From the IMG/VR virus record IMGVR_UViG_3300010403_000705, positions 310,001 through 374,000 of that record: a stretch of 64,000 nucleotides of DNA; one strand, written 5' to 3'. The notes under the pieces were generated by a model that was not told the DNA's origin, made no database searches, and saw nothing but the letters and a program-made list of their open reading frames with translations. The position numbers were made by a program, and so were the translations under genes. Positions 1-64,000 of this stretch are shown piece by piece. Positions within the stretch are counted from its first letter, which is position 1, and the number at the start of each line of letters is the position of its first letter.

Positions 1-1
1 T

Positions 2-739
2 ATTGATCCAGAGGCTTTGATGTCAGATGAGGATGAGCATGTTGCTTTTGGCTGCATGCCATCTTTCAATGTGTATGGGTTGAAAGTAAATATGCCTCCT
101 GCACGTGAGGTGCCTTTTAGGTCTGCCGGCGGTCATATTCACTTCGGTACTAACCGACTGACGCATGCTCAAGCTGAACCAATGGTAAAAGCATTAGATG
201 CTATTCTGGGAGTAGCGTGCGTGTCTTTGTTCGCAGAGTTTGATGATCCTAATCGTCGAAAGCTGTATGGTCTTCCTGGAGAGTATCGATTGCCTCCGCA
301 TGGATTAGAGTATCGACCTCTGAGTAACGCTTGGTTGTCGCATCCTATGATTACTAATTTGGTAATCGACCTAGCTCGTAAGTGTGTAGTCTTTGGTCGT
401 AAGAATCTATTGTCTTCGTTTTGGAAGACAACAGAAGAGGAAACGATTGATACTATCATTCGATGCGATGTGGAAACATCGCATAAAATCTTAGAGCGTA
501 ACCGAGAAGTTCTCAAACAGCTTCTCAAAGCTTCCTATCAACGTGCTGGTGATAGTGATCTTGAGACATTATTTAATGTCTTCAAGAATGGTATCGGCTC
601 AGCTATCAAAAATCCTCGTGATTTCGAGACTAATTGGAAGTTCAAAACTGGGTGGATTGCACATTATGGCGGCGCGGGTGAGCCCAATGTTGCGACGTTT
701 ATGAGTAATCGTCGTCACAATCCCAAGTATCTTATGTGA
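2..739 (+). CDS. phiEco32-like COOH-NH2 ligase type 2, paralog 1 (5'-truncated by window edge)
   Basis: Motifs FGCMPSFN, RSAGGHIHFG, PGEYRLPPHGLEYRPLSNAWL; the frame is open back to position 2; highly similar to the next two ORFs. Confidence 0.85.
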   Translation: MDPEALMSDEDEHVAFGCMPSFNVYGLKVNMPPAREVPFRSAGGHIHFGTNRLTHAQAEPMVKALDAILGVACVSLFAEFDDPNRRKLYGLPGEYRLPPHGLEYRPLSNAWLSHPMITNLVIDLARKCVVFGRKNLLSSFWKTTEEETIDTIIRCDVETSHKILERNREVLKQLLKASYQRAGDSDLETLFNVFKNGIGSAIKNPRDFETNWKFKTGWIAHYGGAGEPNVATFMSNRRHNPKYLM

Positions 740-758
740 TCATTTGTATATATTTTGT

Positions 759-794
759 TTATGGGGAAGATTGGTTAACCAATCTTCCCCATAA
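759..794. terminator. Perfect 36-bp palindrome (hairpin) after ligase 1
   Basis: TTATGGGGAAGATTGGTT|AACCAATCTTCCCCATAA, intergenic, T-rich flanks. Confidence 0.7.
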
Positions 795-888
795 TATTTT
801 GTAATATAGCAATGCTTAGCTTACCCATCCTCACTGTATAAGCATCATGTAAGTACATAATGTAAGCCTTTGGTTAAAAGGATTCAAA

Positions 889-2256
889 ATGAAGATTAAA
901 ATTTCTGATTTGATTAGCACGGGACATTCTGCTGTTGTTCAACATAAGAGTGGATATATTGGTCCGACTTATTATTTGAAGCGAAATAGTAATGAACTTT
1001 CTCGCGATTTGTATGCTGATGGATATTTTTTACCGGATGAAAAGTTTATTATCGTCAATGCTTATAGGCAAGGCGAAGTAACGCATATGTCAGTGGCTAA
1101 TTCATATGATTTTAAAGTACGTGGATATTATGTACCTTATGATCAGGAATTTGATCTGTTAGAGAATGATGATCTTAGTTTTGCTTGGGACGAGGTTAGA
1201 AAATCTAATGTGTCAAGATATCTTCATCATGGATTTACTATTGGTTCTGATCCAGAGATTTTTGTTGAGGATCGAAATGGAAATATGATTCCTGCTTTCC
1301 TATTCCTTGGTTCTAAGGAAGAACCCAATCATACTGCGATAGGTGATCATTATGGTTCCGATGGTGGTCATCCTATGTACTGGGATGGTTTTCAAGCAGA
1401 GTTTACCACTCGTGCCGGACATTGCTTGGAGTATCATACAGACTCAGTAGCTGCTGGTATTAAAGGCGTCTATGATGCAGCTAGGAAAAAATTTCCAGAT
1501 GCACGTCTTAGCTGTCGTAATGTTTTTGATATCTCTAATGATATGCTACAAACTGCTAAAGAAGAGCATGTAGCTTTCGGATGTATGCCGAGCTTTAATG
1601 CTTATGGATTGCAGGTGAATATGCCTCCTGCTCGTGAGGTGTCTTTCAGATCTGCTGGCGGTCATATTCATTTTGGTCTAGGTAAAATTACCAATGACTC
1701 TGCTGTCAGTATTGTTAAAGCATTAGATATGATTGTCGGTGTATCCTGTGTTAGTCTTTTCGATAAATTTGATAATCGAAAAAGAAGAATGATGTATGGT
1801 CTTCCTGGAGAGTATCGATTGCCTCCGCATGGATTAGAGTATCGTACACTTTCCAATGCCTGGCTTATTCATCCTTTCATTATGAATCTGGTGATCGATA
1901 TTGCTAGAAAAGCTGTGGTATTGAGCCAACGTGGTTGGCTAGATCTGTGGGTAAGTGACGAAGAAGAAACGATTGATACTATTATGAGATGCGATGTTGA
2001 GCAAGCTCGTAAGTCTTTGGAAACAAATAAAAAGACATTTATCAATCTGCTTAGTGCTTCTTATATATGGGCTTCTCAAATAGATTTAAATATATTATAT
2101 AATATCTTTTTTAATGGTCTAAAGAGTGTCATTCATGATCCAAATGATTTTGTAGGAAATTGGAAAATCAATGGTGGGTGGTTTCGTTTAGCGAGGGCTG
2201 ATAAGTGTAATGTTAGTCGAAGCATGGAAGACCTTCGTATTGGCAATAAGTTATAG
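889..2256 (+). CDS. phiEco32-like COOH-NH2 ligase type 2, paralog 2
   Basis: FTIGSDPEIFV, DGFQAEF, GGHIHFG, GEYRLPPHGLEYRTLSNAWL; about 115-aa variable N-terminal domain. Confidence 0.85.
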   Translation: MKIKISDLISTGHSAVVQHKSGYIGPTYYLKRNSNELSRDLYADGYFLPDEKFIIVNAYRQGEVTHMSVANSYDFKVRGYYVPYDQEFDLLENDDLSFAWDEVRKSNVSRYLHHGFTIGSDPEIFVEDRNGNMIPAFLFLGSKEEPNHTAIGDHYGSDGGHPMYWDGFQAEFTTRAGHCLEYHTDSVAAGIKGVYDAARKKFPDARLSCRNVFDISNDMLQTAKEEHVAFGCMPSFNAYGLQVNMPPAREVSFRSAGGHIHFGLGKITNDSAVSIVKALDMIVGVSCVSLFDKFDNRKRRMMYGLPGEYRLPPHGLEYRTLSNAWLIHPFIMNLVIDIARKAVVLSQRGWLDLWVSDEEETIDTIMRCDVEQARKSLETNKKTFINLLSASYIWASQIDLNILYNIFFNGLKSVIHDPNDFVGNWKINGGWFRLARADKCNVSRSMEDLRIGNKL

Positions 2257-2329
2257 AGTCACCCATCGTATACGATGATAGACTAATAAGGCAAGCAATA
2301 AGTTAACACACAAATTTCAAGGAACGAAA

Positions 2330-3742
2330 ATGAAGATTACTGATATTCGAAATAGTGGACGATCAATGGCGGTGAAAGTAGCGAAGCGTGATGTCTCTGC
2401 CAGATATTATTTGCGGCGAGATGGTACGCCCACTCAGGATGTACAGATTGAACCATATTCTTTTCCATCGGATGTGTTTGGTATTATTGCAACATACGAT
2501 CGTCATGATTATGTAATTGCAAGCATCATTGATTTCTGTAATTCCAGCCGAGCGCCGCGGAACTATTATATTCCACTGGATTTGGAGTTTACAGAGATTA
2601 CTGCTGACGATCCTTTGTACCAAAAATGGGTCACGTATCAAACGCAGCATCTAGAGATCATGTTGCCTCATGATTTCAGTATTGGTTCTGATCCAGAGAT
2701 TTTTGTTGAGGATAAGGATGGTACGCATATTCCAGCTTTCCTATTCCTTGGATCTAAGGAGGCGCCTGATCGTACTCCTTCTTGGGGAGGTTACGATAAT
2801 AATGGTGGATGCACTATGTATTGGGATGGCTTCCAGGCAGAATTCACAACCAAAGCTGGTGGTTGTTTAGAGTATCATACAGACTCAGTAGCGGCTGGAC
2901 TTCGTGGAGTATATGATGCTGCCCGTCAGAAGTTTCCTAATGCCAGACTTAGCTTGAAGAGTGTAGTAGATATTCCCCATAGCATGTTGGAAGAAGCTGA
3001 AGATCAGTATGTAGCTTTCGGATGTATGCCCAGCTTTAATGCTTATGGAATTAGAGTAAACATGCCTCCTGCACGTGAGGTGCCTTTTAGATCTGCAGGT
3101 GGTCATATTCATTTTGGGATTGGTAAGCTTACTCAAGAGCAAGCTACTCCCATCGTCAAGGCGCTGGATGCTATTCTGGGAGTAGCGTGCGTGTCTTTGT
3201 TTGCTAACTATGATAGTCGAAAACGTAGGCATCTGTATGGTCTTCCTGGAGAGTATCGATTGCCTCCGCATGGATTAGAGTATCGACCTCTGAGTAACGC
3301 TTGGTTGTGTCACCCTTTCATCATGAATCTGGTGATTGATGTGGCAAGAAAGGTACTTGTCCTTGGGCAAAAGGGTTTGCTGAATCTGTGGCAAGGAAAT
3401 GAAGAAGAAACCATTGACATCATGATTCGTTCAGATGTAGAAGGTGCTCGTGAATCCTTAAAAAGAAACAAGGAAATCTTCATCAAAATTCTGGAATCTT
3501 GCTATGTTATTTATAATCGTTGGGCAACTCCTCAGGACCTAGAAATGTTCTATGGTATTTTCCTCAATGGATTAGAAACTGCTATCGCAGATCCTAGCAA
3601 TTTTGTCAAGAATTGGTATCTGAATGGCACTTCACGTGATAACTATGATGATAATGGTAGGGCTTGGCGCAAGCAAGCCTCTGGTTTACACGCCAATGTA
3701 AAGCGTAGCATGGATACGCTTCGCGATGGTAAGAAGCTGTAA
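2330..3742 (+). CDS. phiEco32-like COOH-NH2 ligase type 2, paralog 3
   Basis: FSIGSDPEIFV, DGFQAEF, GGHIHFG, GEYRLPPHGLEYRPLSNAWL. Confidence 0.85.
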   Translation: MKITDIRNSGRSMAVKVAKRDVSARYYLRRDGTPTQDVQIEPYSFPSDVFGIIATYDRHDYVIASIIDFCNSSRAPRNYYIPLDLEFTEITADDPLYQKWVTYQTQHLEIMLPHDFSIGSDPEIFVEDKDGTHIPAFLFLGSKEAPDRTPSWGGYDNNGGCTMYWDGFQAEFTTKAGGCLEYHTDSVAAGLRGVYDAARQKFPNARLSLKSVVDIPHSMLEEAEDQYVAFGCMPSFNAYGIRVNMPPAREVPFRSAGGHIHFGIGKLTQEQATPIVKALDAILGVACVSLFANYDSRKRRHLYGLPGEYRLPPHGLEYRPLSNAWLCHPFIMNLVIDVARKVLVLGQKGLLNLWQGNEEETIDIMIRSDVEGARESLKRNKEIFIKILESCYVIYNRWATPQDLEMFYGIFLNGLETAIADPSNFVKNWYLNGTSRDNYDDNGRAWRKQASGLHANVKRSMDTLRDGKKL

Positions 3743-3749
3743 ATCGGTA

Positions 3750-3791
3750 CATGAGGTTATTGGAGGCGTGAATGCCTCCAATAACCTCATG
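3750..3791 (+). terminator. 18-bp stem hairpin after ligase 3
   Basis: CATGAGGTTATTGGAGGC-GTGAAT-GCCTCCAATAACCTCATG followed by GTTTT. Confidence 0.7.
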
Positions 3792-3804
3792 GTTTTAAGA
3801 TAAT

Positions 3805-4827
3805 ATGCTTTCACTCCTGTTTAAGGTAATAGTTATGACGATAAGACCCTGGATGCAGCAATCACAAGGTCAACAAAGATTAAGAATTGCTGAGCCTTCA
3901 CCAACTCCTAAACAAGAAGTTGATACTGAAAAAAGGTTTGCTGGTGATTGGAATAAGGATGATGAGAACGCAGACACACAACCTGGTATTGGAACAACTA
4001 TCATTAAACATTCACCTCAACAGGAGATGAGTAAAGTGTATACCCCCTATAGTTATAAACCTACGCCGTCAGAAACTTCAAACAAAATATTTGTTTATGG
4101 GACGTGCATGACAGGTTTTTCTTTGAATAAAGTAGTAGCTCGCGACGGTTATATTAGTCCGGCGACAACAACCGCTGTTTATCGTATGATTAATATGTAT
4201 GATGAATATCCCACTATTTTAACGGGTGGTCATACTCGTATCATAGGACAACTATATTATACCACTAGGCGAACTTTGGAATTTTTGGATTCGGTTATGG
4301 ATTGTCCGAGCTTACATCATCGTGATATTATCTCCTTAGAAGATGGAACGCGTGCACATGCCTACATTATCAATCGCTGGAAGACTCCTCTTCGAGAAGA
4401 AGAAATTTTATCAGGAGACTGGATTGAATGGAAGAAGAACTCTCGAACACGAGAGAAAGAAAGAAAAGAAAAATTCAAAGCATTGATGGCTCGTGGTAAA
4501 GCAGAAGCTAAAGCTCGCCAACAAGCTATGGCAGACGATGTTATGACTACTGCTAATGATACAAAACTTACCAGTGTAGTCAAACGCTGGGACCCTATTA
4601 GAGGCGAATTCACTTATTCATTGAATACCTCGGAATCTAAAGTGAGCCCGAATGTTAGTGATAAGAGCATCTCTTCTGTAAGAAATGTTCATATCTCTGA
4701 TATTCCATTATCGGATTTAAAAATCAAATTGATTAATGACGGTATTAATCCTGAAGATTTAGAAGAGCATGCCATACGAATTGCATGCATGTCACGCTAT
4801 GGCTTATGGTATCAGATTGAAGATTAG
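3805..4827 (+). CDS. Gamma-glutamylcyclotransferase (AIG2-like) domain protein with N- and C-terminal extensions
   Basis: IFVYGTCMTG...YPTI...IIGQLY...LEFLD...HHR...AHAY...SGDW; catalytic Glu position appears altered (LDSVM vs LDRVE); start may be 3835. Confidence 0.75.
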   Translation: MLSLLFKVIVMTIRPWMQQSQGQQRLRIAEPSPTPKQEVDTEKRFAGDWNKDDENADTQPGIGTTIIKHSPQQEMSKVYTPYSYKPTPSETSNKIFVYGTCMTGFSLNKVVARDGYISPATTTAVYRMINMYDEYPTILTGGHTRIIGQLYYTTRRTLEFLDSVMDCPSLHHRDIISLEDGTRAHAYIINRWKTPLREEEILSGDWIEWKKNSRTREKERKEKFKALMARGKAEAKARQQAMADDVMTTANDTKLTSVVKRWDPIRGEFTYSLNTSESKVSPNVSDKSISSVRNVHISDIPLSDLKIKLINDGINPEDLEEHAIRIACMSRYGLWYQIED

Positions 4828-4853
4828 AAGTTAGAAGGAAAGCATAATGAATC

Positions 4854-5096
4854 ATGAAAAAGTATCGACAAGGGCGTGGGCAACGCCCTCTTGAAGTACC
4901 AGATCTTCCTTCTAAAGAAGAGTATGATTTGGCATACCAGATCAATTGGGGAACTAAATCATACCCATCTAAAAGACTTGGAAATATTGATAGAGATAGA
5001 TTATGGGTTGAAGTGATTAAGATTCATAATTCAAAATCTCTAGAAGATAGAAAATGGGTTAGTAGATTCCTTATTGGTTTAGGGTTTGCCCAATGA
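4854..5096 (+). CDS. Small hypothetical protein, RG-x-LP(S/T)xE family member 1
   Basis: N-terminus KKYRQGRGQRPLEVPDLPSKEE shared with the next two ORFs. Confidence 0.6.
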   Translation: MKKYRQGRGQRPLEVPDLPSKEEYDLAYQINWGTKSYPSKRLGNIDRDRLWVEVIKIHNSKSLEDRKWVSRFLIGLGFAQ

Positions 5097-5347
5097 AAAA
5101 GGTTAGAGTGCGACGTGGGAGCGCAGCCTTAGAAGTCTATGAAATGCCTACCAGAGAAGTATGGATAGACGCATACACACGCTTATATGCTAGCACAGAC
5201 TATAGATTTTTTTCTATGAAAAAAGAAAAGATTTTTTCTTGCGAAGAGTTATATCAAGCAACCTTATTGTCACTGCGATCCGTATCACCTAATAATAGAA
5301 GTTGGGGTATCAATATCCTTAGACATTTTTGTTTACCCATCGTCTAA
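5093..5347 (+). CDS. Small hypothetical protein, RG-x-LP(S/T)xE family member 2
   Basis: KKVRVRRGSAALEVYEMPTRE; ATGA overlap with upstream ORF. Confidence 0.6.
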   Translation: MKKVRVRRGSAALEVYEMPTREVWIDAYTRLYASTDYRFFSMKKEKIFSCEELYQATLLSLRSVSPNNRSWGINILRHFCLPIV

Positions 5348-5362
5348 TGAAGTTTGGATAAT

Positions 5363-5752
5363 ATGAGAAAAGTAAAAGTTAAAAGAGGATTGCCTCCTTT
5401 AGAAGTTGCTGTTTTGCCCACCAAAGAACAGTTTAATTCTCAGTGGAAAGAACGTGTAGCTGCCTATTGGCAACCAATACATGTAGCAGATGTTCCTATA
5501 AATGACTTACGCGAAGCTTTACGTTCTGAAGGTGTTAATGTTGATTTATTAAGTGAATCATCTATCAAACTTGAATTTATCTCGCGATTTGGACCATATT
5601 GGACCTCACCGAATAGAACTATGTCTACAGAGTGGGGCTTACTTAATCGTGACCAACTGTGGAATAAAATGGTGGAAGTCCATAATGTTTCACATGACAT
5701 AAGAGAAATCCATCATTATAATGCATGGTTACAACATTTACATTTAAGGTAA
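5363..5752 (+). CDS. Small hypothetical protein, RG-x-LP(S/T)xE family member 3
   Basis: RKVKVKRGLPPLEVAVLPTKE; internal segment resembles the C-terminus of the 3805 ORF. Confidence 0.6.
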   Translation: MRKVKVKRGLPPLEVAVLPTKEQFNSQWKERVAAYWQPIHVADVPINDLREALRSEGVNVDLLSESSIKLEFISRFGPYWTSPNRTMSTEWGLLNRDQLWNKMVEVHNVSHDIREIHHYNAWLQHLHLR

Positions 5753-5768
5753 TAAGGTAATAAGGTAA
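5745..5768 (+). repeat. Tandem repeat (TAAGGTAA)x3
   Basis: Read directly; spans a stop codon and the RBS of the next gene. Confidence 0.9.
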
Positions 5769-5770
5769 TA

Positions 5771-6082
5771 ATGTATAATGTATTATTGATTACTATAGGA
5801 TTTGTGGGATATATTGTAGTCGCTGCATTTGTTTTTGGATGCGCTAGGAGCCTTATTAAAAACGATGAATTAGAAACATTAACATGTGCAGCATTTTGGC
5901 CAATCGTTGTACCACTTTATATTCTTTATAGTATATGTGAATCTCAGAGTAATTTTGGTTTTTATTTTACTGAACGACGTCTCATTAAGTTGAGTAACAA
6001 ATTAAATCATCAGAAACAAATTACTCAAGAACTAGAGAATTTAGAGAAGGAAATAGATCGAGTATATAAAAATGTGATGTAG
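5771..6082 (+). CDS. Small membrane protein
   Basis: Two hydrophobic segments with FWP motif, C-terminal coiled coil. Confidence 0.6.
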   Translation: MYNVLLITIGFVGYIVVAAFVFGCARSLIKNDELETLTCAAFWPIVVPLYILYSICESQSNFGFYFTERRLIKLSNKLNHQKQITQELENLEKEIDRVYKNVM

Positions 6083-6122
6083 TAGCTAAACAAATAAAAA
6101 GTTTCAACTGAAGTTAGATTAC

Positions 6123-6353
6123 TCAAATGCCGTGATAGTTGTTGAGGTTTTATCTTCCGTGCGACTTGCACAGCCGTGCCTGGGAAGCATGAAACTATCT
6201 TATGACATAACTGAAATGTTATGATGTTAATGATGGCAACATTCTAGAATGGAAGTTTATTCTTCTTTGTTTCTAGAAAACAGACCATTTTTATTATTGG
6301 CGATGTCTTCGTACCTCTGCCAACATAAGTCATCACACGGATAAAACATTTGA
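6123..6353 (+). ncRNA. Putative structured non-coding RNA upstream of the tRNA-Val-like gene
   Basis: ORF-free gap; closing helices TCAAATG/CATTTGA and CCGTG/CACGG; internal stems GATAGTT/AACTATC, CTTCC/GGAAG, TTCTAGAA pair, TTGGC/GCCAA. Confidence 0.45.
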
Positions 6354-6550
6354 ATTGATAGGTCTTCCCATCACTTTAGAATCGGTTCTTGCATCATATG
6401 ATGCGTTTCTTACGAAACAATAATTCATAGATAAAAATAGAATAATTACTAAATTGATGTATGTGAAGAATAGGGATAGAGTTCCAAGTTAATCTGGTAT
6501 ACTCTATACGCTTTGTATTTTGGTTAGTTACTTAATCATATTTTTATTAT

Positions 6551-6752
6551 GTACCTTTAGCTTAAAAGACAATACCGACGCATTATAATTCTTTGTATTT
6601 TCTCTGCAAAGAGACGTAGCATTTTAACCTCTCCCTCATAAGAGATAATGTTGAATGGTGACGTACATCGTTGATTATAGACTTCTGGTATTAGGACGAG
6701 CACCCTTCTAACACAAGGGAGGTTGAGGGTTCGAGCCCCTCAAGGTACACCA
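6551..6752 (+). tRNA. tRNA-Val(AAC) with ~125-nt structured insertion in the D-loop
   Basis: Acceptor GTACCTT/AAGGTAC, A73, encoded CCA; D stem GCTT/GAGC; anticodon arm CCCTT-CTAACAC-AAGGG; T arm GAGGG-TTCGAGC-CCCTC; the D-loop spans 6564-6697. Confidence 0.8.
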
Positions 6753-7121
6753 AATTGAAACGGAGAGACATTATGATTAGCGAACCAGGTAATGTTCATA
6801 CTGTGTTTTTGAAGTTACAATATTTTTTTCCAGATGATATTTGTATGGGCTGGCTGCATGCAGCCATAGAAGAATTTGATGCTAATGAAGATCTTATTAA
6901 GGACTTAATACATAAGATCAACCGTAAAGATTGGCCAGGAAAAATAGAGGCTAAGAAGTTTCTTCGCCACTTAAATGATGTCTTCTAAATCAGAGATGCT
7001 GCAAACTCTGAATTTTTAATTACTGAATACAATACATTTAATGGCAAGTGCATTCGCTGTAAAAATAAGTAGCTCTAGTCTGAGCTATGTTAACAAACAA
7101 CCAATAAGAAAGAGGAATTAG

Positions 7122-7448
7122 ATGGCAACGAAATTTATGTATCTGCGAGCAACACGTGATTCTCAACCTGTGGGATGTATGGCTTTTGATTCGGATGAGC
7201 GTGGTGTTCGATATCAAATTGCAGTTTTGAATCCAGTAGATACTTTTGATCGCACGAGAGGTCGAAGTATCGCAGAAGCGCGTCTACAAAAAAATCCCAT
7301 CAGAGTTGAGTTTCCAGAAGCTAGTGTTGTTGAGCTATCAAACTGGGATGTTCTCAGCACTTTGATGAGTCACCTAGCAGCCAGCAAGAGCGCCCCATCC
7401 CGAGCTGTACGAACTGCTCGCCATTGGCTAATTGCTCATACCAACTAA
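7122..7448 (+). CDS. Hypothetical protein
   Basis: ORF with GAGG RBS; DTFDRTRGRSIA motif of a kind seen in phage proteins. Confidence 0.55.
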   Translation: MATKFMYLRATRDSQPVGCMAFDSDERGVRYQIAVLNPVDTFDRTRGRSIAEARLQKNPIRVEFPEASVVELSNWDVLSTLMSHLAASKSAPSRAVRTARHWLIAHTN

Positions 7449-8015
7449 GATATGAAGAAGTATTTTTTAATTGGTGGCATACCATATAGGTCGTACACTG
7501 GTACTGGCACATTTGTTGGATTAAAAGTTGTTGGTCAGTATGATTCAATTGAAGAAGTAGAGACGGCGGTTAAGCTTCATTATGAAGAGTGTGGAGGTCT
7601 ATTAATGGTATTAGACTCTACTACTGGTCAAGAATTAGTTGAAAATTCTCAGGTATAGAAGAAAGGTTATATTTCATATGTCACATCATGGTGGTAAAGG
7701 ATATCCACATACCGCACAGATTCGGTCAGAGCGCCGCGATCGTGCTATTGCAGTTACCGCAGAAAGCGGGTATAGTAAATTAACGACTGAGGAAAAGTTG
7801 AAGCGAGTTCTTGCTTTTGTTTCCGTGCCTGGTAATGGTAAAGCAGAGAAGCAACTAGCGAAGCTTCAACTTCAATTGAAGAAAGACAAGGAACCAAAAC
7901 CTGTTAAAAACAAAGAAGTAGAAGCGCCGCTAGTAGTGTCTAAAAAGACGGATGATAATCATAACTATCAGGTCGAGCAAGCGTATAATAAGCGCAGTCA
8001 TAAGGTGCGTAAATA

Positions 8016-8282
8016 ATGCTATTCATGATTATTGAAACATTTAAAGGTGGTAACCCAAAACCTGTATATGAGAGATTTAAGCAGCGAGGGCGCCTTGCGC
8101 CTGAAGGCTTAACGTATGTCTCAAGTTGGGTGTCAGATAAGGGTACTGTGTGTTATCAAATCATGGAATGCGCAGACATTAATTTGATTCATCAATGGAT
8201 TGAAAAATGGAATGACCTGGTAGAATTCGAAGTCATCCCAGTAGTAACTTCTATTGAGGCGGCGAAACTTTTTTCTGCCTAG
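8016..8282 (+). CDS. DUF3303-family protein
   Basis: MLFMIIETFK...VYERF...GR..PEGL.YVSSWV...CYQIME...W.DLVEFEVIPV. Confidence 0.8.
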   Translation: MLFMIIETFKGGNPKPVYERFKQRGRLAPEGLTYVSSWVSDKGTVCYQIMECADINLIHQWIEKWNDLVEFEVIPVVTSIEAAKLFSA

Positions 8283-8314
8283 ATATAATAATTTGGCGTC
8301 ACAGCAAATATTCG

Positions 8315-8548
8315 GCAATGCCATTGGGCGAGATGCTGATTGATGGTAATTACTTGGATTATCATCATCTGTGGCTTTGGGCTTTCTGTAACCGTCGATA
8401 CGGGTGAAGAAAGTATGGTAAACCCGCAAGGGACCGATCTGCATAAAAAAGTATAGTGGCGAGGCACGTTGTCGAGAATGTGTCATAAGAGGGTGCACTG
8501 TGCGCATCAGTTATATGACTGGATAATGATGATACCCATTAACATTGC
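8315..8548 (+). ncRNA. Putative structured non-coding RNA upstream of a tRNA-like gene
   Basis: Closing helix GCAATG..TGGG / CCCA..CATTGC; hairpins GATGGTAAT/ATTATCATC, CCC-GCAA-GGG (GNRA), CAGTTA/TGACTG; GC higher than flanks. Confidence 0.45.
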
Positions 8549-8569
8549 TTTTTTAGAGATACCAAGATA

Positions 8570-8761
8570 GCTCCGTTCGCTGAGCGGTGAAAGCTTCGGA
8601 AATATTGATGTATGTGTTTAAGTTCGATTCTGTGTAAGCGTTGATTGAATTCTGTCCAAAGGAATTCATGTCGCTGAATGGGTGGTTGTGGAGGAGAATA
8701 GAGTCGGCGCATCTGATATGTCCGGGGAACTAAGTGCAGAGTTTGATTCTCTGCCGGAGCC
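8570..8761 (+). ncRNA. tRNA-like RNA with a 120-nt structured domain replacing the anticodon loop
   Basis: Acceptor GCTCCG/CGGAGC; D arm GCT-GAGCGGTGAA-AGC; anticodon stem TCGGA(8596-8600)/TCCGG(8721-8725); T arm CAGAG-TTTGATT-CTCTG; ends C-CTA. Confidence 0.7.
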
Positions 8762-9429
8762 CTATTTGCTAAAAGAAATATAACATTTATGCATTTTGAA
8801 TATTTTGATCGTTACGCTTTATGTAAACTTTTCATTGAAAAAGAATCACCACATACATCCTATGAAAATATAGGATTTGTAATTAAAAGAGGTGAGAGTT
8901 TATTTGTAAGTCTAGCTCATGGTAGAAATAAAAATTCATTGGTAAGTTTAAGCGATCCTTCTTTTATTTCTGAAGGAAGGAAATTGGACCATGAAATTAT
9001 CCATGGTTGGGCTGTCCTTGTAAGTTAATGTTAATATGGAACCTACTTTTTGGTGGAACTATGATTTATTTCGAGTATCACAATCTTCAAGAAAACTAAT
9101 AGAGCAAGCAATTCTTGAAGGAACAATGAATTTAACTCACAATGTTAAACCAAAAATTGTGATGAATACATTCGAAGTTCTATATGATGTTGTGGTGCAT
9201 AAGAACGGAAGTCATCCTGGTTGGGTGAGTATCTCTTTGTTTAGATGTATGGAATGTAAATTATTCCTTAATCAACTTAAATGTTGGAGATGTTCTCAAA
9301 CTTCCCATCAATCTCACTCTTAATCATGGTATACATGTAAGACATGCAATAGTGATTCTAGCAAAATTCTGGCACGTATCGAATCAAATAATGACTCCTA
9401 AATTCGTGTGGTGGTCGCCCACGACGATA

Positions 9430-9582
9430 TGTGCCAAGAGCTACATAAAGTTTCTAAGCCGTGTGGGTTCGAATCCCACTCTATACTAGTGTGGTATAGA
9501 TGGCAGGAAAAATAAAAGGGAGACGCTAAGATCATGGTGATCTTTGGTACGAAACTGATGTAGCATATTAGGGAGAGGCACA
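9430..9582 (+). ncRNA. Circularly permuted tRNA-like RNA (Y RNA/YrlA-like architecture)
   Basis: Order is T arm (GTGGG-TTCGAAT-CCCAC), acceptor stem closed by a loop (TCTATAC-TAGTGTG-GTATAGA), D arm, anticodon-like hairpin; 5' and 3' ends pair (TGTGCC/GGCACA, GCTACAT/ATGTAGC, GTTTC/GAAAC, GCC/GGT). Confidence 0.75.
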
Positions 9583-9770
9583 ATGAATCATTATCACTTT
9601 GCTTCTCCCAAAATTTTATATAATAATTTATGATTAAATTATTACTGTATTTGATTGGTAGAAGTCCTATACTATCTTCATTGTGGATAACAGTATATTT
9701 TTTTCTACTAAAATTGCGCAGGAAAAACCGGATTCGATCAAAACGTGAATCCTTTACCAAGAATAAACAA

Positions 9771-10397
9771 ATGAGTAAATATCCTATTAGATATCTTCCT
9801 GTTCCAGTCCGCGAAGCATTTACCCATAAGTTGTTAGGTGATGGTTACGTTAATATTTTACCTTATCAAGTAAAAATTCGTGGAGAAAAAGTATATACCT
9901 ATTATTCTCCGCCTAAAAATAATTGTACTACTTTTGTAGTAGAAGTAAATTTAGAAACAAAAGAATGTATAGTTCACACAGGTGAATATGGCGGGCAATA
10001 CGCTGAGCGTCTTCCAGATCGAGATAAAAAACAGCGTCCACTTGATAAAGGAAAAGCTATTATTAAGGGATATGTAGTTTCTAGTGGAAGAGCGTCCAAT
10101 TATCTTGCAGATGTGGAAGTATTATTTCATCCATCTCAAACTTTGAAACCTCTTCCAGAAGTAAAAATTGATGAAAGAGAGCGTCGGATTTTGTTTTGTT
10201 TTGGATCTCTGAAAGAAGGATTAGCCAGGCGTGAAGCTCTTCATCGTTTAAATGTATCTAAACCAGAACTTGAAGTTCTAGTCAATAGAGGTCTACTGAA
10301 GAAGATTGGTAATAGTCATGGTTTGACTATGATTGCTGAAGCAAATCGTCTTCCTCGCCCTGTCCACGGCGAAAAAGTAATTGTTGATCAATGGTAA
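9771..10397 (+). CDS. Hypothetical protein, paralog of downstream ORF, possible C-terminal winged helix
   Basis: KYPIRYLP...YTYY...HP...DERERRILFCFGSLKEG aligned by eye with the 10437 ORF; ATG at 9771 preferred. Confidence 0.6.
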   Translation: MSKYPIRYLPVPVREAFTHKLLGDGYVNILPYQVKIRGEKVYTYYSPPKNNCTTFVVEVNLETKECIVHTGEYGGQYAERLPDRDKKQRPLDKGKAIIKGYVVSSGRASNYLADVEVLFHPSQTLKPLPEVKIDERERRILFCFGSLKEGLARREALHRLNVSKPELEVLVNRGLLKKIGNSHGLTMIAEANRLPRPVHGEKVIVDQW

Positions 10398-10436
10398 ATT
10401 ATAATAAATAGTGTATTGAGAAAAGTGTCATAGACA

Positions 10437-11093
10437 ATGAAATATCCTATTCTTAGACTGCCCAAGCCAATTGCAGCCGCTCTTGAGTCAGAAATGCTGC
10501 GACGTCGTTATCATATACCTCATACTATCTCGGTCACTCCCAGCACCTCATACACTTATTATATGAAAGGTAGATCCAATAAAATTGGATGTGTGATTGA
10601 AGTATCTTTGCTTCTAAAGAAAAAAATAGATCCTACTGTACAACAAGGTCGTTTGCAATTTGAGAAAAGAGGATATGTTTTGGATTATATGCCTCTGTGG
10701 GGAGGATGGAATGGAGATATATCCTCTCATATTGGAGCAGTTAATTCAGACAAAACTATACGTATTTTGAATCCTGGAAATGCGGTTATTAAGTGTTACG
10801 TTGATAACCAAACACTATTTGCGGGAGGTGAAGTAATATTGCATCCTACAGATATGCCGCCGGCAATCTCAGAAGTTAGATTGTCAGATCGTGAACGTCT
10901 TATTGTGTTTATTTTTGGCAAACTAAAAGCAGGACCTGAGAGATTTTTAACTTTAGAAAAATTTAAAGTTTCTCAAGAAGAAATCAATAATTTAGTCAAA
11001 AGAAAAGTTATCAAACCTACTAAAAATGGATATGTAATCACTGTTACAGGTTTGGCTGCTCGATCTGATAATCCTAAAATAGATAGATGGTAA
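10437..11093 (+). CDS. Hypothetical protein, paralog of upstream ORF
   Basis: KYPILRLP...YTYY...HP...SDRERLIVFIFGKLKAG; both end D-x-W. Confidence 0.6.
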   Translation: MKYPILRLPKPIAAALESEMLRRRYHIPHTISVTPSTSYTYYMKGRSNKIGCVIEVSLLLKKKIDPTVQQGRLQFEKRGYVLDYMPLWGGWNGDISSHIGAVNSDKTIRILNPGNAVIKCYVDNQTLFAGGEVILHPTDMPPAISEVRLSDRERLIVFIFGKLKAGPERFLTLEKFKVSQEEINNLVKRKVIKPTKNGYVITVTGLAARSDNPKIDRW

Positions 11094-11952
11094 TATTATA
11101 TGAAGCGTATTTTAATGATAGATGATACTTATCGCAACCTAGTAGATGCGTTGGTAGAATTAGAGGTTCTATTAACCATCGAAAAATCTTCAGATGATAA
11201 AGTAAAAAGACTACTTTCCATAATTAAGTTAGCACAAGATGTTAATGTTATAGAACAAGGATAAGATCATGTCTGATAATGCTAAGCAAGATCCTCGTAC
11301 GACACATTTATTACCGCCCGCAAATCTTCATGTATCCGATCGTGATTGGTATTCATCACCTGCACCCACCCCATCATTGAGCGGTCCTCCTACAGTACAG
11401 TCTAGTAAATCTTCTACAAGCTATCTAGCTGCTTATGGAAATAATTATCGTAGCTATAATTCATTAGTTAACCAAAACTATTGGAGTAGATATATAGGTA
11501 TTTTTACAAAGGATGGTAAGAGTAAATTCGGGAAGATTATTACTCAACTTTCATTAGAAGATTGGGCAAAAGAAAATGGATATACCATCGTCAAATTTAC
11601 TAGACTTTTTGGTTCTATAAATCCTGAGAAAGAAAAGACAGAATTTAGTACCGGAACTTCTATGGACGATGTATGAAGTCAACAATTGATGATAGTGATA
11701 TAGGGACATATTCAACTCCACAAGAGTGGCTCGAATTATATAAGGGCACTGCTCCAGAATGTGCTCAAATGGCAACTTGGTTAGCTATCGAAATGGCGGG
11801 ACGACACATTCAATTAAAAATGGATCATGGTTTAGATTCCAGTGAATGGTCTTTATATTGCCAGGTCCTACCATCAATTCCAGGTCTTAAGACAGATCCG
11901 AACAGGAAAGAAATTCCTCGTCTTGTTAAAAGATATTTATCGGAGTATTAAG

Positions 11953-12519
11953 ATGAGAGAGACTATTTTAGTTGGGTCTACTAGTCCACATAAAGTTTTT
12001 GGTACGGATCTTGCTACTAAAACTATACCATTTCTTGATGCGTATGTAACAGGTTCTTCTACTAACAGTGGTGTTAGTGATCAACCGTATGGTATAAAAG
12101 AAATTTTATTAGGAGCCCATAATCGCGCCAATGCAGTTTGGAGATTAGGGATAGTAGCTATTGGAATTGAAAGTGGATTGATAGAAATACCTAATCTTTC
12201 ATTCTGGAAGAGATTATTAGCTAGAATTCCATGTTTAGGCGATAGATATCGCAAACAGATTATTTATTGCTGTATGACAGTAGTTGTAGCTATTGATCAT
12301 AGTGGTAATGTACATTATGCGATTTCCAATGGAATGCAATTCCCCACAGATGCTGTGTTAACTGCGCGGCAACAAAATACTACTGTAGGTAAAGTTCTAG
12401 CTGCTAAGTATGGTGGAGATCATACTGATCCTCGAAGAATAATATCTTCAGGATTCGTTTGTCGTCAGGATTCAATCACTGAAGCAGTCAAATTAGTTCT
12501 TTTTAGAATTTTTAAATAG
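11953..12519 (+). CDS. yjjX: YjjX/DUF84-like non-canonical purine NTPase (ITPase/XTPase)
   Basis: VGSTSPHKV, SGVSDQP.G..E...GA.NRA, GIESG, TVG. Confidence 0.75.
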   Translation: MRETILVGSTSPHKVFGTDLATKTIPFLDAYVTGSSTNSGVSDQPYGIKEILLGAHNRANAVWRLGIVAIGIESGLIEIPNLSFWKRLLARIPCLGDRYRKQIIYCCMTVVVAIDHSGNVHYAISNGMQFPTDAVLTARQQNTTVGKVLAAKYGGDHTDPRRIISSGFVCRQDSITEAVKLVLFRIFK

Positions 12520-12543
12520 CATAACTATAATAGGATAAATTTC

Positions 12544-13218
12544 ATGAAGGCGATTTTTGAGGGTAGCGCAACAGATATAAGAGCCGTTTTGGTGGACCAA
12601 AACGCTAGTTATAATGAGGGTCGCGCTCAACTTCGAATTGAAAATCTTGAGGCAGAGCTGGTTCTTTTAAAAGAACAAACAGCTTTTTACAAAAAAGAAA
12701 TAGAGGATGCAGATCGTTTAGTAGCTTCGCACGAAAAAAAGATGACAGAAACACTTAATGTCTGTCATGCTACTAAAGCTGAATTAGTAGTCAAAAATTC
12801 TCGTATTGCTGCTTTAGAAGCTGAGGTACAAAAATTACAATATGAAGTACGCTCACTACGTGGAAAAACTCTAGAGTCATCAAAAATCCCAACATTAAGC
12901 CCAATGCAAGAAGCAGAAGTTGAAGCAGTGTTTCAAGACACGCTTCGTGAGCATAGCATCAAGCCATTGGTATTTGCATCTGCTGCACAAGAGGGTCGAG
13001 AGATAACGGCAGAATCATTAGTGACAACTATTTTTACTGTGTTAGGAAATGGTAATAGAGTAGGCGCTATTAAAGAAATTAGAGCAGCTACTGGTATAAC
13101 CTTATTTAAAGCGCGTGATTTAATAGATAATGCTTTACGACGCTTTGGATGTAACACTGATGAAAGAGGAATGATATTATCCGCTCCATCAATTACTATC
13201 TCTGAAAAGAATACTTAA
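12544..13218 (+). CDS. Coiled-coil protein with C-terminal ribosomal protein bL12 CTD-like domain
   Basis: Heptad-rich N-terminal half; NRVGAIKEIRAATGITLFKARDLID matches the L7/L12 CTD pattern KI.AIK.VR..TGLGLKEAK.LVD. Confidence 0.65.
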   Translation: MKAIFEGSATDIRAVLVDQNASYNEGRAQLRIENLEAELVLLKEQTAFYKKEIEDADRLVASHEKKMTETLNVCHATKAELVVKNSRIAALEAEVQKLQYEVRSLRGKTLESSKIPTLSPMQEAEVEAVFQDTLREHSIKPLVFASAAQEGREITAESLVTTIFTVLGNGNRVGAIKEIRAATGITLFKARDLIDNALRRFGCNTDERGMILSAPSITISEKNT

Positions 13219-13251
13219 TTTAAGTACCCGCTCTTGCTGTTCTTAATAAAG

Positions 13252-13559
13252 TTGGTGGCAGGTATTAGTTATTGTAAAGATGTTGGCATATGTAAACTAT
13301 AGCGCCGGCATTAAGCAATATGTTCGTGCGGTAACATACAGAAATTCTCTAGCTTTGAGAAAAACAATATAGTTACATTTAGCAGCCAGTAAACTCATGA
13401 CTTAGTTTATCAGTAATGCTAAGTGTTTAATCTAGGAGATGAAAGGGTATTTCTGTCTAGTCATATGTAAGAAGAAATGAGTCCAAAATAAAATACGTTG
13501 CATCAATTGAGATGATGATATTTAATATCATGCAGGTGCGATATTTGCCAACGTACCAA
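13252..13559 (+). ncRNA. Putative structured non-coding RNA abutting a tRNA-like gene
   Basis: ORF-free; closing helix TTGGT-GGCAGGTAT / ATATTTGCC..ACCAA; internal stems ATGTAA..CTATA/TATAGTTACAT, TATGTT/AACATA, TTCTC/GAGAA, TAAACT/AGTTTA. Confidence 0.45.
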
Positions 13560-13561
13560 AT

Positions 13562-13651
13562 GCCGAATTAGTACAATGAAAATGTCTATGCGCAAAGACT
13601 AAGTACGCCACTCATAAAGCGGTAATTTGGGTTTGATTCCCGAGTTCGGCT
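13562..13651 (+). tRNA. Aberrant tRNA-like gene with expanded D-loop; anticodon ambiguous (CTCATAA present, possibly Met/Ile2-derived)
   Basis: Acceptor GCCGAAT/GTTCGGC; D stem GTAC/GTAC with 28-nt loop containing a GTCT/AGAC hairpin; imperfect anticodon stem; T arm TTGGG-TTTGATT-CCCGA; ends T-CTA. Confidence 0.6.
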
Positions 13652-13739
13652 CTATCTGCAATTGCTACCCATCAATCAACACTAAATGATTAGATTTGTA
13701 GAAATCAATTGAAACACTTAACATAAGGAAAATATAAAC

Positions 13740-14393
13740 GTGAGCACTGAGAATACAACCAAGACTCGACAAATGACACCCAAGTGGTTCTTATCCCTTG
13801 CCTCTAGGAATGGAAGTAAGAGTGCGGAAAACTTTCTTGCCACTCACAGAAATTGGCTGGAGAATAGTGTGTTAGCGAGTGAGGTAGCCCCTATCTTGGC
13901 TCAGATTGATTCAAGGAATTTATTTCCCACTCCTGGTCTTGACGCTATTTTACATGTTGTTCTTGGTTATATGATGACTGAGGATCTGATTAAAGCACAA
14001 GGACAATTAAAACGTTCATCAGAAGTAAAAACGGATAAGCCTTATGTAGCTAGGATTATGACTAGTGAAGGACAGCCAGTTACAGTTCTTGATGAAAAGA
14101 AGAACCCCAAACATCTTCATGCATCTTTTGAACATTTGCAAGAAGCTGATCGTTGGTGCCAACGGCGTCTTAATGAGGGTACTGAAGGTTGGTATGGAGA
14201 AATTACCTGGACAAAGGTTATCACTAAGAGTGGTACGCCGATGGTTACCAAGGTAAATCGAAATGATGCTATTCAAGCTTTATCTACTAAAACAAAAAGC
14301 CCCTTCATGCATTACAATAAGGTAGGCGGCGGCGGTCGTTTGAGTAATCGTATGTCGGTTGGTCAAACTCACGTACGATTTTCTCGTGGTTAA
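13740..14393 (+). CDS. Hypothetical protein
   Basis: 217-aa ORF, GTG start with AAGGA RBS. Confidence 0.55.
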   Translation: MSTENTTKTRQMTPKWFLSLASRNGSKSAENFLATHRNWLENSVLASEVAPILAQIDSRNLFPTPGLDAILHVVLGYMMTEDLIKAQGQLKRSSEVKTDKPYVARIMTSEGQPVTVLDEKKNPKHLHASFEHLQEADRWCQRRLNEGTEGWYGEITWTKVITKSGTPMVTKVNRNDAIQALSTKTKSPFMHYNKVGGGGRLSNRMSVGQTHVRFSRG

Positions 14394-14749
14394 ATGTTAT
14401 CAAATTCAAATAGAAGCTTTGCATGATCTACCTCATTGGTATGCTTTCATGCAAAGCTTCTATGGATCTATTGTATATAACAAAATTAAATCACGATCTG
14501 GAGTAAAACATTATTCTAGTCCATATGAAGCATTTGCTTCTCCTAGTGGCTGGAGCGGTAATGATCCATGCCGTTGGATGTTAATGATTTCATATGATAG
14601 AGATATTTGGACTCAAGCAGAGTTAGATAGGTGGCGAGAGCATCTACAAAACTATATAGATAAACATCGTGTAGGTTTGGTAGGGTATTATATATATCCC
14701 GTTTATTTGCCTGAGAGTACCGTTAATTTTTTGTAAGTAATATAAGATA

Positions 14750-15136
14750 ATGAATGAAATTAAAGATTTGATTGGTTTACACATCAATCGTGCAATGTAT
14801 AATGGCACAAACATTTTCCTGGATACCGATCAAGGAATTGTTATGTTGGAACCTTATGGTCAATGTTGTGCATATTGTTTTATACAACATGTAAGTATCG
14901 CATATGCTCTAATAAATTCAGATATTATTAGTGTGAAAGATATAACATTTTTCCAACCAATCGACGCATTATTTTCAAATCAAACAATTGAAGTGTGGGG
15001 ACATAGTATTGATACAACTAAAGGCTCCTGCACTATTGAGATGCGAGTTGAACATAATGGATATTATGGAGGCTCATTGAATGTTAGTTTTGTGGAAAAG
15101 ATTCCGCAAGACTCAAAACCTCTTGAAGATTTTTAA
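14750..15136 (+). CDS. Conserved-type phage hypothetical protein
   Basis: CC..C motif and C-terminal HNGYYGG motif. Confidence 0.55.
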   Translation: MNEIKDLIGLHINRAMYNGTNIFLDTDQGIVMLEPYGQCCAYCFIQHVSIAYALINSDIISVKDITFFQPIDALFSNQTIEVWGHSIDTTKGSCTIEMRVEHNGYYGGSLNVSFVEKIPQDSKPLEDF

Positions 15137-15350
15137 CCTTGTATATTCTAGGAGTATTATTTCCATGCCATTCCATTTTTGTATGGATGAATTATTTATG
15201 ATTATGGCTATGCTTCCTTTTATGGGAGCAGCCTTTCGCAAAGTCCACTCTTGGTATCATACTAAATTCGAACACCATAGCCACCCACAATAAGAAAATA
15301 ATCTGTTTTATCATTTAACTTAAAACATCTTCTTACCTTTAGTTTATAAT

Positions 15351-16286
15351 ATGAAATACATTACAACTGCAAGTATCAGTGGTTTTTCTTTTGATGTTGG
15401 ATCTGATTGGCATTTGCCACCTGATAGATTAGAAGTTTTGAATTCTTTCCCTGATCATATTAAGTCACAACAAGGATCAGATATTTTATTCTGTGTGGGA
15501 GATGTAATCGAAACCTCTGATGGTCTTAATTCAAGCGCCCATATTAGTAAACTACTTGATGGTTTATCTGACTTATATAAGGTTATTATTTTTACTCCAG
15601 GCAATCATGATCTGCGTGGTAGAAATAATCCTTGGTCCGACTTTGCTAATTTGCCAAAAAACGTGTATACCACATCAACTAACAGCTATGGATATCGTGT
15701 CTTAGATCTTTATGATCTGCACAAAGATCTTCCAAATTTGCGCATTTTGGTTGCTGATCTTTTCTATGATATGAAATTTTTAAATCCATCCATTTTAGAT
15801 ATTTCTGATGGTGAATTGATTGCACAATATCGTGAGTCGAATGATGGCAAGCACTTTCTTAATGGAGATATTGCAAATTTCAGTCATATGGCGCATCATG
15901 TTCGTGTCCGTTTGGATTCGTCTATTGATATGTTAGTAACGCACTCATTACCTCATCCTTCTTTGGTTACATTTAGAGTAGCTCAAATAACTGAAGAAAT
16001 TGAAGAAAAACAGAAGATTTTGGGCATTCCGTTTATTTGTGATCCTGATCATGATACACAAGAAGCTTCACGTTGGAACAGTACGCCAGAGCGTTATAGG
16101 CAATGGTGGAATATCAAATCTTTTTTCATGGGTAGTGATGTATTAAGCACTACTAATTTCAAGGATGGTTTGATTTGTGTTTATGGGCACAATCATCGAA
16201 GTAATCAATCACCAGCTATTATTAATAATAAGAAGGTGCATTTTGTTTCTCACCAGCCCTGTCCTTGGAAAACTAATTATCAATGA
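15351..16286 (+). CDS. Calcineurin-like metallophosphoesterase
   Basis: SDWH, GD, PGNHD, THS, GHNH motifs. Confidence 0.8.
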   Translation: MKYITTASISGFSFDVGSDWHLPPDRLEVLNSFPDHIKSQQGSDILFCVGDVIETSDGLNSSAHISKLLDGLSDLYKVIIFTPGNHDLRGRNNPWSDFANLPKNVYTTSTNSYGYRVLDLYDLHKDLPNLRILVADLFYDMKFLNPSILDISDGELIAQYRESNDGKHFLNGDIANFSHMAHHVRVRLDSSIDMLVTHSLPHPSLVTFRVAQITEEIEEKQKILGIPFICDPDHDTQEASRWNSTPERYRQWWNIKSFFMGSDVLSTTNFKDGLICVYGHNHRSNQSPAIINNKKVHFVSHQPCPWKTNYQ

Positions 16287-16490
16287 TATGTAGTGATGAC
16301 TGTCCCTGCAAAGCATCTGGAGATCCGAATGCGTGGCAACATAGTAATGAAGGACATTGTTTTGAATGTTGTAATGACTGTCCTAATAAAGCCGTAATGA
16401 ATCCAGAGATATGTTCCAGGGGTAATATTTCTAATTGGCAACGTGATTGTAATTTTTATTATAAAGATGGATTATGGAAAAGGTATGGTT

Positions 16491-16859
16491 ATGATGAGTA
16501 AAATTTTTGTTTACGGATCTCTTCGACAAGGCGGAGGTTTACATGAATGCTTGGCTACTTCCAAATATCTGAATACCGTTCGTACTAAACCAGAGTATAA
16601 ACTTTATTCACTTGGAGCATTCCCCGGCTTAGTAGCTGGTGGAACTACAGCCGTGGTTGGAGAAGTTTACGATGTAACGCCAGAAGTGCTGGCTCGATTG
16701 GATCGAGTTGAAGGTCATCCTAATTTTTATTGTCGTACGACAATTATCTTACAAGATGATACGGAAGTACAAGCGTATTTACTTCCTAATAATATTCATT
16801 GGTCTAATAATCTGATTGATTCAGGTGACTGGATTGAGTTTTGTGGAGCACGAAGGTAA
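16491..16859 (+). CDS. Gamma-glutamylcyclotransferase (AIG2/YtfP-like)
   Basis: IFVYGSLRQG...FPGL...VVGEVY...LARLDRVEG...Y.R...SGDW. Confidence 0.88.
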   Translation: MMSKIFVYGSLRQGGGLHECLATSKYLNTVRTKPEYKLYSLGAFPGLVAGGTTAVVGEVYDVTPEVLARLDRVEGHPNFYCRTTIILQDDTEVQAYLLPNNIHWSNNLIDSGDWIEFCGARR

Positions 16860-17365
16860 TATGTGGTTTGCAATAATTTATGTTATTGGTATGGGTGGTG
16901 GGTTTATTCTTGCTGCTATCAAGAAAGGTAAGTGGTGGGCAGAAAAATCCGGTGAGGATAATTTGTTACCCTACAAAGATATATTTGGCGACGATTCTTA
17001 TAGTAAGAGCGAATACATACCAGTAATGATGGTGTTGTTATGGTGGCTAGCGTTTATAGTATTGCTGGTAACTTGTTTAGTAAAAGCACTATTATTTTGC
17101 TCGGATAAACTAGTCATCGCTATAGAATACGCCAGTGAACGAATTGCAAATTTTAAAGTAAATAAAAAGAAAATTCATTCAGTTATTCGGGAAGGTTATC
17201 GAACTCCGGGAGCTAAGCCTTGTGTTGCTTGTGGCGCTCACACCAGCAACATGCAAGAATAATTAGATTAATAGATCATATTACTATTCATCAAGTTTCA
17301 TACAACCCATCAGCAAAAGTTGATTGAACATTTAACGATTCTAAATAATAGAAAGATAAAAATTT

Positions 17366-18091
17366 ATGTGTGGTATTTCAGGATTTACAGGTGTAAAAAA
17401 TCTTAATACTCGTGTCAAGTTAATCAAAGGTTTTGGACCTAGTATTGATCGCAGGGGATATGCGGCTGCCGGATTCGTTACTTCTAATGAAGCGGGAGAG
17501 ATAACTTTTCAAAGAAAAGTTCTTGGTTGGACAAGAGCTGATGAAGAATTTATTCTAGCGGCTGCTTCTGGTGATATGTGTATGATGCATTCACGAGGTC
17601 CTTGGACCTCAGTAGACACTGATGCTCATCCGTTTCCTGTTTCTAGAGATGGAAAAATTGTATTGTGGGGCGCTCATAATGGAGAGCTTGATCAAGCATG
17701 GGAAAGTGCTCGTCATCATAATAGAGATATTACCGTTGATAGTATGGAACTTTTTGAATTGATCGCTGATGCTCAATATAATCAGCTAAATACCATGTAT
17801 GGTTGGGGAGTAGCTGAATGGGTAGAAGCTAGCTCGCCACGTCAAGTTAAATTAGCTTGTATTTCTGACTATGCGGATTTAGTAGCTGTGTCTTTGGTAG
17901 GTGGAGGTGCAGCGTGGGCTAGCACTATGGATATTCTTAAAATTGGTCTAACCAATGCTGGTTTATCAATTAAAGAACATTATCCAATTCTAGGAAATAC
18001 TGGACGCGTCTTTGTTGCAAATGAAGAGGGTATCTTTCCAACCGAAGATACGCGAGTCTATACAAAAAATCAAATGGCATTTTGGAAATAA
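17366..18091 (+). CDS. Class II (Ntn) glutamine amidotransferase, paralog A
   Basis: N-terminal MCGI, RRG, HSR, AHPF, AHNG, VDS. Confidence 0.8.
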   Translation: MCGISGFTGVKNLNTRVKLIKGFGPSIDRRGYAAAGFVTSNEAGEITFQRKVLGWTRADEEFILAAASGDMCMMHSRGPWTSVDTDAHPFPVSRDGKIVLWGAHNGELDQAWESARHHNRDITVDSMELFELIADAQYNQLNTMYGWGVAEWVEASSPRQVKLACISDYADLVAVSLVGGGAAWASTMDILKIGLTNAGLSIKEHYPILGNTGRVFVANEEGIFPTEDTRVYTKNQMAFWK

Positions 18092-18309
18092 AGAAAATGA
18101 CAACTATGGCTTCATTTCAAGAGAAGTTTGCTATTAAACTTGACACTAATAGCAGAGTTATGTGTAATTATAAAAAGGAAGGTATGCCGGCTTGCAATTG
18201 TTGCAATCCAATCATGCCATGTTCTTCTAGCTCTGGTATATGTGAAGATTGTTTTCAATGGTTAAAAAACCCCAGTGAATAAATAATATCACATAAAGGA
18301 ATGTAATAG

Positions 18310-19293
18310 ATGGATAGGCGTGAATATAATGTTGTTTGTAGATTCTCTAATGGTCGTCTTCATAATGAACTATGGACGTTTGAAGGACTAGAAGATAAAA
18401 GTACACAAGCAATAAGAGAATGTCTATCCATCTATGAAAAATATGATCCTCAAGATGTTCCTATTGTCTTAGGTGTAGAATGCCTTCCAAGCAGGGATTT
18501 AAATATTGATTTTCAACTTCTAAAAGATATGTCATATATCCGATCAATTTGTGATTTGGGTAGAAAAATTAGAGCTACTAATAATCTAGCAGTTAGACAG
18601 CCATTAAGTGTAGGTTATGTATATTTTTCAGATTATGCTACACGCTCTAGTTGTCAGTCTAGAAGATATATAAGAGAAATGGGTGATCTTATTGAAAAAG
18701 AATTGAACATTAATGAAATCATTTTTATTAATGATGTAGGTGATAATTCTTTATTTGATGTCATCTTAAAACCAAATTTCCGATCTTTGGGTCCTAAAGG
18801 ATATGGTAAATTAGCACAACCCGTAAAAAAGTTAATGGAACAACTTCCAACGTTTATGAGTAATAGTTTATATGAAAGACTATTACTAGGACCTATTAAT
18901 GACTTTGGTTTTCCTATTTCTCTAGAAGATGTAGAAGTAGGTCTCAAACCTAAGGAAGGCTTAAAATCATTGTCCAATGATTGTGGTGCTATCATTCTGG
19001 ATACTAGAATCTCTCCTCTCATGAAAAGAAAAGGATTGGTTTATAATGTGAAATCTTGCATTCAACAATGTAGGCGTGCTTTAAATCTTGACCTACAAGA
19101 TTATGTGAATATGACTTTATATTCTAGAGACGCAGATCTTGTATTTGGTGTAGAAGAATTCTCACATTTCCTTAAAAATGAATGTTTAATTGATGTTTTA
19201 AATTGTTATGATCAACCAAATGTTTTAAATTTAATGGATGATTCAAGTTCTTTTGTTTTTGATACATTCTGCATTCATATGAAAAGGATTTAA
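18310..19293 (+). CDS. Stand-alone C-terminal region of type-2 isoleucyl-tRNA synthetase (no catalytic domain)
   Basis: LGRKIR...AVRQPL, ELNINEI, LKPNFRSLGPK.YGK, LDT.I...G....S.IQ..RR..L...D; no HIGH or KMSKS. Confidence 0.75.
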   Translation: MDRREYNVVCRFSNGRLHNELWTFEGLEDKSTQAIRECLSIYEKYDPQDVPIVLGVECLPSRDLNIDFQLLKDMSYIRSICDLGRKIRATNNLAVRQPLSVGYVYFSDYATRSSCQSRRYIREMGDLIEKELNINEIIFINDVGDNSLFDVILKPNFRSLGPKGYGKLAQPVKKLMEQLPTFMSNSLYERLLLGPINDFGFPISLEDVEVGLKPKEGLKSLSNDCGAIILDTRISPLMKRKGLVYNVKSCIQQCRRALNLDLQDYVNMTLYSRDADLVFGVEEFSHFLKNECLIDVLNCYDQPNVLNLMDDSSSFVFDTFCIHMKRI

Positions 19294-19297
19294 TTAA

Positions 19298-20005
19298 ATG
19301 ATTTCTAAATCTAAAAAATCTACAATTATTACTTCTTCTAGTGGGGTGGAAGCTAAATCATATGTGCCACTTGATATGATGATGAAGCAATACTCACATC
19401 CATCAACTATAGTCTCAGTCTCTTCAGGATATGAAGTGAGTGGAGGTTTGCGAACAGCCGGTAGCAAAGCTACTGCTAAATTCGAACCCTATGGTGAATT
19501 AAGATCTATGATTGATGAAGTGATTACTAATTCGGTTACTCTTCGTAATCCATTTTTTATGAGGATTCGAGCACGTTTCATGTCTGAGGTAGAATTCATT
19601 AATAACCATGCTTCAGGTACATTGCGCAAAAATGCTAGAGTTGGTTTCGATTATAAAAAACAATTATTACATGAACGGATCGCATTTGATTTTGGGTATG
19701 CCTTTGAAGCAATTCATGAAAGTCATGTCAACTGGGGCTCTCCTTTAACTGAAGGTGATTGTCATGCCATTACCGAAGCGGGTTGGCATATTGATAGATA
19801 CCAATATGTATCTTTTCCTGGAGACGAATTTGAAGCAAAATATCTTAAAATTCATACAGGTCATAGTCGTGATCGTGAGGGCGTGGGAATTATTATTAGA
19901 AAAACATCAGCCCCTTACGTTCCAAATAATTATGTAGTTTTCTCTCTAATTGCAGAAGTTGATACACAGACTCATGATTATATGAATGCTGTAAACCCTT
20001 GCTGA
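19298..20005 (+). CDS. Hypothetical protein
   Basis: 235-aa ORF in operon context. Confidence 0.5.
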   Translation: MISKSKKSTIITSSSGVEAKSYVPLDMMMKQYSHPSTIVSVSSGYEVSGGLRTAGSKATAKFEPYGELRSMIDEVITNSVTLRNPFFMRIRARFMSEVEFINNHASGTLRKNARVGFDYKKQLLHERIAFDFGYAFEAIHESHVNWGSPLTEGDCHAITEAGWHIDRYQYVSFPGDEFEAKYLKIHTGHSRDREGVGIIIRKTSAPYVPNNYVVFSLIAEVDTQTHDYMNAVNPC

Positions 20006-20321
20006 ATAGATATTATTTAATGTTGAAAGTATAACAAAAATGTCTTACGATAAGAAAGAATTAGAATTTCAACCACCCCCATACGATAACACATATCAAA
20101 AACCAAGGTATTTTAAAATTGAAATTTTGGTAGAAGTTCCCTGCGAAGATAAAGATTCTGCTTCCATGAATCATCTCAATTGGTCATCTGGATGTGATGA
20201 GACCTATGCAATGCTTTGTCATGTTACTGATAATGATCATTTACTTGATTATCAAGAAGTAAGCGGGGAATTTTATCATAGACATAAATACGATATTATT
20301 GATGAAGAAGGTGGATTATAA

Positions 20322-20552
20322 ATGACATGTGTAACTCTTGTCTGTAAAGAATGCGGGCACACCGCTCGCCGCCCCTTGATGTCCGAGTCGGGCTCTAGAG
20401 GCATCCACGAGACTTCTAGCGAGCCCGCCCTGTGCCCGTGGGGTCATGGCTTGCTAGCCAGACAAGATGGCTTACGGCAGGAGCGTTGGGCGTCGTGGGC
20501 GCGAGTTGGACATGAGTTTAAGAAGAAACTAATAAGAATTAATGGATTGTAA
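20322..20552 (+). CDS. Small Zn-ribbon-like protein on a GC-rich patch
   Basis: CKECGH...CPWGH; DNA markedly more GC-rich than flanks. Confidence 0.5.
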   Translation: MTCVTLVCKECGHTARRPLMSESGSRGIHETSSEPALCPWGHGLLARQDGLRQERWASWARVGHEFKKKLIRINGL

Positions 20553-21012
20553 TAAATTGTATGTTATGCAAATTTTGTCAAAAAGAAATACTACAAATAG
20601 CCCTTGATAAAAAGGCATGTGAACTCTGTTACCGCTGGATAATAGAACAAATAAAAAATCCCGAATCAGCTTTAGTAAGAGCTTATTTTCGTAATAATAC
20701 AGATTTAGCTTGTATTTCTTATATAAAAAAATTCATTGGTTATGAATTAGAATTAGTTTTTAATTATTATAAAGAAAAAACATTTGTAATGAAATATATG
20801 CTTGATAATGATGATCAAATTATTAAAACCACTAATTTTTTGTCTTTCAATAAAATGATGCCACTTACTCCTGAGTTTTTATCATCTTTTAATGATAAGT
20901 TGCGTTTATGGAATGTTTTATCATAATGTAAACATATATTAAAATATACAATATTTGATAATAAGGTCATACGTGTAAAATTTAAAAATACAATGAGGGG
21001 ATTTATTTTATT

Positions 21013-21567
21013 ATGAACATTTTTATTATTGGACCCTCACGTAGCGCCAAGACTCCTATTGCAAATATAGTAGCTGAAAGATTTAATTTCACACGTATTT
21101 CTGCTTCTGATTGGGTACGTAGCATTTTTGTTTCCTCTAAACCCGTGGTAACAATTGAAGATAAACAGAGAGCTCTAGAAGAAATTACTAGGTTCTCTCA
21201 AGATCTTTTAAAAGAAGACCCTAATCGCTGCATCAATTTTATTAAAGATAAATATCCATGGCATCAATTAGAGTCGCAAAGTTTTTCTGATACATACGTA
21301 TTAGAAGGGTTTAGAAATCCACGCGATTTTTTGACTCTTTTTAATCCGAGATATGATAAGGTAATATTTCTTACTTACCCATCAAGCCCACTCCAGCCTC
21401 TTACTTTTGAAACAGAAGGACTCATTATCATCGAACAAGCAATTGATTGGTTTATTAAATGTGAGATGATGTTATCTTCTTCCAAAATAAAGTTCATCAT
21501 TGGTGACTTTTCTGAAGTAGAAGCAATTGCTAAATTGATAATCGAATGGATTAGTAGTCATGCTTAG
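21013..21567 (+). CDS. P-loop nucleotide-kinase-like protein
   Basis: N-terminal IFIIGPSRSAKT, ISASD, EGFR. Confidence 0.6.
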   Translation: MNIFIIGPSRSAKTPIANIVAERFNFTRISASDWVRSIFVSSKPVVTIEDKQRALEEITRFSQDLLKEDPNRCINFIKDKYPWHQLESQSFSDTYVLEGFRNPRDFLTLFNPRYDKVIFLTYPSSPLQPLTFETEGLIIIEQAIDWFIKCEMMLSSSKIKFIIGDFSEVEAIAKLIIEWISSHA

Positions 21568-21818
21568 CAAACCTATAGTGATTATTATTAATATGGACTA
21601 TAAGAATTATTATAGCCATCGTATTTTTAACTCATCATCGGAAGCTTTCTCCTTTGCTGAGGGTATGGAAGAAGCTTGGAAAATTAGCCACGGACATTAT
21701 AACTGTTGGAAACCACTTGTTCTTTGCTGCCGCTTTGATTATGAGGAATGGCACGACTTAGGCTATCCAGGTAAAGAAATAATTTTAAAATTCTTAGATT
21801 GAAAATAGGATTATTATA

Positions 21819-22334
21819 ATGTTTGTGCATGCAAACCTACCTGTCATTACAGCATATCTTCGTGAAGACGTACTTTATAATATGGATGTAACAAAAGCAG
21901 ATAGCTATGTTGCCTGTACTATTATTGCGGTAAGTAGTTATCCGGGTTCAGTTCCTACTTTTCAAGTTGTGGTAGAAGGCGAAAGCCTATTTTCTTATAT
22001 ACCCCCTCACCTTATAATAAGTAAGAAAAACAAAAATGATAATCCATTGTATAGTCTTTCAGATTTAGTTTATCATAATTGTCCAGCAGCAGAATTTTCT
22101 GTCAATATATTAGATTTCTTAATCGATAAGAAACTACAAGTTTTTCTACGTTCTCAAAAAACTTGGCTTGAAGGAAACTATCAGTTTACTATGGACTGGT
22201 ACTTGGGAAATGATTTGCTTCATTGTGTTACATTAAACAATGGACAATTTGCTTTTATCCCACAACATAAACTTTCGTTAGGTAAACAAGAGTTTAAGGC
22301 ATATCAGAAATTGCGTCAAGACTGGAAAGTATGA
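21819..22334 (+). CDS. Conserved-type phage hypothetical protein
   Basis: ANLP...YLRE..LY, Y.FT.DW, L.NGQFA..P pattern. Confidence 0.55.
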   Translation: MFVHANLPVITAYLREDVLYNMDVTKADSYVACTIIAVSSYPGSVPTFQVVVEGESLFSYIPPHLIISKKNKNDNPLYSLSDLVYHNCPAAEFSVNILDFLIDKKLQVFLRSQKTWLEGNYQFTMDWYLGNDLLHCVTLNNGQFAFIPQHKLSLGKQEFKAYQKLRQDWKV

Positions 22335-22674
22335 GTAGTCTGTGTAAATTTTTTCATCTTAAGAAAAGAAGCATGCCTTATAGTCCATATAGAATTATGT
22401 TTTCTAAAGTAGAAAAAAGATCTTACTGGGCAGTTATTAAGGAACATGTATCAATGTATATGATTAAAACAATTATGTATTTTTGTGGCACCATTCTCTC
22501 TATCATTGGATCATTAGCAGCTATCGTTTGTATGGGTGTACTATATGATTATGGTGACCACAAAAACGTTGGAATTAGAAGTGCTGGTGCAGTTGTATGT
22601 GTGCTATTAGCAATAGGTTTTGGTATTTGCGCATGCCTAGTAATAACTAAATGGCTAGATAGAATGGATTAAAT

Positions 22675-23664
22675 ATGCCCGTAATTAATTGGACTGAAAT
22701 TACATCTTTTCATAACATTAACAAATATGCTAAAAGCGTTCCAGAGATACTTAACCATTATCCATCGGTAATGTATCGGGCTAAAATTAAGCTACATGGC
22801 AATAATGCGGCAATTCAAATTCATTCTGATGATCGCGTTTTGGCTCAAAGTAGAACTACAGAGCTTAGCCCAGGTAATGATTTAGCTGGATTTGCGAAAT
22901 GGGTAGAAGAAAATGCAAGTGCCTGGCGTAATAATGCTTCAGGTCTTATTGTATTTGGTGAGTGGTGTGGGCATGGTATCCAAAGTGGAACAGCTCTCAA
23001 TAACTTACATGAAAAGATTTTTGCTGTTTTTGCTGCACGATGGTTAGATGACGAGGATTCTCTAATCGTAGATCCAGAAGAATTACAAGAGCTTCTTAAA
23101 GGAAAAGACATTCCTGGAATGTATATACTTCCATGGCACAATGATCCAATTGAAATAGACTGGTGCGGCAATGAAAGCTCATTAGATGTTAAGGCTTCGT
23201 TAATTAATGAATGGGTGTTAGCTATTGAACAAAATGATCCCTGGGTAGAGAAGACCTTTAACATTAAAGGTACTGGAGAGGGATTGGTATTCTACCCTAT
23301 ATCTAAACAACACTTGGGTTATAAGAATTATTGTAATTTAGTTTTTAAAGCCAAAGGTGAGGCTCATCGCGTTGTTAAGACTAAGACATCTGTACAGGTA
23401 AATCCAGAAGCTGTGGAAAATAGCAATTTATTTGTAGATATGGTTCTTACCACAGCTCGATTAGAGCAAGGTGTACGTTCTGCTAGTGTAGATGGATCGC
23501 TAACATTTAGTAATAAATTTATTGGAAAATTTATAAATTGGATTCTAAATGATGTGCAAAAAGAAACAACAGCAGAACTAGAAGCCTCTGGATTGCAGTG
23601 GAAACAAGTACAAAAATTACTAGGAGATAAGTCACGTAATTGGTATCTAAGTAAAATGAAATGA
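22675..23664 (+). CDS. RNA ligase, Rnl2 family
   Basis: Motif I KLHGNN, QSR, FGEWCG.GIQ, FAVF, GEGLV, FKAK. Confidence 0.8.
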   Translation: MPVINWTEITSFHNINKYAKSVPEILNHYPSVMYRAKIKLHGNNAAIQIHSDDRVLAQSRTTELSPGNDLAGFAKWVEENASAWRNNASGLIVFGEWCGHGIQSGTALNNLHEKIFAVFAARWLDDEDSLIVDPEELQELLKGKDIPGMYILPWHNDPIEIDWCGNESSLDVKASLINEWVLAIEQNDPWVEKTFNIKGTGEGLVFYPISKQHLGYKNYCNLVFKAKGEAHRVVKTKTSVQVNPEAVENSNLFVDMVLTTARLEQGVRSASVDGSLTFSNKFIGKFINWILNDVQKETTAELEASGLQWKQVQKLLGDKSRNWYLSKMK

Positions 23665-23759
23665 TTAAGTGTATTATATACTTGCTTACAATAATATTAG
23701 ATCTGTAATACCCATCAATCTTATATGGTATGTTAGAAGTTGAAAATAGGAAAAACTAA

Positions 23760-24413
23760 ATGAGCGAATCTATAATAGATAGATGCCAACGACATACAAT
23801 TGCTGTACGCCATACTTTGCTTGGTAAGAACTGGTACAGTGCTTTGGAAGCCATGGAATTTGCGAAAGGATTTCATCAAGGCACCAGAAAAGACAGAATA
23901 ACTCCAGAGTTCTCTCATCAAATAGAGATAGCGGGATTTCTTTTAACGTTATCATCAGCTTTACTATTTCCAGAAGAAACCATTACGGTTTCGTTCTTAC
24001 ATGATTGTCCGGAGGATTACGATATAGGATTCGAAGAACTGGAATCTAAGTTTGGTGCTAAAGTATCTAACGCTACCAAACTACTTACTAAAACTCATCG
24101 AGGGCATAAGCGTAATCCGGATACATATTTCATTGATATGATAAGCGATCCGATTGCTTCTGTTGTTAAGGGAGCCGACAGAATCAATAATCAAAGCACT
24201 ATTGTTGGGGTGTTTTCTAGAGAGAAACAAAATTCTTATATAACAGAAACAGTCCAACAGATCATTCCTATGATCAAATCTGCTAGGAAGAGCTGTCCTA
24301 GGCAATTCAATGTATATCAAAATATTCTTTTTGTGCTGAGAAGCCAACTTGATATGATTCGTGCAATCCATGCCGCACAAGATTCAATGAAAGAAAATAA
24401 AAATGCCGACTAA
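23760..24413 (+). CDS. HD-domain hydrolase, RelA/SpoT-hydrolase (Mesh1/SAH)-like
   Basis: FA...H.G.RKD..TP...H, LHDCPED, LLTK, VKGADRINN. Confidence 0.8.
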   Translation: MSESIIDRCQRHTIAVRHTLLGKNWYSALEAMEFAKGFHQGTRKDRITPEFSHQIEIAGFLLTLSSALLFPEETITVSFLHDCPEDYDIGFEELESKFGAKVSNATKLLTKTHRGHKRNPDTYFIDMISDPIASVVKGADRINNQSTIVGVFSREKQNSYITETVQQIIPMIKSARKSCPRQFNVYQNILFVLRSQLDMIRAIHAAQDSMKENKNAD

Positions 24414-24882
24414 TGCAATTACAACATGTTTGAGGGAACTTCAAAAGTTACTTGGTGTTGAAAAGATCAAAATTACTTATGACTATGATGGTAGAAATTT
24501 TCCACAAAAACCAAATGAATGGTTGTACAATGAGGTTGTTTTGGAGCAAGGAAATCCAACTCCATTTACCCTTGTAAATGAAGAGGCTGGATTAATAATT
24601 GCTCGATGGAATTTACAAGAAATGCCTTCATGTTGTGGCATTGCTATCATGTCAGAGTTTTTTGTTAATCCAAGGAGCAGAAAAACTGGAGTTGGCAAAG
24701 AGATTAGTAAACTCATTCGTTTAATCGCGAAAAAAATGAATTATAGAATCTTATTAGGAACTGATGTAATTACTAATACGTATCATCAACAGTCTTTAAA
24801 AAGAGATAAGTTTAAGAGCTTACTAAAATTTCGCAATAGAAATACTGGTAATAGAATCAATATTTCTGCATCTGTACTTTGA
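24403..24882 (+). CDS. GNAT-fold acetyltransferase-like protein
   Basis: FFVNPRSRKTGVGK acetyl-CoA-binding motif A. Confidence 0.6.
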   Translation: MPTNAITTCLRELQKLLGVEKIKITYDYDGRNFPQKPNEWLYNEVVLEQGNPTPFTLVNEEAGLIIARWNLQEMPSCCGIAIMSEFFVNPRSRKTGVGKEISKLIRLIAKKMNYRILLGTDVITNTYHQQSLKRDKFKSLLKFRNRNTGNRINISASVL

Positions 24883-25556
24883 TAATAAGGAGACTTTATG
24901 TCTGATGATTTATTTGTTCTAGAAGTGAGAAAGTTTCAACCAACTTATAAAATGGTTTTGCTCACTATACATAGTGTTTTAGTGAGTGGTTTTTCATTCT
25001 TATGCTATCCAATTACTAAATTGGTAGAAGTAGTAGGCGAGACTTCTACGTTTGAATTTTACAATAAAAAGTAAAAATAAGATGTCAAGATATAGCCATG
25101 CATTAAGGGATCGAACAGCTACGGCTCTTACCGATTTTGCTACAGGATTGCTTAGAATGTCGGCGTTATTGCCAGGCATGTCGTGTAATATAGTATTATC
25201 TTATGATGATGCGCCCTCTTATACAGATCTAAGAGAAGTAGTTTTGTATGTAGAAAGAGATGACAATGGAATCTATTTCTTCAATGAAACTGAAATCGGT
25301 GACTTAGAACAAGCTACCATGATTTATTCTTTAGCTTGTGCTGAATTAATGAAGACCATTGCAACTGATGAATGGCGAGAAGATCATTTTGAAGAATTAA
25401 GTCTGGCGGCTTTGCCCAAATCAAGTGATGATAATACTGAGATAAGTTTGGAATCATTAGATGAGCTTACTAATCTTCTGAATGAAGAAGATAGCGATAA
25501 TAGTGATGGTGATGAATTAGAAATTATTGAGTATTATAAACCAGAAATTTAAGTAG

Positions 25557-25599
25557 AGTGTGCTTGCTACTCGTGCCAAGGGTAGCAAGCACACTTTTT
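25557..25599 (+). terminator. Intrinsic terminator
   Basis: AGTGTGCTTGCTAC/GTAGCAAGCACACT stem followed by T-run. Confidence 0.8.
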
Positions 25600-25926
25600 G
25601 TTTTTCAGTTTTAGATGGTATGTATAATGCATCATGCAATTAACATGCCAAACTATATCACCTCAAATATTACAGTGTCACTGTAAAACCTCCCATCATC
25701 TAATATGTTGTACTAAAGTAGTGCTGACAAGTTGAAAGCTAGAAGCTGAAACGAATCAGCAAAGTTAGCTAGTTAAAGTAACCCATCGGTTAACGTTAAC
25801 CTAGCTAAGTTAGATAATGAAACAAGGAATAACACCTTGCAAATCCCAAAAGAGATGGAGTAATTCTTCTTCCATTAAAAGAGGGATAATAACAGAACCC
25901 ATAGGGTTCAACATGGAGAGATAAAC

Positions 25927-26382
25927 ATGAGTGACGGTACTTTTTCTTACAATACGCTGAGTGCTTTTGTGGTTCGTGGTGAAGATGGTCGCCTTGATAG
26001 CGATGCGACCGTGGCGAAGTTCGTTGATCGTCTTGCTGAGTGGGAATCGGCAGTTGAGAAGGAGGATTCAGCTATCGCGGCGGCGGTACACGAGGTATTT
26101 GATACCAAGATTGTTAAAGGTGGATCGCTAAATATGGATGCCATCGTAACTTTTGCAATCCCTGCGCTGAATCCAAATTCGGACAACTTTGCGATTCTTC
26201 GTGATCGTATTAAGGATTGGGTTCGTACCAATGCCGATCAGCCTGCTAAGAAGTCCAAGGACGGAAAGACTGTTCTGGTTGAAGCTGAAGCGCCACGTAC
26301 TCGCGCATTCTCTATCGCTAAGGGTAAGGGTGGCGGCGTGCGTCGTTGGGCTGATGTTGCAGTTAAGCCTGACAGCGAGTGA
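25927..26382 (+). CDS. Hypothetical protein, possible DNA-binding (wing-like KGKGGG)
   Basis: GGAG RBS, long structured leader, C-terminal FSIAKGKGGGV similar to VEIKRGAHGGI in the 51583 ORF. Confidence 0.55.
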   Translation: MSDGTFSYNTLSAFVVRGEDGRLDSDATVAKFVDRLAEWESAVEKEDSAIAAAVHEVFDTKIVKGGSLNMDAIVTFAIPALNPNSDNFAILRDRIKDWVRTNADQPAKKSKDGKTVLVEAEAPRTRAFSIAKGKGGGVRRWADVAVKPDSE

Positions 26383-26400
26383 TCATTAGCGGTTCGTTAT

Positions 26401-26438
26401 GATGAGGGGAGGCTGTATTAATACAGCCTCCCCTCATC
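26401..26438. terminator. Perfect 38-bp palindrome
   Basis: GATGAGGGGAGGCTGTATT|AATACAGCCTCCCCTCATC then TGTTTT. Confidence 0.7.
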
Positions 26439-27385
26439 TGTTTTAAGATCATGCAAACATTGAAATGTAATTCATATATGTTTAATCTATCTAAAGACTC
26501 AATTGCTACTGGTACAGCCATGTTGGTTATGGCTCCTTGTATAGCTATTGTAGGGGCAGTAAAGAATCCAAACAGAGCTGAAGCTCTCTCAAATGCTCTA
26601 TTAGTTTTTAGGGCAGGAATTTGTTTGTTGTTTAAAAGAACGATCAAGTAGGATCTTGGATACATAAAATGAAGAATGAATTTTATAATGTTGGTGACTT
26701 GGTGTATAAATCACCTGTCTATTCTGCTGCCTATCCAGCATGGAAAGTGGATAAGGGAGTAGTGCTATCTGTTAAAAAAAGATTGATTAGTGACCAATCT
26801 CTAGGAGCAATTGATCGAGCCTCATATAGAAGTAGATATGGTCACCAAGACAGGTATCCTATTTTTGAACTATTTATATCAACTAATCAAGGCAATTATT
26901 TAGTTAGTCAATTTGGATTTAATAAGGATGGCATTAACAATGAGTAGCAAGAATAATTCTGAGTTGGAAAAAGAGTTTCAAGAGTCACTGCGTACATTTG
27001 GTGTGACTATCCAACGTAAATTACAACTCGCTAATAAAGCGCTTGTAGATGCGGATGCCCATCCAGCAGGTGCTCGAGCATTAAATGAGGCATGTGCATT
27101 AGCTGATGAACATGGCATTCCTTTTCATAGTAAGGTGATTGCCATAGGTAATCATGTTGCTTCCTTGGAAAATAATTATGTTCCAGATTCTTATTTTGAA
27201 AAATTTAATAGTCTAGATCCTAATGAAGTGCAAGAGCTAACAAGCGTAGCTGCATTTGCCTTAAGCAAAGGAACTGTAGAAGATGTAGATGAAGATTGGG
27301 ATGAATCTGAAGAATGGGATTCTTCTGATGAAGGTGATGGTTGGGCACCTTCAAATGTATGCTGGTAAGATGAAAGGAAATTTCA

Positions 27386-28306
27386 ATGATTCTAATTGGT
27401 TCGCGTGCTCTTATGATAAGAGCACCTTATATCCTTAATAGATCGCCTAAAGATTTTGATTGGATATGCACAGAGAAAGAATTTGATCATTGGATAACTG
27501 AACAATCATTTAAAGCACAACCTACAGATGTTTCTGTTATATCTGAGAATAAAAGAATTGTGCGAGGTGCAGTAAATTGTGAGTTTGAAATTATACGACC
27601 AGGGACTAGTTCTGAGCTTTTGCAAAGCTTAGTCTTTGAAGATTCAGAAACAATAGAGACTCCATTTGGATTGGTCCCTAGTCTTGATTTGTTATTTACA
27701 ATTAAATGCTCCCACAGGTATTTAAAGAACTCACCACATTTTTGGAAGAACTTGAGCGACTATCATTTAATGAAAAGAGTCGGTGCTCAAGTAAAAGATA
27801 ATCTTTCAAGTTTTCTTAAACTTAGAGAGAAAGAAACATATACTTATACTCATCCAAAATTAAATACTTCTAGAAAGAATTTTTTTAGTGATGATCAAGT
27901 ATCTTATGTATATGACCATGATTCTATTCACGAAGCAGTAAAACATTTAGATCGCCCAGCATATTCATTTTTCCAAAAAGATGGAGAAGAAGTAGCGTGC
28001 GATAAGAATAAATTTTTTGCTTGTTCTCGTGAAGTACAATTGTATTCTGTGGTAGAGGAGTCTGCTGTATTAGCAATTGAACGCAGTTTGGTTCCTTTTC
28101 CTGGTAAGTGGTCCCCAGAATATGCATGGAGGTTCGCTTTCTCCAAAGTATGCACAAGTATATCTTCTGGATGGTGGAGAGCTTTTGCTTATGATAATGC
28201 TTTGGATTGTCTGAGATTATATCCAGTTGATTATTGGAGTAAATTTCAGAAAGGATTATCTGATGGCTTAGTTAAGCCATTTAACCCATCCGCAAAAGCT
28301 TCATAG
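27386..28306 (+). CDS. Putative phage nucleotidyltransferase-fold protein
   Basis: N-terminal LIGSRA...PKDFD (GS + DxD), YDHDSIHE. Confidence 0.55.
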   Translation: MILIGSRALMIRAPYILNRSPKDFDWICTEKEFDHWITEQSFKAQPTDVSVISENKRIVRGAVNCEFEIIRPGTSSELLQSLVFEDSETIETPFGLVPSLDLLFTIKCSHRYLKNSPHFWKNLSDYHLMKRVGAQVKDNLSSFLKLREKETYTYTHPKLNTSRKNFFSDDQVSYVYDHDSIHEAVKHLDRPAYSFFQKDGEEVACDKNKFFACSREVQLYSVVEESAVLAIERSLVPFPGKWSPEYAWRFAFSKVCTSISSGWWRAFAYDNALDCLRLYPVDYWSKFQKGLSDGLVKPFNPSAKAS

Positions 28307-28354
28307 GCTGGAGTATAAAGATTTTTCAAGAGCCTTAGACTCTTGAAGCAGACT

Positions 28355-28645
28355 TGTTTTATTAAGGCGTTGACGGGCGGTAATGTATATTATTGCCACG
28401 AGCCAAGATGAAATAGGAAATGAATTTTTATAAAATTCATTCAATTATTAGTAGTTATTATTAAGTAGATATGGAATGTATTAATACAAAGTAGTTGGGA
28501 ATATTAAATTAACCTATTATAGAGTGTTAATACATGGTCTTACTCAGTATAGTAAATTCACGTGCGACCATGACTGCCAGGGAAATGGGTGAATGAATTA
28601 CATTGAGCAATACCAAACGTCAAGTTAGTTTAAGATAGTAAAACA
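28355..28645 (+). ncRNA. Putative structured non-coding RNA with possible pseudoknot
   Basis: Closing helices TGTTTTATT/AGTAAAACA and TTGACG/CGTCAA; hairpins GGCGGTAAT/ATTATTGCC, AATGAATTTT/AAAATTCATT, ATGTATTAA/TTAATACAT; CATGGTC/GACCATG crosses the ATTCAC/GTGAAT stem. Confidence 0.5.
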
Positions 28646-28675
28646 TGAATTAATGTGTATTAGTTAAGTTTATAG

Positions 28676-28748
28676 AGTAGAATATTGTATCGGTAGCATA
28701 ACTTGGTTTAAATCCAGGAAAGTACAGGTTCAATTCCTGTTTCTACTT
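28676..28748 (+). tRNA. Atypical tRNA-like gene, anticodon TAA, short variable loop
   Basis: Acceptor AGTAGAA/TTCTACT; anticodon arm CTTGG-TTTAAAT-CCAGG; T arm ACAGG-TTCAATT-CCTGT; weak D stem; no CCA. Confidence 0.6.
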
Positions 28749-28850
28749 TAAATTAATTGATCAATTATTTTAGATGGATGTTCGTTTCATTCACTTGACG
28801 CCAAGAAAATTCAAAATTGATTCAAAATTAAACAGAAGGAATATTGTCTT

Positions 28851-29588
28851 ATGTTCAGAATTGTTCCATACAAGCGTACCAGTGAGTCAGCTAAATTAGT
28901 AGCTCAGAAAATGACCGAGTTAAGTGGAAGGCGTGTTGTTTCTGGAGAAGCAAGTTTAGATCATAGAAATATTTTATGGGGCAATTCAAGTGTACCGCTC
29001 GAAAATCTACAACCAGCAGCAGCTATTGGAATCGCCAAAAATAAGTTAAGCACCTTAGATAAATTAAAAAGTTCGAATGTTTCTATACCAGAATACACAA
29101 CTTCTAAATCTGTTGCTGAGGATTGGGTTCGCAATGGCATTGTTGTGGTAGCTCGCAAACTCTTAAATGGTTCAGAAGGTCGAGGCATTGTACTGTGTCG
29201 GCATCTTCCTTTAGAAGATGCACCTTTATATGTTAAACTAGTTGAGAAAGATAAAGAATTTAGAGTACACGTCTGTAACGGTGTTGCTATTGATTTGCAA
29301 GAGAAGAGACGAAAAAATGGCGCCCGAAACCCTGATGGCACCAGACCAGATGGAATTATTAGAAATATTGATAGCAACTGGGTATTTTGTCGAAACAATA
29401 TTGTTGAGCCACCTGGACTTCGTGTATTAGGTATAACGGCTGTTCAAGCACTTGGATTATTGTTTGGTGCTGTTGATGTAGTGCATAATACTAGAAATGG
29501 TAGTTTGCATGTACTAGAAATTAACACTGCGCCTGGACTATGTGATTCTACTGCGACCAAATATGCTCAGGCGTTTTTAAACCTTTGA
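28851..29588 (+). CDS. ATP-grasp ligase (RimK-like, phiEco32 type)
   Basis: AKNKL, GSEGRGI, KEFRVHV, IRN, FGAVDV, LEINTAPGL. Confidence 0.85.
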   Translation: MFRIVPYKRTSESAKLVAQKMTELSGRRVVSGEASLDHRNILWGNSSVPLENLQPAAAIGIAKNKLSTLDKLKSSNVSIPEYTTSKSVAEDWVRNGIVVVARKLLNGSEGRGIVLCRHLPLEDAPLYVKLVEKDKEFRVHVCNGVAIDLQEKRRKNGARNPDGTRPDGIIRNIDSNWVFCRNNIVEPPGLRVLGITAVQALGLLFGAVDVVHNTRNGSLHVLEINTAPGLCDSTATKYAQAFLNL

Positions 29589-29604
29589 TTGATGGATATG
29601 TTTT

Positions 29605-31686
29605 ATGGATGAAGAAGAGAATGATTTAGTAAATGACGCAGAGCCAGTACAACCCATCGAACCACTAGATGTAGGAGCGGATGTTCCAGTAATAGCTCCA
29701 GTGCCAATACCACCACCACCACCTCTTCCTCAACCTCGTCCTGTTCCTTTTATTAATAATTATGAAAGGATTAGACCACAAGCGATTTGGATGGAAGATG
29801 AACCCCGTAATGACTACTGGGAATATGAAAACCAACAGGCTCGTGAGGAGGATTTTAGGGTAAGGTTGCAACGTTATAGACAGGTCGCCGCCGCCGGCGT
29901 CGCGCCGTGGCTTAATAGAGATTGGGAAATTTGGTCGCAACAGAACGTGGGCGCAGCTCACCCAGTACCTAATCCTCATATTCCGGTGCCCAGAAACCCA
30001 AATATAAATCAATTTATAAACCAAATTATTAATAATGAGGAAATAAGAGAGCGTCACATGAATTATGATCAGTTGGTAAGAAGATATCCATCATTGGTAG
30101 ACAGGTATCTTCCTGATTTATCCAATAAGGCTAATGCTTTGAGTGCATTACGAAGTATTGAATCTGATAGAAATGCAACTCTAGAAGAGAAAACGGCACT
30201 TCGTGATTATGTAGGCAATCACGAAGTAGCATCTGTTTATAACTATCAGTGGTGTGTTGACTGCGAATCAATGGTAGGGCATCCTAATCATACACATTGT
30301 CCACATTGTATTTATCCATGTACTGTTGTTGAGCCGGGTCATGTTAATCCTCCATCCAATACTCAGTTAGCAGTATGTGGATTTTGTGGAGAATGTTGTC
30401 GTAGTAAAGGTCATAGATACTGTCCTACTTGCAATACTCACAGTGATAGATTATGTCGACATTGCAGTAAATGTACTGCTTGCTGTGCTTGTCAACTTTG
30501 TCCCGCACGAGGTTGTCAAGAGATGCAAGAATGTAATGATTGTTGTAATTGTCTCGATCATTGTACCTGTCCAGCACTACAATCTAATGGTACATATGGT
30601 AAATCTTTTCCAGCTTTCAAAAAGAAAGAGCGTCGACTGTTTGATTGCCAACGTCTAGCTGGTGTAGAGTGGGAGTACAATCGATTATCTACACAAAGAT
30701 ATTTCGACCATTGGGTAAAGAAGTGGTTAGCGGATCGGCACCAAGATGATTCATGCGGTTATGAAGCCGTTACAGCTCCCATCGCTGGCGACTACATGGT
30801 CAAATGTATAGAGGCTTTGGGAAAAGTTTTTGAAAAGAGTAAGGCGTCAATTGATAATCGATGTTCAATTCATGTACATGCAGATGCAAAAGACCTTCAG
30901 TGGTCAGATATGTTCAGACTGTTGAAAGTCTATTCGATTGTAGAACCTGTTCTTTATATGTTAGCAGGGCAAGAACGCCTCGATAATAGATATTGTGTGC
31001 CCTGTGGTAAAGATTATGCTGCTGCTCTTGAAAGGATTGATCGTAAAGATGCAGTCATGGCTGTAGCATTTACTCCCATTACACGTGATGGAAGAAAAAG
31101 TGAAGTCAATCTTATTCCTGATAATGGTCGCAATTCACAGCGTGCCAAACCAGGAAAACGTGCCGATAATCATGCGTATTGTCGACGCAAAGGATTGAAC
31201 ATTCTTCCTTGGTTGGCTGGTCGAGGACCTCGACCAAACACTCCAGTTAGCATCGTAACTCAAGCCAATGATACAATTGAAAAAATTGCGCAACGCAATA
31301 ATGTTTCAATTGCGGCATTGATGCGTTGGAATAAGATTAAACCTGGTACGCGTTTTGCGGCTGGACAAAGACTTATCGTCAATAAGCGTATTGTGGCACC
31401 TGATACTACAGTGGAGTTTAGAATTCACCCTAACACACATGATGCTAATCGTGTTATTAATTGGGTGAAAGTTATACTGCGTTTGGTTGATTGGGCAGCT
31501 AAATCAACTGATAACGATTTAGAGAAACTTCCTAAGTCAGCCCTTAGGATTCTCTGTCAAGTCATTGCACCCGAATGTGCTCCTTGGATCATGTCGAGAG
31601 TGCAAGAGTGGCGTAAGGAAACATCAAAAATCAATGGACGTCACGAGCGTCGCATTAGCCTAAAGGGCGGAAAGTACAGTTACTAA
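29605..31686 (+). CDS. Putative amidoligase (Amidoligase_2/GCS-like) with Pro-rich N-terminus, Cys-rich region and inserted LysM domain
   Basis: GVEWE, DDSCGYEAVTAP, CSIHVH, TVEFR; LysM-like TQANDTIEKIAQRNNVSIAALMRWNKI...GQRLIV; many CxxC. Confidence 0.8.
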   Translation: MDEEENDLVNDAEPVQPIEPLDVGADVPVIAPVPIPPPPPLPQPRPVPFINNYERIRPQAIWMEDEPRNDYWEYENQQAREEDFRVRLQRYRQVAAAGVAPWLNRDWEIWSQQNVGAAHPVPNPHIPVPRNPNINQFINQIINNEEIRERHMNYDQLVRRYPSLVDRYLPDLSNKANALSALRSIESDRNATLEEKTALRDYVGNHEVASVYNYQWCVDCESMVGHPNHTHCPHCIYPCTVVEPGHVNPPSNTQLAVCGFCGECCRSKGHRYCPTCNTHSDRLCRHCSKCTACCACQLCPARGCQEMQECNDCCNCLDHCTCPALQSNGTYGKSFPAFKKKERRLFDCQRLAGVEWEYNRLSTQRYFDHWVKKWLADRHQDDSCGYEAVTAPIAGDYMVKCIEALGKVFEKSKASIDNRCSIHVHADAKDLQWSDMFRLLKVYSIVEPVLYMLAGQERLDNRYCVPCGKDYAAALERIDRKDAVMAVAFTPITRDGRKSEVNLIPDNGRNSQRAKPGKRADNHAYCRRKGLNILPWLAGRGPRPNTPVSIVTQANDTIEKIAQRNNVSIAALMRWNKIKPGTRFAAGQRLIVNKRIVAPDTTVEFRIHPNTHDANRVINWVKVILRLVDWAAKSTDNDLEKLPKSALRILCQVIAPECAPWIMSRVQEWRKETSKINGRHERRISLKGGKYSY

Positions 31687-31687
31687 T

Positions 31688-32674
31688 ATGTGTGGACTGA
31701 GTGGTTTTATTGGATTGCCGTTATCTAAAGATGAAAAGCTGATGCTTGTTTTAGGTCTCGGCGATGGCATCGACAATCGTGGTGGACATAGTTGTGGATA
31801 TGTCAGCGTTGCTGAGGATGGTAATCTTCAGTATGCCAGAAAAAAAGGCACATGGATTCGTGCTCGTATTAGATTTACTGAGGGCGCTGCTTCTGAAGTA
31901 TGTATGATGCATGCTCGTTGGGCAACTTGTGGTAATAAAGAGGATCCAATGAATGCGCATCCGTTTTCTATTCGACGTAATGGACGTGTAGTTATGTGGG
32001 GCGCACATAACGGTATGGTTCCTGATGCTTTTAAGAGTGCTAAGGCACATGGTCGCGATATCAATGTAGATTCTCAAGAAATTTTTGAGCTTCTTGCTGA
32101 TAAGAATTACGAAGGCATTCGAGAGATGTCTGGCTATGGTGTGATTACTTGGATTGATACTGATCATCGTGATTATGTTAATCTCGCCAGGCTTTCATCT
32201 CATTCCGATATTTGCGTAGTCAGTGTCAAGGGTGGTGGTGTAGTCTGGGCATCTACTTGGAAAATTCTTAAGGAAGCTCTTAAGTTAGCTGATCTAGAAG
32301 TGGATCGTGAGTTTAAGATTGACGAAATCGGTCGAGTATATCGTATTCGAGCTGATGGTGTCTTCAAAACCAAACTAGATGGTATCAAAGTTGGAACCTA
32401 TAATAAGTTGACCAAAACACAAACCACCGTTGGTTCTACGACAACTGTAGATACACCTTCAGTGCCATCTGACGAGATAGATGAAACACTTATTGTAGAA
32501 ACAAAAGTGCCAGGAGAATCAGAATATAAATATGCTTCCTCTTATGGTACTGGAGCCTCTTCAACTGTTACGAATGGCTCTGGAGTTTATTCCCCTGCCT
32601 TTTCTGCATGGCAAGGCAAGCAAGGCAATGTAGATGATGAAGAAGCGTATCGTCAATGGTGTGGGTCTGAATAA
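31688..32674 (+). CDS. Class II (Ntn) glutamine amidotransferase, paralog B
   Basis: MCGL, NRGGHS.G, HARWAT.G, NAHPF, AHNG, VDS. Confidence 0.85.
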   Translation: MCGLSGFIGLPLSKDEKLMLVLGLGDGIDNRGGHSCGYVSVAEDGNLQYARKKGTWIRARIRFTEGAASEVCMMHARWATCGNKEDPMNAHPFSIRRNGRVVMWGAHNGMVPDAFKSAKAHGRDINVDSQEIFELLADKNYEGIREMSGYGVITWIDTDHRDYVNLARLSSHSDICVVSVKGGGVVWASTWKILKEALKLADLEVDREFKIDEIGRVYRIRADGVFKTKLDGIKVGTYNKLTKTQTTVGSTTTVDTPSVPSDEIDETLIVETKVPGESEYKYASSYGTGASSTVTNGSGVYSPAFSAWQGKQGNVDDEEAYRQWCGSE

Positions 32675-32680
32675 ATAATG

Positions 32681-32726
32681 CATCTTTATCAGAAGCCTGG
32701 GATATCCCAGGCTTCTGATAAAGATG
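32681..32726. terminator. Perfect 46-bp palindrome
   Basis: CATCTTTATCAGAAGCCTGGGAT|ATCCCAGGCTTCTGATAAAGATG; no U-tract. Confidence 0.6.
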
Positions 32727-34337
32727 AGAAACTATTATGATTATAGTAACTAAGAATTCTACCTACGAGTTTGATAGTGAAAATTCACGTTATCGTAAGA
32801 TAAAACCGGAGTGTGGCGAGTGGAAGGTTTATTATGGTTTTGCTTCGGAATTAAAAAATGGTGTAAAAGCCAAAATAGTAAGAGATGATAACAGAACTAC
32901 TATAACTTCTATTATTTGTGAAATTCAAGAAGACGATGAAGATGAAGTCTAGAAATTATAGAAAAGAATCGCCGGGCTTGAAGAAAGGGGAGTTTCTAGA
33001 AAAGAAACGTAGCTACCAAAGACGTACCAAGATATATACAAATATTAATTCAGCTTGTAAAGATGCTATGGAAAATGGCAAAGCTGAATTGATAATTGAC
33101 AATAAAAAATTTTGTTTGACTGATCATCCTTACAAGAACTATTCTAATTTTTACGCTTTTGTTCGCATGACAGGTTTTGGAATAGTTTTAGCAGAAGTGT
33201 GTGAAAAAGATTCTGGGTGGATGAGAATCGTATATCCTCATTGTAAAAGAACAACTAATACTATTAGCGGTATTAATTCTTTTATCTGGGATAACATAGC
33301 TGCCTATGTTAGTGATTTTGATGTCCTGTCAGAAAGTTCGGATTCTATAATGAGAACCTTCGAAAAACAGATAAAAGAAGAGTTTGTATAATCTGGCAGA
33401 TATGTTGTAGTAGGCTTCAATTAAATATAAGCATGTTTTAATTTATATGGTAGCTAATATTGAAAGAAAAACAACTTGCTTACATGCAGATGTTTTTAAA
33501 AATTTTCGTTGGGAAAGTCAAAAATTTTCTGATCGATTCAATACTGAGTATGAGTATTGTGATTGTAGGATTTGTAAAAATTCTATCTATACTGGACTAT
33601 GCCGTATAGTAGATGTAGTTTCTGAAGATAATCTGAATTGGGATATCCCAAGTGCAAAGGAACAGAATATGAGTAAAGACAAATTATCGGTCTCTAGAAG
33701 TTTAAAAAGTCGTCATGCCAAAGAAGGTAATGGTATGAGTCTAAAAGAGTTTGCGCGTCGACTTGTTCGTGAGGATAATGAATCCGCCAAGGATTGGTTT
33801 GCTAACAAGGCGGGTTTGCTAAACGCAGAACGTTCTGATAAAAATAAAACACGTGTTTCTTCAGAGAAATCAGCCACCAAACTTGCCAAACGTAGTAAAA
33901 AGAAAGGCAGTAGCAATGTCTCTGTTGCCGCCGCAACACCTGCTATTACCAAATCTGCTAAGACAAAATAATCTTAAACAAAGGAATGAAACATAATGAT
34001 GTATTTTCAAAGTGACAAAGTAGTATATAGAGGAACGAAGTTTCCCGAACTGCGAACAAAACTCGGCGAAGTGTGCACGCGTGTAAGCGGAAGTGAACAT
34101 GGGGTGGTGGTAGATTTTGGCGATGATTCTTATGTTATGGACAGTCGTAACCTAGCTCCTTATCTACCGTCTAAAGAACCTAATGCCAAGGAACCTGAAA
34201 TTCAAATTCGACGCAAACGAATTGATTTAGAGCAGGAATAATAGCTTTATAATTGGTGGGAGGGACTACTTCCCTCCCATCGCATAATCATATAATTATA
34301 TATTAAGTATTTTCAAGAAATTAAAGGAATTTTTAAA

Positions 34338-35717
34338 ATGATGACTGCACGTGAGCTAGTGGGTAATTGGCTTAAAAATCAACGTAATATTGGCGTTCGT
34401 TTAGAAGACAAAAGAAACCTCATTGAAGATGTTATTATCATTACTTCTATGAGTGATTACGGTAAGAATGAAATTTATTTTGTAGGAACATACGCCAACA
34501 CCTCTGGCTGTTCTGGTTATCTTAAAGATATTGATTCGGTTTCTATCTTAGAAGGTGAAGAACTTACTAAACTGTTCTCTCTTTATGAGAAGAAACAAGT
34601 TGAGAATTTGCATTCTCAACTTTCGCATTCTGGATATGTTGGTGTATTGTCAGAATTCTTTGTAGAAGATGAAGATGGTGCATGTATTCCTTCATCTGCT
34701 TTTCTAGCTACACGTCCTTCGTCTAGCAGTAAATCATGGTATGATTCAAAAGTTGATTCACACCAAAACGGAGTTGCTGGAGAAATTCAAACAACCTATA
34801 ATTCTTGTTTAGCCATTACTATTGATTCCTTGGCTTATGGATTGAAACATTTGTCAGATTCTGCTAAGAAACTATCTAGCAAAGCTAAAGTATCTGCTAA
34901 GTCTGTTATGCCAATTTCCGATGCGATTATGCAAGCGTCTACTGATAAAATGCCTACTTTGGGTAATGCAACTGTCAGTAACGCTTACGGATTGAAACTT
35001 AATGCGCCGGATCCACGTACTGTTCCATTTCGTTGTGCGCAGTCTGCTTTACAGTTTCAGTTGTATGGTTTTAATAATCTTACTGAAGAACGAGGTAAAT
35101 CGATCGTGATGACACTGGATGCAACACTAGGAGTTGCGTGTGTGTCTTTGCTTGCGGGAATTAATCATCCAGATCGAGTTAAGCTGGGTGGTCTTCCAGG
35201 TGATTATAGGATAGTCACTTCTGCTTTAGAATATTTTTCTCTCGGAAATTCATGGATGATTCATCCTATGATTGCTAATTTGGTTTTTGATTTTGCTCGT
35301 AAATGCGCAATTCTTGGTCATAAGAATCTAGGCAAATATTGGTCGGCTTCGAAAGAAGATGTTATTTCTTGCATGATGGATTTGGATGTAGATAAAGCTC
35401 ATGCCATCATGGATCGAAATAAGGATATTATGATGAAAATTTTCCAAGCCGCTTGGCCAATTTGTAATGGTTCTAATGCGGCTGGTGTGCCCAATTTATC
35501 TAATGAAATTAAACCAGATAAAGCTAGGGATGTAATGTATGATATTTTCTATAATGGTATCACTACAGTAATTGATAATCCCACAGACATGTCTGCTAAC
35601 TGGACTTTAGATGGTACATGGATTGCTCACTCAGAAGGTGATAATAAAAATGTATGGCGTACTCTCAATGCACTATACGGTACACGCAAGTTTCCTAATC
35701 AAGTAGTACATGGTTGA
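34338..35717 (+). CDS. Degenerate COOH-NH2 ligase type 2 paralog (likely catalytically altered)
   Basis: Collinear with paralogs (EFFVEDEDG, VPFR, LDATLGVACVSL, GLPGDYR, W.IHPMI.NLV.D.ARK), but GSDPE is GVLSE, GGHIH is QSALQ and LEYR is LEYF. Confidence 0.75.
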   Translation: MMTARELVGNWLKNQRNIGVRLEDKRNLIEDVIIITSMSDYGKNEIYFVGTYANTSGCSGYLKDIDSVSILEGEELTKLFSLYEKKQVENLHSQLSHSGYVGVLSEFFVEDEDGACIPSSAFLATRPSSSSKSWYDSKVDSHQNGVAGEIQTTYNSCLAITIDSLAYGLKHLSDSAKKLSSKAKVSAKSVMPISDAIMQASTDKMPTLGNATVSNAYGLKLNAPDPRTVPFRCAQSALQFQLYGFNNLTEERGKSIVMTLDATLGVACVSLLAGINHPDRVKLGGLPGDYRIVTSALEYFSLGNSWMIHPMIANLVFDFARKCAILGHKNLGKYWSASKEDVISCMMDLDVDKAHAIMDRNKDIMMKIFQAAWPICNGSNAAGVPNLSNEIKPDKARDVMYDIFYNGITTVIDNPTDMSANWTLDGTWIAHSEGDNKNVWRTLNALYGTRKFPNQVVHG

Positions 35718-35770
35718 AATTCAGTTTATAAACAACCAGATAAATATTAATAGAGATTGCGATAGATTTT

Positions 35771-36295
35771 ATGAAGAATGAATTAAATATTACTGATTAT
35801 GTAGTTCAAGATTTGATGGAAGGAGAGTATGATAAAAGCATCTTACATATTCCTTTATTCCCAGTAAACATGCGTTTATTCCATACCAGCCCTCAATTTC
35901 ATAGTTTGATCATGCAGGTCATTGCATACATGAAATTTAAACTACAAAATAAGTTTGCAGGCTATTCTCAGCCTCGTGGGATTTCTGGGGCTAACTTAGG
36001 AATTCCATGGAATATTATTGGTTACCGTATTAATAGCAAAATTCATTTTATGATTAATCCGGTGGTAAAAAATAGATCCGTTGAAACGGAAATGAGAAGT
36101 TCAAATTGTGGATCTGTTAGATTAAAAGATAATATTTTCGTTGAACGACATATCTGGGTTGATGTAGAATATTACGATGTAGAAGGCGTGCTACACATGG
36201 ACCGTTTCTACGGTGCAGATGGCGGATATACAATTCAACATGAGATTGAAAACAATCTTGGTATTTTAATTACAGATAAGAATAAGGAGAACTGA
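35771..36295 (+). CDS. def: Divergent peptide deformylase-like protein
   Basis: GISGANLG, MINP, SNCGS, V.R...V.V.YYD..G, QHEIENNLGILI. Confidence 0.65.
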   Translation: MKNELNITDYVVQDLMEGEYDKSILHIPLFPVNMRLFHTSPQFHSLIMQVIAYMKFKLQNKFAGYSQPRGISGANLGIPWNIIGYRINSKIHFMINPVVKNRSVETEMRSSNCGSVRLKDNIFVERHIWVDVEYYDVEGVLHMDRFYGADGGYTIQHEIENNLGILITDKNKEN

Positions 36296-36660
36296 TTTAT
36301 GTTTAAATGTCAAATTACAGGTCGTATGTCTAGACCAGGTGAAAAAGTTAATAAGATTGTGACGGCAACTCGTAACAAAATTTATTATGGCTGGTTCCGT
36401 AACGAAGAGACTGGTAGGTTCGAACAACATGAGGTAGGTCGTGGTTCTGAAATTGTTTCAGAAGTCAATGCTACAGAGGAAGGCGTGCGTGTGTGGACAC
36501 AAATGCAAAGTAATGTATGTCTATTTGACAAGCCTGTTAACTCTTAAGTTTCCAGTTTTATATAAAGCTGGTAGCGCACCATTATAATATGAATAGATAG
36601 TTTTAACAGCTTCTATCTCGGCACTGTTAATTAAGAATTAACAGATGATTAAAAAGCTGT

Positions 36661-36702
36661 TTAATGTTTGTACCAGTTAAATTAATGTTTGTACCAGTTA
36701 AA
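36661..36702 (+). repeat. 21-bp perfect tandem duplication
   Basis: TTAATGTTTGTACCAGTTAAA x2. Confidence 0.9.
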
Positions 36703-37358
36703 GTCACTAGAGTTAAATGTTATGGACACCATAGATAAAAAAGAATCTGATTTAAATAATCAAATTGATGATATCAATGAATCATTAACTGAATCTAAGT
36801 TAAGACTTTCTGAATTGAAAAGAAAACTTGAAGCTGAAGAAACCATAGCTATTGGTTTGAAATTATCTAGGGATCGTGTGAAAGAGTTATTACGGCAACA
36901 TATAGCCTCACTACCAGATACGAGCGAACAAAAGTTACGTGATAATCAAGTGGATAAAGAATTTAGAGATAAATTTCCTTTGCTTTTGGAAAAATTATGA
37001 TTGGATATTATTGTGCTACCTGTTCAAAAGAGCATAGATGCGAAGATGATTGTCCATATTCTTTTGAGATAGAAAACAGAAATACTATTTCTCCTTCAAA
37101 TAGAGAGGCATCAAGTATTTCTATTTGGAAAGATTTAAGGGTGGGAGAATCAATATCTGTTTATCTGAATAACAGATTAATTACTTTGAAAAGAACAAGC
37201 TAGAAACATATATAATTACGTTAATCGTATATCAAAAAAGTTAGCAATGCAGGCGATAAAATAATCTTATTATGGATGTGAAACGGTTAGTTTTTTATAG
37301 ATTATTTTGAGGCAACCCATCTGCTTACACACAATCTGATAATAAAGAAAATAATTTT

Positions 37359-38852
37359 ATGAAGACATGGGAAGCTTTTGATTATGTATCAAGTCAAATT
37401 AAGACTGGCAAAATTAAATTTGATTTAAGAAATCATACATCTCGTAATATTAAAAAAGAATGTAGAATTTCTGGAATTGAATTCGATTCTTTTACGGAAG
37501 AAGAACTATCTATTATTAGTTTAGGTGGTAAAATAGAGCCCAAAAAACTTTCATTTAAGTATTTCAATTGTCAACACTGCGGAGAGGATATTGAATTTAT
37601 TTTTGATGGAGAGATCATTACCACTGAAGCTACCTGTCAATTTCCAAAGGGAGTGAAAGAAGTTACGATTGAATTAAATATACCTTCAGGTGTAATGGTA
37701 TTTGCAAATGATCTTAGGAAATGGTTTCCCGTTCAATTTGATTACAATGTTAATAGTGATGCAGGTATACTGAAAACAATTCTTGCTTATGAAAAAGTAG
37801 GAATGGCTCACGGTTTTGTTGGTAATACTTGTCCTGGTGTCTATCAAATTAATAATCAACGTTTATCTATTAGTGCTGGATGTTGTGATATTGGTGAGGA
37901 AACATGGGATGATGAACAGCAAGATTACGTACCTATGACAGAAAATAAGGCAGTAGAAATTACTCCTGCCGGAAATCGTGTAGGTAGTATCTGTACTGAT
38001 TTGTGGTGGTATTCTGTAGTTGATTACGAAGATTTTAAAAGAAGATTTTTGGATATGGGAGGAAGTCTTAAAAATTTTAAAAGGTATATAAAAAACAAGT
38101 GTGATGTAGTAGGTGTACAACCTGGTTTGTATCATTTTCTTCATTTTTTTAATGTAGATGATGACTGGGAAACACACAAGACTCGGCGCGTCCCTAATCA
38201 TTATGCATTAATTTCTTGGGCTGGGGTCTCAAGAGAAGAAGATTTATATGCCAAATACAAAAGTATTAATTATACGATTGGTCAATGCTGGCTTGCTACG
38301 GTAACTACTTGGCCATCTTTATTTGGATTTAAAGATGAAGATTTTCCGAGATCTCTTTCCATGAAAGAGAAAGCTAGTAAAATTCAAACCTTTCCAATTG
38401 AACAAATTGAAAAATCAGTAGCACACTTTTACTCTAGAACTTTTTGTAATTTCGGAAGAAATGATTGGCACCCTAGTGGCTGGGGCTGTCACGTTCCAAT
38501 TCCTTTGGATACTCCGGATTTTTCTTTGCCGCCTATGACTTCCAAACACTATTGGCATGACATGGATAGAAAATACTGTGGATTATATCTAGCTGGAACA
38601 GGAGAAGAGTCTTATTTAGGTGGTCAAATATATACACTTAATGAGTCTTTCCTAAGGTCTGCTTATGATGTTGCTTATGCAATTCTTAAGTTTGGATGTA
38701 AAGAAGATAGTTATTATAGAACTTCTGAGCAACATCTTCGACATGAAGAAAAGCAAAAAGAAATCGCTTTGGAATCACTTAGCAATCTAAATAAGAAATT
38801 TCCTGGTACTATTCCAAATAACTGTAAGGATTTTCTAAACGAGAATAAATAA
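37359..38852 (+). CDS. Large hypothetical protein
   Basis: 497 aa; CQHC, FVGNTCP, ICTDLWWYS motifs; no family recognised. Confidence 0.6.
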   Translation: MKTWEAFDYVSSQIKTGKIKFDLRNHTSRNIKKECRISGIEFDSFTEEELSIISLGGKIEPKKLSFKYFNCQHCGEDIEFIFDGEIITTEATCQFPKGVKEVTIELNIPSGVMVFANDLRKWFPVQFDYNVNSDAGILKTILAYEKVGMAHGFVGNTCPGVYQINNQRLSISAGCCDIGEETWDDEQQDYVPMTENKAVEITPAGNRVGSICTDLWWYSVVDYEDFKRRFLDMGGSLKNFKRYIKNKCDVVGVQPGLYHFLHFFNVDDDWETHKTRRVPNHYALISWAGVSREEDLYAKYKSINYTIGQCWLATVTTWPSLFGFKDEDFPRSLSMKEKASKIQTFPIEQIEKSVAHFYSRTFCNFGRNDWHPSGWGCHVPIPLDTPDFSLPPMTSKHYWHDMDRKYCGLYLAGTGEESYLGGQIYTLNESFLRSAYDVAYAILKFGCKEDSYYRTSEQHLRHEEKQKEIALESLSNLNKKFPGTIPNNCKDFLNENK

Positions 38853-39760
38853 TGTCCAAAGAAAAATTGCGTGAAAATCTTCGTCTTAAACTAAAATCTA
38901 GACCTTTTAATTCTGCTCTAATGCGACAACTATCTTTTGACTTTCATGACGGAAGTATTTTTGAGTCTCCTGAAGAAACTGAAATTGCAAGACAAGCTTT
39001 TGCAAAAAAATATTTTGATATGAAATGCGGTTATTTACATTTAGGCTGGGATATAGATGAATATTGGTCTTTAGTTGCTAATCGAATAATGATACCATAT
39101 GTGTTGGCTATTTATAATGAATTAGTTAGTAAAGGTTTTAACGAACAAAATACTCTAATGTATGGTGATGCAGATGGTGATGTTTTTTGGTTACCCGCGA
39201 AAAATTCAAACACCAAAGTATTTGTGCATACCAACCAATGCAGAGACTATATTTATATATTAACAGAATTTCCATCACATAAAAAATCTGTAAAACCAAG
39301 ATATGAGTTTCATATTAGAAGACTTTGGAGAAATTGGAATTCTTTGAGTGAATACGAAAAAAGTATGTTAGAAGATCTTTATTTAGGAGTGCCCAAAGAT
39401 ACTAATAGTTTGTCTGAGACTTTACAAATAAGTAAAGAAGAGTTTATTAAAACGATTCTTCAGAATGTAAATTCTATTGAAGAAATTGCCGATGATCATT
39501 ATCAGTATTCTAAGCGTCATAGTTTAGAATATTATCGTGAGCGCGGCTTCGTTATGAGAGATTTATCTGAACCGTTCAACGGAATTTATGGAGATGCGAG
39601 AGATGGCGGATATGTATTTTCTATGGATTACTGGGGACGTACGGAACATACATGTAGTAAATTCTCGCTACTTGAATTAATATCATCATGTTACTTACCT
39701 AACATTGCTGAGCAGCTAAAGCTAAAATTAGATAACGAATGGTTAATAAATAACTCTTAG
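38852..39760 (+). CDS. Hypothetical protein
   Basis: 302-aa ORF translationally coupled to the upstream gene. Confidence 0.55.
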   Translation: MSKEKLRENLRLKLKSRPFNSALMRQLSFDFHDGSIFESPEETEIARQAFAKKYFDMKCGYLHLGWDIDEYWSLVANRIMIPYVLAIYNELVSKGFNEQNTLMYGDADGDVFWLPAKNSNTKVFVHTNQCRDYIYILTEFPSHKKSVKPRYEFHIRRLWRNWNSLSEYEKSMLEDLYLGVPKDTNSLSETLQISKEEFIKTILQNVNSIEEIADDHYQYSKRHSLEYYRERGFVMRDLSEPFNGIYGDARDGGYVFSMDYWGRTEHTCSKFSLLELISSCYLPNIAEQLKLKLDNEWLINNS

Positions 39761-39768
39761 GATCAATC

Positions 39769-40761
39769 ATGCCGAACGATATCAGAATCTTCACAGGACG
39801 TTCGAATATAGATTTGTTTGATAAGTTTTTCGAATTTAATAAGTTTGATGAATTACTAGGAATCCCTAGCTCTTTAACTAAAGGTAAAGGGATTGTTACT
39901 CAATTTTCTGATGGCGAAATATTTTTCACTTGTCAAGAGTCTGTTAGAGGAATGGATTGTTATATATTACAATCTACTTGTGCCCCGCATAATGATAATA
40001 TCATGGAGCTCTGTATTATGTCAGACGCTTTAAAGAGAGCTTCAGCGGCAAGTGTAACTGCTGTAATTCCATATTTCGGATATGCTCGTCAGGATAGACA
40101 AGTAGCTCCTCGTACACCTATTACGGCTAAACTTGTTGCTGATATGATCACTACATCAGGGATAGATAGAGTTGCTATTTTAGATGTGCATTCGTCTCAA
40201 ACACAAGGTTTTTTCAACACTCCACTGTTTGATAATTTACAAGCTACTTCTTTCTTGTGCCAAGATTTAATAAAACATTATTGTAATTGGTTCCCTCATG
40301 ATGCGGTTATTGTTTCTCCTGATGTGGGTGGTGTAAAAAGAGCTCGTAATTTTTCTAAAAAACTTAATGGATGCGGATTAGCTATTATTGATAAAAGGAG
40401 AGATAAACCTAATGAGTCTGAAGTAATGAATATTATCGGAGATGTCAAGGGTAAATATTGTGTTCTTGTAGATGATATGATTGACACTGCGGGGACTCTA
40501 TGTCAAGCGGCGCAAGCTTTACAAGAAGCTGGAGCTATTAGCGTAATTGGTTGCGCTACCCATCCTATTTTGTCTGGTTCTGCTATTACAAGGATTAATG
40601 ATAGTCCACTTACAGAAGTGATAGTTTCAGACACAATACCTTTGTCTGAATCTGCCAAAAAATGCAAAAAAATCAGAACGGTATCCTGTGCAACGATGCT
40701 ACGTATTGCGATTGATAGGATTCATCGTTGCGGTTCAGTATCTGAAATTTTTGCGGAATAA
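39769..40761 (+). CDS. prs: Ribose-phosphate pyrophosphokinase
   Basis: FSDGE, PYFGYARQDR, DVH, VSPDVGGVKRA, DKRR, LVDDMIDTAGT, THPILSG. Confidence 0.95.
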   Translation: MPNDIRIFTGRSNIDLFDKFFEFNKFDELLGIPSSLTKGKGIVTQFSDGEIFFTCQESVRGMDCYILQSTCAPHNDNIMELCIMSDALKRASAASVTAVIPYFGYARQDRQVAPRTPITAKLVADMITTSGIDRVAILDVHSSQTQGFFNTPLFDNLQATSFLCQDLIKHYCNWFPHDAVIVSPDVGGVKRARNFSKKLNGCGLAIIDKRRDKPNESEVMNIIGDVKGKYCVLVDDMIDTAGTLCQAAQALQEAGAISVIGCATHPILSGSAITRINDSPLTEVIVSDTIPLSESAKKCKKIRTVSCATMLRIAIDRIHRCGSVSEIFAE

Positions 40762-41292
40762 TAATGTCTAAAATGGAAAAATCGATTTTTGAAATCGCAC
40801 TACACGAAACCATTGTATTTTCTTCTGAAGAGATTGATACTGTTATCTCATTCACGGGTAGTGGATTAAAATGGTGGTTCTCCATTGGAAAAGATAATAA
40901 ATTCTCATTATCCGATACACTAGATATCTTCAATGATGAAAATCGTGCACCCATCGCCTATGCTCGTAAATTAGCTAAAGATTGGTTTGAGTGGGAACTT
41001 AAAGAATTTGCAGCGGAATCACAGGAAGATTCGAACTTTGAATTTTCTACAAATAATGTCATACAAGAAAAGTCTACTTACCCAGCTCCTGACTCTTCAG
41101 AAAAAAATTTTCCAATTGTTGAACCCCCAGAGCTAGATGCTGACAAAAAAGATGCACATACAGAACATTGTTGCGAGCAACATCTTAATTGTAAATTTAA
41201 AAATGTTAACTGTACAGTTGTATTAGGTAAGAAGAAATCTAGTTATCCTTGTACATGCAATAAGACGCCTTATAAGATAAAGGAAATTTATT

Positions 41293-41727
41293 ATGGGTAG
41301 CAGTAATGATGTTACTGTCTTGTTTCCGGATCGCGAAAGAAAGCAAAGAACTCAACGCGGTATGCCATCTCGCTCTTATATATTACCTCCATCTTATGAG
41401 GAAATGGTAAGGAGCGCATTCAATATTTTGTTAATGGATAGGCAAGAACAGGGAAGAACAATTGTAACATTTTTTCTTGTTTCAAAAGAAAATAAACCTT
41501 TTGGATATCTAAAAATTACAGAAGATAAAGAATATCCTATTGGTCGTTCATGTGAGTCGTATAGAGCGCTTCAATATCTATATGATGATGTATGTTCTAG
41601 TGTATGGTGGTACTCGTCTCTTGAAGAATTGATAATAAAATCTGCGACGAAACCTACGGCTCGTATTAAAAACGAAACATTTATAAAACAAATAAAAGAT
41701 AATTTTCAAAAATACATTACTATATAA
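41293..41727 (+). CDS. Hypothetical protein, FP-x-RG triad member 1
   Basis: LFPDRERKQRTQRG...PPSYEE, FGYL.I, SCESY..LQ...W. Confidence 0.6.
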   Translation: MGSSNDVTVLFPDRERKQRTQRGMPSRSYILPPSYEEMVRSAFNILLMDRQEQGRTIVTFFLVSKENKPFGYLKITEDKEYPIGRSCESYRALQYLYDDVCSSVWWYSSLEELIIKSATKPTARIKNETFIKQIKDNFQKYITI

Positions 41728-41753
41728 ATCAACATTTCATTCGGAGAGTCAAA

Positions 41754-42161
41754 ATGCCTAATGTTCGTGAAGTTTTTCCAGGCTTAGAAAAGTTACGTCG
41801 TGTTAAAAGAGGTCGTCAACCACAGACAATGTGGACGCACGCCCCTAGTCTAGAAACAGTGATTCCTAAATTAGCAACCAACATTGTTGATTCTCATGTA
41901 AAAACGAGTGAAACAAATGGTGTTGTAACGGAGATGCGTCGTTACGTATTACGTAGCGGCAACAGATTTGGATATCTTTGTATTAAGACTGCTAACATAG
42001 CCTTAGCAACATGTAAATCTTATAGTGATTTTCAAAGGGTGGTTGATTCATTAGAGCAATCTATCAAGTGGTCTAATAGCTTACCTCGATTAATCGAATA
42101 CGTAACAGCACATTGCACATCACCTTCTTATATTAATCGTGTCAGTCAACTTCAAGTTTAA
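41754..42161 (+). CDS. Hypothetical protein, FP-x-RG triad member 2
   Basis: VFPGLEKLRRVKRG...APSLE, FGYL.I, CKSY..FQ...W. Confidence 0.6.
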   Translation: MPNVREVFPGLEKLRRVKRGRQPQTMWTHAPSLETVIPKLATNIVDSHVKTSETNGVVTEMRRYVLRSGNRFGYLCIKTANIALATCKSYSDFQRVVDSLEQSIKWSNSLPRLIEYVTAHCTSPSYINRVSQLQV

Positions 42162-42163
42162 TC

Positions 42164-42640
42164 ATGACGAAAAAAATATGGGATATTTTCCCTTCCTATA
42201 TTCAGAGAAAACGTGTTCAAAGAGGTGTTGAAGCAAAAGGAAAAATTCTTTCTTTACCCAGTGAAGAAGAATTATTTGCTTCTCTATCTGATGAAATGTT
42301 ATTATTACATCAAACCGTTTCTTCTGCAAATATGGATATTCTAGTCGTGTACAAAAGAGCTAACGACAATCACTATGGTTTATTAATTACTAAATGGTGT
42401 AGGTGTAGACTGTGCCTACACCCGATAATGAAGTGCAATAGTGGCGAATTACTCCAGCAATTAGTGGATCGGTACTTAGCACGCATAATTTGGTTCGACT
42501 CTTTTATAAGTCTGTATAACTCATTACCTAAATATTCTTATATAAAAGAATTTAGTCAAGTACTTGAAAAGTACGCTAATAATAATAATCTATATATTGG
42601 TTCTGTCGTGGATCCTGCTCCTCCAACCATAAGAGAATAA
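42164..42640 (+). CDS. Hypothetical protein, FP-x-RG triad member 3
   Basis: IFPSYIQRKRVQRG...LPSEEE, YGLLI, CNS...LQ...W. Confidence 0.6.
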   Translation: MTKKIWDIFPSYIQRKRVQRGVEAKGKILSLPSEEELFASLSDEMLLLHQTVSSANMDILVVYKRANDNHYGLLITKWCRCRLCLHPIMKCNSGELLQQLVDRYLARIIWFDSFISLYNSLPKYSYIKEFSQVLEKYANNNNLYIGSVVDPAPPTIRE

Positions 42641-43268
42641 TTGGGATTAAATTTTTATGTGTGTTATATACTTACAAGTTTATACATTAATTTTGAAAGA
42701 TGATTTGGTAAAACTATGAAAAATAAATTATTCAATTTTTCTCATGATATGAATATGTCAGAGAGTGATTTTAATGAAGCAATGGAAGGGCTCATTCATA
42801 AAGGTTTTGCAGAAAAAATACTGATTGATGACAAGCAATATTTTCAACTTACTCCTATGGGTGAGCTAATGAATAAACATTTGTCTCGTACATCTGTACC
42901 AGAGATTTTAAGTTAAGAGTAAAATATTTATGGTTTATATTCGTGATTTGTTAGCTTGGTTAATTACTATTGTATTTGTAGTAGCATGTATTAGAAATGT
43001 TTTTTACGATACACACATGTTGCAAGCCAAGGCACAACATGTAGCCTGTAATGAAAAAAATAATTGTAATTTACAATTAGTACAAATAATGAGAACTCCT
43101 ATTAGTAGCGAATATTCTTTTTCAAATCTAAAGGAGACGCACACAGTTACCTGTAGACGTGATTTTATTTTTTATGGTGAGTATGAATGCGTAAAATGAG
43201 AATTAAGACAATTATACATAATAAAATATTATATAATTGCGATTAAGAAAAGTTTTGGCTGGTGAAAA

Positions 43269-44048
43269 ATGAGAAATATTAGAAGCGGAGTATTTGAGAC
43301 CAACTCATCTAGTACACATAGTATTGTAATTTCTGAGAATACAAATGGAATCTTAGATACTATTGTGCCTGATGACGAGGGTGTGATTATCTTATCTGGA
43401 GGAGAATATGGATGGTCATGGGAGAAGTTTAACGATCCATTAAGTAAAGCTAACTATTGTGCTTTAGACTTACAAAAGAATCCGGCAAATATTAGGATGC
43501 TAGCGGATGTTATTACGCAACATACTGGTGCAAAAAAAGTAGTCTTCTCCCTTGAAGGATATATAGATCATCAATCTGCTGGCGCTTCAGAAACTGCATT
43601 TGTTAATTCAGAAGTATTAAAGAATTTTATTTTTAACCCTAAATCATGGTTGTTTACGGGTAATGATAATGATTATGCCCCACCTAATTTTTATGACGTA
43701 GATGATATGATTTACACACATCAATTAAGTATTAGTGGTGTTGCAGAAACTGCTAAGTTTACATCATTACCCAACATAGACACTGAAGAGTTTCAAGAAA
43801 CTATCTCTGTTTTGATAGAAAATCATCCTATTTGTAAGCATGAAAGTAATGATAGAGAACCTTATAGAATAGTGTCATGGGCACGTACAGATATTAATGG
43901 CAAACAATTTTGCTCTTGGGATTCATTAAAAGATGGTATGATTACTTTGTATAAGATTAAGACGGTTTACTCTAAGGATAAAGGAAAGTATATTGGTGAT
44001 ATGATTAAGTCATCAAAACAAATTCCATTTAAAATCGTAGAACTGTAA
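43269..44048 (+). CDS. Conserved phage hypothetical protein (FETNSSS family)
   Basis: N-terminal IRSGVFETNSSSTHS, GYIDHQS, GNDN. Confidence 0.65.
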   Translation: MRNIRSGVFETNSSSTHSIVISENTNGILDTIVPDDEGVIILSGGEYGWSWEKFNDPLSKANYCALDLQKNPANIRMLADVITQHTGAKKVVFSLEGYIDHQSAGASETAFVNSEVLKNFIFNPKSWLFTGNDNDYAPPNFYDVDDMIYTHQLSISGVAETAKFTSLPNIDTEEFQETISVLIENHPICKHESNDREPYRIVSWARTDINGKQFCSWDSLKDGMITLYKIKTVYSKDKGKYIGDMIKSSKQIPFKIVEL

Positions 44049-44418
44049 ACATATAGATAGAAATGAATGATATAATGTACAAAGTATCACCTGCTCAAAT
44101 TGGGTTGTATTATGGTAGGGGTGCACAGATTGTTCATCCAATCAAAAATGAAAAATATTTATGTCAAGCTGTAAAAACAGATAATGGAACGGTAATGATT
44201 GTAGATCGACCAGATCTACCGTACTCAATGTCCATCGAAGATCTTAGAGATATTTACGGAGGAGAAATTATTCAAATAGAAATTATGAAAGAAGTTGATC
44301 ATAACGATGCGCACTATATGCATCATGGAAATTTTCCCAAAGTAAAAAATGCACGGGCTCTTAAAAAAGTATGTAAGAAATACGATGATTATTTTAATAA
44401 TCTAGCTAAGAAGAAAAA

Positions 44419-45324
44419 ATGAAAGTTTTGTATTCTTACCAAAACGGACATACACACGTGTGTATGTTTGAAGATGGTTCCAAAGAAAGAGTTTTTAATG
44501 GACTACCTAAATTGATTCATCCTGAATCAATTGATGTTAAGATTACAGATTTTTGTGATGCTGGTTGTACTTTTTGTCACGAACAATCTACTACACAAGG
44601 TCTTCATGGTGATTTAAATAAATTATTAGAAATTTTACAACCTCTTCCTCCTGGTGTTGAAATTGCAATAGGTGGTGGCAATCCATTGTCTCATCCTGAG
44701 CTTCTTGTCTTTTTAAGAGAACTACAAGAAAAAGAATTAATAGTTAATATTACGGTTAATCAAAAACACCTTCAGCAATATAAAGATTTAATACTTTATC
44801 TTATTTCTGAAAAGTTGGTTTATGGAATTGGAATTTCCTATTCTTCTAAATCTTATATACCAGATATTATTCCAATTATTAAAGCTAGTAGTAATGTTGT
44901 TTTCCATACTATTATGGGGATAAATTCTATTTCGGATATTGATGATTTGTTAACTTTATCTCAGCAGTATAATCAAACATGTAAGATCTTAATTTTAGGA
45001 TATAAGGTTTTTGGGTTTGGAATAAATTATTATTTGAAAAATAATAAGATTGAAACTAACAAATATCAGTGGTATATCAAGCTAGCTCCTTATTTCAGGA
45101 AGCAGGGTTTAATATTATCATTTGATAACCTAGCAATTCAACAAATGAATCTACAAAGATTTTTTACTAAAACTGCTTGGTCTAAATTTTATATGGGTGA
45201 TGACTTTGTTTTTACTATGTATATTGATGCTGTGAAACAACAGTTCGCTCCTTCCAGCACTTCTACTGATAGAATATCATTTGATGATTCTTCCTTATGC
45301 ACGTTTTTTCAAAACAAGCCGTAA
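44419..45324 (+). CDS. Radical SAM protein
   Basis: CDAGCTFCHE (CX3CX2C), AIGGGNP, SFDNLA. Confidence 0.85.
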   Translation: MKVLYSYQNGHTHVCMFEDGSKERVFNGLPKLIHPESIDVKITDFCDAGCTFCHEQSTTQGLHGDLNKLLEILQPLPPGVEIAIGGGNPLSHPELLVFLRELQEKELIVNITVNQKHLQQYKDLILYLISEKLVYGIGISYSSKSYIPDIIPIIKASSNVVFHTIMGINSISDIDDLLTLSQQYNQTCKILILGYKVFGFGINYYLKNNKIETNKYQWYIKLAPYFRKQGLILSFDNLAIQQMNLQRFFTKTAWSKFYMGDDFVFTMYIDAVKQQFAPSSTSTDRISFDDSSLCTFFQNKP

Positions 45325-47008
45325 TATGATTATTAGCTTGAAGAAAAAAGTTTATTTAGCTTGCCTATTAAAAATAATAATACTTACAGCATTTGTTGGT
45401 TGTATAGGTTATATGTATCATGCTAGTTGGCAGGCGTGTGTATTGACTAGCATAATTGTACAGTTAATACAATTACCCTATAATATTAATCAATTTTATG
45501 ATTTCTTCTCAGAAAAATAACAACTTGTTAAATTATTTCTTATAGTGATCAGAATAAAAGTTAAAGAGTAATAATACTTTCCAATAGAAGATGACTCCAA
45601 TTTTAAATATACTAATTTTAAGAAATAAATACCATGAACTACAACGTTACTTTCCCAGAAAATTTAGATACTGATTTGGTAAATTTGGCTCGTAAATTAA
45701 AGACAAGTCCGGCGGATGTAATTTGTATGGCTCTTGCTTTATTAAAGCATGCATCAGATGCCGATGAAATAAAACTAATATCTAAAGGAATAGAACAGAA
45801 AGTTTTGGTTAAGTAGTCATGGAAGACCTTGATCTCAGAGAAACTAATAAAGAAGTTAAATGGGAATATTCACAAGGCGTGCATGATCGTTCGAAGTTAT
45901 GGGCAAATATTGCTAACCCATTCGCATGGTTTGTATTCAGTTTAATTAGTATGGTAATTGTTATGCCATTTATTATAATCATGGTATCATCAATTGTAAA
46001 TAAAACTGATCATATGGATGCCTTAATGAGATGGTCAACAACCGTATTAGCACCAATAGTTGGTTTTGGCTCAGCTGTTATTGGTTATTATTTCGGGGCT
46101 AGCGGTCACTCTGAAAATAGAAATAAATAATCAGATTTTATGAAGATGTTAAAATCTTCTTTCTTCAATTGACACGAATTTCAAGTCCACTAGTTTTATG
46201 TTAGCTGTAGATTCTTAGAAGAAATAAGATTAGAATTAGGTTTATCAACCATTAGTGAGTTTAGCAAACCACCCGATAATAGCGATTATTTTCAGCTAAC
46301 ACTAAACACATTAAGGTAATGTTTAATATGCTTACATTTTTTTATTTTATAATGTTTTTAATTGTATTTTTCATTCTTACTCCTTTTCTAAGAGTACGGT
46401 TTAATTTTCTCGCAGCAGAAGATGACAGAGCTGTTTGTATTATGATTTGTCTTTTTCTATCTATTTTCTGGTTACCTGTCTTAGGACTTGTCATTGCATA
46501 CATACTGATAGTTATTCCAGGTTCTTTCTTTTATAAATTATCAGAAAAAGCATGGCAACCCAAGCCTCCAGTTCCAACAAAAATCAATGAGGTTAAATCT
46601 AGTTATCGGCATATAGAACTTGAGGACGATGATGATACTTACGACCCATCACGTGAGGTATGAATGAATAAAAAGATTTTTAAAAAGGATAGACATTCTT
46701 CTCGTGAGACGGCTTTAGAAAAAATTAAGGAACGCTTCTCTAAACATGGTGCTGATAAATGTCTTATCACTTTTGCGGATAAAACATGCACTGTGCATAT
46801 TTCTAAAATGTATCACGGTTTGGGTGAAATTGTTTCATTTGCTAATATGAAATGGTTATCTGAGTTATTAGGAACTGATAATATTAATCTTTGCAATGAA
46901 TCATATACTCAAGGGTGTGAGTCTTGCGATTGGGGATCTCAACATACTGTAGATTTTGTATGTAAAGACATTTCTATTTAATTGATAGTTAAAACTATTT
47001 GGTGATTT

Positions 47009-47263
47009 ATGTTTCTTGGTGAAAATGTTATAGCACAAGTATGGAGTTTCTCTAATGAAATGAGAGAAGTTCCATATCTTATTAAAATAATTAAGCATCA
47101 TATCGCAGGGCATAAATGGGCATGTAATTGCCCTTCTTTTATGTATAGAAAAATTACTTGTAAACACATACGAGCTCTTCGTGAGTCCGCGAAAATTAGG
47201 TTTCTGTCTATAGATAAGAGATTTAACCTTTCTGATCTTGGAACAGATGTTTTATTAAGATAA
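47009..47263 (+). CDS. SWIM zinc-finger protein
   Basis: CNCPSF...CKHI. Confidence 0.7.
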   Translation: MFLGENVIAQVWSFSNEMREVPYLIKIIKHHIAGHKWACNCPSFMYRKITCKHIRALRESAKIRFLSIDKRFNLSDLGTDVLLR

Positions 47264-47547
47264 AATCAGAATATGTTCGCGGGATCGAATATTAGATACT
47301 AAAATATACTACAACAATTAATGTTTTAATTATTATTTGATTTGCTACCCATCAAATATACATATTCAAATCTGTATAGATTGTTCGTTAAATACAAGTT
47401 ATTTTTATTTATCTAGAAGTGAAATATTATAAATTTCACGATATAGATAAGGTCTCTAAAAAACTTGTTTTATTCAATGGTTGAATAAACAATAAATTAA
47501 TTAGGTAAGATCACACAGGTTAAATTGTGCGATTTTTGGAGGATATT

Positions 47548-48207
47548 ATGAAAAGTTTTATTTCTATATTGTCATTTTTTGTTTTATGTTCATGTGCTTC
47601 TGCCCAGAATGTTGATTCTGAGAATCAAGGCGGTGGAAATAATGTAAAAAACAACAATGGTTCGGGAGGTGCGGGAGGCACCTCATCATCTAGTTCCAGT
47701 AGTAATGGTGTTGGAGGAATGTCTGTTAGTTCTAACAGTTCAGGAACAGTGAGCAGTTCTAGTGGCGTAGATTTACAAAATGATCCATTTAACTGCGGAG
47801 AATTAGGGCATTGGTGTCAGCCTGTAGGTAGTAATACTAAATCTATGTGTCAAGATGGAAAATGTATATTTCAGTGCTTGAATGATTTTGTAGATTGTAA
47901 TAATAAAGAATCTGACGGTTGTGAGATTAATGTCACTAATGATCCACAAAATTGTGGATCTTGTTATAGTGTATGCTCATTACCTAATGTAAATTTTGCT
48001 TGCCAAGATGGAAAATGTGAATTTGTTTCTTGTTACCCCAACTACGCAGATTGCTATAAAGATAACTCAGTTTCAATGCTTTTAGGTTGTGAGACTAATT
48101 TATTGGTAGGTTGGAAAGTCAGCGGAAAATATCTTGATTGTGGACAATGTGGTGTCAATTGTGACTACACTTCAATTTGTACTGATGGAGTATGTGTGAA
48201 AAAATGA
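47548..48207 (+). CDS. Cys-rich lipoprotein, myxobacterial style
   Basis: GGAGG RBS; signal peptide with lipobox-like LCSC; Gly/Ser linker GSGGAGG; repeats D..NCG.CG..C and DC......GCE.N. Confidence 0.7.
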   Translation: MKSFISILSFFVLCSCASAQNVDSENQGGGNNVKNNNGSGGAGGTSSSSSSSNGVGGMSVSSNSSGTVSSSSGVDLQNDPFNCGELGHWCQPVGSNTKSMCQDGKCIFQCLNDFVDCNNKESDGCEINVTNDPQNCGSCYSVCSLPNVNFACQDGKCEFVSCYPNYADCYKDNSVSMLLGCETNLLVGWKVSGKYLDCGQCGVNCDYTSICTDGVCVKK

Positions 48208-49048
48208 GTTTTAGGGAAGAATTAACAATTAATCAACGTAAGATCAAAGATTTAGATACAAAAATATCAGATGCTAGCGAAGTAATTTACAATTTAGAAA
48301 CTATTAATTTATCTCTAAAAGCTTCTATTCTTGAAGAAGAACAGTTGTTAGCTAATTCTAAATGGTATCTAAAGGCAGGTAAAACACTGCCGTACTTAGA
48401 ATATCAGGGATCAGTCAAAGATGAATTAATGGTTAAAGTTTTTGATCTTATATGTAATGGATTTCATTGTTCTTTTTATTTTTCTGAAAAAGTGCATATG
48501 CAATTTGATGACAATAAAGTAACGCTTCAATTTGAAGATCCTAATGATATAATAAAGTTTGTTAATAAATTCAAAATTGTAATTAATGGTGATCTTATTA
48601 AGGATGCTTTGCGGCGCATAAAAAAAGATGCATTAGCTATTGAAATGATTTGTCATCAATTACAACTTAATGTGTAAAAAATAAAAATAATATGGACATT
48701 CGCATATCTTATTCACAATCACAGTTAGATAATGCTGTTGATTTCATTTCACGAAATCATCCTTCTTTCACAGACAAAGATGAAGAGATTCTTGATACCA
48801 TTAAAGAGTACATGATCAAACTGGCTCAGGATCCAGAATGTACTCATTTGTCTACTATGGGATTTACATTAATTCCAGACAGAGAATTTGAGGGTATGGA
48901 TTCGGATGAAAATGTATGCAGAGTAGAAATTTCTGTTGATCCGGCTCTTCATCTAATAAATCAATTAGATGAAGAGGATTTTCAGGATGAAGTTATCAAC
49001 GTTCCAATAAAAAGTGTGTGGTCAGAATGAGACATCAATAGAATCCTT

Positions 49049-49774
49049 ATGAATAAAGATGAAATTTTATCTAAAATAGATAAATTACTAAAATTAAGTC
49101 AGTCTTCTAATAGCAACGAAGCGGATAATGCGAAGTTATTTGCAGATAAATTAATTTCAAAATACGGTATAACAGAGGAAGAGCTAAAATTAATTGAAGA
49201 AAAAAAACCGTTATATGGGGAGAATGAAAAATTATTTCATTCCTCTGTGATAGTTGCCTGGAAAAATCAATTAGCTTTTGGTTTAGCTGTTCATTTTGGA
49301 TGTTATATTGTGCAAGAACAAACGATTCCTGCAGATGGAGAATCTGAATATGATTATTTTGTCTATGGTGACTCTGAAGATGTACAATCTGTAAAGTTAG
49401 CTTTTCTTGCTTTTGAAAATAAAATAAACAATTTGATTTCATCAAATTGTTACAATAAAGGACCAGTTTATATCTCTTCTTATTGCGAAGGCGTGGTACA
49501 AAGCATTAGATCTAATTTAGAAATAGAAGGTCTAGAGATGCCTAAAATTAATAAAAATATTATAGGTTGCGCCGACAAAATGACCGAAACACCCACAGAT
49601 AAAGTAGCACTGGCTGCTATAGATAAGGAAACAAAGGATAAACCAGTCCAAGCATCTGTAGATGTTAATAATGGTAGTATGATTAGAGATATTATGGCTT
49701 TCTTAAAAGGTTTGAAGGATGGAAAAGATGTATCTTTACAAGATACAGTAGAATCAAAAGGACATTCAATTTAA
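49049..49774 (+). CDS. DUF2786-domain protein
   Basis: IL.KI.KLL.LS.S.N.NEA..A...A.KL..KYGI. Confidence 0.75.
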   Translation: MNKDEILSKIDKLLKLSQSSNSNEADNAKLFADKLISKYGITEEELKLIEEKKPLYGENEKLFHSSVIVAWKNQLAFGLAVHFGCYIVQEQTIPADGESEYDYFVYGDSEDVQSVKLAFLAFENKINNLISSNCYNKGPVYISSYCEGVVQSIRSNLEIEGLEMPKINKNIIGCADKMTETPTDKVALAAIDKETKDKPVQASVDVNNGSMIRDIMAFLKGLKDGKDVSLQDTVESKGHSI

Positions 49775-50229
49775 AATCAAACGCCATCTATGGTGTTGTT
49801 CATCATGGATGGTGGAGGCGCTGTTAATCAATGCAGTGCCCTAGGTTTTCCAGTTCCTTAAAAACTGGAGATTTAATTATTCTATGTAGGGAGTATAAAA
49901 TGAATGATATTGTAAGTAAAATAATGAATTGTACACATAAAAATATATGTTTAAATATTACCAATTTTGTTGATTTGTTACAAGGATGTGTTAAAGAATC
50001 ATTGGGTCCTAATGGTGAAAGATTAGTTATAAAAGATGCTAGATTCATGCCTATTACTGAAAAAGAAAGTATGGAAAACGGACATTATGCGAACCTAACT
50101 AATGGAACTAAAATTTGGGTTAGTAGACATATAACCCCTAATCATTTTAGGGTAACAGATGATAATGTCAACTTCCTTGTAGGTCATCAAACAGCTGATT
50201 ATAATTTTGATACATGGAGTGATGAAAAA

Positions 50230-51003
50230 TCATTTACATAAAGAAAGTTCCCATATTTTCTTTGAAACAGATTTTCTAGATTTATTAAGATGCCTAGCTA
50301 ATTGATTTAATAATCCACGTGTTTTAGGTTTAAAATTTAGTTTTAAGTATTTTATTTGCTCCTGCGTCCATCTATTTTGGGCGGGAACATAAAAATTAGA
50401 AAAGAAAATTTCTTTCTTACGCTCAAGAGAAAATGCACCAGAAGAATAAAGTATATTGCGAATAGCTATTGCTGATTGGCATTCTGCTTCCCAATTGTAT
50501 AAGGCACTTTTTCCCTTTTGGTTGCGCTTACGCAATCTTCCTAATTTTACTTTGTTATATATTTCACTTAAGAAAATTTTGGAAGCTGAACATATTCCAA
50601 ATGTAATTGTATTACGTCTGCAATATACCCATCCATCTCCATCGAATAGACCTCTTATGTAATCTCCTAAATATGGAGGAGGAATTTCAAAATCTAATCT
50701 AATTATTTGTGTTTTATTCGGAATTACATTAAATAATTCTAATGATTTAACTAGTTGTTTAGAATTAATTCTTAATCTTTTGTATTCTTTATTTTTCTTT
50801 TTAGTATTTTCTATTATAGAATCTGGAGATATTTGTTGTTTTATAAATTCTAATATTTCAATATCTTTTGATTGTAATTCAATAGATAACGAATATTTAT
50901 AAATATTTCCATCTGCTGATATGAAGCCAAGAATGTATGCCATTTCGTGACTCCAAGTTTTAAAATAATCTTCTTTAACATAATAAATTCTTTTTCCGAC
51001 CAT
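50230..51003 (-). mobile_element. Free-standing LAGLIDADG homing endonuclease
   Basis: AYILGFISADG and YIRGLFDGDG motifs; the only convincing minus-strand gene; very AT-rich. Confidence 0.85.
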
Positions 51004-51586
51004 GACAAATCTCATTAAATTAAAATTATTAGAAAAAAATATTTCTAGTTGTAAAAAATGCGACTTACATAAAACTCGCAAACAAACTGTTTTCTCCCGT
51101 GGAAATCCAGAATCTTATATAACGATTATTGGAGAATCCGGAGGTGAAAAAGAAGATGAAATTGGTCTACCATTTGTTGGCTTATCTGGGCAACTATTAG
51201 ATAAAGCGATAAAAGAAGTAGGATCTGATCTTTTATCAAATGCTTATATATGTAATATAATAAAATGTAGACCGCCTAATAATAGAACACCTACTGATGA
51301 TGAAATAAATTGTTGTTATAACTGGTTAGAAGAACAAATACAAAATACAAATACTAAAATAATTATTACATTAGGAAATACTGCTACACAGACTATTACC
51401 AATACACCTTTTGGTATTTCTAAAGTAAGAGGTAAGATTTTAAGATATGGTAAGATATTAGTGATACCATCTTATCACCCATCGTATATCCTCCGTTGTG
51501 GAGGCATAGGATCTAGCAGTTATAAAGATTTGTTAAACGATATCAGTTTAGCAGTTGAAAAATTAAAAGAAATAGAGAAAAAATGA
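51002..51586 (+). CDS. udg: Uracil-DNA glycosylase family 4 (Fe-S)
   Basis: CKKCDL, GE..G..ED..G.PFVG.SG, N.IKCRPP.NR.P, YHPSY. Confidence 0.9.
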   Translation: MTNLIKLKLLEKNISSCKKCDLHKTRKQTVFSRGNPESYITIIGESGGEKEDEIGLPFVGLSGQLLDKAIKEVGSDLLSNAYICNIIKCRPPNNRTPTDDEINCCYNWLEEQIQNTNTKIIITLGNTATQTITNTPFGISKVRGKILRYGKILVIPSYHPSYILRCGGIGSSSYKDLLNDISLAVEKLKEIEKK

Positions 51587-51960
51587 ATAAGGAACATGTA
51601 CAAAATAGCCTTGCCAGAATTGAAGAAATTTTTGAAAAAGCTTCTACTAAAATAGAATCACTAAAAGTAGGACAAAAAATTCCAGCTACAGCTTTAGCAG
51701 AAGAAATAGCTAAGGACTATGGGATGACTGGTCCTCAACTATATCCTACTTTATTATTTTTAATTAAAGGATATCCTGGTGTTGAGATCAAACGGGGCGC
51801 CCATGGAGGTATTGTCAAATTAGCTAATGTGATTGCACAGCCGTTATCTCGTCCTATTCAAGTTGAAGTGAAAGAAGATAAAGTAGAAGATGAGTTAGAT
51901 GAAGCTGAATCATTTATAGTAAATGATGAAGATAAAACACTACCAATTATCAATACTTGA
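51583..51960 (+). CDS. Hypothetical protein, possible winged-helix DNA-binding
   Basis: IPATALAEEIA...VEIKRGAHGGI. Confidence 0.5.
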   Translation: MNKEHVQNSLARIEEIFEKASTKIESLKVGQKIPATALAEEIAKDYGMTGPQLYPTLLFLIKGYPGVEIKRGAHGGIVKLANVIAQPLSRPIQVEVKEDKVEDELDEAESFIVNDEDKTLPIINT

Positions 51961-52562
51961 ATATAAAAAACATATCTGACATTAATTTGGGTAAAGTCAT
52001 TAGATAATTAAAAGACAATAACATCACTTTGCCCAACGAAGAAATAGATTAAGATTCTGTCATTTAAATTAACTAAATAATACTATTAAAAATAGAGAAT
52101 AAATATGGATTTAGAAACTTTAGAAGAAATGCTTTCAGATTTCCTTCCTGGTGGGTTTCATATTGAAACCTCCAAAAAAGGTGAATTAATTATTTATACT
52201 GGACTTCATCAAGATGATGATGGTGAACTGGTTGATATTAAAGGAGAATTAGAAGAAGATCCTGATTTTCCTGAAGGTGAAGAAGAATTTGAGCGTCTTG
52301 ATGACGAGGAAGAACTTGATGACGAGTAAAGAAAAGATTCTGAAAGAAAAGATAATTTCAGAAATAAAATATTTGATGTTTAAAGAGCAAGATGCTGACA
52401 AAAATTCTTGTTCACTTGAACATAGTATGATTCAGGCACGGCACGACGCATATAGAAAAATCTTGAAAATCCTCAATTCTAATGACGGAATATTTGTCGT
52501 TTAATGGTAGAGTAAGTTTTTGCTAAAAGTAGTAATATCCTAACATTTAGGGTGTACTACGC

Positions 52563-52644
52563 GGGCGTGTGGGTTGATTACAAATTGGCATAGTATACGG
52601 ACTTAAAATCCGCACCTTTGAGGGTTCGAATCCCTCCATGCCTA
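52563..52644 (+). tRNA. Atypical tRNA-Leu(TAA)
   Basis: Acceptor GGGCGTG/CATGCCT, A73; D arm TAC-AAATTGGCATA-GTA; loop CTTAAAA; T arm GAGGG-TTCGAAT-CCCTC; about 7 extra nt before the D stem; short variable region. Confidence 0.7.
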
Positions 52645-53021
52645 CCTGATAATGGTAAAGACAAGAAAGTAATGTTTCAATGTAAGCATAGTAAGACTGG
52701 TCCTTGTTATGAGTGTGTGAGCGAAAAAAATCATTATGCGGATCTCAATGCTGAGAAAAAGCAGAGAGAAGATGAACAAGAATATTATCGAAGTTGTTGC
52801 GATAGTTCACAAATTATGCATTATGAAATTAATAGAGCTGGTCGCCTTGCTTGCGGTTATTCTTGGGACGAGGTACGTAAACATAATGAGAAATTTACCA
52901 GCGATTCTTTTATATTTGAAGATCGAGTTCGCAGTAAAATAGCTTGTGAACAATGTGCAAAATATTTTCTTAAATTGAAAAAAAGGATATGATAGCTCAA
53001 TAAACTATCAATTTAATAAAA

Positions 53022-54557
53022 ATGTCTAAAATAGAATGGACAATAGATCGAAAAAATGATTCCTGTTGCCGGATTAATAATTCTCTAGGTATAGATATTG
53101 ATCTTTTTGCAAATGATGATGTGGTTATTGATAGAGATGCCTTTCAAGAACTTTTTGATTTCTTAGATGTGCAACGCGCAATTTCTGATATTTCTTCTGC
53201 AGAAAAATCAGGAAATTTTTCTTTTTTTGGAAACCCTAATGCTGGAATTACTAAAGTTGTTTTAACTCCTGATTTTCACAAAGGCTCTGGTATTCCTATT
53301 GGAACAGTGGTGGAGAATAATGGTTTTGTTATTCCAGCAGCCATTGGAAATGATATTTGTTGTGGAATGAGATTATTAGTAACAGATATGCCAGTAACTA
53401 AATTAGAAAATCATTGGGGAACTATTCAAAAACGTTTGAGAGAAATCTTCTTTCAAGGACAACGAAACATTCCTATGTCTCCACGACAAAGAGAATCTGT
53501 TCTTCGTTATGGGTTACCAGGATTATTAGAAACCATTAAAGACAATGAAAATACAGGTATTTATCAACATTTTAATGTTAAAAATCAAATAGCTGATCTA
53601 GCCAGAGCTCATAATAATGGTGGATTTAATACCGACAGATTGTTTGGTTTTGATAAGTTGATACGCAGTTCTGGAGCCATTGACGGTAGAGATCCACAAA
53701 TTGGTTCAGTAGGCGGTGGTAATCATTTTGTAGAGTTTCAAAAAATCGAAGAAATTTTGTGTAAACAAACTGCCAGAGAAATGAATATTAACAGTGGTAA
53801 CCTAGCTATTATGATTCATTCTGGATCTGTTAGTTTAGGACACGCAGTTGGCTGGCATTTTATTGATCGTGCAAGAGAACTCTTTCCGTCTCAAATAAAA
53901 AGTCCAAAAAATAATTTCTTTGTTCTACCTACAGTTGGACCATATGCTAAAGAAGGCAAATTTTATCTAAATAGTATGAGAAATGCAGCGAATTTTGCTT
54001 TTGCTAATAGGTTATTTTTAGGTCTTATGGCGATCAAAGCCGTACAAGAAGCAATTGGTTGTTATGTAGATTCCAGACTTATTTATGACGCTCCTCATAA
54101 TTTAGTTTTTGAAAAGAATGATGGTCAATTTATACACCGTAAAGGCGCTACACCCGCAGAAGGTCCAGACAAAGTAGACCAATGGATTGGAAAACCAGTT
54201 ATTATTCCTGGGTCAATGGGCAGTGCTAGTTATTTGCTAACTGGATTAGGCAATCCAGAAGCCTTAGAAAGCGCATGTCACGGTGCAGGACGATTAATGC
54301 CTCGCGGAGTAGCCTCTCATGTAGATGATAAGATTTTTGATGATCAGACATGTGATTTGCGTATTGTGACTGCTGTAGATCCAAAATCGCCTCAAATGCA
54401 AATGAGAAAAGATATTATGATTAAATATAAAGAGAGAGTTAAAGAAGAAGCACCTTATGCTTATAAACCAATTACACCAATTATTCGATCTATTGAAGAT
54501 GCACACATTGCTAGAGTAGTAGCTAAGCTAATGCCATTGTGCACGGTAAAAGGATAG
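53022..54557 (+). CDS. rtcB: RtcB family RNA ligase
   Basis: PDFHKG.GIPIG, GNDICCG, GSVGGGNHFVE, HSGS, HN, HRKGA, PGSMG, HGAGR, EEAP.AYK. Confidence 0.95.
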   Translation: MSKIEWTIDRKNDSCCRINNSLGIDIDLFANDDVVIDRDAFQELFDFLDVQRAISDISSAEKSGNFSFFGNPNAGITKVVLTPDFHKGSGIPIGTVVENNGFVIPAAIGNDICCGMRLLVTDMPVTKLENHWGTIQKRLREIFFQGQRNIPMSPRQRESVLRYGLPGLLETIKDNENTGIYQHFNVKNQIADLARAHNNGGFNTDRLFGFDKLIRSSGAIDGRDPQIGSVGGGNHFVEFQKIEEILCKQTAREMNINSGNLAIMIHSGSVSLGHAVGWHFIDRARELFPSQIKSPKNNFFVLPTVGPYAKEGKFYLNSMRNAANFAFANRLFLGLMAIKAVQEAIGCYVDSRLIYDAPHNLVFEKNDGQFIHRKGATPAEGPDKVDQWIGKPVIIPGSMGSASYLLTGLGNPEALESACHGAGRLMPRGVASHVDDKIFDDQTCDLRIVTAVDPKSPQMQMRKDIMIKYKERVKEEAPYAYKPITPIIRSIEDAHIARVVAKLMPLCTVKG

Positions 54558-55397
54558 AATGGAGCTAACATTTAGTTGGTTGCGATGGATTTTGACTCAG
54601 CTACCACATAACATTAAAAACTACCTTATAACTACAGTAGTAGTTAAAATGCTTGCTTGTGTAGATAATTCTAAATGGACTTCTTCATACATAAGAGTCA
54701 CAACACCTTTTGGAATTTTTAAGTTCCCTACTATTACCGATGTTCCAATGCAAGTAATAAATAGTTATAATGGCGCGGTACATACAATTTCTTTCGAAGA
54801 TGTGCAGGTAGTGTGGAAAGTTTTACTTTATAAAAAATCGTAATGAAAATTAATATGTTAAAGAAGTTGTATTTTTTTGTATTTATATGTTTAATAATAT
54901 TAGGTTGTCATTCCTGTCTAATTGGAGAAGGTTGTTCTAGCAAACCTGCCACTGTAGACGAGTGGGTTAGATCTTTAGAACCAACCAAAATTGCTTTTAG
55001 ATATATGTGTACAGCCAACATAACACCTAGTTTAGATCCAAAAAAAGCTATAGACAATCTCTTACAAACAATAGATTTATTGGTACAAGATATTTTTACT
55101 ACATTAGATGGTGTAGTAATAAGATACGATGATGATACTTTTCGTAATCGAGTTGCCCAAGACATGGCAGAGAATGATTTTAAAGCAGGAATAAGAAGAA
55201 AATACGCGTTTGATAACGAGGTAACAATCATTATCACTGATGTAAAATGTGAAAAAATATATGAATTAAAACCTCCGGTACATGCTGGTCAATGTAAAGC
55301 AGATAACGATTTCTCTGGTGACTCTTCTGAAGTCCCATCAGTCCTTTTGCCACCACCGCCACCTGATAAACCCTCTTTTGATAAAGAAGATAATTAA

Positions 55398-56132
55398 ATG
55401 ATTAAAACAGTCCTTTTTAAAAAAGATTTTAGATGCTTCTCCAAAGGAGATAAATTTGAATTTCGTTCTGGTATTAATCTATTAGTAGGAGATCAAGGGT
55501 GTGGTAAAAGTACATTAATAGAATTAATTAGATCTAAATTAGAACCTAATCTAGGAGCTAATGATACTGATAGTTCATATAGAGCTAAATCCATCATTAG
55601 TAATCATAAAATTGATGAATTAGTTGAAATTATCACGGATCATAATACAAAGTGTTTTGCATATGATTTTGAAAGAGAGTCAGCTCGTGATATGTCAGCT
55701 ATTCATTTTGATATGGTTGCTGAACAATTAGCGGCAATGAAATCTTCTCATGGGCAAGGTAATCATATATCTTTAAATAGATCTCTAGGAAAAATATCTA
55801 AATCCAAAGATATTGGAGTAGTATTGTTAGATGAGCCAGATGCAGCTATGAGTCCAAGAAGTTGTTATAATTTATTACTCGTCATTAAAGCTATTGCCGA
55901 GGAATGGAAAAAACAAATTATTTTGTCGGCACATAATCCAATTATTATCAATGGTCACCATCCGCTTTTGAAAAAAGATCTTCAATCTATTTTTACGGAA
56001 GTTTTATCTTTGGAAGATAAAAAATGGATGCGCTCTGCAGAATTTATGTTGTATCAATTGTTAGACAAAAGTCATACAGAAAAATCTCGACACTCGGACG
56101 CTTCTAATGAAAAAGAAAAAAAGAAAAAATAA
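55398..56132 (+). CDS. ABC/AAA-type ATPase (stand-alone)
   Basis: GDQGCGKST, SHGQ, LLDEPD, SAH. Confidence 0.8.
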   Translation: MIKTVLFKKDFRCFSKGDKFEFRSGINLLVGDQGCGKSTLIELIRSKLEPNLGANDTDSSYRAKSIISNHKIDELVEIITDHNTKCFAYDFERESARDMSAIHFDMVAEQLAAMKSSHGQGNHISLNRSLGKISKSKDIGVVLLDEPDAAMSPRSCYNLLLVIKAIAEEWKKQIILSAHNPIIINGHHPLLKKDLQSIFTEVLSLEDKKWMRSAEFMLYQLLDKSHTEKSRHSDASNEKEKKKK

Positions 56133-56744
56133 AATTCGCAATACTATTGTTTTAATTATGATCAAACATTGTAAAAACGGATTAATGAAAAATAAAAAAG
56201 ATAAAAGAAAAAATGGCAAAAATAGTCAAGAAGAGTGGCTATTAGAGGATGATTATGTTTGATGATTACTCTGCGGTGCGAACTGCTGAATTAATGAATT
56301 TATACAAAATAACTCCAGATCAACTCTGGTTATTATGTTTAACAGCCTGGCTAGCTGGACCATGGATAGTTAGGTTTGGCGTAGCTCAGCGATTCGATTT
56401 ACATGGCAAGCCTTTATGTGTAGCTTATTCTCAAGCTGAATTAGAAAAAGAAGATATTAGATTAAAAAAATTAGGATATCTTTTAACAGATGAGAATAGA
56501 ATAATACCAAATGATTGGTGGGTTAAATGAGCAATTCAAATTTTTGTTCTTGTTTTGTATTGAATAATTCAGTCGATTGGAAAAAGTCTTCTGCAGATGA
56601 TTGGGAATTAGATATTGTAGAAATCTCAGGAGAAGAAAAAATACTTGGTCATAAACAATTGGATGATTGTATTTGTAAAATCATCCAAACGTGTGACGGT
56701 AAAATTATTGCTATTAGTAAAAAATAAGCAAGGTTTACTATAAT

Positions 56745-57947
56745 ATGCCTATCGATAGATTAAAAGATTTGCTGGTTGTGCCTCGTATTTACGTATATGC
56801 CACTGGTGCTGGTGCAGGTATTCAAAAAAAAATTTGGGAAGTGCCTGGTTGCTCTTCATTTTTAGTTGGTTGTTCTTTCCCATATGCAACCACTCAAACA
56901 AGCAAATGTCTTGGTTTTACTCCTGAAAAATCTGTATCTACAGATACGGCGATAGAACTAGCAATAGCGGCTTATTTACAAGCATATGAACCTGGGTCTA
57001 AATCAATTGGTATTGGTTTGACGGCATCTGTTGCATCTGTAAAGACACACCGAGGCGCGCACAGAATTATAGTGTCTAGTTTTTCTGAGACAGAATGTCT
57101 GACAGCTACTATAGAAATTCCAAAAGGTTGTGGTCTGGCTCAGAGATTTACAGATGGTGAATTGTCTGACAGTATCGGAATCACTGCTATTTTAAGAGCA
57201 GCACATATATTAGATAATGATCAGATTTGGTCTCCTATATATGAAGGAACTAATTCAGAAAACGTTGCGTCAGAGCGTATAATAAATTATATATTTAAAT
57301 ATTTACCTGTTGATACAACAGAGCGAGCAAAAGAATTAATTTTAAAAAATTCATTCTTTCAAGCAAACGGTTCTCGCGTACCAGTAAACGCAATTGATAC
57401 TAATAAAATTGTTTTTTATCCAGGTAGTTTCAATCCATTTCATTTTGGGCATGATTTAGGTGCCGAAGCAATTAAGAAAACAATTGCTAAAAAATTTGGC
57501 GAATGCCGTGATATTGTATATACAACAGTTGTTAATCCACTACATAAACCGCCTCTTACGGTTGCTGAAATGTTAAATAGAGTATCTATTATGAAAGGCA
57601 AGAATTTTTGCCTTACTATTGATGATCCATTATTTATTGATAAAGCAAGGTGTCACCCAGGGGCTTGGTTTGGAATGGGAGCTGATACATTATTAAATAT
57701 GCTTGATCCTAAGTGGGGCTATCTGCCTCGCGATTTAATTTTAGAATTTCAAAAATTAAATATTAAAATTTTCGTCTTAGGTCGTTTAATAAAAGGACAC
57801 TTCATAACCCTGTCATATCTTAAAGATATTTATCCAGACTTAAATATGATTTCTACTTCATGGGATGATATTTTTATTGAGATTCCTGGTAGGTGGGATA
57901 TTTCCAGCACTGAAATACGCAATAGATTTGAAAATGAAGGAAAATAA
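56745..57947 (+). CDS. CinA-C-like / nucleotidyltransferase (NadD-like) fusion
   Basis: N-terminal ATGAG...VPGCSS...PY; C-terminal PGSFNP.H.GH, MGADT, ISSTEIR. Confidence 0.7.
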   Translation: MPIDRLKDLLVVPRIYVYATGAGAGIQKKIWEVPGCSSFLVGCSFPYATTQTSKCLGFTPEKSVSTDTAIELAIAAYLQAYEPGSKSIGIGLTASVASVKTHRGAHRIIVSSFSETECLTATIEIPKGCGLAQRFTDGELSDSIGITAILRAAHILDNDQIWSPIYEGTNSENVASERIINYIFKYLPVDTTERAKELILKNSFFQANGSRVPVNAIDTNKIVFYPGSFNPFHFGHDLGAEAIKKTIAKKFGECRDIVYTTVVNPLHKPPLTVAEMLNRVSIMKGKNFCLTIDDPLFIDKARCHPGAWFGMGADTLLNMLDPKWGYLPRDLILEFQKLNIKIFVLGRLIKGHFITLSYLKDIYPDLNMISTSWDDIFIEIPGRWDISSTEIRNRFENEGK

Positions 57948-57956
57948 TTAATATTT

Positions 57957-58400
57957 ATGAGAATTAGCATAGTAAATTATTTAAAAGAGTTTTTGAAAGA
58001 TAAGCCAGAAACTAAATTAATGAATATTGTAAAAGGTCTTCACGCGTTAGGTGTACCACAGATTCCATCATCTTACATGACTATTTTTCTTGCGCTAAGG
58101 GAGAATGAAGCTTTTTTTGAAAAAACAAAACCTGGTTACTATAGGTTAAGAGATATTAAAGAAACAGAGGATATTTTACAATCCAAAATAACCACAGAAG
58201 AAATTAAAGAATTAATTCAAAATATTTTGCATGAAAATGCAAATCAAACGGCTGCCCAAATCTGGAGAGCGATTCAAAAACATGGAGTATATGTTTCATA
58301 TAAATCTATTGCTTCGATTTTGCAGAATATAGATTTCAATAAAAAAATAGGAGTGGTATCAGAAAAAACATTTAAAAATAAATATACGAATAATATTTAA
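57957..58400 (+). CDS. Putative tandem winged-helix protein
   Basis: Two HTH-like repeats (F.K..PG.Y.L; TA.QIW..I). Confidence 0.45.
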   Translation: MRISIVNYLKEFLKDKPETKLMNIVKGLHALGVPQIPSSYMTIFLALRENEAFFEKTKPGYYRLRDIKETEDILQSKITTEEIKELIQNILHENANQTAAQIWRAIQKHGVYVSYKSIASILQNIDFNKKIGVVSEKTFKNKYTNNI

Positions 58401-58402
58401 GA

Positions 58403-59170
58403 ATGATAATAATGGATAAAATAGTCATTGCTATTGGAGATATACATGGTTGTATTGAAGAGTTTCAAGAGTTATTGAAAACTATTCAATATAATAAAGA
58501 AAAAATGCGTGTTGTTTTATTAGGCGATCTATTAGATAGAGGTCCTGATTCTGTTGGCTGTATCAGACTAGCGCGTCAGTTAAAACTTGAATCTATTAGG
58601 GGTAACCATGAAGATACACATTTAAGGTGGCGTCGACATGAACAAAAGCGCAAAGATTTAGGTAAGCCTAATCCAATGAGTAAATTATCTTATAATAAGC
58701 AAATTGTTCAGGAAACTTTATCTGAAGAAGATATTGAATGGATAAATAATCTTCCACTAAGACTAGAACTTTATAAGAATTTATGGGCAGTACATGGTGG
58801 CTGCAGTCCTAGATTTAAATTATCAGAACAACCATCTAACCAAATTATTAGATTAAGATATGTAGACGATAAAGGGATACCACAATCGCTAGGAGAAAAT
58901 TTTTCTCAACCACCTAATACTAAATATTGGGCAGAAGTCTGGCAAGGTCCCGAATCTATTGTTTATGGTCACTGTGTTCATGATCTAAAAAATCCTAGAA
59001 TAGATGATCATGGCAGATATAAATGTATAGGCATTGACACAGGATGCGTTTTCGGTGGAATGTTAACTGCCGCTATATTCAATGTATCAAATAACAATAA
59101 CTTTGACATTGAATTTGTACAGATTGCCGCTAAGACTAAATATTATAATTTGTCTAATAAAAAAGAATAA
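58403..59170 (+). CDS. PPP/ApaH-like metallophosphoesterase
   Basis: GDIHGC, GDLLDRGPDS, GNHE, VHGG, YGH, IDTGC.FGG.LTA. Confidence 0.9.
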   Translation: MIIMDKIVIAIGDIHGCIEEFQELLKTIQYNKEKMRVVLLGDLLDRGPDSVGCIRLARQLKLESIRGNHEDTHLRWRRHEQKRKDLGKPNPMSKLSYNKQIVQETLSEEDIEWINNLPLRLELYKNLWAVHGGCSPRFKLSEQPSNQIIRLRYVDDKGIPQSLGENFSQPPNTKYWAEVWQGPESIVYGHCVHDLKNPRIDDHGRYKCIGIDTGCVFGGMLTAAIFNVSNNNNFDIEFVQIAAKTKYYNLSNKKE

Positions 59171-59214
59171 ATTTATACCGATTGCATTTACCAAACTAAG
59201 GATCGTTAGAATAA

Positions 59215-60060
59215 ATGTGTATTTCAATTTCACCATCTACAATGTCTGATACACTAATTTATGTAGGAGAATCGCATAGATTAGGACGAGACATTCATGT
59301 TTTGGCATATCAAAATATTGCTATAAATGAATCCTCGACACCTAATGCTATGATCATTCCTTTTCCAACTAGTCAAACTATGACTGAAGAAAATATTATA
59401 AATACTACTACCTTTAAAAATTTTTTAAAAGATATTAGTAATGCGACAAAATCTACTAGGAGATTGACGCTAGGTGGACCTGTCTGCGCCACATTACCAA
59501 CCTGTCAAGCAAAAGTATTTGATATAGGTTCTTATACAGTGGTATTAGCGTCACATGTCAAATATGTGCCAGAAGCTTTATTAAAAGTACCAAAACATAA
59601 AAGACCAGATATTCCAATTAGATTTCTGTTCCAATATGGTAAATTATATGGGCATAAACCAATAGCTGTTTGCTGTTGGGATGGTCAAATTGAAGCAGAA
59701 CCTCTTCTATGGTGGTATGAGCCAATCAACAATAAATCTTTGTTTATTCCCACTATGGACGCTCACGATGGTAACCCTCCTAATATAGATGCAATTGTGA
59801 AAATGGATCATATTATTTCAGCAGGCTCATCTAATGTACCAAATGGTATTTCAGTTAAATATACAGATAGTATTCCAGAAAAGATAGCGGAAATTTTGCC
59901 AACTAAAGTTCATGGGACTAAGATGGATTATCAAATCAAAAATGGAGATAGTTTTATTGATTTAGATTTGGTAAGAAATAAGAGGTATGGTGCTCATATA
60001 ACACGTGGCATTAATTTAGAAAACTCTTATAAAGTTGATAGCATGTATGGTTGGTCATAA
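59215..60060 (+). CDS. Hypothetical protein
   Basis: MC start, YQN, NAMIIPFP, DAHDG; function not recognised. Confidence 0.55.
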   Translation: MCISISPSTMSDTLIYVGESHRLGRDIHVLAYQNIAINESSTPNAMIIPFPTSQTMTEENIINTTTFKNFLKDISNATKSTRRLTLGGPVCATLPTCQAKVFDIGSYTVVLASHVKYVPEALLKVPKHKRPDIPIRFLFQYGKLYGHKPIAVCCWDGQIEAEPLLWWYEPINNKSLFIPTMDAHDGNPPNIDAIVKMDHIISAGSSNVPNGISVKYTDSIPEKIAEILPTKVHGTKMDYQIKNGDSFIDLDLVRNKRYGAHITRGINLENSYKVDSMYGWS

Positions 60061-60566
60061 TGAATAAGATAATTTTTTTAGATATTGATGGAGTGTTAAA
60101 TAGTGATATCTATTTTAATAGCCCTGCTTTTAAAGAAGAATCCAAAGGTATGTCCTGGGAAGAAATCATGTTAATTGCTCATCATACCCATCTTGATCCA
60201 GTAGCAATACACATATTTAATCAATTAGTAAATAGATCTAAAGCTGAGGTAGTATTATCATCTACATGGAGATTGAAATACTCTATAGAAGCATTAAATA
60301 ATATGCTTAAAGATCGTGGAGCTACTTTTCAAATTAATGCCGTCACACCTAAACATCCTGAATATATAGGTTGGAGTTCTTTTCCAATTCCTCGCGGAAT
60401 AGAAATTCAAGCATATTTAAATTCACTTGATCAAAAACCGGAATCATTTGTTATTTTGGATGATGTAGATAACATGGTTCATTTAATTAATTATCTAATT
60501 TTAGTAGATGACTATTATGGACTGACAACTGAAAACGTAGAAATGGCTTTAAATATTTTAGGATAA
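60060..60566 (+). CDS. HAD-superfamily phosphatase (Swiss-Army-Knife RNA-repair-like HAD)
   Basis: FLDIDGVLN, VVLSSTWR, RG.EI..YL, FVILDD, GLT. Confidence 0.8.
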   Translation: MNKIIFLDIDGVLNSDIYFNSPAFKEESKGMSWEEIMLIAHHTHLDPVAIHIFNQLVNRSKAEVVLSSTWRLKYSIEALNNMLKDRGATFQINAVTPKHPEYIGWSSFPIPRGIEIQAYLNSLDQKPESFVILDDVDNMVHLINYLILVDDYYGLTTENVEMALNILG

Positions 60567-60727
60567 AATTATGACTGTCCCACCGGAAATTATTGTAGAC
60601 TGGATAAGAAAGAAAAAATACATTCAAGATCGATTAAATAGAATTCGCAAACGCATTAAAAAACTTGAAAAACAAATAAATCATTTTGAATTTAGATTAC
60701 AAATTATTAAAAAACATTGTATTAAAA

Positions 60728-61162
60728 ATGAAAAAAATATTAAGAAAGCTTCTTCTTGTAAAAGAGATAATATCTAAGCAAGGTATTATTCATTTCAGAA
60801 GATATCGATTATTACAAACTCCTTTATTTTCAATATATATTCATCAAATTTGCCAGTCAGATACAGATGACATGCATGATCATCCCTGGCATTTCTTATC
60901 AATTATCTTAAAAGGCGGATATAGAGAAATATCAAGAAGTTTCCCATATTTTAAAGATCTTAAGGTAGTAGATTACTATCCAGGTGACGTAATCGTACAT
61001 CATTTGAATGATGTACATAAGATATCTCTTTTAAATAAATCTGTCTGGACATTAGTATTTGTTTTTGGTAGAAAAAAATATTGGGGGTACCGATTAAAAG
61101 ATGGTATATCGATCGGTCACGAAGAATATCGTAGTCTTAAAAATAAAGGTAAATTAAAATGA
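60728..61162 (+). CDS. Cupin-fold hypothetical protein
   Basis: H....D...HDHPW.F.S.IL.GGY.E, H.I, WTL, WG. Confidence 0.65.
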   Translation: MKKILRKLLLVKEIISKQGIIHFRRYRLLQTPLFSIYIHQICQSDTDDMHDHPWHFLSIILKGGYREISRSFPYFKDLKVVDYYPGDVIVHHLNDVHKISLLNKSVWTLVFVFGRKKYWGYRLKDGISIGHEEYRSLKNKGKLK

Positions 61163-62298
61163 TTGAATTATTTATTGCTGATGACAATGTAACTAGTGGA
61201 ACTATTGCTATTAGTTGGTGTGTTAGTCATGAAACACTAGATTTTTTAGCCAATGAAAAGGTAGCGAACCCACAACTTGTTATATGCGTATCGCCAGAGG
61301 GCGAAGAATATAGTCCTGAAAAAGAATATCGTAAGGTAGTGCCTCTCAAGGATATGATGACTTATATTGAATTTCATGTTCCAGGCAAAAATAAAATTTC
61401 AGCATTTTTATCTCATAAAAATCATAAAGAAGCTAAGGACAAATATTTATCCAAGAATAATGGATCTTATGATTCTGACATTTTAAATAGTAATGGCAGT
61501 GATTATTCTATTTGGTTGCGTAGATACTGTGTAGAAAATGAAAGCCAATATATGCTAGCTGCACCAATTATAGTTAACGTACCGTTAGAATGTTTTGCGC
61601 CAGAACCTCCAAAATGGGAAAAGTTATGGGTTAATTATTTCTTTCGTGATAAACCTATTGATCAATGCCATTATCGCAAGCGTCGACTATTTGCGTATTT
61701 GATACAACCATTCATTTTTGTAGCATTTTCTTTAATTAAATTACTTCCATTATTAGTAGCAACATTGGTGGGTTCTCGTAATTGGTCTTTAAAATATTTA
61801 TTGCATCCTTTAACATATGATGTTGAATCTAGCACTGAAGTAGTATTTGGTGGTTCTATTTTCATTCGTAAATTACCAGAAGATGATCTTCCGTTACATG
61901 AGCAGGGTAATTATGTATGGTACTTGTGTAAAAAACTATGTCTGCTGCCGTTAATGCCTATGATTTTTATACCATTAGCATTGCTTATCTATTTTCATAT
62001 TTTTGGTTTATTTGTCTTAGCTGTATGCATGATTTCAACAGTAATGCTATGTGTAGTGATTATATCTAATGGTATGGCTAAAAATGTTATTTCATGGTGC
62101 TATGACAAGTTAACAGATGTGCTAGATAACAATAAAAGTGATCAATTTTGGTATTTGGATAGAGATGAAATAGATATGATAGTTTGTAATAATCGTAGGA
62201 AAATTTCCAAATTAGCAGATCTACCATCTAAAAAACGTACTATAAGTTTAAGATTTCATGATCTAAAATCTAGGGTTTGCAGACCTTTTTCTGCTTAG
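61159..62298 (+). CDS. Membrane protein
   Basis: 379 aa with about three hydrophobic segments in the C-terminal half. Confidence 0.55.
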   Translation: MIELFIADDNVTSGTIAISWCVSHETLDFLANEKVANPQLVICVSPEGEEYSPEKEYRKVVPLKDMMTYIEFHVPGKNKISAFLSHKNHKEAKDKYLSKNNGSYDSDILNSNGSDYSIWLRRYCVENESQYMLAAPIIVNVPLECFAPEPPKWEKLWVNYFFRDKPIDQCHYRKRRLFAYLIQPFIFVAFSLIKLLPLLVATLVGSRNWSLKYLLHPLTYDVESSTEVVFGGSIFIRKLPEDDLPLHEQGNYVWYLCKKLCLLPLMPMIFIPLALLIYFHIFGLFVLAVCMISTVMLCVVIISNGMAKNVISWCYDKLTDVLDNNKSDQFWYLDRDEIDMIVCNNRRKISKLADLPSKKRTISLRFHDLKSRVCRPFSA

Positions 62299-62315
62299 GG
62301 AAAGTTAATCTTAAA

Positions 62316-62672
62316 ATGAAACCATATCAACATGCAAAAAATTCTGCTCGTAAACATGGCGGTGTTCCTGAGGATTATCAAAAAATTCATGATTTTATTG
62401 ATAGTTCTAAAGCCGCCATGCCTGATATGAGGCACCGCGCACAGTTACATTCAGCATTTGGAATTTTTCTAGTAGAACAAGTATTTGGAACTACACTTAC
62501 TAACTCTGATGGAAAAAAAGTCTGTATTAGGGATCTTGCTGAAGATCATGTAATTGAAGATCTTGGATTCATTCCAACTATGGAACAGTGGTTTGGTAAT
62601 ATGAAGATGCAAAATTGGATGTTTGGTGGACGCCGCAATGTCAATAAAATAAAAGTTATTAAAATAGATTAG
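62316..62672 (+). CDS. DUF6915-like protein
   Basis: P..HA..SARK.GG.PEDY..IH.F.DSSK, RHR...H..FGI, AE.HV.EDLG.IPT. Confidence 0.65.
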   Translation: MKPYQHAKNSARKHGGVPEDYQKIHDFIDSSKAAMPDMRHRAQLHSAFGIFLVEQVFGTTLTNSDGKKVCIRDLAEDHVIEDLGFIPTMEQWFGNMKMQNWMFGGRRNVNKIKVIKID

Positions 62673-62690
62673 GAGCATCAGGATTAAAAT

Positions 62691-63179
62691 ATGAGTAATA
62701 ATGGATTCGATAAAATTACTGAAATGAAAAAACGTTTGCAAGAGACTATAAAGAATGATGGAATAAAAATTCTAAAAGAAGAAGTAGACCGTATTTTAGA
62801 AATTTTACCAGAGGTGGAATGTATCTTATGGGGACAAAATAATAATGTATATAATGATGAATCTTATGAGTTTAGAATGTTTGGGATAGATTTTTTACCT
62901 TCTACGACATGTTCATGGTATACTAATTTTATTAAAAGTCTAGAAAACGATCATGGATCCATAAAAAATGCTGTACATTTTCATGGGGAAACTTTAGAAC
63001 ATCTACATTCTCTTTCAAAAAATATTTCGCAACATCGTGATAGAATGTTATTTATTTACGACACACTTTCCTCTTTTGGTAAAAGTATTCCAGAAGAAGT
63101 TCTTCAAGTTCTCGGAAATGTAACGGTCCGAATAGATAGAAAAAACTTCTCAACCCAAGAATATGATTGTGGATATTAG
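62691..63179 (+). CDS. Hypothetical protein
   Basis: W.Q....YND motif; related to the downstream ORF fragment. Confidence 0.5.
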   Translation: MSNNGFDKITEMKKRLQETIKNDGIKILKEEVDRILEILPEVECILWGQNNNVYNDESYEFRMFGIDFLPSTTCSWYTNFIKSLENDHGSIKNAVHFHGETLEHLHSLSKNISQHRDRMLFIYDTLSSFGKSIPEEVLQVLGNVTVRIDRKNFSTQEYDCGY

Positions 63180-63522
63180 CCCATGTGTATTTGAAGTAAA
63201 TGATTTTTATGTAACATTTAAAAACTCTGATAGTGAAGATGAGGATGACTTATATTCTTTAGCTAGGTCTAAAGATCCGGTGAAGAAAAAAATTGGCCAG
63301 GCTGTTGAAGCTTTAAGTAAAGAATTGCCGGATGATGTATTAGAAGCTGTTTTTGGTGATCATTGTGATGTAGTTGCTACACCAGATAAATTTTCTGTAA
63401 CAGAATGTGAGCACGATTAAGAAATCTTGATATATAAAAGCTTGGGATAGGTTATTAGTAAATGTAAATATTTCCCCTCCTTTTCTATTTACATTTATAG
63501 ATGCCAGTAATTTATCCCATCT

Positions 63523-63606
63523 GGGCAGGTGGCGAAACTGGTAGACGCAGCGTGCTTAAAACTCGCCGGATTAATCTCCGTAAGGGTTCGAATCCCTTCT
63601 TGCCCA
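63523..63606 (+). tRNA. tRNA-Leu(TAA)
   Basis: GGGCAGG/CTTGCCC, A73; D arm GCG-AAACTGGTAGA-CGC; loop CTTAAAA; long V arm CGGA/TCCG; T arm AAGGG-TTCGAAT-CCCTT; CCA not encoded. Confidence 0.9.
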
Positions 63607-64000
63607 CTTATTCTTAATTTATTATTTTAAAGTAATCGAGTTTATAATGAAAAAAGTTATTGATTTTACTGATTGTAATATCAAGGATTGTAGACATCCC
63701 GAACACAACCCTCCTAATATGATTGTTTTATCCCCAGGCGTTTATGAGCATAAATGCCCTCATTGTGGGCAACTACAACGAGTTATTATTCCATTAAAGC
63801 CAAGATTGTAAATATACTATGTATGAAACTAATTTAGCTGCCGTGCGACAATCCAAGCACCAAGAATTAAATAGTGGTGCTTATCCACTTGCTTCAGAAA
63901 GTGGAATGAAGATTAATCTGATCCTTGATCAGATCAATACCACTGCCCCAGCAATTTCTTTAGATCCTAGTGAATTAGGTGATATTATTACTGCACATGG

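What the first reader, a model, noticed from the sequence alone, without database searches (positions are those of the whole stretch)
2..35717. Greatly expanded phiEco32-type amide/peptide ligation toolkit
Seen: 4 COOH-NH2 ligase type 2 genes, an ATP-grasp + amidoligase + GATase-II operon (28851-32674), a second GATase-II (17366), two GGCTs (3805, 16491) and a GNAT (24403). Established: a single-copy version of this gene set was described in phiEco32-like phages and predicted to build or modify peptides such as cell-wall cross-links; its product is unknown as far as I know. Inference: the duplication points to a multi-substrate glutamyl/amide modification pathway with writers (ligases, GATases) and erasers (GGCT), perhaps remodelling host peptidoglycan for superinfection exclusion or tagging proteins.
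Basis: partly seen in the sequence, partly recalled or inferred. Interest (0 to 1): 0.75.

Follow-up and report, generated by a model that had tools for sequence, protein, structure and literature searches.

The report
Expanded amide-ligase gene kit in megaphage
A roughly 440-kb soil megaphage carries an enlarged, evolutionarily conserved version of a phage enzyme set that makes and cuts glutamyl-type amide bonds; the genes are real and mostly look active, but what they modify is still unknown.

Summary
The window is bases 310001-374000 of a 432,844-bp soil virus record. It encodes four paralogs of the phiEco32-type COOH-NH2 ligase: three in tandem and one 30 kb away. It also encodes an ATP-grasp / Amidoligase_2+LysM / Ntn-GATase operon, a second GATase paralog, two GGACT genes and a GNAT-family gene. 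Every copy of these families in the genome lies within about 36.5 kb.

Two other complete megaphages (452 and 447 kb) and several metagenomic contigs keep the same order, so this is a clade trait. Ordinary phages carry one copy of each family in a compact cassette.

New details:
- The ligases are a "long form" with a divergent N-terminal domain and a C-terminal helical extension around a GS/GCS2/PafA-like core.
- The fourth ligase is a conserved, catalytically degenerate paralog (HxH, DPE and the final Arg are lost).
- The long GGACT has a degenerate active-site motif.
- LysM is an insertion found only in this clade's amidoligase.
- A conserved 71-aa protein with an acidic tail follows the operon.

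The function is unresolved. I favour one ATP-driven glutamyl/peptide amide-bond pathway acting on a peptide-like target. Peptidoglycan remodelling, protein tagging and small-amine metabolism remain open; DNA hypermodification is disfavoured. This is a new variant of a known but uncharacterised kit, of moderate interest.

The parts
1..739 (+). lig1: 3' part of a long-form COOH-NH2 ligase type 2. The full gene is genome 309174-310739 (521 aa) and starts 826 nt before the window.
   Evidence: PF14395 at 51.6 bits; genome search; catalytic motifs intact; falls in the lig1 clade with the G001 and G002 orthologs.
889..2256 (+). lig2: long-form COOH-NH2 ligase type 2, 455 aa.
   Evidence: PF14395 at 57 bits; phrog_3815 E 2.3e-36; AF2 model with pLDDT 92; GS / YbdK / PafA-Dop fold, Z about 15.
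2330..3742 (+). lig3: long-form COOH-NH2 ligase type 2, 470 aa. It is the extra lig2-type copy that G001 and G002 lack.
   Evidence: PF14395 at 46.2 bits; 54% identical to lig2; inside the lig2 clade.
3805..4827 (+). GGACT_L: 340-aa protein with a GGACT/AIG2 domain (residues 95-207), a Lys/Glu-rich linker and a small C-terminal domain. Its active-site motifs are degenerate.
   Evidence: PF06094 at 51.9 bits. It sits next to the tandem ligases in G001, G002 and L032. Motif alignment.
16443..16859 (+). GGACT_S: short canonical gamma-glutamyl(amine) cyclotransferase. The true start is probably the ATG near 16485.
   Evidence: PF06094 at 85.1 bits. YGSL and LDxxEG motifs kept. Nearest solved structures are YtfP and human GGACT.
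17366..18091 (+). GAT_a: stand-alone class-II (Ntn) glutamine-amidotransferase-like domain, 241 aa.
   Evidence: 40% identical to GAT_b, E 2e-51. Starts Met-Cys-Gly and keeps the HNG and VDS motifs. Conserved in G001 and G002 next to GGACT_S.
24403..24882 (+). GNAT-family protein (family A7/X5, with PGCCG and R-x-x-G-x-G motifs).
   Evidence: Acetyltransf_4 E 0.0014, below the cut-off. Family-level GNAT support. The same family abuts long-form ligases in other phages, with 3 copies in G001 and 2 in G002.
28851..29588 (+). RimK-like ATP-grasp ligase, 245 aa.
   Evidence: phrog_2599 E 3.6e-56. Profile against PDB hits RimK at E 6e-12. Invariant R102, E136, R138, K152, D209, E223, N225. 72% identical in G001.
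29605..31686 (+). Amidoligase_2, 693 aa. It has a Pro-rich disordered N-terminus, a Cys-rich zinc-ribbon-like array (about residues 212-325), a GS-fold core, and a LysM domain inserted at 553-592.
   Evidence: PF12224 at 46.4 bits and LysM at 34.2 bits. Invariant EWE, HVH, E447, R527 and EFR. Model pLDDT 80; weak GS/YbdK/Dop hits. LysM occurs only in the closest relatives.
31688..32674 (+). GAT_b: class-II (Ntn) GATase-like domain plus a Ser/Thr-rich tail, 328 aa. It starts 1 nt after the amidoligase stop codon.
   Evidence: GATase_6 at 37 bits; phrog_14519 E 6.6e-17; Met-Cys-Gly start.
32737..32952 (+). Conserved 71-aa protein with an acidic C-terminal tail. It is a candidate partner or substrate, unproven.
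   Evidence: Orthologs sit at the same position in G001, G002, L113 and L114, each with a run of 4-7 Asp/Glu at the end. The complex prediction with the ATP-grasp gave no answer.
34338..35717 (+). lig4: conserved, catalytically degenerate paralog of the COOH-NH2 ligase (a pseudo-ligase), 459 aa.
   Evidence: BLASTP paralog with no Pfam hit. DPE, GC.PS, GGHxHF and the Arg of EYR are lost in all four orthologs aligned (G000, G001, L113, L114); these carry their own conserved insert. G002's copy joins the clade by HMM and in the tree (99% support).

Best explanation
This is a clade-conserved, expanded and dispersed version of the known phage 'amidoligase kit'. I read it as one ATP-driven pathway that builds and trims glutamyl-type amide (isopeptide or peptide) bonds on a peptide-like target, either a protein tail or a peptidoglycan-precursor stem peptide.

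Proposed steps:
- Each ligase (the RimK-like ATP-grasp, three intact GS-fold long-form COOH-NH2 ligases, and the GS-fold Amidoligase_2) activates a carboxylate as an acyl-phosphate and joins it to an amine.
- The amidoligase and the GATase that starts 1 nt after it act as a pair. The GATase is either a two-component amidotransferase partner (Gln-derived NH3) or a gamma-glutamyl hydrolase.
- GGACT_S and GAT_a remove or recycle gamma-glutamyl groups, releasing 5-oxoproline or Glu.
- The three active tandem ligases share a conserved core but have divergent N-terminal domains. These give different substrate or partner specificities.
- The fourth paralog is catalytically dead but under selection. 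It most likely serves as a non-catalytic subunit or adaptor.

Shown here: family and fold assignments, motif integrity or loss, clustering, synteny and copy numbers.
Inferred: the chemistry, that the dispersed genes cooperate, and the kind of target.
For: - Families and folds. All close structural relatives of the ligase make or break gamma-glutamyl amides (GS, GCL/YbdK, gamma-glutamylmethylamide synthetase, 1-naphthylamine GS, PafA/Dop).
- Functional linkage: in ordinary phages the same five families form one compact cassette. Examples are phi14:2 and PA11 and most of the 80 IMG/VR loci. The cassette often also holds a Peptidase_C26 gamma-glutamyl hydrolase.
- In this genome every copy lies in 36.5 kb, and the order is the same in G001 and G002.
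- Active-site residues are intact in lig1-3, the amidoligase, the ATP-grasp, both GATases and GGACT_S.
- Divergence among the ligase paralogs is concentrated in the N-terminal domain.
- The pseudo-ligase clade is conserved across five phages.
- Accessory targeting-type modules on the amidoligase point to a macromolecular target: LysM here, pentapeptide repeats in more distant relatives.
- A conserved small protein with an acidic tail ends the operon. Small Zn-ribbon proteins with acidic tails abut the ATP-grasp in at least 15 canonical cassettes.
Against: - There is no biochemical or expression data at all. The sample is a soil DNA metagenome.
- Here the kit genes are separated by unrelated genes (RNA ligase, HD, NTPase, phosphoesterase), so they may be three independent modules.
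- The complex prediction between the ATP-grasp and the 71-aa protein gave no support (by the tool's own statement this is not evidence against).
- All close fold relatives other than PafA/Dop act on small molecules.
- GGACT_L is degenerate, so the 'eraser' next to the tandem ligases may not be catalytic.
- LysM is restricted to this clade.
Confidence: 0.5

Rival explanations
1. Peptidoglycan or Lipid II remodelling. The amidoligase-GATase pair amidates or extends a stem-peptide carboxylate on the cytoplasmic precursor. This would be analogous to MurT/GatD. It would change the wall so as to block superinfection or tune lysis.
For: - A LysM domain (a peptidoglycan/GlcNAc-binding module) is inserted in the amidoligase of this clade.
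- The ligase and GATase are adjacent, 1 nt apart.
- This is the original 2009 prediction, as quoted in PMC10580990.
- D-Ala-D-Ala ligases are among the ATP-grasp's relatives.
Against: - LysM is absent from most homologs, which carry pentapeptide repeats or no extra domain.
- I read no signal peptide in the acidic, Pro-rich N-terminus printed (not tested with a predictor); this stretch is modelled as disordered.
- No Mur-ligase or Fem-type genes were noticed in the region.
- The host and its wall type are unknown.
Confidence: 0.2
2. Protein tagging or tail glutamylation. The RimK-like ATP-grasp and the GS-fold ligases add Glu or a peptide to the acidic C-terminal tail of the conserved 71-aa phage protein, or to host ribosomal protein S6. 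This would resemble RimK-RpsF, Pup-PafA/Dop or LysW-LysX. The Ntn and GGACT enzymes would reverse or edit the modification.
For: - The nearest solved relative of the ATP-grasp is RimK.
- The best structural matches of the ligase include Dop and PafA, Z about 15.
- A conserved protein with an acidic tail follows the operon in five phages.
- Zn-ribbon proteins with acidic tails abut the ATP-grasp in at least 15 canonical cassettes.
- An archaeal-virus map lists LysW, a CAT ligase, GGCT, an ATP-grasp and a stand-alone glutaminase together.
Against: - The last residues of the tail are not conserved; there is no fixed terminal Glu or Gln.
- There is no sequence match to LysW or Pup.
- The complex prediction gave no support.
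- A strong hairpin separates the small ORF from the operon.
- Z scores for PafA/Dop are only marginally above those for YbdK and GS.
Confidence: 0.2
3. Small-molecule gamma-glutamyl metabolism. The ligases gamma-glutamylate free amines, polyamines or amino acids, and the hydrolases and cyclotransferases remove the group. Precedents are the Puu pathway, EgtA/EgtC and butirosin BtrJ/BtrG. The system would make or detoxify a metabolite useful to the phage.
For: - Fold relatives are mostly small-molecule gamma-glutamyl ligases.
- Canonical cassettes add a Peptidase_C26 of the PuuD type.
- Three different classes of gamma-glutamyl-cleaving enzyme accompany the ligases.
Against: - The amidoligase carries macromolecule-binding modules, LysM or pentapeptide repeats.
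- The long-form ligases have extra N- and C-terminal domains, and a conserved pseudo-enzyme paralog exists. Both suggest protein complexes or large substrates.
- No transporter or other pathway genes were recognised nearby.
Confidence: 0.2
4. Nucleic-acid hypermodification. The kit decorates a modified DNA or RNA base with glutamyl or amino groups.
For: - In compact phages the cassette sits inside the replication / nucleotide-metabolism module, for example next to ThyX, primase and UDG in phi14:2 and next to primase/helicase in PA11.
- Here it sits among RNA-repair genes.
Against: - The genome has no ThyA-like pyrimidine hydroxymethylase and no TGT/DpdA; it has an ordinary ThyX.
- No aGPT-Pplase or kinase type genes were recognised in the window.
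- No paper found links this kit to DNA modification.
Confidence: 0.06

Closest known systems
Canonical phage amidoligase cassette (phiEco32 type; seen here in Pseudomonas phage PA11 and Cellulophaga phage phi14:2)
   Same: It has the same five families: RimK-like ATP-grasp, COOH-NH2 ligase type 2, Amidoligase_2, class-II GATase and GGCT. Its function is likewise unknown.
   Different: - The canonical kit has one copy of each family in one 5-7-kb operon, with ligases of 250-330 aa. It often also has a Peptidase_C26 and a conserved ~208-aa unknown protein, both absent here.
- Here there are 3 active ligases plus 1 dead one, all of the long form (455-521 aa).
- Here there are 2 GATases, 2 GGACTs and a LysM insert.
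- Here the genes are spread over 36.5 kb.
RimK / ribosomal protein S6 polyglutamylation
   Same: RimK is the closest solved relative of the ATP-grasp (E 6e-12). A protein with an acidic tail is encoded nearby.
   Different: No RimA/RimB partners are present. The target is unknown. The Pfam RimK match is below its cut-off.
Pup ligase PafA / depupylase Dop
   Same: They are the top structural matches of the ligase model (Z 14.8-15.0 over residues 104-444). They also provide a precedent for paralogs with different roles acting on a small protein tag through a C-terminal Glu.
   Different: Sequence identity is about 13%. There is no Pup-like GGQ/GGE terminus. Dop keeps its active site, whereas lig4 has lost its own.
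MurT/GatD Lipid II amidotransferase
   Same: The logic is an ATP-dependent carboxylate-activating enzyme paired with a glutaminase. A LysM domain hints at a peptidoglycan ligand.
   Different: The folds are unrelated: Mur-ligase plus class-I GATase versus GS-fold plus class-II Ntn. The resemblance rests on general knowledge and was not tested here.
Gamma-glutamyl protect/deprotect pathways (PuuA/PuuD, EgtA/EgtC, BtrJ/BtrG)
   Same: Each pairs one of the ligase classes found here with one of the gamma-glutamyl-cleaving classes found here (C26, Ntn-GATase or GGCT).
   Different: Those pathways act on small molecules and have additional tailoring enzymes that were not recognised here. This is an analogy from general knowledge.

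Membership tests
Phage phiEco32-like COOH-NH2 ligase type 2 (PF14395) | Profile match above the curated cut-off (25 bits) | tested here: met
   lig1 51.6, lig2 57.0 and lig3 46.2 bits. lig4 has no Pfam hit; it has only phrog_3815 at E 5e-7 and BLASTP paralogy.
Phage phiEco32-like COOH-NH2 ligase type 2 (PF14395) | Glutamine-synthetase / GCS2-like carboxylate-amine ligase fold | tested here: met
   AF2 model with pLDDT 92. Foldseek hits GS and YbdK at probability 1.0. VIA-align gives Z 13-15 to Dop, PafA, YbdK, GCL and GS.
Phage phiEco32-like COOH-NH2 ligase type 2 (PF14395) | Conserved catalytic motif set (G-x-DPE, QAE, GC.PS, GGHxHF, RR, G-EYR) | tested here: met
   Intact in lig1-3 and in the canonical short forms. 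NOT met in lig4 or its aligned orthologs (G001, L113, L114): DPE becomes xxE, the HxH is lost, and EYR becomes EY(F/Y/H).
Phage phiEco32-like COOH-NH2 ligase type 2 (PF14395) | ATP-dependent carboxylate-amine ligase activity | not testable with these tools
   Needs enzyme assays.
Amidoligase_2 (PF12224) | Profile match above the cut-off, conserved GS-type acidic/His/Arg residues, and a neighbouring GATase-like thiol peptidase | tested here: met
   46.4 bits against a cut-off of 22. Invariant E355, E357, H423, H425, E447, R527, E604 and R606. GAT_b starts 1 nt after its stop codon.
RimK-type ATP-grasp | Profile membership and ATP-grasp Mg/ATP-binding residues | tested here: inconclusive
   Pfam RimK at 16.1 bits is below the cut-off of 21. 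Against that, phrog_2599 gives E 3.6e-56, the profile hits RimK structures at E 6e-12, and K152, D209, E223 and N225 are invariant. Acting on S6 was not testable.
Class-II (Ntn) glutamine amidotransferase | N-terminal nucleophile Cys directly after the initiator Met; GATase_6 profile | tested here: met
   Both proteins start Met-Cys-Gly. GAT_b scores 37 bits against a cut-off of 27. GAT_a has no Pfam hit but is 40% identical to GAT_b.
Class-II (Ntn) glutamine amidotransferase | Fused acceptor (synthase) domain that uses the ammonia | tested here: not met
   GAT_a is the Ntn domain alone. GAT_b adds only a low-complexity tail. The canonical cassette GATases also show no recognised synthase domain.
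GGACT / AIG2-like gamma-glutamyl cyclotransferase (PF06094) | Profile above the cut-off plus the YGSL motif and the catalytic Glu (LDxxEG) | tested here: met
   GGACT_S scores 85.1 bits with both motifs kept. GGACT_L passes the profile (51.9 bits), but its motifs are degenerate across four orthologs, so catalysis there is inconclusive.
GNAT acetyltransferase | Profile above the cut-off; motif A (R/Q-x-x-G-x-G/A) | tested here: inconclusive
   The window protein scores 19.1 bits against a cut-off of 24.3. Its family shows motif A. Four of 12 members hit Acetyltransf_1 (best E 4.9e-7), and only GNATs appear among the weak PDB hits.
LysW/LysX amino-group carrier system (considered) | Small Zn-ribbon carrier with a conserved C-terminal Glu next to a RimK-family ligase | tested here: not met
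   The window's 71-aa protein has no CxxC pairs and a variable terminus. The Zn-ribbon family from canonical cassettes shows no sequence match to LysW. LysX is not among the ATP-grasp's PDB hits.
Known phage DNA hypermodification routes (considered) | ThyA-like pyrimidine hydroxymethylase, or DpdA/TGT, present in the genome | tested here: not met
   PF00303 and PF01702 gave no match in the 433-kb record. An ordinary ThyX is present.

The most novel reading that the evidence does not exclude
The kit is a phage-encoded, carrier- or tag-protein-based system. The conserved small protein with the acidic tail would be glutamylated or peptide-extended by the RimK-like ATP-grasp and the GS-fold ligases, with the pseudo-ligase acting as adaptor. 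The product would be either a polyanionic protein (for example a nucleic-acid mimic used against host defences) or a Pup/LysW-like conjugate. The Ntn and GGACT enzymes would edit or recycle it. That would be a new kind of post-translational tagging system in viruses. It would also finally assign a function to a cassette present in hundreds of phages.
Probability: 0.12. Interest if true: 0.8.

Novelty: new variant of a known kind. Interest (0 to 1): 0.5.

Why it matters
The phiEco32-type amidoligase cassette is found in hundreds of phages: Pseudomonas, Escherichia, Vibrio, crAss-like, marine and archaeal viruses. In the literature held here it has had no assigned function since its prediction in 2009.

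The megaphage version offers several experimental handles that the compact cassettes lack:
- separable paralogs that differ in their N-terminal domains;
- a natural catalytically dead paralog;
- a LysM insertion that suggests a ligand;
- a conserved candidate partner with an acidic tail.

If the target turns out to be the cell wall, a host protein or a phage tag protein, that would reveal a widespread host-takeover or anti-defence chemistry.

Tried and rejected
- Megablast of the region against 50,697 phage records found no near relative.
- Stop-codon recoding was considered because of a CUA-anticodon tRNA. ORF coverage does not improve with any stop codon read as sense, so the standard code was kept.
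- I considered that the ligase N-terminal domain is the GS N-domain, which would imply GS-like ring hetero-oligomers. VIA-align matches cover only residues ~101-445 and only the C-domain of GS, so this was dropped.
- The LysW-like carrier idea has no sequence support.
- The ATP-grasp + 71-aa protein complex prediction scored 0.00, 'no answer'.
- PHROGs and Pfam on ten other conserved unknown ORFs of the module gave nothing informative.
- A Protein Atlas search on the 71-aa protein found only unnamed viral clusters.
- Searches for DNA-modification enzymes were negative.
- The paper by Iyer et al. 2009 could not be read because it is not held. Its prediction is cited second-hand from PMC10580990 and PMC11706807.
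- The careful ML tree did not finish in time. Only the quick tree is used.

Full report
**Where the window lies.** The window is bases 310001-374000 (+ strand) of a 432,844-bp IMG/VR virus record. The record has about 33% GC, and almost all genes are on one strand. It carries 39 tRNAs and a tmRNA. It comes from a soil metagenome. The standard genetic code fits. No phage in GenBank is close at the DNA level.

**Checking the observation.** Pfam places three ORFs (2-739, 889-2256, 2330-3742) in COOH-NH2_lig above the cut-off.
- The first ORF is the 3' part of a 521-aa gene that begins upstream of the window.
- The fourth claimed ligase (34338-35717) has no Pfam hit. It is still a clear paralog of the other three: 31-35% identity, E down to 1e-72, and a weak hit to the PHROG for this family.
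- The operon 28851-32674 encodes an ATP-grasp, which is weak in Pfam but has phrog_2599 E 3.6e-56 and, as a profile, RimK structures at E 6e-12. It also encodes an Amidoligase_2 with a LysM domain, and a GATase_6 protein.
- The second GATase (17366-18091) escapes Pfam but is 40% identical to the first. Both begin Met-Cys-Gly, the hallmark of Ntn amidotransferases.
- Both GGACT assignments pass the cut-off.
- The GNAT call is below the cut-off for the window protein but holds at family level.
- The ORF at 5354-5752 shares only a C-terminal segment with the long GGACT protein, not the GGACT domain.

**More than chance.**
- The four ligases are the largest paralog family in the genome.
- Every copy of every kit family lies between genome positions 309174 and 345717, which is 8.4% of the record.
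- Among 309 GenBank phage records with a homolog there are only 311 matching places, so one copy is the rule.
- I built HMMs for the five families and scanned 80 IMG/VR loci plus reference phages. The usual picture is one short ligase (250-330 aa), one amidoligase, one GATase and one ATP-grasp in a 5-7-kb cassette, with or without a GGACT. Examples are Pseudomonas phage PA11 and the crAss-like Cellulophaga phage phi14:2.
- These cassettes often add a Peptidase_C26 gamma-glutamyl hydrolase and a conserved ~208-aa unknown protein. Neither is present here.

**A clade trait.** Two complete relatives keep the same gene order over about 38 kb: IMGVR_UViG_3300035661_000001 (451,956 bp, direct terminal repeats) and IMGVR_UViG_3300036715_004471 (446,541 bp). 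The order is:

tandem ligases, long GGACT, GNAT(s)..., short GGACT, GAT_a..., ATP-grasp, amidoligase+LysM, GAT_b, small acidic protein..., fourth ligase.

- Partial contigs from other samples show the same pieces.
- The two relatives have 2+1 ligases; this genome has 3+1.
- A quick ML tree (the careful search did not finish) gives three old paralog lines: lig1 (98% support), lig2 (96%) and lig4 (99%). All sit inside a long-form clade (100%) that is separate from the canonical short ligases.
- lig2 and lig3 of this genome both fall in the lig2 line, so the extra copy is a later duplication, or was lost in the relatives.

**Anatomy of the ligases.**
- An AF2 model of lig2 has pLDDT 92. It shows a beta-rich N-terminal domain (residues 1-95), a core and a helical C-terminal extension.
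- Foldseek and VIA-align place residues ~101-445 with carboxylate-amine ligases: Dop and PafA (Z 14.8-15.0), YbdK/GCS2 (14.9), glutamate-cysteine ligases, glutamine synthetases, gamma-glutamylmethylamide synthetase and 1-naphthylamine GS.
- The N-terminal domain is not matched. My idea that it equals the GS N-domain is therefore dropped.
- An alignment of 25 family members shows nearly invariant motifs: G-x-DPE, QAE, GC.PS, GGHxHF, RR and G-EYR.
- lig1-3 keep all of these. lig4 and its aligned orthologs in three other phages lack the Asp-Pro of DPE, the GC.PS motif, both His of HxH and the Arg of EYR. They share their own conserved insert and C-terminus. G002's copy was placed with them by HMM and in the tree.
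- From the established roles of the equivalent His residues in glutamine synthetase (metal n2 and nucleotide binding; general knowledge), lig4 is most likely inactive as a ligase. It is nonetheless under purifying selection.
- A further degenerate paralog, with a different pattern of losses, sits on a 145-kb contig (L032 3708-5054).
- Between the active paralogs the core is 66-73% identical, the N-terminal domain only 10-27%.

**Other kit members.**
- The amidoligase keeps the GS-type EWE, HVH, E, R and EFR residues.
- Its LysM domain lies between two conserved core blocks and is therefore an insertion. It is present only in the closest relatives (58-81% identity). More distant homologs carry pentapeptide repeats or nothing.
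- Its N-terminal half is a disordered Pro-rich stretch followed by an array of Cys pairs.
- The ATP-grasp keeps the invariant Lys, Asp, Glu and Asn residues.
- The GATases have the nucleophile Cys and the HNG and VDS motifs, but no acceptor domain. The GATases of canonical cassettes also show no recognisable synthase domain.
- GGACT_S keeps YGSL and LDxxEG. In GGACT_L these motifs vary among four orthologs, so its catalysis is doubtful.
- The GNAT family (PGCCG plus R-x-x-G-x-G) directly abuts long-form ligases in other phages. It is present in three copies in one relative and two in the other.

**A candidate partner.**
- Directly after GAT_b, behind a 20-bp-stem hairpin, lies a 71-aa ORF. It is conserved in all five relatives examined and always ends in a run of 4-7 Asp/Glu followed by 0-3 variable residues.
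- In at least 15 canonical cassettes the ATP-grasp is followed, often abutting it, by a ~70-aa protein with two CxxC pairs and an acidic tail.
- This recalls RimK-S6, LysX-LysW and PafA-Pup. However, I found no sequence link to LysW or Pup.
- A complex prediction between the ATP-grasp and the 71-aa protein gave 'no answer'.
- An archaeal-virus preprint lists LysW, a carboxylate-amine ligase, GGCT, an ATP-grasp and a stand-alone glutaminase in one genome map, without interpretation.

**What it most likely does.** All the enzyme families either make amide bonds from an ATP-activated carboxylate or cleave gamma-glutamyl amides. They form one operon in ordinary phages. So I treat the dispersed genes here as one system for glutamyl/peptide amide-bond writing and trimming (confidence about 0.5).
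- The accessory binding modules on the amidoligase, the extra domains on the ligases and the conserved pseudo-enzyme lean towards a macromolecular, peptide-like target.
- Peptidoglycan precursors (LysM hint), a protein tail (RimK and PafA/Dop likeness, acidic-tail protein) and free amines (most fold relatives, C26 peptidase) each remain at roughly 0.2.
- DNA hypermodification is disfavoured. The genome has ThyX but no ThyA-like hydroxymethylase and no DpdA/TGT.

**Literature.** Full-text searches found only genome-annotation mentions and the second-hand 2009 prediction (cell-wall modification to prevent superinfection, or secondary-metabolite synthesis). No experiments were found. The jumbo-phage overview PMC7824862 does not describe this expansion.

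**Verdict.** This is a new variant of a known, uncharacterised phage system, shared by a clade of soil megaphages. Interest is moderate (0.5).

Noticed in passing
window 4854-5096, 5093-5347, 5363-5752: Three tandem small ORFs directly after the long GGACT gene share an N-terminal motif (M-K/R-K-x-R/K-x-x-R-G-x-x-x-L-E-V...P-S/T-K/R-E). The third also shares a ~40-aa segment with the C-terminus of the long GGACT protein (BLASTP E 6e-6).
   Followed up: partly
window 32681-32726: A perfect 20-bp-stem inverted repeat lies between GAT_b and the 71-aa ORF. No T-run follows on the + strand. It may be an RNA-stabilising or processing hairpin, or an operon boundary.
   Followed up: no
window 28675-28749 and 63523-63607; genome 58637-58710: There are two tRNA-Leu(UAA) genes in the window, one just upstream of the ATP-grasp. 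The genome has 39 tRNAs, a tmRNA and a tRNA with a CUA anticodon (it would read UAG). ORF coverage gives no sign of stop-codon recoding.
   Followed up: partly
window 11842-12519, 15351-16286, 22675-23664, 23760-24413, 35771-36295, 39769-40761, 44419-45324, 53022-54557, 56745-57947: The kit is embedded in an auxiliary region with RNA-repair and nucleotide/cofactor genes. In coordinate order these are an NTPase_I-T, a metallophosphoesterase, an Rnl-type RNA ligase, an HD_4 domain protein, a peptide deformylase, a PRPP synthetase, a radical SAM protein, RtcB and a cytidylyltransferase-like protein.
   Followed up: partly
genome 240000-300000 (upstream of the window) and the kit genes: Composition is uneven. 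The stretch at 240-300 kb has 38-45% GC with many small ORFs, against about 30% elsewhere. The kit genes have 37-43% GC against 32.7% for the genome.
   Followed up: no
whole record (G000): IMG/VR labels the record 'provirus'. However, the same protein is on a 447,666-bp contig, and the two syntenic relatives are 446.5 kb and 452 kb (the latter with direct terminal repeats). The record is therefore probably a near-complete free megaphage genome that was trimmed by the provirus caller.
   Followed up: partly
L031 432-1052 and 3990-4538; loci L059-L112: Canonical cassettes contain two further conserved genes. One is a Peptidase_C26 / class-I GATase-like gamma-glutamyl hydrolase (36 loci). The other is an unannotated ~208-aa protein lying between the ligase and the amidoligase (35 loci). 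Both are absent from the megaphage.
   Followed up: partly
L064 13496-13711 and 14 other loci (alignment A4): A ~70-aa protein with two CxxC pairs and a strongly acidic tail follows the ATP-grasp, and often abuts it, in many canonical cassettes. It has no match in Pfam or PDB.
   Followed up: partly
window 9630-10397 and 10437-11093: An adjacent paralog pair (30% identity) of unknown function, conserved as a pair in the 452-kb relative. No Pfam or PHROG match.
   Followed up: no
L038, L043-L047, L051, L052: In a group of ~40-125-kb phage contigs the position of the amidoligase (directly upstream of GATase and ATP-grasp) is taken by a second, distinct ~500-aa PF14395 ligase subfamily (motifs GADPEF and HGYEYR).
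   Followed up: no
L113 12122-12658 (- strand): In one relative, an HNH endonuclease gene (weak Pfam hit) is inserted between the amidoligase and the GATase. This splits a gene pair that is otherwise only 1 nt apart.
   Followed up: no

What the first reader, a model, noticed from the sequence alone, without database searches (positions are those of the whole stretch)
6123..63606. Candidate phage system of expanded/rearranged tRNA-scaffold RNAs plus RNA ligation and end-healing enzymes
Seen: of seven tRNA-like elements only one (63523) is canonical. Most of the others carry an expansion in a different part of the cloverleaf: D-loop (6551, 13562), anticodon loop (8570), variable-arm exit with circular permutation (9430), and acceptor-D connector (52563). 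The one at 28676 has a weak D arm and a short V loop. The stems stay paired, with compensatory or G-U pairs, which argues against simple decay. The window also encodes RtcB (53022), an Rnl2-type ligase (22675), a HAD RNA-repair-like phosphatase (60060), two metallophosphoesterases, a P-loop kinase, a putative nucleotidyltransferase (27386) and a stand-alone IleRS C-terminal module (18310). Established: RtcB joins 2',3'-cyclic-P to 5'-OH ends, and phage Rnl/Pnk systems repair tRNAs cut by anticodon nucleases. Inference: the phage either matures intron-bearing or permuted tRNAs by a protein-dependent splicing route, or uses tRNA scaffolds as nuclease-resistant decoys or carriers of extra RNA domains.
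Basis: partly seen in the sequence, partly recalled or inferred. Interest (0 to 1): 0.92.

Follow-up and report, generated by a model that had tools for sequence, protein, structure and literature searches.

The report
Expanded tRNA-derived RNAs in huge phage
A 433-kb phage carries, besides two ordinary tRNAs, a conserved set of tRNA-derived RNAs with extra pieces inserted at different places, plus large structured RNAs next to them; relatives keep their folds, so they are functional genes rather than decayed tRNAs, but nothing shows they are spliced by the nearby RNA-repair enzymes.

Summary
The core observation holds. A strict T-arm plus acceptor-stem search finds seven elements, all on the + strand and all intergenic, against 0.4 expected by chance. 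Only 28676 and 63523 pass ARAGORN and Rfam. Related huge-phage contigs show three kinds.

1. **Variant decoders.** A (6551-6752) is a tRNA-Val with a ~125-nt D-loop insert. Its homolog L042:8260-8491 has the same insertion site, a Val anticodon (CAC versus AAC) and compensatory stem changes, but a divergent insert. E (52563-52646) is a tRNA-Leu with 7-9 extra bases between G9 and the D stem and no long variable arm. Three phages share this form, all with Leu anticodons and A73.
2. **Scaffold RNAs.** In B (8570-8761) a conserved structured domain of about 100 nt on a lengthened stem replaces the anticodon loop. C (~9363-9615) is a small RNA with a T arm followed by a closed acceptor-like hairpin. 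It is not a permuted tRNA.
3. **Large conserved structured RNAs** lie just upstream: B-up and D-up.

D has no homolog. RtcB, an RNA ligase, a HAD domain and two metallophosphoesterases are confirmed. The kinase and nucleotidyltransferase are not. No splice motif, group I intron or splicing endonuclease was found. None of the new RNAs matches Rfam.

The parts
6551..6752 (+). Element A: tRNA-Val(AAC)-like gene with a ~125-nt insertion in the D-loop (the D-loop with its insert spans 6564-6697). Layout: acceptor 6551-6557 / 6742-6748; D stem 6560-6563 / 6698-6701; anticodon arm 6703-6719 (anticodon 6710-6712); T arm 6725-6741; A73 at 6749; encoded CCA 6750-6752.
   Evidence: Read from sequence. 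The MFE fold gives a cloverleaf with a closed insert. Rfam tRNA scores only 21.6 bits. Homolog L042:8260-8491 has the same insertion site, compensatory changes in the acceptor and D stems, anticodon CAC and A73. Deleting the insert gives an ARAGORN tRNA-Val call.
6083..6550 (+). A-up: a 468-nt stretch upstream of A with no ORF of 50 aa or more. Nature unknown.
   Evidence: ORF list. No Rfam hit. No detectable similarity to the matching gap L042:7760-8259.
8361..8568 (+). B-up: conserved structured RNA domain of ~200 nt ending 1-5 nt before element B.
   Evidence: About 72% nucleotide identity with L022, L023, L024, L039 and L042, although the flanking proteins are only ~50% identical. Consensus fold has 52 pairs, 10 of them compensatory, from three sequences. 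No Rfam hit.
8570..8761 (+). Element B: tRNA-scaffold RNA. Acceptor is 8570-8576 / 8754-8760, with a conserved U7-C66 mismatch. It has a class-II-like D arm and a T arm at 8737-8753. The anticodon loop is replaced by a 17-bp extended stem carrying a three-way-junction domain of about 100 nt with invariant motifs.
   Evidence: Six-sequence alignment A11: 47 pairs, 23-24 compensatory versus 1-4 in slid controls. Deleting the insert does not restore a tRNA. Invariant G-U pairs fix the strand as +.
9363..9615 (+). Element C: stand-alone small RNA. In order: 5' strand pairing with a 3' GGGAG; a covarying hairpin with a GG-containing loop; T arm 9463-9479; closed acceptor-like hairpin 9480-9500; invariant single-stranded motifs; a covarying hairpin; a GC-rich terminator-like hairpin at ~9571-9609.
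   Evidence: 75-80% identity with L022, L023, L024 and L039, partial with L041. 43 pairs, 14 compensatory versus 1-3 in controls. The small ORF is not conserved. L042 has the C 5' half followed by an open-acceptor tRNA-like element instead.
13219..13561 (+). D-up: conserved ~340-nt stretch directly upstream of element D with no + strand ORF of 50 aa or more.
   Evidence: Aligns over its full length with L022:5024-5430, 71% column identity. L022 keeps D-up but lacks D.
13562..13651 (+). Element D: tRNA-like, with a ~17-nt extra hairpin in the D-loop and an irregular anticodon stem. Status uncertain; it may be degenerate.
   Evidence: No homolog found. After deleting the hairpin ARAGORN calls 'Tyr(AUA)' in 51 of 252 variants.
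28676..28748 (+). tRNA with anticodon UAA but class-I shape (short variable loop, weak D stem, U73). It is preceded by a 370-nt stretch with no + strand ORF of 50 aa or more.
   Evidence: ARAGORN and Rfam 49.6 bits; sequence.
52563..52646 (+). Element E: variant tRNA-Leu(UAA). It has 7 extra nt between U8-G9 and a 3-bp D stem, a normal Leu-type D-loop, a short (5-6 nt) variable loop instead of the long arm, A73, and a G1-U72 pair. It lies about 375 nt upstream of RtcB.
   Evidence: Rfam tRNA-Sec 31.3 bits, below threshold. Same architecture in L005:9901-9985 (anticodon CAA) and L043:14155-14237 (UAA, 83% identity), with covariation at 3:70 and in the D stem. Deleting 5-10 nt restores ARAGORN Leu calls. 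L002 has an ordinary class-II tRNA-Leu(UAA) at the syntenic site.
63523..63606 (+). Canonical class-II tRNA-Leu(UAA).
   Evidence: ARAGORN; Rfam 52.2 bits.
53022..54557 (+). RtcB RNA ligase (joins 3'-phosphate or 2',3'-cyclic-phosphate ends to 5'-OH ends).
   Evidence: Pfam PF01139, E 3.4e-90, near full-length match. Orthologs at 57-81% identity in five other phage contigs.
22675..23664 (+). ATP-dependent RNA ligase family protein.
   Evidence: Pfam PF09414 RNA_ligase, E 1.1e-14. No PDB sequence match.
60051..60566 (+). HAD phosphatase domain of the 'Swiss Army Knife' RNA-repair type.
   Evidence: Pfam PF18143 HAD_SAK_2, E 4e-26.
58403..59170 (+). Calcineurin-like metallophosphoesterase. A second one lies at 15351-16286.
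   Evidence: Pfam PF00149, E 5e-17 and 7e-07.
18310..19293 (+). Protein with a DUF5915 domain. From memory, this domain is found at the C-terminus of some isoleucyl-tRNA synthetases.
   Evidence: Pfam PF19302, E 1.2e-18. No PHROG hit.
9630..11093 (+). Two paralogous genes (9630-10397 and 10437-11093) that lie next to this RNA cluster in seven related contigs; element C is directly upstream in four of them. Each is predicted as a beta-rich N-terminal part plus a C-terminal winged-helix-like domain. Function unknown.
   Evidence: Homologs and synteny. AlphaFold2 pLDDT 86.8. No whole-fold PDB match; the C-terminal ~65 aa resembles winged-helix proteins, probability ~0.85.

Best explanation
The window holds part of the tRNA-gene region of a 433-kb phage in which tRNA genes have diversified into a family of tRNA-derived RNA genes. 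The part that stays constant is the acceptor stem plus the T arm. From textbook knowledge, this is what RNase P, RNase Z, the CCA-adding enzyme and the T-loop modification enzymes recognise. The D region, the anticodon region and the variable region have been opened to insertions.

Three outcomes coexist.

1. **Variant tRNAs that still decode.** E is a tRNA-Leu whose long variable arm is replaced by a short loop plus a 7-9-nt connector insert. The first three bases of that insert can pair with the first three bases of the variable loop. A is a tRNA-Val carrying a self-contained domain in the D-loop.
2. **Non-decoding scaffold RNAs (B, C).** Here the tRNA module gives defined ends and stability to an attached conserved RNA domain.
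3. **Large structured RNAs (B-up, D-up)** transcribed just upstream. A tRNA-like element at their 3' side would release them by RNase P cleavage and would also set the 5' end of the next mRNA, 20-40 nt downstream.

RtcB, the RNA ligase, the HAD phosphatase and the metallophosphoesterases are most likely the usual phage answer to host nucleases that cut tRNAs. They are not a dedicated splicing machine.

**Shown:** the elements, their conservation, covariation, strand, and conservation of anticodon identity.

**Inferred:** processing by RNase P/Z, aminoacylation of A and E, and the role of the repair enzymes.
For: - **The elements are real.** Seven T-arm plus acceptor modules against 0.4 expected, all on the + strand and intergenic.
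- **Folds are conserved.** Cross-phage conservation exceeds that of neighbouring proteins, and many compensatory pairs exist for B, B-up and C.
- **Anticodon meaning is conserved.** A and E keep the amino acid of the anticodon (Val AAC/CAC; Leu UAA/CAA/UAA) and A73. UUA is 40% of Leu codons and GUU 37% of Val codons.
- **Inserts are discrete.** Deleting the insert restores default ARAGORN calls for A and E but not for B.
- **B's insert is functional.** It has invariant motifs and covarying helices.
- **Nearly every tRNA-like element sits directly 5' of an ORF**, at 21-103 nt.
- **Most sit directly 3' of a conserved or long stretch without ORFs**.
- **The arrangement recurs.** L042 shows the C 5' half followed by an ordinary open tRNA-like element, so 'structured RNA followed by tRNA' is repeated.
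- **Relatives carry other expansions**, including ~170 nt at the variable-arm position in L005:14813-15056.
- **A precedent exists.** tRNA-like processing signals are known in plant mitochondria as t-elements (PMC1920247).
Against: - There are no expression, end-mapping or aminoacylation data.
- Families have only 2-6 sequences, and structures came from RNAalifold on the same alignments, so covariation counts are partly circular.
- The strong sequence conservation of B's insert and of C's single-stranded motifs means they do more than act as processing handles, and that function is unknown.
- A 125-nt domain at the tRNA elbow may be incompatible with the ribosome.
- L042's copy of A lacks an obvious G18-G19 near the insert boundaries.
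- D has no homolog.
- Only 64 kb of the 433-kb genome could be inspected for partner proteins.
Confidence: 0.5

Rival explanations
1. The inserts are introns. Precursor tRNAs, at least A and possibly B and D, are cut by a phage or host endonuclease that leaves a 2',3'-cyclic phosphate and a 5'-OH, and the exons are joined by the phage RtcB. This would be an archaeal/eukaryal-type tRNA splicing pathway in a bacteriophage.
For: RtcB is intact, and a tRNA-Leu gene lies beside it in three phages. A's insert is poorly conserved in sequence and differs in length between the two homologs, while the exons are conserved, as expected for an intron. Removing it leaves a good tRNA-Val. HAD and metallophosphoesterase end-healing candidates are present.
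Against: No bulge-helix-bulge motif occurs above chance or at homologous positions in A, B, D or the L005 element. There is no group I intron or self-cleaving ribozyme hit in permissive Rfam searches. No tRNA-splicing endonuclease domain appears in the ~50 proteins scanned. B's insert is conserved as a structured domain on a 17-bp covarying stem and leaves no anticodon loop. E's insert is only 7-9 nt. RtcB is common in large phages without any splicing role (recalled from PMC7824862, which I did not read in detail).
Confidence: 0.12
2. The expanded elements are decoys or hardened substitutes. They mimic the parts of tRNA recognised by host anticodon nucleases or other tRNA-targeting defence toxins and soak them up. 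Alternatively, their altered cores let them escape cleavage while still decoding.
For: The elements keep tRNA recognition modules while changing regions near typical cleavage sites. RNA-repair genes in the same window point to pressure from tRNA-cutting defences. From memory, phage tRNAs that evade tRNA-targeting defences are documented; no such paper was read here. E-type tRNA-Leu coexists with an ordinary tRNA-Leu(UAA) in the same genome.
Against: No host nuclease is identified. Decoy function does not explain the invariant motifs inside B's insert, the non-tRNA domains B-up and D-up, or C's closed acceptor hairpin. A decoy for an anticodon nuclease should keep an anticodon loop, which B and C lack.
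Confidence: 0.18
3. The odd elements are tRNA pseudogenes that have picked up random insertions and are decaying.
For: D has an irregular anticodon stem and no homolog, and L022 keeps the upstream RNA but has no D. L002 has an ordinary tRNA-Leu where the window has E. L004 carries an orphan tRNA 3' fragment.
Against: A, B, C and E are each found in 2-6 divergent phages with the same insertion site and compensatory stem changes, and are more conserved than neighbouring proteins.
Confidence: 0.05
4. B-up, C and D-up are cis-acting leaders (riboswitch-like or protein-binding 5' UTRs) that control the downstream genes, and the tRNA-like parts are sensors or binding sites.
For: In C an SD-like GGGAG is paired with an upstream CUCCU in the consensus fold. 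The elements lie directly upstream of ORFs. A conserved pair of winged-helix-like proteins lies next to the cluster in seven contigs.
Against: C is followed by a strong terminator-like hairpin before the next gene in all homologs, and the start codon after the GGGAG is not conserved. B-up is followed by a tRNA-like element, not by an ORF. No riboswitch family matched.
Confidence: 0.1

Closest known systems
YrlA-type bacterial Y RNAs (tRNA mimics bound by Ro60/Rsr, often encoded with RtcB; also found in phages) - PMC4201824
   Same: A T arm is followed directly by a closed acceptor-like stem-loop, as in element C. Both are non-decoding tRNA mimicry, and both occur in a genome region that also encodes RtcB.
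   Different: In YrlA a D arm follows the acceptor-like stem. In C a GG-loop hairpin lies 5' of the T arm instead. No Ro-binding motif was recognised, no TROVE/Ro60 gene is in the window, and no Rfam hit appeared. C is not adjacent to RtcB; it lies 43 kb away.
tmRNA tRNA-like domain with its long P2 helix
   Same: B has an acceptor stem, a D-analog, a T arm and a long covarying helix in place of the anticodon arm that leads to an extra domain.
   Different: ARAGORN finds no tmRNA. B has no G3-U70 pair. The apparent short reading frame in B's insert is conserved at the nucleotide level, not the peptide level. The extra domain is only about 100 nt and has no pseudoknot series.
Archaeal tRNA genes with non-canonical introns, split or permuted tRNAs, joined by RtcB
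   Same: Insertions occur at non-anticodon positions, including the D-loop (A, D), and RtcB is present.
   Different: No bulge-helix-bulge motif, no splicing endonuclease found, and a bacterial-virus context (LysM, phiEco32-type ligases). C is not a permuted tRNA.
Bacterial tRNA genes interrupted by group I introns (e.g. cyanobacterial tRNA-Leu(UAA); from memory)
   Same: The same anticodon family (Leu UAA) is involved, and B's insertion is at the anticodon loop.
   Different: No Rfam group I hit. The inserts of ~100-130 nt are shorter than group I introns as I recall them. The Leu(UAA) genes here have no anticodon-loop insert.
Phage T4 tRNA-cluster small RNAs RNAC and RNAD (function still unknown, PMC9697503) and T4 Pnkp/Rnl1 tRNA repair (from memory)
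   Same: In both cases a phage encodes extra stable small RNAs of unknown function. From memory, the T4 RNAs also sit in its tRNA gene region, and T4 carries its own RNA end-healing and sealing enzymes.
   Different: No sequence relation was tested or seen. The RNAs here are larger, more numerous and built on recognisable tRNA scaffolds with inserts. The sealing enzyme here is RtcB plus a PF09414-family ligase.
Plant mitochondrial t-elements (PMC1920247) and the mascRNA / MALAT1 arrangement (from memory)
   Same: Degenerate tRNA-like structures sit between transcripts and act as RNase P / RNase Z cleavage signals. This matches the position of A, B, D and E: directly 5' of ORFs, and in most cases (A, B, D) 3' of long stretches without ORFs.
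   Different: Processing is not demonstrated here. A and E keep intact anticodon arms with conserved identity, and B carries a conserved extra domain. Both go beyond a simple cleavage signal.
GOLLD and ROOL large RNAs (phage-associated, often next to tRNAs; from memory)
   Same: Large, ornate, conserved structured RNAs sit in phage genomes adjacent to tRNA genes (B-up, D-up).
   Different: No Rfam match to GOLLD, ROOL or any other family. They are also smaller, ~200 and ~340 nt.

Membership tests
Canonical tRNA (Rfam RF00005 / ARAGORN default) | Scores at or above the Rfam gathering score (29 bits) or is called by ARAGORN at default settings | tested here: not met
   Met only by 28676 (49.6 bits) and 63523 (52.2 bits). 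A scores 21.6 bits. E scores 31.3 bits on tRNA-Sec, whose threshold is 47. B, C and D give nothing.
Canonical tRNA (Rfam RF00005 / ARAGORN default) | 7-bp acceptor stem continuous with a 5-bp T stem and a T-loop of TTCRANY type | tested here: met
   All seven elements. In C the acceptor-like stem is closed by a loop.
Canonical tRNA (Rfam RF00005 / ARAGORN default) | 5-bp anticodon stem with a 7-nt loop carrying U33, and an anticodon whose meaning is conserved among homologs | tested here: met
   Met for A (AAC / CAC, both Val) and E (UAA / CAA / UAA, all Leu). Not met for B and C. Irregular in D.
Intron-containing tRNA of the archaeal/eukaryal (endonuclease plus RtcB) type | Bulge-helix-bulge (or relaxed) motif at both exon-intron junctions | tested here: not met
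   The BHB scan gives hits at shuffle level, and none at homologous positions in window A versus L042 A or among the B homologs.
Intron-containing tRNA of the archaeal/eukaryal (endonuclease plus RtcB) type | A tRNA-splicing endonuclease encoded by the phage or its host | tested here: inconclusive
   None among the ~50 window proteins scanned with Pfam or PHROGs. The other ~370 kb of the genome and the host are not visible.
Intron-containing tRNA of the archaeal/eukaryal (endonuclease plus RtcB) type | RtcB-type ligase present | tested here: met
   PF01139, E 3.4e-90.
Group I intron in a tRNA gene | Match to the group I intron covariance model; insertion in the anticodon loop | tested here: not met
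   No Rfam hit at E up to 10. Only B is inserted at the anticodon loop, and its insert is about 130 nt including the stem extension.
Circularly permuted tRNA gene | 3' half (T arm, 3' acceptor strand) followed by a linker and then the 5' half (5' acceptor strand, D arm, anticodon 5' strand) | tested here: not met
   In C the closed hairpin is followed by invariant single-stranded motifs and other hairpins, with no D arm or anticodon half.
tmRNA | ARAGORN tmRNA call; G3-U70 alanine identity pair; conserved tag reading frame | tested here: not met
   No tmRNA was called. Position 3:70 in B is U-A, C-G or A-U. The apparent frame is not conserved as a peptide.
YrlA / bacterial Y RNA | Order T arm, then closed acceptor-like stem, then D arm, inside a terminal stem that carries the Ro-binding motif; encoded next to Ro60/Rsr | tested here: not met
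   The T arm plus closed stem is present in C. However, the GG-loop hairpin is 5' of the T arm, no Ro60/TROVE hit was found in the window, and there is no Rfam hit.
Phage/bacterial RNA repair gene set (RtcB, ATP-dependent RNA ligase, end-healing phosphatases) | Presence of the enzyme families | tested here: met
   RtcB, PF09414 RNA ligase, HAD_SAK_2 and two Metallophos proteins. A polynucleotide kinase was not found.
Phage/bacterial RNA repair gene set (RtcB, ATP-dependent RNA ligase, end-healing phosphatases) | Genes organised as one operon or neighbourhood with their RNA substrate | tested here: inconclusive
   The enzymes lie at 15, 23, 53, 58 and 60 kb. Only tRNA-Leu / E is next to RtcB, and this is conserved in three phages.
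GOLLD / ROOL and other Rfam large RNAs | Match to the family covariance model | tested here: not met
   No hit in the window or in L022, L023 or L042.

The most novel reading that the evidence does not exclude
Huge phages use tRNAs that stay expanded while they work. On this reading A enters the ribosome as a ~200-nt Val-tRNA with an extra domain on its elbow, and E is a re-engineered Leu-tRNA in which a helix between the 9/10 connector and the variable loop replaces the long variable arm. Alternatively, A's insert is removed by an endonuclease-plus-RtcB pathway, which would be the first archaeal/eukaryal-style tRNA splicing found in a bacterial virus. In either case B, C, B-up and D-up would be new classes of phage RNA machines built on tRNA parts.
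Probability: 0.15. Interest if true: 0.9.

Novelty: new variant of a known kind. Interest (0 to 1): 0.7.

Why it matters
tRNA-like RNAs and intron-bearing tRNAs are known kinds, but these particular forms are not in Rfam 15:
- a tRNA-Val with a large D-loop domain;
- a tRNA-Leu that trades its long variable arm for a connector insert;
- a tRNA scaffold with a conserved domain in place of the anticodon loop;
- the adjacent ~200-340-nt structured RNAs.

The E-type signature was absent from 185,579 reference prokaryotic genomes, and the E and B signatures tried occurred in IMG/VR only in the contigs already in hand.

They are under clear selection across phages whose proteins are only ~50% identical. 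They therefore define testable new RNA genes in huge phages. They bear on three open questions:
- how far the tRNA fold can be altered and still decode;
- how phages process and stabilise non-coding RNAs;
- what phage RtcB acts on.

For annotation, standard tRNA finders miss five of the seven elements here and several more in the relatives.

Tried and rejected
- **Known RNA families.** Rfam at gathering and permissive thresholds on the window, on the intergenic stretches alone, and on relatives gave only the two tRNAs plus sub-threshold tRNA-like hits.
- **ARAGORN with introns or lowered thresholds.** This produced dozens of obvious false positives and is not informative.
- **RNase P RNA idea for B-up.** It came from motif resemblance recalled from memory. 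I rejected it because there is no Rfam hit, and the supposed P4 strand forms a local covarying stem.
- **tmRNA or small-ORF idea for B.** The frame is not conserved as a peptide.
- **Leader-peptide idea for C.** The start codon is not conserved, whereas the hairpin is.
- **Bulge-helix-bulge splice motif.** Hits are at chance level.
- **Promoter and terminator scan.** Counts equal the shuffle expectation.
- **Phage GenBank DNA search.** No match.
- **Single-protein locus searches with 9630-10397 and 3805-4827.** They found only the source contig.
- **Motif scans.** The B-insert motif in IMG/VR and in JGI metagenomes gave only chance matches besides the source phage. One IMG/VR scan was wasted on a mistyped B-up motif, and the corrected motif found only the source contig. 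The E signature in reference genomes gave only chance hits.
- **Protein 5771-6082.** No homologs.
- **Fold search of the neighbouring 255-aa protein family.** No whole-fold match.
- **PDB sequence searches for 59215, 54843 and 22675.** Nothing found.
- **A-up.** No detectable similarity to the matching gap in L042.

Full report
**Source and context.** The window is bases 310,001-374,000 of IMGVR_UViG_3300010403_000705, a 432,844-bp viral contig. GC content is 30-41%, and nearly all long ORFs are on the + strand. No DNA match exists in 50,697 GenBank phage records. Protein content is that of a huge bacteriophage:
- phiEco32-type COOH-NH2 ligases, an amidoligase with LysM, GGACT and a glutamine amidotransferase;
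- PRPP synthetase, a cytidylyltransferase-like protein, peptide deformylase, UDG and a radical SAM protein;
- the RNA-end enzymes discussed below.

**Checking the observation.** ARAGORN and Rfam at curated thresholds find only two tRNAs, 28676-28748 and 63523-63606, both with anticodon UAA. I then searched for the least variable part of a tRNA. The pattern was a 5-bp stem closed by G-C, a TTYRA-type 7-nt loop, and a 7-nt 3' strand that pairs with a 7-mer up to 400 nt upstream. All are on the + strand, none on the - strand, and all are intergenic. Block shuffles give 0.375 on average and at most 3. Reading the sequences confirms the insert positions:
- D-loop in 6551 (A) and 13562 (D);
- anticodon-loop position in 8570 (B);
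- the connector between position 9 and the D stem in 52563 (E).

Lowering ARAGORN thresholds or allowing introns only produces noise. Two corrections apply. 28676 is canonical enough to pass both tools. 9430 (C) is not a permuted tRNA.

**Relatives.** RtcB brought in five other phage contigs at 57-81% identity. Homologs of two window proteins led to further relatives from Logan assemblies and one NCBI metagenome assembly: L022, L023, L024, L038-L041 and L042-L044. In these, the same intergenic positions hold T-arm elements that ARAGORN misses. Nucleotide BLAST shows that window 8361-8781 and 9363-9555 are 67-80% identical to these contigs, although the neighbouring proteins are only about 45-56% identical. 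None of these RNAs matches any Rfam family in the window or the relatives.

**Element E (52563-52646).** Three phages share one architecture. The features are:
- an acceptor stem with G1-U72;
- U8-G9, then 7-9 extra bases beginning GG;
- a 3-bp D stem that covaries (UAC/GUA versus UGC/GCA);
- a normal Leu-type D-loop with GG;
- a normal anticodon arm;
- a short NCCUU-type variable loop instead of the long arm;
- a normal T arm, and A73.

Pair 3:70 is G-C, A-U or U-A. The anticodons are UAA, CAA and UAA, all leucine. The first three inserted bases (GGU, GGA, GGU) can pair with the first three bases of the variable loop (ACC, UCC, ACC). That is one compensatory event. I read this as a short helix sitting where the long variable arm would emerge, but this is an inference from three sequences. 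Deleting 5-10 nt at the connector restores default ARAGORN tRNA-Leu calls in about 80% of variants.

In the window and in L005 the element lies just upstream of RtcB. In L002, whose RtcB is 81% identical, the same site holds an ordinary class-II tRNA-Leu(UAA). The E signature occurs in only two IMG/VR contigs and in none of 185,579 reference genomes. UUA is the commonest Leu codon in the window at 40%. I conclude that E is a working tRNA-Leu variant, not a pseudogene.

**Element A (6551-6752).** From position 22 onward it is a textbook tRNA: D-stem 3' strand, anticodon arm with loop CUAACAC, 5-nt variable loop, T arm, acceptor, A73 and an encoded CCA. The 5' acceptor strand, positions 8-9 and the D-stem 5' strand lie 134 nt further upstream. 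L042:8260-8491 has the same layout at the syntenic place, after the GGACT gene. Comparing the two:
- acceptor pairs 2:71 and 3:70 change from U-A and A-U to C-G and C-G;
- the D stem changes with pairing kept;
- the anticodon loop is CUCACAC (CAC, also Val), and A73 is kept;
- the insert differs in length (about 125 versus 155 nt) and aligns poorly.

Deleting the insert restores ARAGORN tRNA-Val calls in both. So the tRNA frame is under selection and the insertion is old. Whether the insert stays in the mature RNA cannot be told from sequence.

**Element B (8570-8761) and B-up (8361-8568).** B has an acceptor stem with a conserved U7-C66 mismatch, a class-II-like D arm and a T arm. Where the anticodon loop should be, the stem continues for 17 covarying base pairs into a three-way junction. 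That junction carries invariant 10-11-nt motifs. With six sequences, 23-24 of 47 predicted pairs show compensatory change, against 1-4 when the 3' partners are slid by 1-3 columns. Several invariant G-U pairs fix the transcript strand as +. No deletion restores a sensible tRNA. From memory, the D-arm and T-stem sequences resemble bacterial tRNA-Ser; I did not test this.

Directly upstream, separated by about five bases, lies B-up. It is a ~200-nt domain with its own closing helix, a GNRA-capped hairpin and long-range pairs, and it also covaries.

**Element C (~9363-9615).** Five to six homologs share the following, in order:
- a 5' CUCCU that pairs with a 3' GGGAG;
- a covarying hairpin with a GG-containing loop;
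- the T arm;
- immediately after it, a 7-bp hairpin whose sequence differs in every phage but always pairs;
- two invariant single-stranded motifs;
- another covarying hairpin;
- a strong GC-rich hairpin 40-60 nt further on that looks like a terminator.

The ATG inside the hairpin loop is not conserved, so there is no leader peptide. In L042 the 5' half of C is followed instead by an open-acceptor tRNA-like element ending ACCA. This suggests C arose from a 'structured RNA plus tRNA' pair. The T arm followed by a closed acceptor-like stem recalls YrlA Y RNAs (PMC4201824). However, the order of the arms differs, no Ro60 gene is in the window, and there is no Rfam hit.

**Element D (13562-13651) and D-up (13219-13561).** D has a good acceptor and T arm, a 4-bp D stem with an extra hairpin in its loop, and a poor anticodon stem. 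I found no homolog. D-up aligns over its full length with L022 at 71%, but L022 has no D. D may be degenerate. D-up is a conserved stretch without a + strand ORF of 50 aa or more, and its function is unknown.

**Enzymes.** Confirmed are RtcB, a PF09414 RNA ligase, a HAD_SAK_2 domain, two metallophosphoesterases and a DUF5915 protein. The proposed kinase and nucleotidyltransferase are not confirmed. The genes are spread from 15 to 60 kb and are not one operon.

**Splicing or not.**
- A scan for bulge-helix-bulge motifs gives chance-level hits, none at homologous positions.
- No group I intron or self-cleaving ribozyme is detected.
- No splicing endonuclease domain was found in the window.
- B's insert is a conserved structured domain.

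Splicing therefore has no positive support. It remains open only for A.

**Best reading.** This is a diversified family of tRNA-derived RNA genes. The acceptor/T-arm module is kept in all of them. The likely reason is that it recruits RNase P, RNase Z, CCA addition and T-loop modification, and so gives defined, stable ends. The other arms have been used as insertion points. A and E still look like decoders. B and C are scaffold RNAs with other, unknown functions. B-up and D-up would be released by cleavage at the tRNA-like element that follows them, which would also set the 5' end of the next mRNA. Plant mitochondrial t-elements work this way (PMC1920247). T4's RNAC and RNAD are an older, still unexplained example of extra small RNAs encoded by a phage (PMC9697503). 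The repair enzymes most likely protect the tRNA pool from host nucleases. I put this reading at about 0.5. The alternatives are decoy function at 0.18, splicing at 0.12, cis-regulatory leaders at 0.10, and simple decay at 0.05 (D only).

**Limits.**
- Families have 2-6 members.
- Structures come from RNAalifold on the same alignments used for counting.
- There are no expression data.
- Only 15% of the genome was visible.

Noticed in passing
L002:4773-4846 and L006:16911-16985: Related huge phages carry tRNAs with anticodon CUA, which ARAGORN labels 'Pyl'. These are amber suppressors, hinting at TAG recoding in the clade. In the window, 10 of the 49 long ORFs tallied end in TAG, and no recoding is evident.
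   Followed up: partly
L005:14813-15056: A tRNA-like element with a 7-bp acceptor and T arm ending ACCA, carrying about 170 nt at the variable-arm position. ARAGORN and Rfam both miss it. It is a fourth kind of expansion site in this phage group.
   Followed up: partly
L022:816-1100 and L023:1700-1990: Another conserved structured-looking stretch with no called gene sits between B and C in two relatives; the two copies share 46-52-nt blocks at 79-89% identity. In L023 it is followed by a tRNA-like element at 1995-2070. No counterpart was found in the window.
   Followed up: partly
L022:1381-1490; L023:38-108 and 1102-1185; L042:4170-4245: More non-canonical T-arm/acceptor elements occur in the relatives. 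Examples are a ~58-nt expanded anticodon/variable region in L022, and an odd anticodon loop in L023 that ARAGORN reports as 'cc'. All but L023:38-108 are missed by ARAGORN.
   Followed up: no
L004:16602-16628: An orphan tRNA-Leu-type T arm and 3' acceptor ending ACCA has no 5' half within 3 kb. A 163-aa ORF on the opposite strand lies just upstream. This may be a disrupted tRNA or a remnant of a mobile-element insertion.
   Followed up: partly
window 28307-28675: A 370-nt AT-rich stretch with no + strand ORF of 50 aa or more lies directly upstream of the class-I tRNA(UAA) at 28676, repeating the 'long ORF-free stretch followed by tRNA' arrangement. No homolog was found in the loci held.
   Followed up: partly
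window 9630-11093: Two paralogous genes (25-30% identical to each other) lie next to the RNA cluster in seven contigs. The AlphaFold2 model is confident (pLDDT 86.8). It has no PDB fold match for the whole protein, but the C-terminal part is winged-helix-like.
   Followed up: yes
window 889-4827, 29605-32674, 34338-35717: A concentration of peptide-ligase-type genes: three or four COOH-NH2 ligase-like proteins, an amidoligase fused to LysM, GGACT, and a glutamine amidotransferase. Part of this set is syntenic in L042.
   Followed up: no
window 39769-40761 and 56745-57947: A PRPP synthetase and a cytidylyltransferase-like protein (NMNAT-like). Together they may form a phage nucleotide or NAD salvage module.
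   Followed up: no
window 52674-52992: A small Cys-rich ORF lies between element E and RtcB. L002 also has a small ORF between its tRNA-Leu and RtcB.
   Followed up: no

What the first reader, a model, noticed from the sequence alone, without database searches (positions are those of the whole stretch)
6123..28645. Four 230-310 nt structured non-coding regions, each upstream of an aberrant tRNA
Seen: ORF-free segments 6123-6353, 8315-8548, 13252-13559 and 28355-28645 each have end-to-end closing helices and several internal hairpins. They are followed by tRNA-like genes at 6551, 8570, 13562 and 28676, with gaps of about 200, 21, 2 and 30 nt. Smaller hairpins also precede the others (9404-9424, 52529-52560, 63443-63519). 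Established: large phage ncRNAs such as GOLLD and ROOL often sit beside tRNAs. Inference: the tRNA-like units may act as RNase P processing signals that release novel ncRNAs, which would explain their relaxed anticodons.
Basis: partly seen in the sequence, partly recalled or inferred. Interest (0 to 1): 0.72.

Follow-up and report, generated by a model that had tools for sequence, protein, structure and literature searches.

The report
Megaphage structured RNAs fused to tRNA-like modules
A 433 kb soil megaphage carries several large non-coding RNAs in no known family, three of them conserved in related phages with compensating base-pair changes, each joined to or followed by a tRNA-like module; what they do is unknown.

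Summary
The four segments are ORF-free in every frame and under any stop-codon reassignment. All seven tRNA-like units exist, but ARAGORN and Rfam accept only two as tRNAs. Single-sequence folding is weak evidence (z -1.5 to -3.4). Comparison with relatives is strong. E1, E2 and E3 are conserved in 3, 7 and 4 related phage genomes or contigs. They show 42, 32 and 17 compensatory base pairs, and E2 reaches about 74% nucleotide identity where flanking proteins are 24-69% identical.

- E1 is about 435 nt (6100-6535) and runs almost up to its tRNA.
- The closing helices described for E2 and E3 are not conserved.
- E2's tRNA-like unit is an integral, co-conserved domain.
- E3 ends in its own acceptor/T-type minihelix with an encoded CCA, and in one relative no tRNA-like gene follows it.

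E4 has no homolog, but it shares a GUGCGAC...GCCWGGGAA module with E1. No element matches any Rfam family. E1-E3 share no detectable sequence similarity, and the E2a model finds no paralog.

My best reading is new phage ncRNA families that use tRNA mimicry for processing and stability. The phage also encodes Ro60 and RtcB. The RNase P punctuation idea is plausible but untested, because no RNA data exist.

The parts
6100..6535 (+). Outer helix 6114-6121 with 6490-6497; inner helix 6124-6129 with 6347-6352.
   Evidence: Alignment with G001 and L051 gives 200 predicted pairs, 42 of them compensatory. My slide control gives 50 against 3-10. The G001 and L051 versions hold two extra T-arm modules.
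6140..6205 (+). Module in E1: a stem closing a loop that begins GUGCGAC and ends GCCUGGGAA. E4 has the same module.
   Evidence: The pattern GTGCGACN{5,15}GCCWGGGAA matches only 6159-6186 and 28562-28584 in the window, with 0.00 expected. The pattern was chosen after seeing both sites. The closing stem covaries with G001.
6551..6752 (+). T1: tRNA-Val(AAC)-like gene with an extra arm of about 110-125 nt (roughly 6572-6685) inserted in the D loop. CCA is encoded.
   Evidence: Acceptor, D, anticodon and T stems covary across 3 genomes, and the anticodon loop CUAACAC is invariant. Removing the arm in silico gives ARAGORN tRNA-Val(aac) in 101 of 440 deletions. ARAGORN calls no other tRNA-Val in the genome. 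Rfam tRNA scores 21.6 bits on the 3' part only.
8296..8567 (+). E2a: hairpin P0 (GUCACAG/CUGUGGC) holding a variable insertion (8311-8366), followed by a conserved multi-branch core (8367-8567) with a GNRA hairpin and a GUAA/GUGA internal loop.
   Evidence: Conserved in G001, L044, L045, L046, L048 and L051. Covariance model R1 scores 201.6 bits on the window copy and finds nothing else in G000 or G002-G005.
8570..8763 (+). T2: tRNA-like domain of the E2 RNA. It has an acceptor-type helix (GCUCCG/CGGAGC), a D-like hairpin, a long extended arm in place of the anticodon arm with invariant GCUGAAUGGG and GGAGAAUAG, and a T-like hairpin.
   Evidence: It is conserved together with E2a: 108 predicted pairs, 32 compensatory. 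The two-sequence test gave 20 compensatory pairs against 0-4 in slid controls. No Rfam or ARAGORN tRNA call. No consistent anticodon appears after in-silico trimming.
9388..9548 (+). T5: tRNA-like RNA with a canonical T arm followed directly by a closed 'acceptor' hairpin (UCUAUAC-loop-GUAUAGA). This is the topology described for YrlA-type Y RNAs.
   Evidence: Seven genomes, 38 predicted pairs, 18 compensatory. It is the only convincing element with this topology in the genome; the four other hits of the scan have weak A/T-rich stems.
13262..13558 (+). E3: structured non-coding RNA. Its 3' part (13494-13558) is an acceptor-type helix (UACGUUG/CAACGUA) plus a T-like hairpin, ending in an encoded CCA.
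   Evidence: Conserved in G001, L044 and L051. 67 predicted pairs, 17 compensatory; slide control 26 against 1-5. The 3' sequence UGCCAACGUACCA is invariant in the three aligned sequences.
13562..13650 (+). T3: tRNA-like unit with an extra hairpin in the D loop and an unstable anticodon loop. It starts 3 nt after E3's CCA.
   Evidence: Acceptor and T stems covary with G001. The anticodon-like loop is 7 nt here and 6 nt in G001. T3 is absent after E3 in L044. In G001 an extra tRNA-like unit lies between E3 and T3; L051 shows a gap of similar size there.
28355..28645 (+). E4: AT-rich ORF-free segment. It carries the GUGCGAC...GCCAGGGAA module (about 28540-28620) upstream of tRNA-Leu(UAA).
   Evidence: z = -3.37. 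No homolog was found: the syntenic gap in G001 holds two small ORFs instead. It shares the module with E1.
28675..28749 (+). T4: tRNA-Leu(UAA), 75 nt, without the long variable arm usual for tRNA-Leu.
   Evidence: ARAGORN call and Rfam tRNA at 49.6 bits; fold.
52563..52648 (+). T6: aberrant tRNA-like unit with a UAA anticodon loop, about 370 nt upstream of the RtcB gene (53022-54557).
   Evidence: Rfam tRNA 25.7 bits, below the cut-off. T arm and acceptor found. RtcB matches phrog_1075 at 2.4e-67.
63523..63607 (+). T7: canonical long-arm tRNA-Leu(UAA).
   Evidence: ARAGORN call and Rfam tRNA at 52.2 bits.

Best explanation
The window is part of a 433 kb soil megaphage. The segments encode stable, highly structured non-coding RNAs transcribed from the + strand. 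There are at least three unrelated families (E1, E2, E3) plus E4, which is lineage-specific and shares one module with E1.

Each RNA is built as a large 5' domain joined to a tRNA-type 3' module. That module has an acceptor-like helix stacked on a T arm, while its D and anticodon regions are replaced or expanded.

Inferred mechanism: the tRNA-like module gives these RNAs the biogenesis and protection of a tRNA. That would include end definition by RNase P and 3' trimming or CCA addition, T-loop recognition, and resistance to exonucleases. It may also recruit tRNA-binding partners. The 5' domain would carry the still unknown effector function.

Separate tRNA-like genes that follow directly (T3 after E3; extra units in G001 and probably L051) can additionally act as punctuation that sets the 3' end of the upstream RNA.

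Shown here: conservation, covariation, strand, domain boundaries, the tRNA-like architecture, and the absence of any Rfam match.
Inferred: transcription, processing and function.
For: - No ORFs in any frame or code.
- E2 is 74% identical over 371 nt between phages whose flanking proteins are 24-69% identical.
- E1, E2, E3 and T5 are conserved in 3, 7, 4 and 8 genomes or contigs.
- Compensatory pairs: E2 32 of 108, E3 17 of 67, E1 42 of 200, T5 18 of 38. Slid-partner controls are far lower: 38 against 7-10, 26 against 1-5, 50 against 3-10, 32 against 9-16.
- 11-15% of the predicted paired cells are G-U. These would be A-C mismatches on the other strand, which points to the + strand.
- Canonical T loops and covarying acceptor helices are present.
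- E2 and its tRNA-like domain keep a fixed junction of 1-2 nt in all six aligned copies.
- E3 ends in an invariant minihelix plus CCA.
- No Rfam family matches, even at E up to 10.
- The phage and its relatives G001, G002 and G005 encode Ro60, and the window phage encodes RtcB. In bacteria, tRNA-mimicking Y RNAs are encoded next to Ro60 (PMC4201824).
Against: - There is no transcript evidence at all. Only one DNA run, a soil metagenome, holds the sequence.
- Single-sequence folding is barely better than shuffles for E2 and E3.
- The consensus structures were chosen by RNAalifold, which rewards covariation, and they rest on only 3-7 partly close sequences.
- E4 has no homolog.
- The promoter and terminator scans are at chance level.
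- The function of the 5' domains is unknown.
- Whether the tRNA-like part stays attached or is cut off is not resolved.
Confidence: 0.6

Rival explanations
1. The tRNA-like units are only RNase P (and RNase Z) cleavage signals. They release independent ncRNAs and are then discarded, which would explain their degenerate anticodons.
For: T3 starts 3 nt after the CCA end of E3, and T2 starts 1-2 nt after the invariant ACCRAGA of E2a. T2 and T3 have no stable anticodon loop. tRNA-linked processing of neighbouring stable RNAs is established biology, for example T4 species 1 and 2 RNAs and mascRNA/MALAT1 (my own knowledge).
Against: E3 exists without a downstream tRNA-like unit in L044. T2's long arm holds invariant motifs and covarying helices, which a disposable signal would not need. 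T1 keeps a conserved anticodon loop.
Confidence: 0.25
2. The tRNA-like units are working tRNAs whose insertions are introns at unusual positions. An endonuclease would remove them and the phage RtcB would rejoin the exons. The upstream E segments would be long leaders of the precursors.
For: T1 becomes an ARAGORN tRNA-Val(AAC) when the D-loop arm is removed, and ARAGORN calls no other tRNA-Val in the genome. RtcB is encoded in the window. Another acceptor-plus-T-arm gene with a 160-nt insertion lies in the main tRNA cluster at G000 407175-407423.
Against: I saw no bulge-helix-bulge motif and identified no splicing endonuclease, though neither was searched for formally. There is no group I intron match. 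After arm removal the D loop would be 12-14 nt, which is longer than usual. T2 and T3 give no consistent anticodon. A leader role does not explain the covariation across E1-E3.
Confidence: 0.15
3. They are Y-RNA-type partners of the phage Ro60 protein, in an RNA surveillance and repair module with RtcB. T5 would be the YrlA equivalent, and the E-plus-tRNA-like RNAs would be larger relatives.
For: Ro60 ortholog at G000 395136-396695: vWA_Ro60 at 6e-18, and full-length similarity to D. radiodurans Rsr (2nvo) at 1.5e-13. It is also present in G001, G002 and G005. T5 has a T arm followed by a closed acceptor hairpin, as described for YrlA (PMC4201824).
Against: The elements lie 58-79 kb from the Ro60 gene, whereas nearly all YrlA candidates lie within 4 kb of it. 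There is no clean GNCGAAN0-1G motif; the best is GACGAU, and it is variable. No D arm follows the acceptor hairpin. The Rfam scans of 5500-29500 and of the Ro60/tRNA-cluster region gave no Y-RNA hit. The E2a model finds nothing in the Ro60-bearing G002 and G005. The complex prediction was not run by the tool.
Confidence: 0.15
4. They are decaying tRNA islands or gene remnants without function.
For: The content is modular and varies between relatives: extra T-arm modules in G001 and L051, E4+T4 present only here, T3 missing in L044.
Against: The nucleotide identity is higher than expected from the flanking coding DNA, and helix-preserving double substitutions are abundant.
Confidence: 0.04

Closest known systems
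GOLLD and ROOL (large ornate phage/prophage ncRNAs near tRNA islands)
   Same: Large, multi-branched ncRNAs encoded by phages beside tRNA genes. GOLLD can carry a tRNA covalently in its linker region.
   Different: No match to either Rfam model. E1-E3 are smaller, at about 300-650 nt including the tRNA-like part. Each belongs to its own family. The attached tRNA-like part is non-canonical. Multimer or nanocage formation is unknown.
Bacterial and phage YrlA-type Y RNAs (tRNA mimics bound by Ro60)
   Same: Non-coding RNAs with a tRNA-like module (T arm, closed acceptor-type hairpin), in a genome that also encodes Ro60 and RtcB (PMC4201824).
   Different: They are not adjacent to the Ro60 gene. 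They lack a clean GNCGAAN0-1G motif and a D arm in the YrlA position. The E RNAs are several times larger than Y RNAs.
tmRNA
   Same: An acceptor helix plus T arm frame with a large structured insertion in place of the anticodon arm, as in T2 and in G000 407175-407423.
   Different: ARAGORN finds the phage's real tmRNA elsewhere (G000 55645-55997) and none here. I saw no tag reading frame and no G3-U70, by eye.
Phage T4 stable RNAs (species 1 and 2, rnaC/rnaD) in the tRNA cluster; mascRNA/MALAT1-type tRNA-like 3' processing
   Same: Stable ncRNAs of unknown function co-encoded with tRNAs and matured by the tRNA-processing machinery (my own knowledge, not tested here).
   Different: Those RNAs are shorter, and no sequence comparison was made. 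Here the tRNA-like part is often an integral, conserved domain.
tRNA genes with non-canonical introns (archaeal BHB introns; group I introns in bacterial tRNAs)
   Same: T1 is a tRNA frame interrupted by about 120 nt.
   Different: The interruption is in the D loop of a phage gene. There is no group I match and I saw no BHB. It may be a permanent extra arm.

Membership tests
Canonical tRNA (Rfam RF00005 / ARAGORN) | Score at or above the 29-bit gathering cut-off, or an ARAGORN cloverleaf call | tested here: not met
   Met only for 28675-28749 (49.6 bits) and 63523-63607 (52.2 bits). T1 scores 21.6 bits and T6 25.7 bits. T2 and T3 get no hit; T5 matches only its T arm, at 14.6 bits. ARAGORN with introns allowed also fails.
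Canonical tRNA | A 7-nt anticodon loop conserved between relatives | tested here: inconclusive
   T1: CUAACAC is invariant in 3 genomes. T3: 7 nt against 6 nt. T2: the arm is extended by about 115 nt.
GOLLD / ROOL | Match to the family covariance model | tested here: not met
   No hit at the gathering score or at E up to 5-10.
Group I intron | Match to RF00028, and flanking exons that form one gene when joined | tested here: not met
   No Rfam hit. The tRNA-like units close on themselves. Flanking ORFs differ between relatives, so no split gene exists.
RNase P RNA | Match to the RNase P models, with P4-forming CR-I and CR-V | tested here: not met
   No Rfam hit, even when 8283-8790 was scanned alone at E up to 10. 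There is only a superficial GGGUGAA / GGUAAACCCGCAAGG resemblance, noted by eye.
tmRNA | ARAGORN or Rfam tmRNA call with a tag peptide | tested here: not met
   No tmRNA in the window. The phage tmRNA is at G000 55645-55997.
YrlA-type Y RNA | Encoded within about 4 kb of the Ro60 gene on the same strand | tested here: not met
   Ro60 lies at G000 395136-396695 on the + strand. T5 is at G000 319388, about 76 kb away, and E1-E4 are 58-79 kb away.
YrlA-type Y RNA | A T stem-loop, then a closed acceptor-like stem-loop, then a D stem-loop | tested here: inconclusive
   For T5, the T arm and the closed hairpin are present and covary. No D arm follows. A hairpin with a GG-containing loop lies 5' instead.
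YrlA-type Y RNA | GNCGAAN0-1G motif near the 5' end | tested here: not met
   The best candidate is GACGAU, and it varies among the 7 sequences.
YrlA-type Y RNA | Binding by Ro60 | not testable with these tools
Enzymatically spliced tRNA intron (BHB type) | Bulge-helix-bulge at the exon-intron borders, and a splicing endonuclease gene | not tested
   Inspected only by eye. RtcB is present, but no endonuclease was identified among the proteins scanned.

The most novel reading that the evidence does not exclude
These are a new class of megaphage RNAs: large ornate effector domains permanently anchored to a tRNA-shaped handle.

The handle would let the phage feed them into tRNA-recognising machinery. 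Candidates are Ro60/RtcB surveillance, CCA addition or even aminoacylation, and possibly the COOH-NH2 ligase, amidoligase and GGACT genes that share the conserved gene neighbourhood.

T1 would then be the first phage tRNA with a protein-spliced intron, or a permanent extra arm, in its D loop.
Probability: 0.12. Interest if true: 0.88.

Novelty: new variant of a known kind. Interest (0 to 1): 0.68.

Why it matters
Huge phages carry large sets of translation-related genes, but very few of their non-coding RNAs are described.

This locus adds at least three conserved structured RNA families of several hundred nucleotides that are absent from Rfam. Each is physically coupled to a tRNA mimic, in a phage clade that also encodes Ro60, and the window phage encodes RtcB as well.

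If the coupling is functional, it gives a defined system for two questions. The first is how phages use the tRNA shape as a general handle for RNA processing, protection or recruitment. The second is why large phage RNAs such as GOLLD and ROOL cluster with tRNAs.

The D-loop-interrupted tRNA-Val(AAC), the only candidate tRNA-Val found in the genome, is a separate testable oddity for tRNA biology.

Tried and rejected
- Hidden ORFs or a reassigned stop codon: rejected. All three stop types occur in every frame, although the phage does have a tRNA(CUA).
- Known RNA families: none found at the gathering score, at E up to 5 over 24 kb, or at E up to 10 on E2 alone. The homologous G001 region also gave nothing.
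- One repeated family: rejected. E1-E4 share no BLAST similarity, and the E2a covariance model finds only itself in the genome. The exception is the module shared by E1 and E4.
- Intron in a protein gene: rejected. The flanking ORFs are not conserved as one gene.
- Wider distribution:
  - The phage database search gave no match.
  - Two IMG/VR pattern scans found only G001.
  - Protein-seeded scans of IMG/VR and the JGI metagenomes found only G001 and the source contig.
  - The E2a model found nothing in G002-G005.
  - The genome contigs pattern scan gave 24 hits, all unrelated; the recurrent ones are conserved protein-coding motifs and the count is about what chance predicts.
- Promoter and terminator scans: at chance level.
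- RNA-seq: no RNA run was listed, and only one DNA run holds the sequence.
- Ro60-T5 complex prediction: not folded by the tool, so it is not evidence either way.
- A possible pairing between AAUGGGU in T2 and ACCCAUU in E2a: dropped, because it is not conserved in G001 (seen by eye in the alignment).

Full report
**Context.** The window is bases 310001-374000 of a 432,844-base virus record. The same sequence lies on a 447.6 kb metagenome contig. The only public run that holds it is a soil metagenome DNA run. All large ORFs are on the + strand and G+C is about 30-41%. ARAGORN finds 42 tRNA genes in the genome, among them a tRNA(CUA), and one tmRNA. The window also encodes an RtcB RNA ligase (53022-54557) and several COOH-NH2 ligase, amidoligase and gamma-glutamyl cyclotransferase genes. 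This is a megaphage.

**Checking the observation.**
- The four segments have no ORF in any of the six frames. Each frame carries TAA, TAG and TGA stops, so a reassigned stop codon does not rescue a gene.
- ARAGORN, with or without introns allowed, and the Rfam tRNA model accept only 28675-28749 and 63523-63607. 6688-6749 and 52571-52644 score below the cut-off.
- Folding each segment alone gives z-scores of -2.28, -1.73, -1.52 and -3.37 against dinucleotide shuffles. On this test alone, only E4 and perhaps E1 stand out.

**Relatives.**
- One 446.5 kb IMG/VR genome, G001, is syntenic with window 5-18 kb. Its proteins are only 24-69% identical to the window's.
- A protein search with the gene at 9630-10397, followed by contig look-ups, gave five useful Logan/NCBI contigs: L044, L045, L046, L048 and L050. 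The gene at 7639-8016 led to an 18 kb JGI contig, L051, which is close to G001.
- These sequences made comparative analysis possible.

**E2 (8296-8763).**
Neighbouring coding DNA gives only short matches.
- Seven genomes or contigs carry E2.
- RNAalifold on six of them predicts 108 pairs, 32 with compensatory double changes.
- On the two-sequence alignment, 20 pairs changed on both sides, against 0-4 when the partners are slid by 1-3 columns. No shuffle reached the observed value.
- On six sequences my slide control gives 38 against 7-10.
- The architecture runs as follows:
  - a 5' hairpin (GUCACAG/CUGUGAC) whose loop holds an insertion of 0 to about 80 nt, depending on the genome;
  - a multi-branch core with a GNRA-capped hairpin and a symmetric GUAA/GUGA internal loop;
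  - the invariant ACCRAGA, then 1-2 nt;
  - a tRNA-shaped domain with an acceptor-type helix, a D-like hairpin, a long arm replacing the anticodon arm (invariant GCUGAAUGGG and GGAGAAUAG), and a T-like hairpin.

**E3 (13262-13558).**
- E3 is conserved in G001, L044 and L051. It has 67 predicted pairs, 17 of them compensatory. The slide control gives 26 against 1-5.
- Its invariant 3' end folds locally. UACGUUG (13494-13500) pairs with CAACGUA (13549-13555) around a T-like hairpin, and CCA follows directly.
- In L044, E3 is followed by the next gene with no tRNA-like unit. In G001 an extra tRNA-like unit lies between E3 and T3, and L051 shows a gap of similar size. The downstream unit is therefore optional.

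**E1 (6100-6535) and T1 (6551-6752).**
- The alignment with G001 and L051 predicts 200 pairs, 42 of them compensatory. The slide control gives 50 against 3-10.
- An outer helix (UUAGAUUA 6114-6121 with UAAUCUGG 6490-6497) covaries with UUGGGUUA/UAACCCGG in the relatives.
- The '200 nt gap' therefore belongs to the structured domain.
- The G001 and L051 versions are about 900 nt long and hold two extra T-arm modules.
- T1 has covarying acceptor, D, anticodon and T stems, an invariant anticodon loop CUAACAC, and an arm of about 110-125 nt emerging from the D loop.
- Deleting that arm in silico makes ARAGORN call tRNA-Val(AAC) in 101 of 440 deletions. A control sweep over E2a gave no tRNA call at all.
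- ARAGORN calls no other tRNA-Val in the genome.

**E4 (28355-28645).** E4 has no homolog. In G001 the same intergenic position holds two small ORFs and no tRNA. E4 does share a module with E1: a stem closing a loop that starts GUGCGAC and ends GCCWGGGAA. The pattern occurs only at these two sites in the window, with 0.00 expected, although it was chosen after seeing both.

**Relations between the elements and to known families.**
- E1-E4 share no BLAST similarity.
- A covariance model of E2a finds only E2a in the whole genome, and nothing in four more distant relatives.
- No Rfam family matches any element. This rules out GOLLD, ROOL, group I introns, RNase P RNA, tmRNA and the Y RNA models as sequence-level memberships.
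- G-U pairs make up 11-15% of the predicted paired cells, which points to + strand RNA.

**Other tRNA-like units.**
- T5 (9388-9548) is conserved in eight genomes or contigs. In the seven aligned copies, 18 of 38 predicted pairs are compensatory.
- T5 has a canonical T arm followed directly by a closed hairpin where the acceptor stem would be. This is the topology described for YrlA-type Y RNAs (PMC4201824). It is the only convincing element of this kind in the genome.
- The phage encodes a full-length Ro60 ortholog at G000 395136-396695. G001, G002 and G005 encode one too.
- Against Y-RNA membership, the RNA lies 76 kb from the Ro60 gene, has no clean GNCGAAN0-1G motif, and has no D arm in the YrlA position.

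**Interpretation.**
- What is shown: a set of conserved, + strand, highly structured non-coding elements from several unrelated families, each ending in or followed by a tRNA-shaped module.
- What I infer: the tRNA shape serves as a handle for processing, stabilisation or recruitment, and the 5' domains carry an unknown function.
It does not explain the co-conserved, motif-rich T2 domain, nor E3 without a downstream unit.
- Splicing of T1 with help from RtcB, and a Ro60-linked role, remain open rivals.
- No RNA data exist for this phage, so transcription and RNA ends are untested.

**Caveats.** The alignments hold only 3-7 sequences, and some of these are close relatives. RNAalifold favours covarying pairs, so the compensatory counts are upper estimates. 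The slide and shuffle controls argue that the signal is real, but they are not a formal covariation test.

Noticed in passing
outside the window: G000:C1:395136-396695 (+); locus L043:3136-4692: The phage encodes a full-length Ro60/Rsr ortholog (vWA_Ro60 6e-18, TROVE 6e-06, PDB 2nvo 1.5e-13). Orthologs are also present in relatives G001, G002 and G005.
   Followed up: partly
window 9388-9548: A conserved tRNA-like RNA with a T arm followed by a closed acceptor-type hairpin, which is the YrlA-like topology. It is the only convincing one in the genome and is present in eight related genomes or contigs.
   Followed up: partly
window 9370-9387 (and upstream of T5 in the relatives): A conserved motif, UGGCACG-N3-4-GAAUCAAAU, precedes T5 in the window, G001, L044, L045 and L046. 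It may be a phage promoter or part of the RNA. E2 likewise starts with the invariant UGGCGUCACAGCA.
   Followed up: no
window 52563-52648 and 53022-54557: An aberrant tRNA-like unit with a UAA anticodon loop (Rfam 25.7 bits) lies about 370 nt upstream of the RtcB RNA ligase gene.
   Followed up: no
window 28675-28749: tRNA-Leu(UAA) is only 75 nt long and lacks the long variable arm of normal tRNA-Leu. The window holds three UAA-anticodon units (28675, 52563, 63523).
   Followed up: no
outside the window: G000:C1:407175-407423: In the main tRNA cluster there is another gene with an acceptor stem, a T arm and CCA, and an insertion of about 160 nt (ARAGORN: Gly-GCC with an intron). Two further tRNA hits of 108-109 nt lie at 403101 and 405230.
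   Followed up: no
outside the window: G000:C1:58637-58710 and 55645-55997: A tRNA with anticodon CUA (a possible amber suppressor) and a tmRNA gene. Several tRNAs are called with A34 anticodons (AAG, ACG, AGG, AUA).
   Followed up: no
window 889-4827, 28851-31686, 34338-35717: A cluster of COOH-NH2 ligase, amidoligase, RimK-like and gamma-glutamyl cyclotransferase genes surrounds the RNA loci. The same neighbourhood (two COOH-NH2 ligases, GGACT, then the E1 block) is kept in L051.
   Followed up: no
L041 about 13890-14005 (G001) and L041 2840-3075: G001 carries extra tRNA-like modules that the window lacks: one between E3 and T3, and two T-arm modules inside its E1 block (the latter also present in L051). 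The modules seem to be gained and lost.
   Followed up: partly

Follow-up and report, generated by a model that had tools for sequence, protein, structure and literature searches.

To our knowledge, interrupted tRNA genes in bacteria and their viruses are limited to those with self-splicing group I introns in the anticodon loop, and extra arms on tRNAs are limited to the variable region. A plus-strand gene in a metagenomic phage genome fits neither description. It encodes a tRNA-Val(AAC)-type RNA whose D-loop comprises 134 nt, which raises the question of whether the intervening RNA stays in the mature molecule as an additional arm, is cut out and the halves rejoined, or belongs to an RNA with a different role. 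The gene lies at positions 6551-6752 of the window, the 64,000-nt stretch of DNA analysed here.

The window is part of the metagenomic phage contig IMGVR_UViG_3300010403_000705 (432,844 bp), and the same phage is present as a 447-kb contig in JGI and ENA assemblies. Two DNA searches of the INPHARED phage records gave no DNA-level match to the window. The genes of the window are all on the + strand, and the standard genetic code fits; as it gives 80% coding on this strand, an alternative code is unneeded. A peptide deformylase, a LysM domain and a Shine-Dalgarno-like GGAGAG ahead of the next ORF point to a bacterial host for the phage.

Anatomy and conservation of the interrupted tRNA

The original prediction described a complete tRNA with a 134-nt D-loop, and all the parts that it named are found in place, in agreement with the minimum free energy (MFE) fold. 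The 5' strand of the acceptor stem (GTACCTT, 6551-6557) forms seven of seven pairs with 6742-6748, and six of these pairs are compensatory across lineages. It is followed at 6558-6563 by U8, A9 and the 5' strand of the D stem (GCTT); the TA dinucleotide is invariant, and the 4-bp D stem (6560-6563 with 6698-6701) is 100% paired in six lineages. The D-loop (6564-6697) begins with seven nucleotides, AAAAGAC (6564-6570), the first four of which (AARA, including A14 and A15) are conserved. Then comes the insert, in which a closing helix (AATACC, 6571-6576, with the covarying strand GGTATT, 6687-6692) encloses a variable interior (6577-6686) that is conserved neither in sequence nor in length. The remaining five nucleotides of the loop, AGGAC (6693-6697), carry G18 and G19 at 6694-6695 and have the form N-GG-N-N in 7 of 8 lineages. 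Downstream of the covarying 3' strand of the D stem and A26 (GAGC and A, 6698-6702), the anticodon arm CCCTT-CTAACAC-AAGGG (6703-6719) has a stem that is 100% paired and presents AAC at 6710-6712 together with U33 and A37. The 5-nt variable loop (6720-6724) is that of a class I tRNA and reads AGGTT in five of the six aligned lineages and AGATT in L016. The T arm GAGGG-TTCGAGC-CCCTC (6725-6741) covaries and includes the G53-C61 pair, and the 3' end (6742-6752) consists of the acceptor strand (6742-6748), A73 (6749) and CCA (6750-6752), the last being encoded in 6 of 8 lineages. Sequence and alignment together place the core nucleotides U8, A14, G18, G19, U33, T54-T55-C56 and A58 as well as G53-C61.

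Folded without constraints by RNAfold, the 202 nt adopt the cloverleaf at minimum energy, the insert forming part of the D-loop (z = -1.8). Under strict criteria, a scan for cloverleaves with a long D-loop reports 6551-6752 as the sole site in the window, with no match in 20 shuffles. GTATTTT, which occurs at 6515 and at 6595, was considered as an alternative 5' strand of the acceptor and set aside, since both copies are chance matches rich in G-U pairs and lack homology support. Standard tools do not call the gene: in the window, two tRNA-Leu genes are all that ARAGORN, or Rfam at its gathering score, reports, and the Rfam tRNA model (RF00005) gives 21.6 bits against a gathering score of 29, covering the 3' part alone. 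Pairing and compensatory changes in six lineages establish the four helices of a tRNA cloverleaf, whereas the D-loop, 134 nt here and 63-164 nt in relatives, falls outside the range of about 7-11 nt expected of a tRNA.

Exact and degenerate patterns of the 3' exon, scanned against IMG/VR and JGI metagenomes, returned the source contig only, as did a neighbour search in IMG/VR, and a word-index protein search with the 103-aa neighbour gave only a self-match. An IMG/VR scan for the D-loop-insert layout with a gap of 80-110 produced six matches, all of them tandem tRNAs and hence false positives, and relaxed scanning criteria yielded noise about equal to that of shuffles. Because the DNA patterns returned only the source contig, the GGACT-domain protein encoded 1.7 kb upstream (3805-4827) was taken as an anchor for a word-index search followed by a full HMMER profile search. 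These searches led to diverged homologues, and to a homologue of the element in seven further metagenomic phage lineages: L003 (3336-3504, 169 nt), L007 (12551-12723, 173 nt), L013 (11970-12124, 155 nt), L015 (5679-5810, 132 nt), L016 (2793-2969, 177 nt), L023 (7355-7556, 202 nt) and L025 (6826-7057, 232 nt). All seven share a gene order of COOH-NH2 ligases, GGACT protein, small proteins and then the element, and the neighbouring proteins of the window and L003 are 29-56% identical. The insert occupies the same D-loop position (about 17/18) in 8/8 lineages. A search for insert-less alleles had been proposed as a means of defining the insert boundaries; the boundaries are indeed consistent, but no insert-free orthologue occurs among the eight lineages. 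L025 has stem mismatches and is devoid of G18 G19 and CCA.

Covariation was assessed on a MAFFT alignment (A9) of six distinct sequences, with the cloverleaf and the insert closing helix as the structure. Standard pairs are formed in 98.7% of the cells, and 18 of the 27 pairs show compensatory double changes, distributed over the acceptor stem (6/7), D stem (1/4), anticodon stem (3/5), T stem (4/5) and closing helix (4/6; 96% of its cells pair). None of 500 shuffles reaches any of five covariation measures, and sliding the 3' partners as a control lowers pairing to 42-49%. As every helix contributes compensatory changes, the comparison shows, at the level of sequence, that selection acts on the cloverleaf, the nucleotides of the tertiary core and the basal helix of the insert, and that the interior of the insert is free to change.

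The junction has a constant order of D stem, seven unpaired nucleotides (AARA-NNN), closing helix with interior, five nucleotides N-GG-N-N, and D stem. The 7-nt segment can be read in this form in 8/8 lineages, with an ambiguous start of the closing helix in L013, where this helix is least clear. Conservation of AARA means that A14 and A15 are kept, and A15 can form a Levitt pair with U48. Given the 7-nt/helix/5-nt layout, the insert falls in the variable portion of the D-loop, immediately ahead of G18. Purines are conserved at positions 16/17, where ordinary tRNAs usually have pyrimidines.

The inserts, closing helix included, measure from 51 to about 152 nt, and their interiors have neither sequence nor length in common from one lineage to the next (aligned, they are about 25-30% identical). 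Compared with shuffled sequences, the inserts are not significantly more stable, with z from -0.06 to -2.1 across lineages and z = -1.3 and -0.5 in two runs on the window insert folded alone. It had been proposed that the insert is a folded multibranch domain, perhaps an appended functional one. Its closing helix is real, and the internal stems listed for it do occur in the MFE fold of the window, but they are not conserved in relatives; with z not significant, they are features of one sequence. Since the interior is not conserved and folds no better than shuffled sequence, a functional domain is unsupported. An unstructured and non-conserved insert had been named as grounds for abandoning the proposal, and here the interior is non-conserved and the closing helix covaries.

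Comparison with known interrupted and tRNA-like RNAs

The non-canonical tRNA introns of archaea and of Cyanidioschyzon merolae that occupy D-loop positions resemble this gene in that an intervening sequence with a variable interior lies in the D-loop of an otherwise complete tRNA gene, and they depend on a bulge-helix-bulge (BHB) (PMC4090602, PMC3728597). An RtcB-type ligase is encoded in the archaeal genomes, and the window likewise encodes RtcB at 53022-54557 (E = 3e-90), a ligase of the type that belongs with a BHB intron. In contrast, the phage gene has no BHB at its boundaries. Its absence had been noted from the window and extends to the relatives, as conserved 3-nt bulges with 4 bp between them, in 3-4-3 or relaxed form, are found in no lineage. 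The boundary is actually a 7/5-nt internal loop followed by a plain helix of 6-9 bp. Further differences are the probable bacterial host and the negative Pfam search for a splicing endonuclease domain (EndA/Sen) among the approximately 98 window ORFs.

Group I introns of bacteria and phages also interrupt tRNA genes in a bacterial system. Their site is the anticodon loop, their length is about 200 nt or more, and they possess a conserved catalytic core, whereas the present inserts occupy the D-loop, go down to 51 nt and match no intron or self-cleaving-ribozyme family (hammerhead, twister, HDV-like etc.) in Rfam at E up to 10. The original prediction, that a group I or II intron would need more length than the insert offers, therefore extends to the whole set, at 51-152 nt, without an Rfam intron match or a conserved interior. 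Because the shortest insert, the A/U-rich 51 nt of L015, has no room for a self-splicing core, the insert is probably not self-splicing; the same lack of room makes a small self-cleaving ribozyme unlikely in L015.

Class II tRNAs (Leu, Ser, Tyr, Sec) offer a closer parallel to a retained arm, since their extra helix varies in length between species and is kept in the mature tRNA. That helix leaves the core between positions 44 and 48 and has at most about 21 nt, whereas the phage arm exits from the D-loop at 17/18 and is several times longer; with a variable loop of 5 nt, a class II long variable arm can be ruled out. The tRNA-like domain of tmRNA and the YrlA Y-RNA mimics share with the gene a tRNA-derived fold bearing a large non-tRNA segment. 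Such mimics, sometimes encoded near rtcB, lack an anticodon arm and have extra RNA in its place; here, all four arms are present, and there is neither a G3:U70 pair nor a tag reading frame. A tmRNA is ruled out by the anticodon arm, by the A-U pair at 3:70 and by ARAGORN and Rfam, which find none. Full-text literature searches turned up no account of an insert in the D-loop of a tRNA from bacteria or phages, and as far as this literature shows, the D-loop-insert architecture and its processing are new for bacteria and their viruses.

The upstream RNA and other elements of the locus

Directly upstream of the gene, at window 6066-6547 (+), lies a conserved structured RNA of about 480 nt, which reaches up to about 670 nt in relatives. 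Its ends are joined by a terminal helix (6066-6094 with 6519-6547) in which 26 of 29 positions are paired and which ends 3 nt before the tRNA. Pairing of this helix is 34/36 in L003, 41/44 in L007, 31/31 in L013, 29/29 in L015 and 16/16 in L025, so that in six lineages a helix of 16-44 bp is followed by the tRNA after a spacer of 3-14 nt. The internal helices covary as well, with 11 of 44 pairs in a comparison of two sequences and 32 of 68 predicted pairs compensatory among five. A long perfect terminal duplex is a classic RNase III processing stem, and it is reasonable to suppose that both RNAs are co-transcribed and then released. On the other hand, L023 and L016 keep the tRNA-like gene without a large RNA directly upstream, and therefore the two RNAs are separable. 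In the window and its relatives, the upstream RNA has no Rfam match, the ROOL and GOLLD models included. ROOL and GOLLD are known large phage RNAs near tRNAs (bioRxiv 10.1101/2024.12.08.627333), and the present RNA could represent a new, comparable class.

The motif TGGTATACT (6495-6503) was considered as a shared extended -10 promoter and dropped, since it is part of a hairpin of the upstream RNA that is conserved and covaries. Inside the upstream RNA of L003, positions 2988-3059 form a degenerate tRNA-like unit with an Rfam tRNA score of 21.7 bits and a 9-nt anticodon loop; aligned segments occur in L007 and L013, and the unit is absent from the window and L015.

A second conserved non-coding RNA precedes a 255-aa gene, at window 9370-9520 (within the gap 9324-9629), L009 8053-8487 and L015 8838-9261. 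It comprises an 11-bp covarying stem, GGCACGTATCG with CGATATGTGCC, a conserved loop TGGTCGCC and, after the stem, a perfect T arm GTGGG-TTCGAAT-CCCAC. What would be the 3' strand of the acceptor pairs with downstream sequence (TCTATAC with GTATAGA, covarying in L009), a topology that appears permuted-tRNA-like.

Several further tRNA-like elements occur in the window. About 375 nt upstream of RtcB, an uncalled tRNA-like gene (52563-52645) has the acceptor GGGCGTG/CATGCCT, the anticodon loop CTTAAAA (UAA), the T arm GAGGG-TTCGAAT-CCCTC and an enlarged, irregular D region; it scores a sub-threshold 31 bits with the Rfam tRNA-Sec model. A possible tRNA-like element at 13562-13651 (within the gap 13219-13739) combines the acceptor GCCGAAT/GTTCGGC and the T arm TTGGG-TTTGATT-CCCGA with a D stem, GTAC/GTAC, that encloses 28 nt with a GTCT/AGAC hairpin, and is seen only with relaxed criteria that give many chance matches. 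As to the two called genes, 28675-28749 is a 75-nt tRNA-Leu (taa) without the long variable arm expected of tRNA-Leu, and 63523-63607 is a normal 85-nt tRNA-Leu(taa).

Among the protein-coding genes, three phiEco32-type COOH-NH2 ligases of the window form a cluster with the gamma-glutamyl cyclotransferase-like GGACT protein (17-4827); a fourth ligase lies upstream in L004. Synteny between this cluster and the tRNA locus holds in every lineage, and a family of small paralogous proteins (4854-5752) is encoded between it and the upstream RNA. A separate amidoligase-LysM protein is encoded at 29605-31686, and an HD domain as well as weak matches to the L7/L12 C-terminal domain and DUF5915 occur among the window ORFs.

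Retention or removal of the insert

The anticodon arm provides evidence on whether the RNA decodes. U33, a 3-nt anticodon and A37 are kept in 7/8 lineages, the anticodons of these seven being AAC three times, CAC twice, CAU once and GAA once. A35, C36 and A73 make up the identity set of ValRS in E. coli; A35 and C36 are found in five lineages, and A73 in four of those (presumptively in L025). An A34 in a tRNA-Val is unusual for bacteria. GTT accounts for 296 of the 825 Val codons (36%) in the window ORFs, and the anticodons match codons heavily used by the phage. The anticodon loop is not of 7 nt in 4/8 lineages, as L003, L015 and L016 carry one additional base, invariably on the 5' side of U33, in loops of 8 nt, and in L023 a GAAA tetraloop replaces the loop while acceptor, D stem, GG, T arm and CCA are intact. 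These abnormal loops weaken the assumption that the RNA must pass through the ribosome. Mom-like use of a tRNA (PMC13219725) served as the model for another idea, that of a tRNA-dependent DNA modification by the COOH-NH2 ligase/GGACT cluster; it is not favoured, as the anticodons change between Val, Met and Phe.

When the insert is deleted in silico with 4+5 D-loop nucleotides kept, leaving a 9-nt loop, ARAGORN calls a tRNA in 8/8 lineages: two are Val (aac), the window copy among them, one is Val (cac), one is Met (cat), and the other four have abnormal loops. With 7+5 nucleotides kept, it calls the window copy only.

We interpret the locus as a vertically inherited, tRNA-Val-derived gene of a clade of ~450-kb bacteriophages, with a helix-closed stem-loop between D-loop positions 17 and 18 that is most likely retained as an extra arm. 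Retention is given a probability of roughly 45%, a slight lean only, with cutting and rejoining as a close second. The RNA would be made within a longer + strand transcript, in most lineages after the large RNA enclosed by its RNase III-type stem; RNase P would cut its 5' end, and the 3' end would carry the encoded CCA. The insert would stay in the mature RNA as a solvent-exposed arm, an expansion segment from the "variable pocket" of the D-loop, with G18 G19 still free to lock the elbow. Such a molecule would work mainly via the "top half" formed by acceptor, T and D arms (RNase P, CCA, charging); it need not serve as an ordinary decoder on the ribosome.

Retention is favoured because it needs no unknown enzyme and fits both the relaxed anticodon loops and the conserved purines at 16/17. 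It is further supported by the eight syntenic lineages that all carry the insert at the same position, by the covariation of the cloverleaf and closing helix, by the lack of any known splicing signal and of a splicing endonuclease domain among the approximately 98 window ORFs, and by insert lengths of 51-152 nt, which behave like those of an expansion segment. On the other hand, structural reasoning suggests that RNase P, ValRS and the ribosome would all be impeded by an arm of 50-150 nt beside the G19-C56 platform. The kept U33, anticodon and A37, the constant placing of any extra loop base 5' of U33 and the match to common codons fit a decoding tRNA and thus favour insert removal, as does the contrast between the 4+5 form, callable in 8/8 lineages, and the 7+5 form, callable in only one. 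The RtcB, RNA ligase and RNA-repair domains encoded by the phage also speak against retention.

A possible alternative, which we hold to be less probable than retention, is therefore a protein-dependent intron of a new type. An endonuclease of the phage or its host would read the tRNA body and the 7-nt/helix/5-nt junction and cut on both sides, and the two halves would be sealed by the phage RtcB, or by a ligase of the Rnl type, to give a tRNA-Val(AAC) of ~77 nt for translation. The conserved position and boundaries around a free interior are as expected of such an intron, its removal would account for the callable 9-nt D-loop, and the window encodes, besides RtcB, RNA_ligase, HAD_SAK_2 and two metallophosphoesterases (Metallophos). 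The nearby conserved RNA with its permuted acceptor-like hairpin makes unusual RNA processing plausible in these phages. However, there is neither a BHB nor an endonuclease candidate among the window ORFs, the anticodon loops that depart from 7 nt in 4/8 lineages fit poorly, and we know of no protein-spliced tRNA intron in bacteria or phages. RtcB and RNA ligases of jumbo phages, moreover, are generally read as tRNA repair (PMC7824862). Somewhat unlikely, in our judgement, is the corresponding general proposition of BHB-free, protein-based tRNA splicing in phages, in which a nuclease would excise the variable stem-loop and the phage RtcB or RNA ligase would seal the ends, so that tRNA supply would come to depend on phage RNA processing.

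More doubtful is a processing or handle function, in which a tRNA-like element would act not as an adaptor but in the manner of mascRNA at MALAT1, recruiting RNase P or a tRNA-binding factor so that the large RNA acquires a defined 3' end or the transcript is marked; anticodon and insert would then be largely irrelevant. The short spacer between terminal helix and gene in six lineages and the degenerate anticodon loops of several lineages agree with this, and ROOL and GOLLD are likewise linked to phage tRNAs (bioRxiv 10.1101/2024.12.08.627333). As in MALAT1-mascRNA and in phage GOLLD or ROOL with their tRNAs, a tRNA-shaped unit adjoins a large non-coding RNA, here directly downstream of it in a phage genome. 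In contrast to them, it has a full anticodon arm and is itself interrupted, and the large RNA has no ROOL or GOLLD match. The handle function is also at odds with L023 and L016, where the gene stands without the large RNA directly upstream, with the long terminal helix, which already gives an RNase III route to the ends, and with the covarying anticodon stem and the kept CCA and A73. A functionless tRNA gene decaying after an old insertion could be imagined from L025, with its stem mismatches and lost G18 G19 and CCA, and from the lost anticodon loop of L023, but it is highly improbable, because a dead gene would not keep pairing, and compensatory changes are found in every helix at 29-56% identity of the neighbour proteins (window against L003).

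The finding means that megaphages which have diverged deeply from one another still share a tRNA fold under selection, complete with a large insert in its D-loop, and that standard tRNA finders do not see it. Since such genes escape calling, the tRNA counts of huge phages are underestimates. If the insert is removed, a bacterial system would for the first time be seen to splice a tRNA enzymatically, and phage RtcB would gain a concrete role beyond repair. If it is retained, as we tentatively prefer, it would show the tolerance of the tRNA elbow and point to tRNA-shaped RNAs with jobs outside ordinary decoding.
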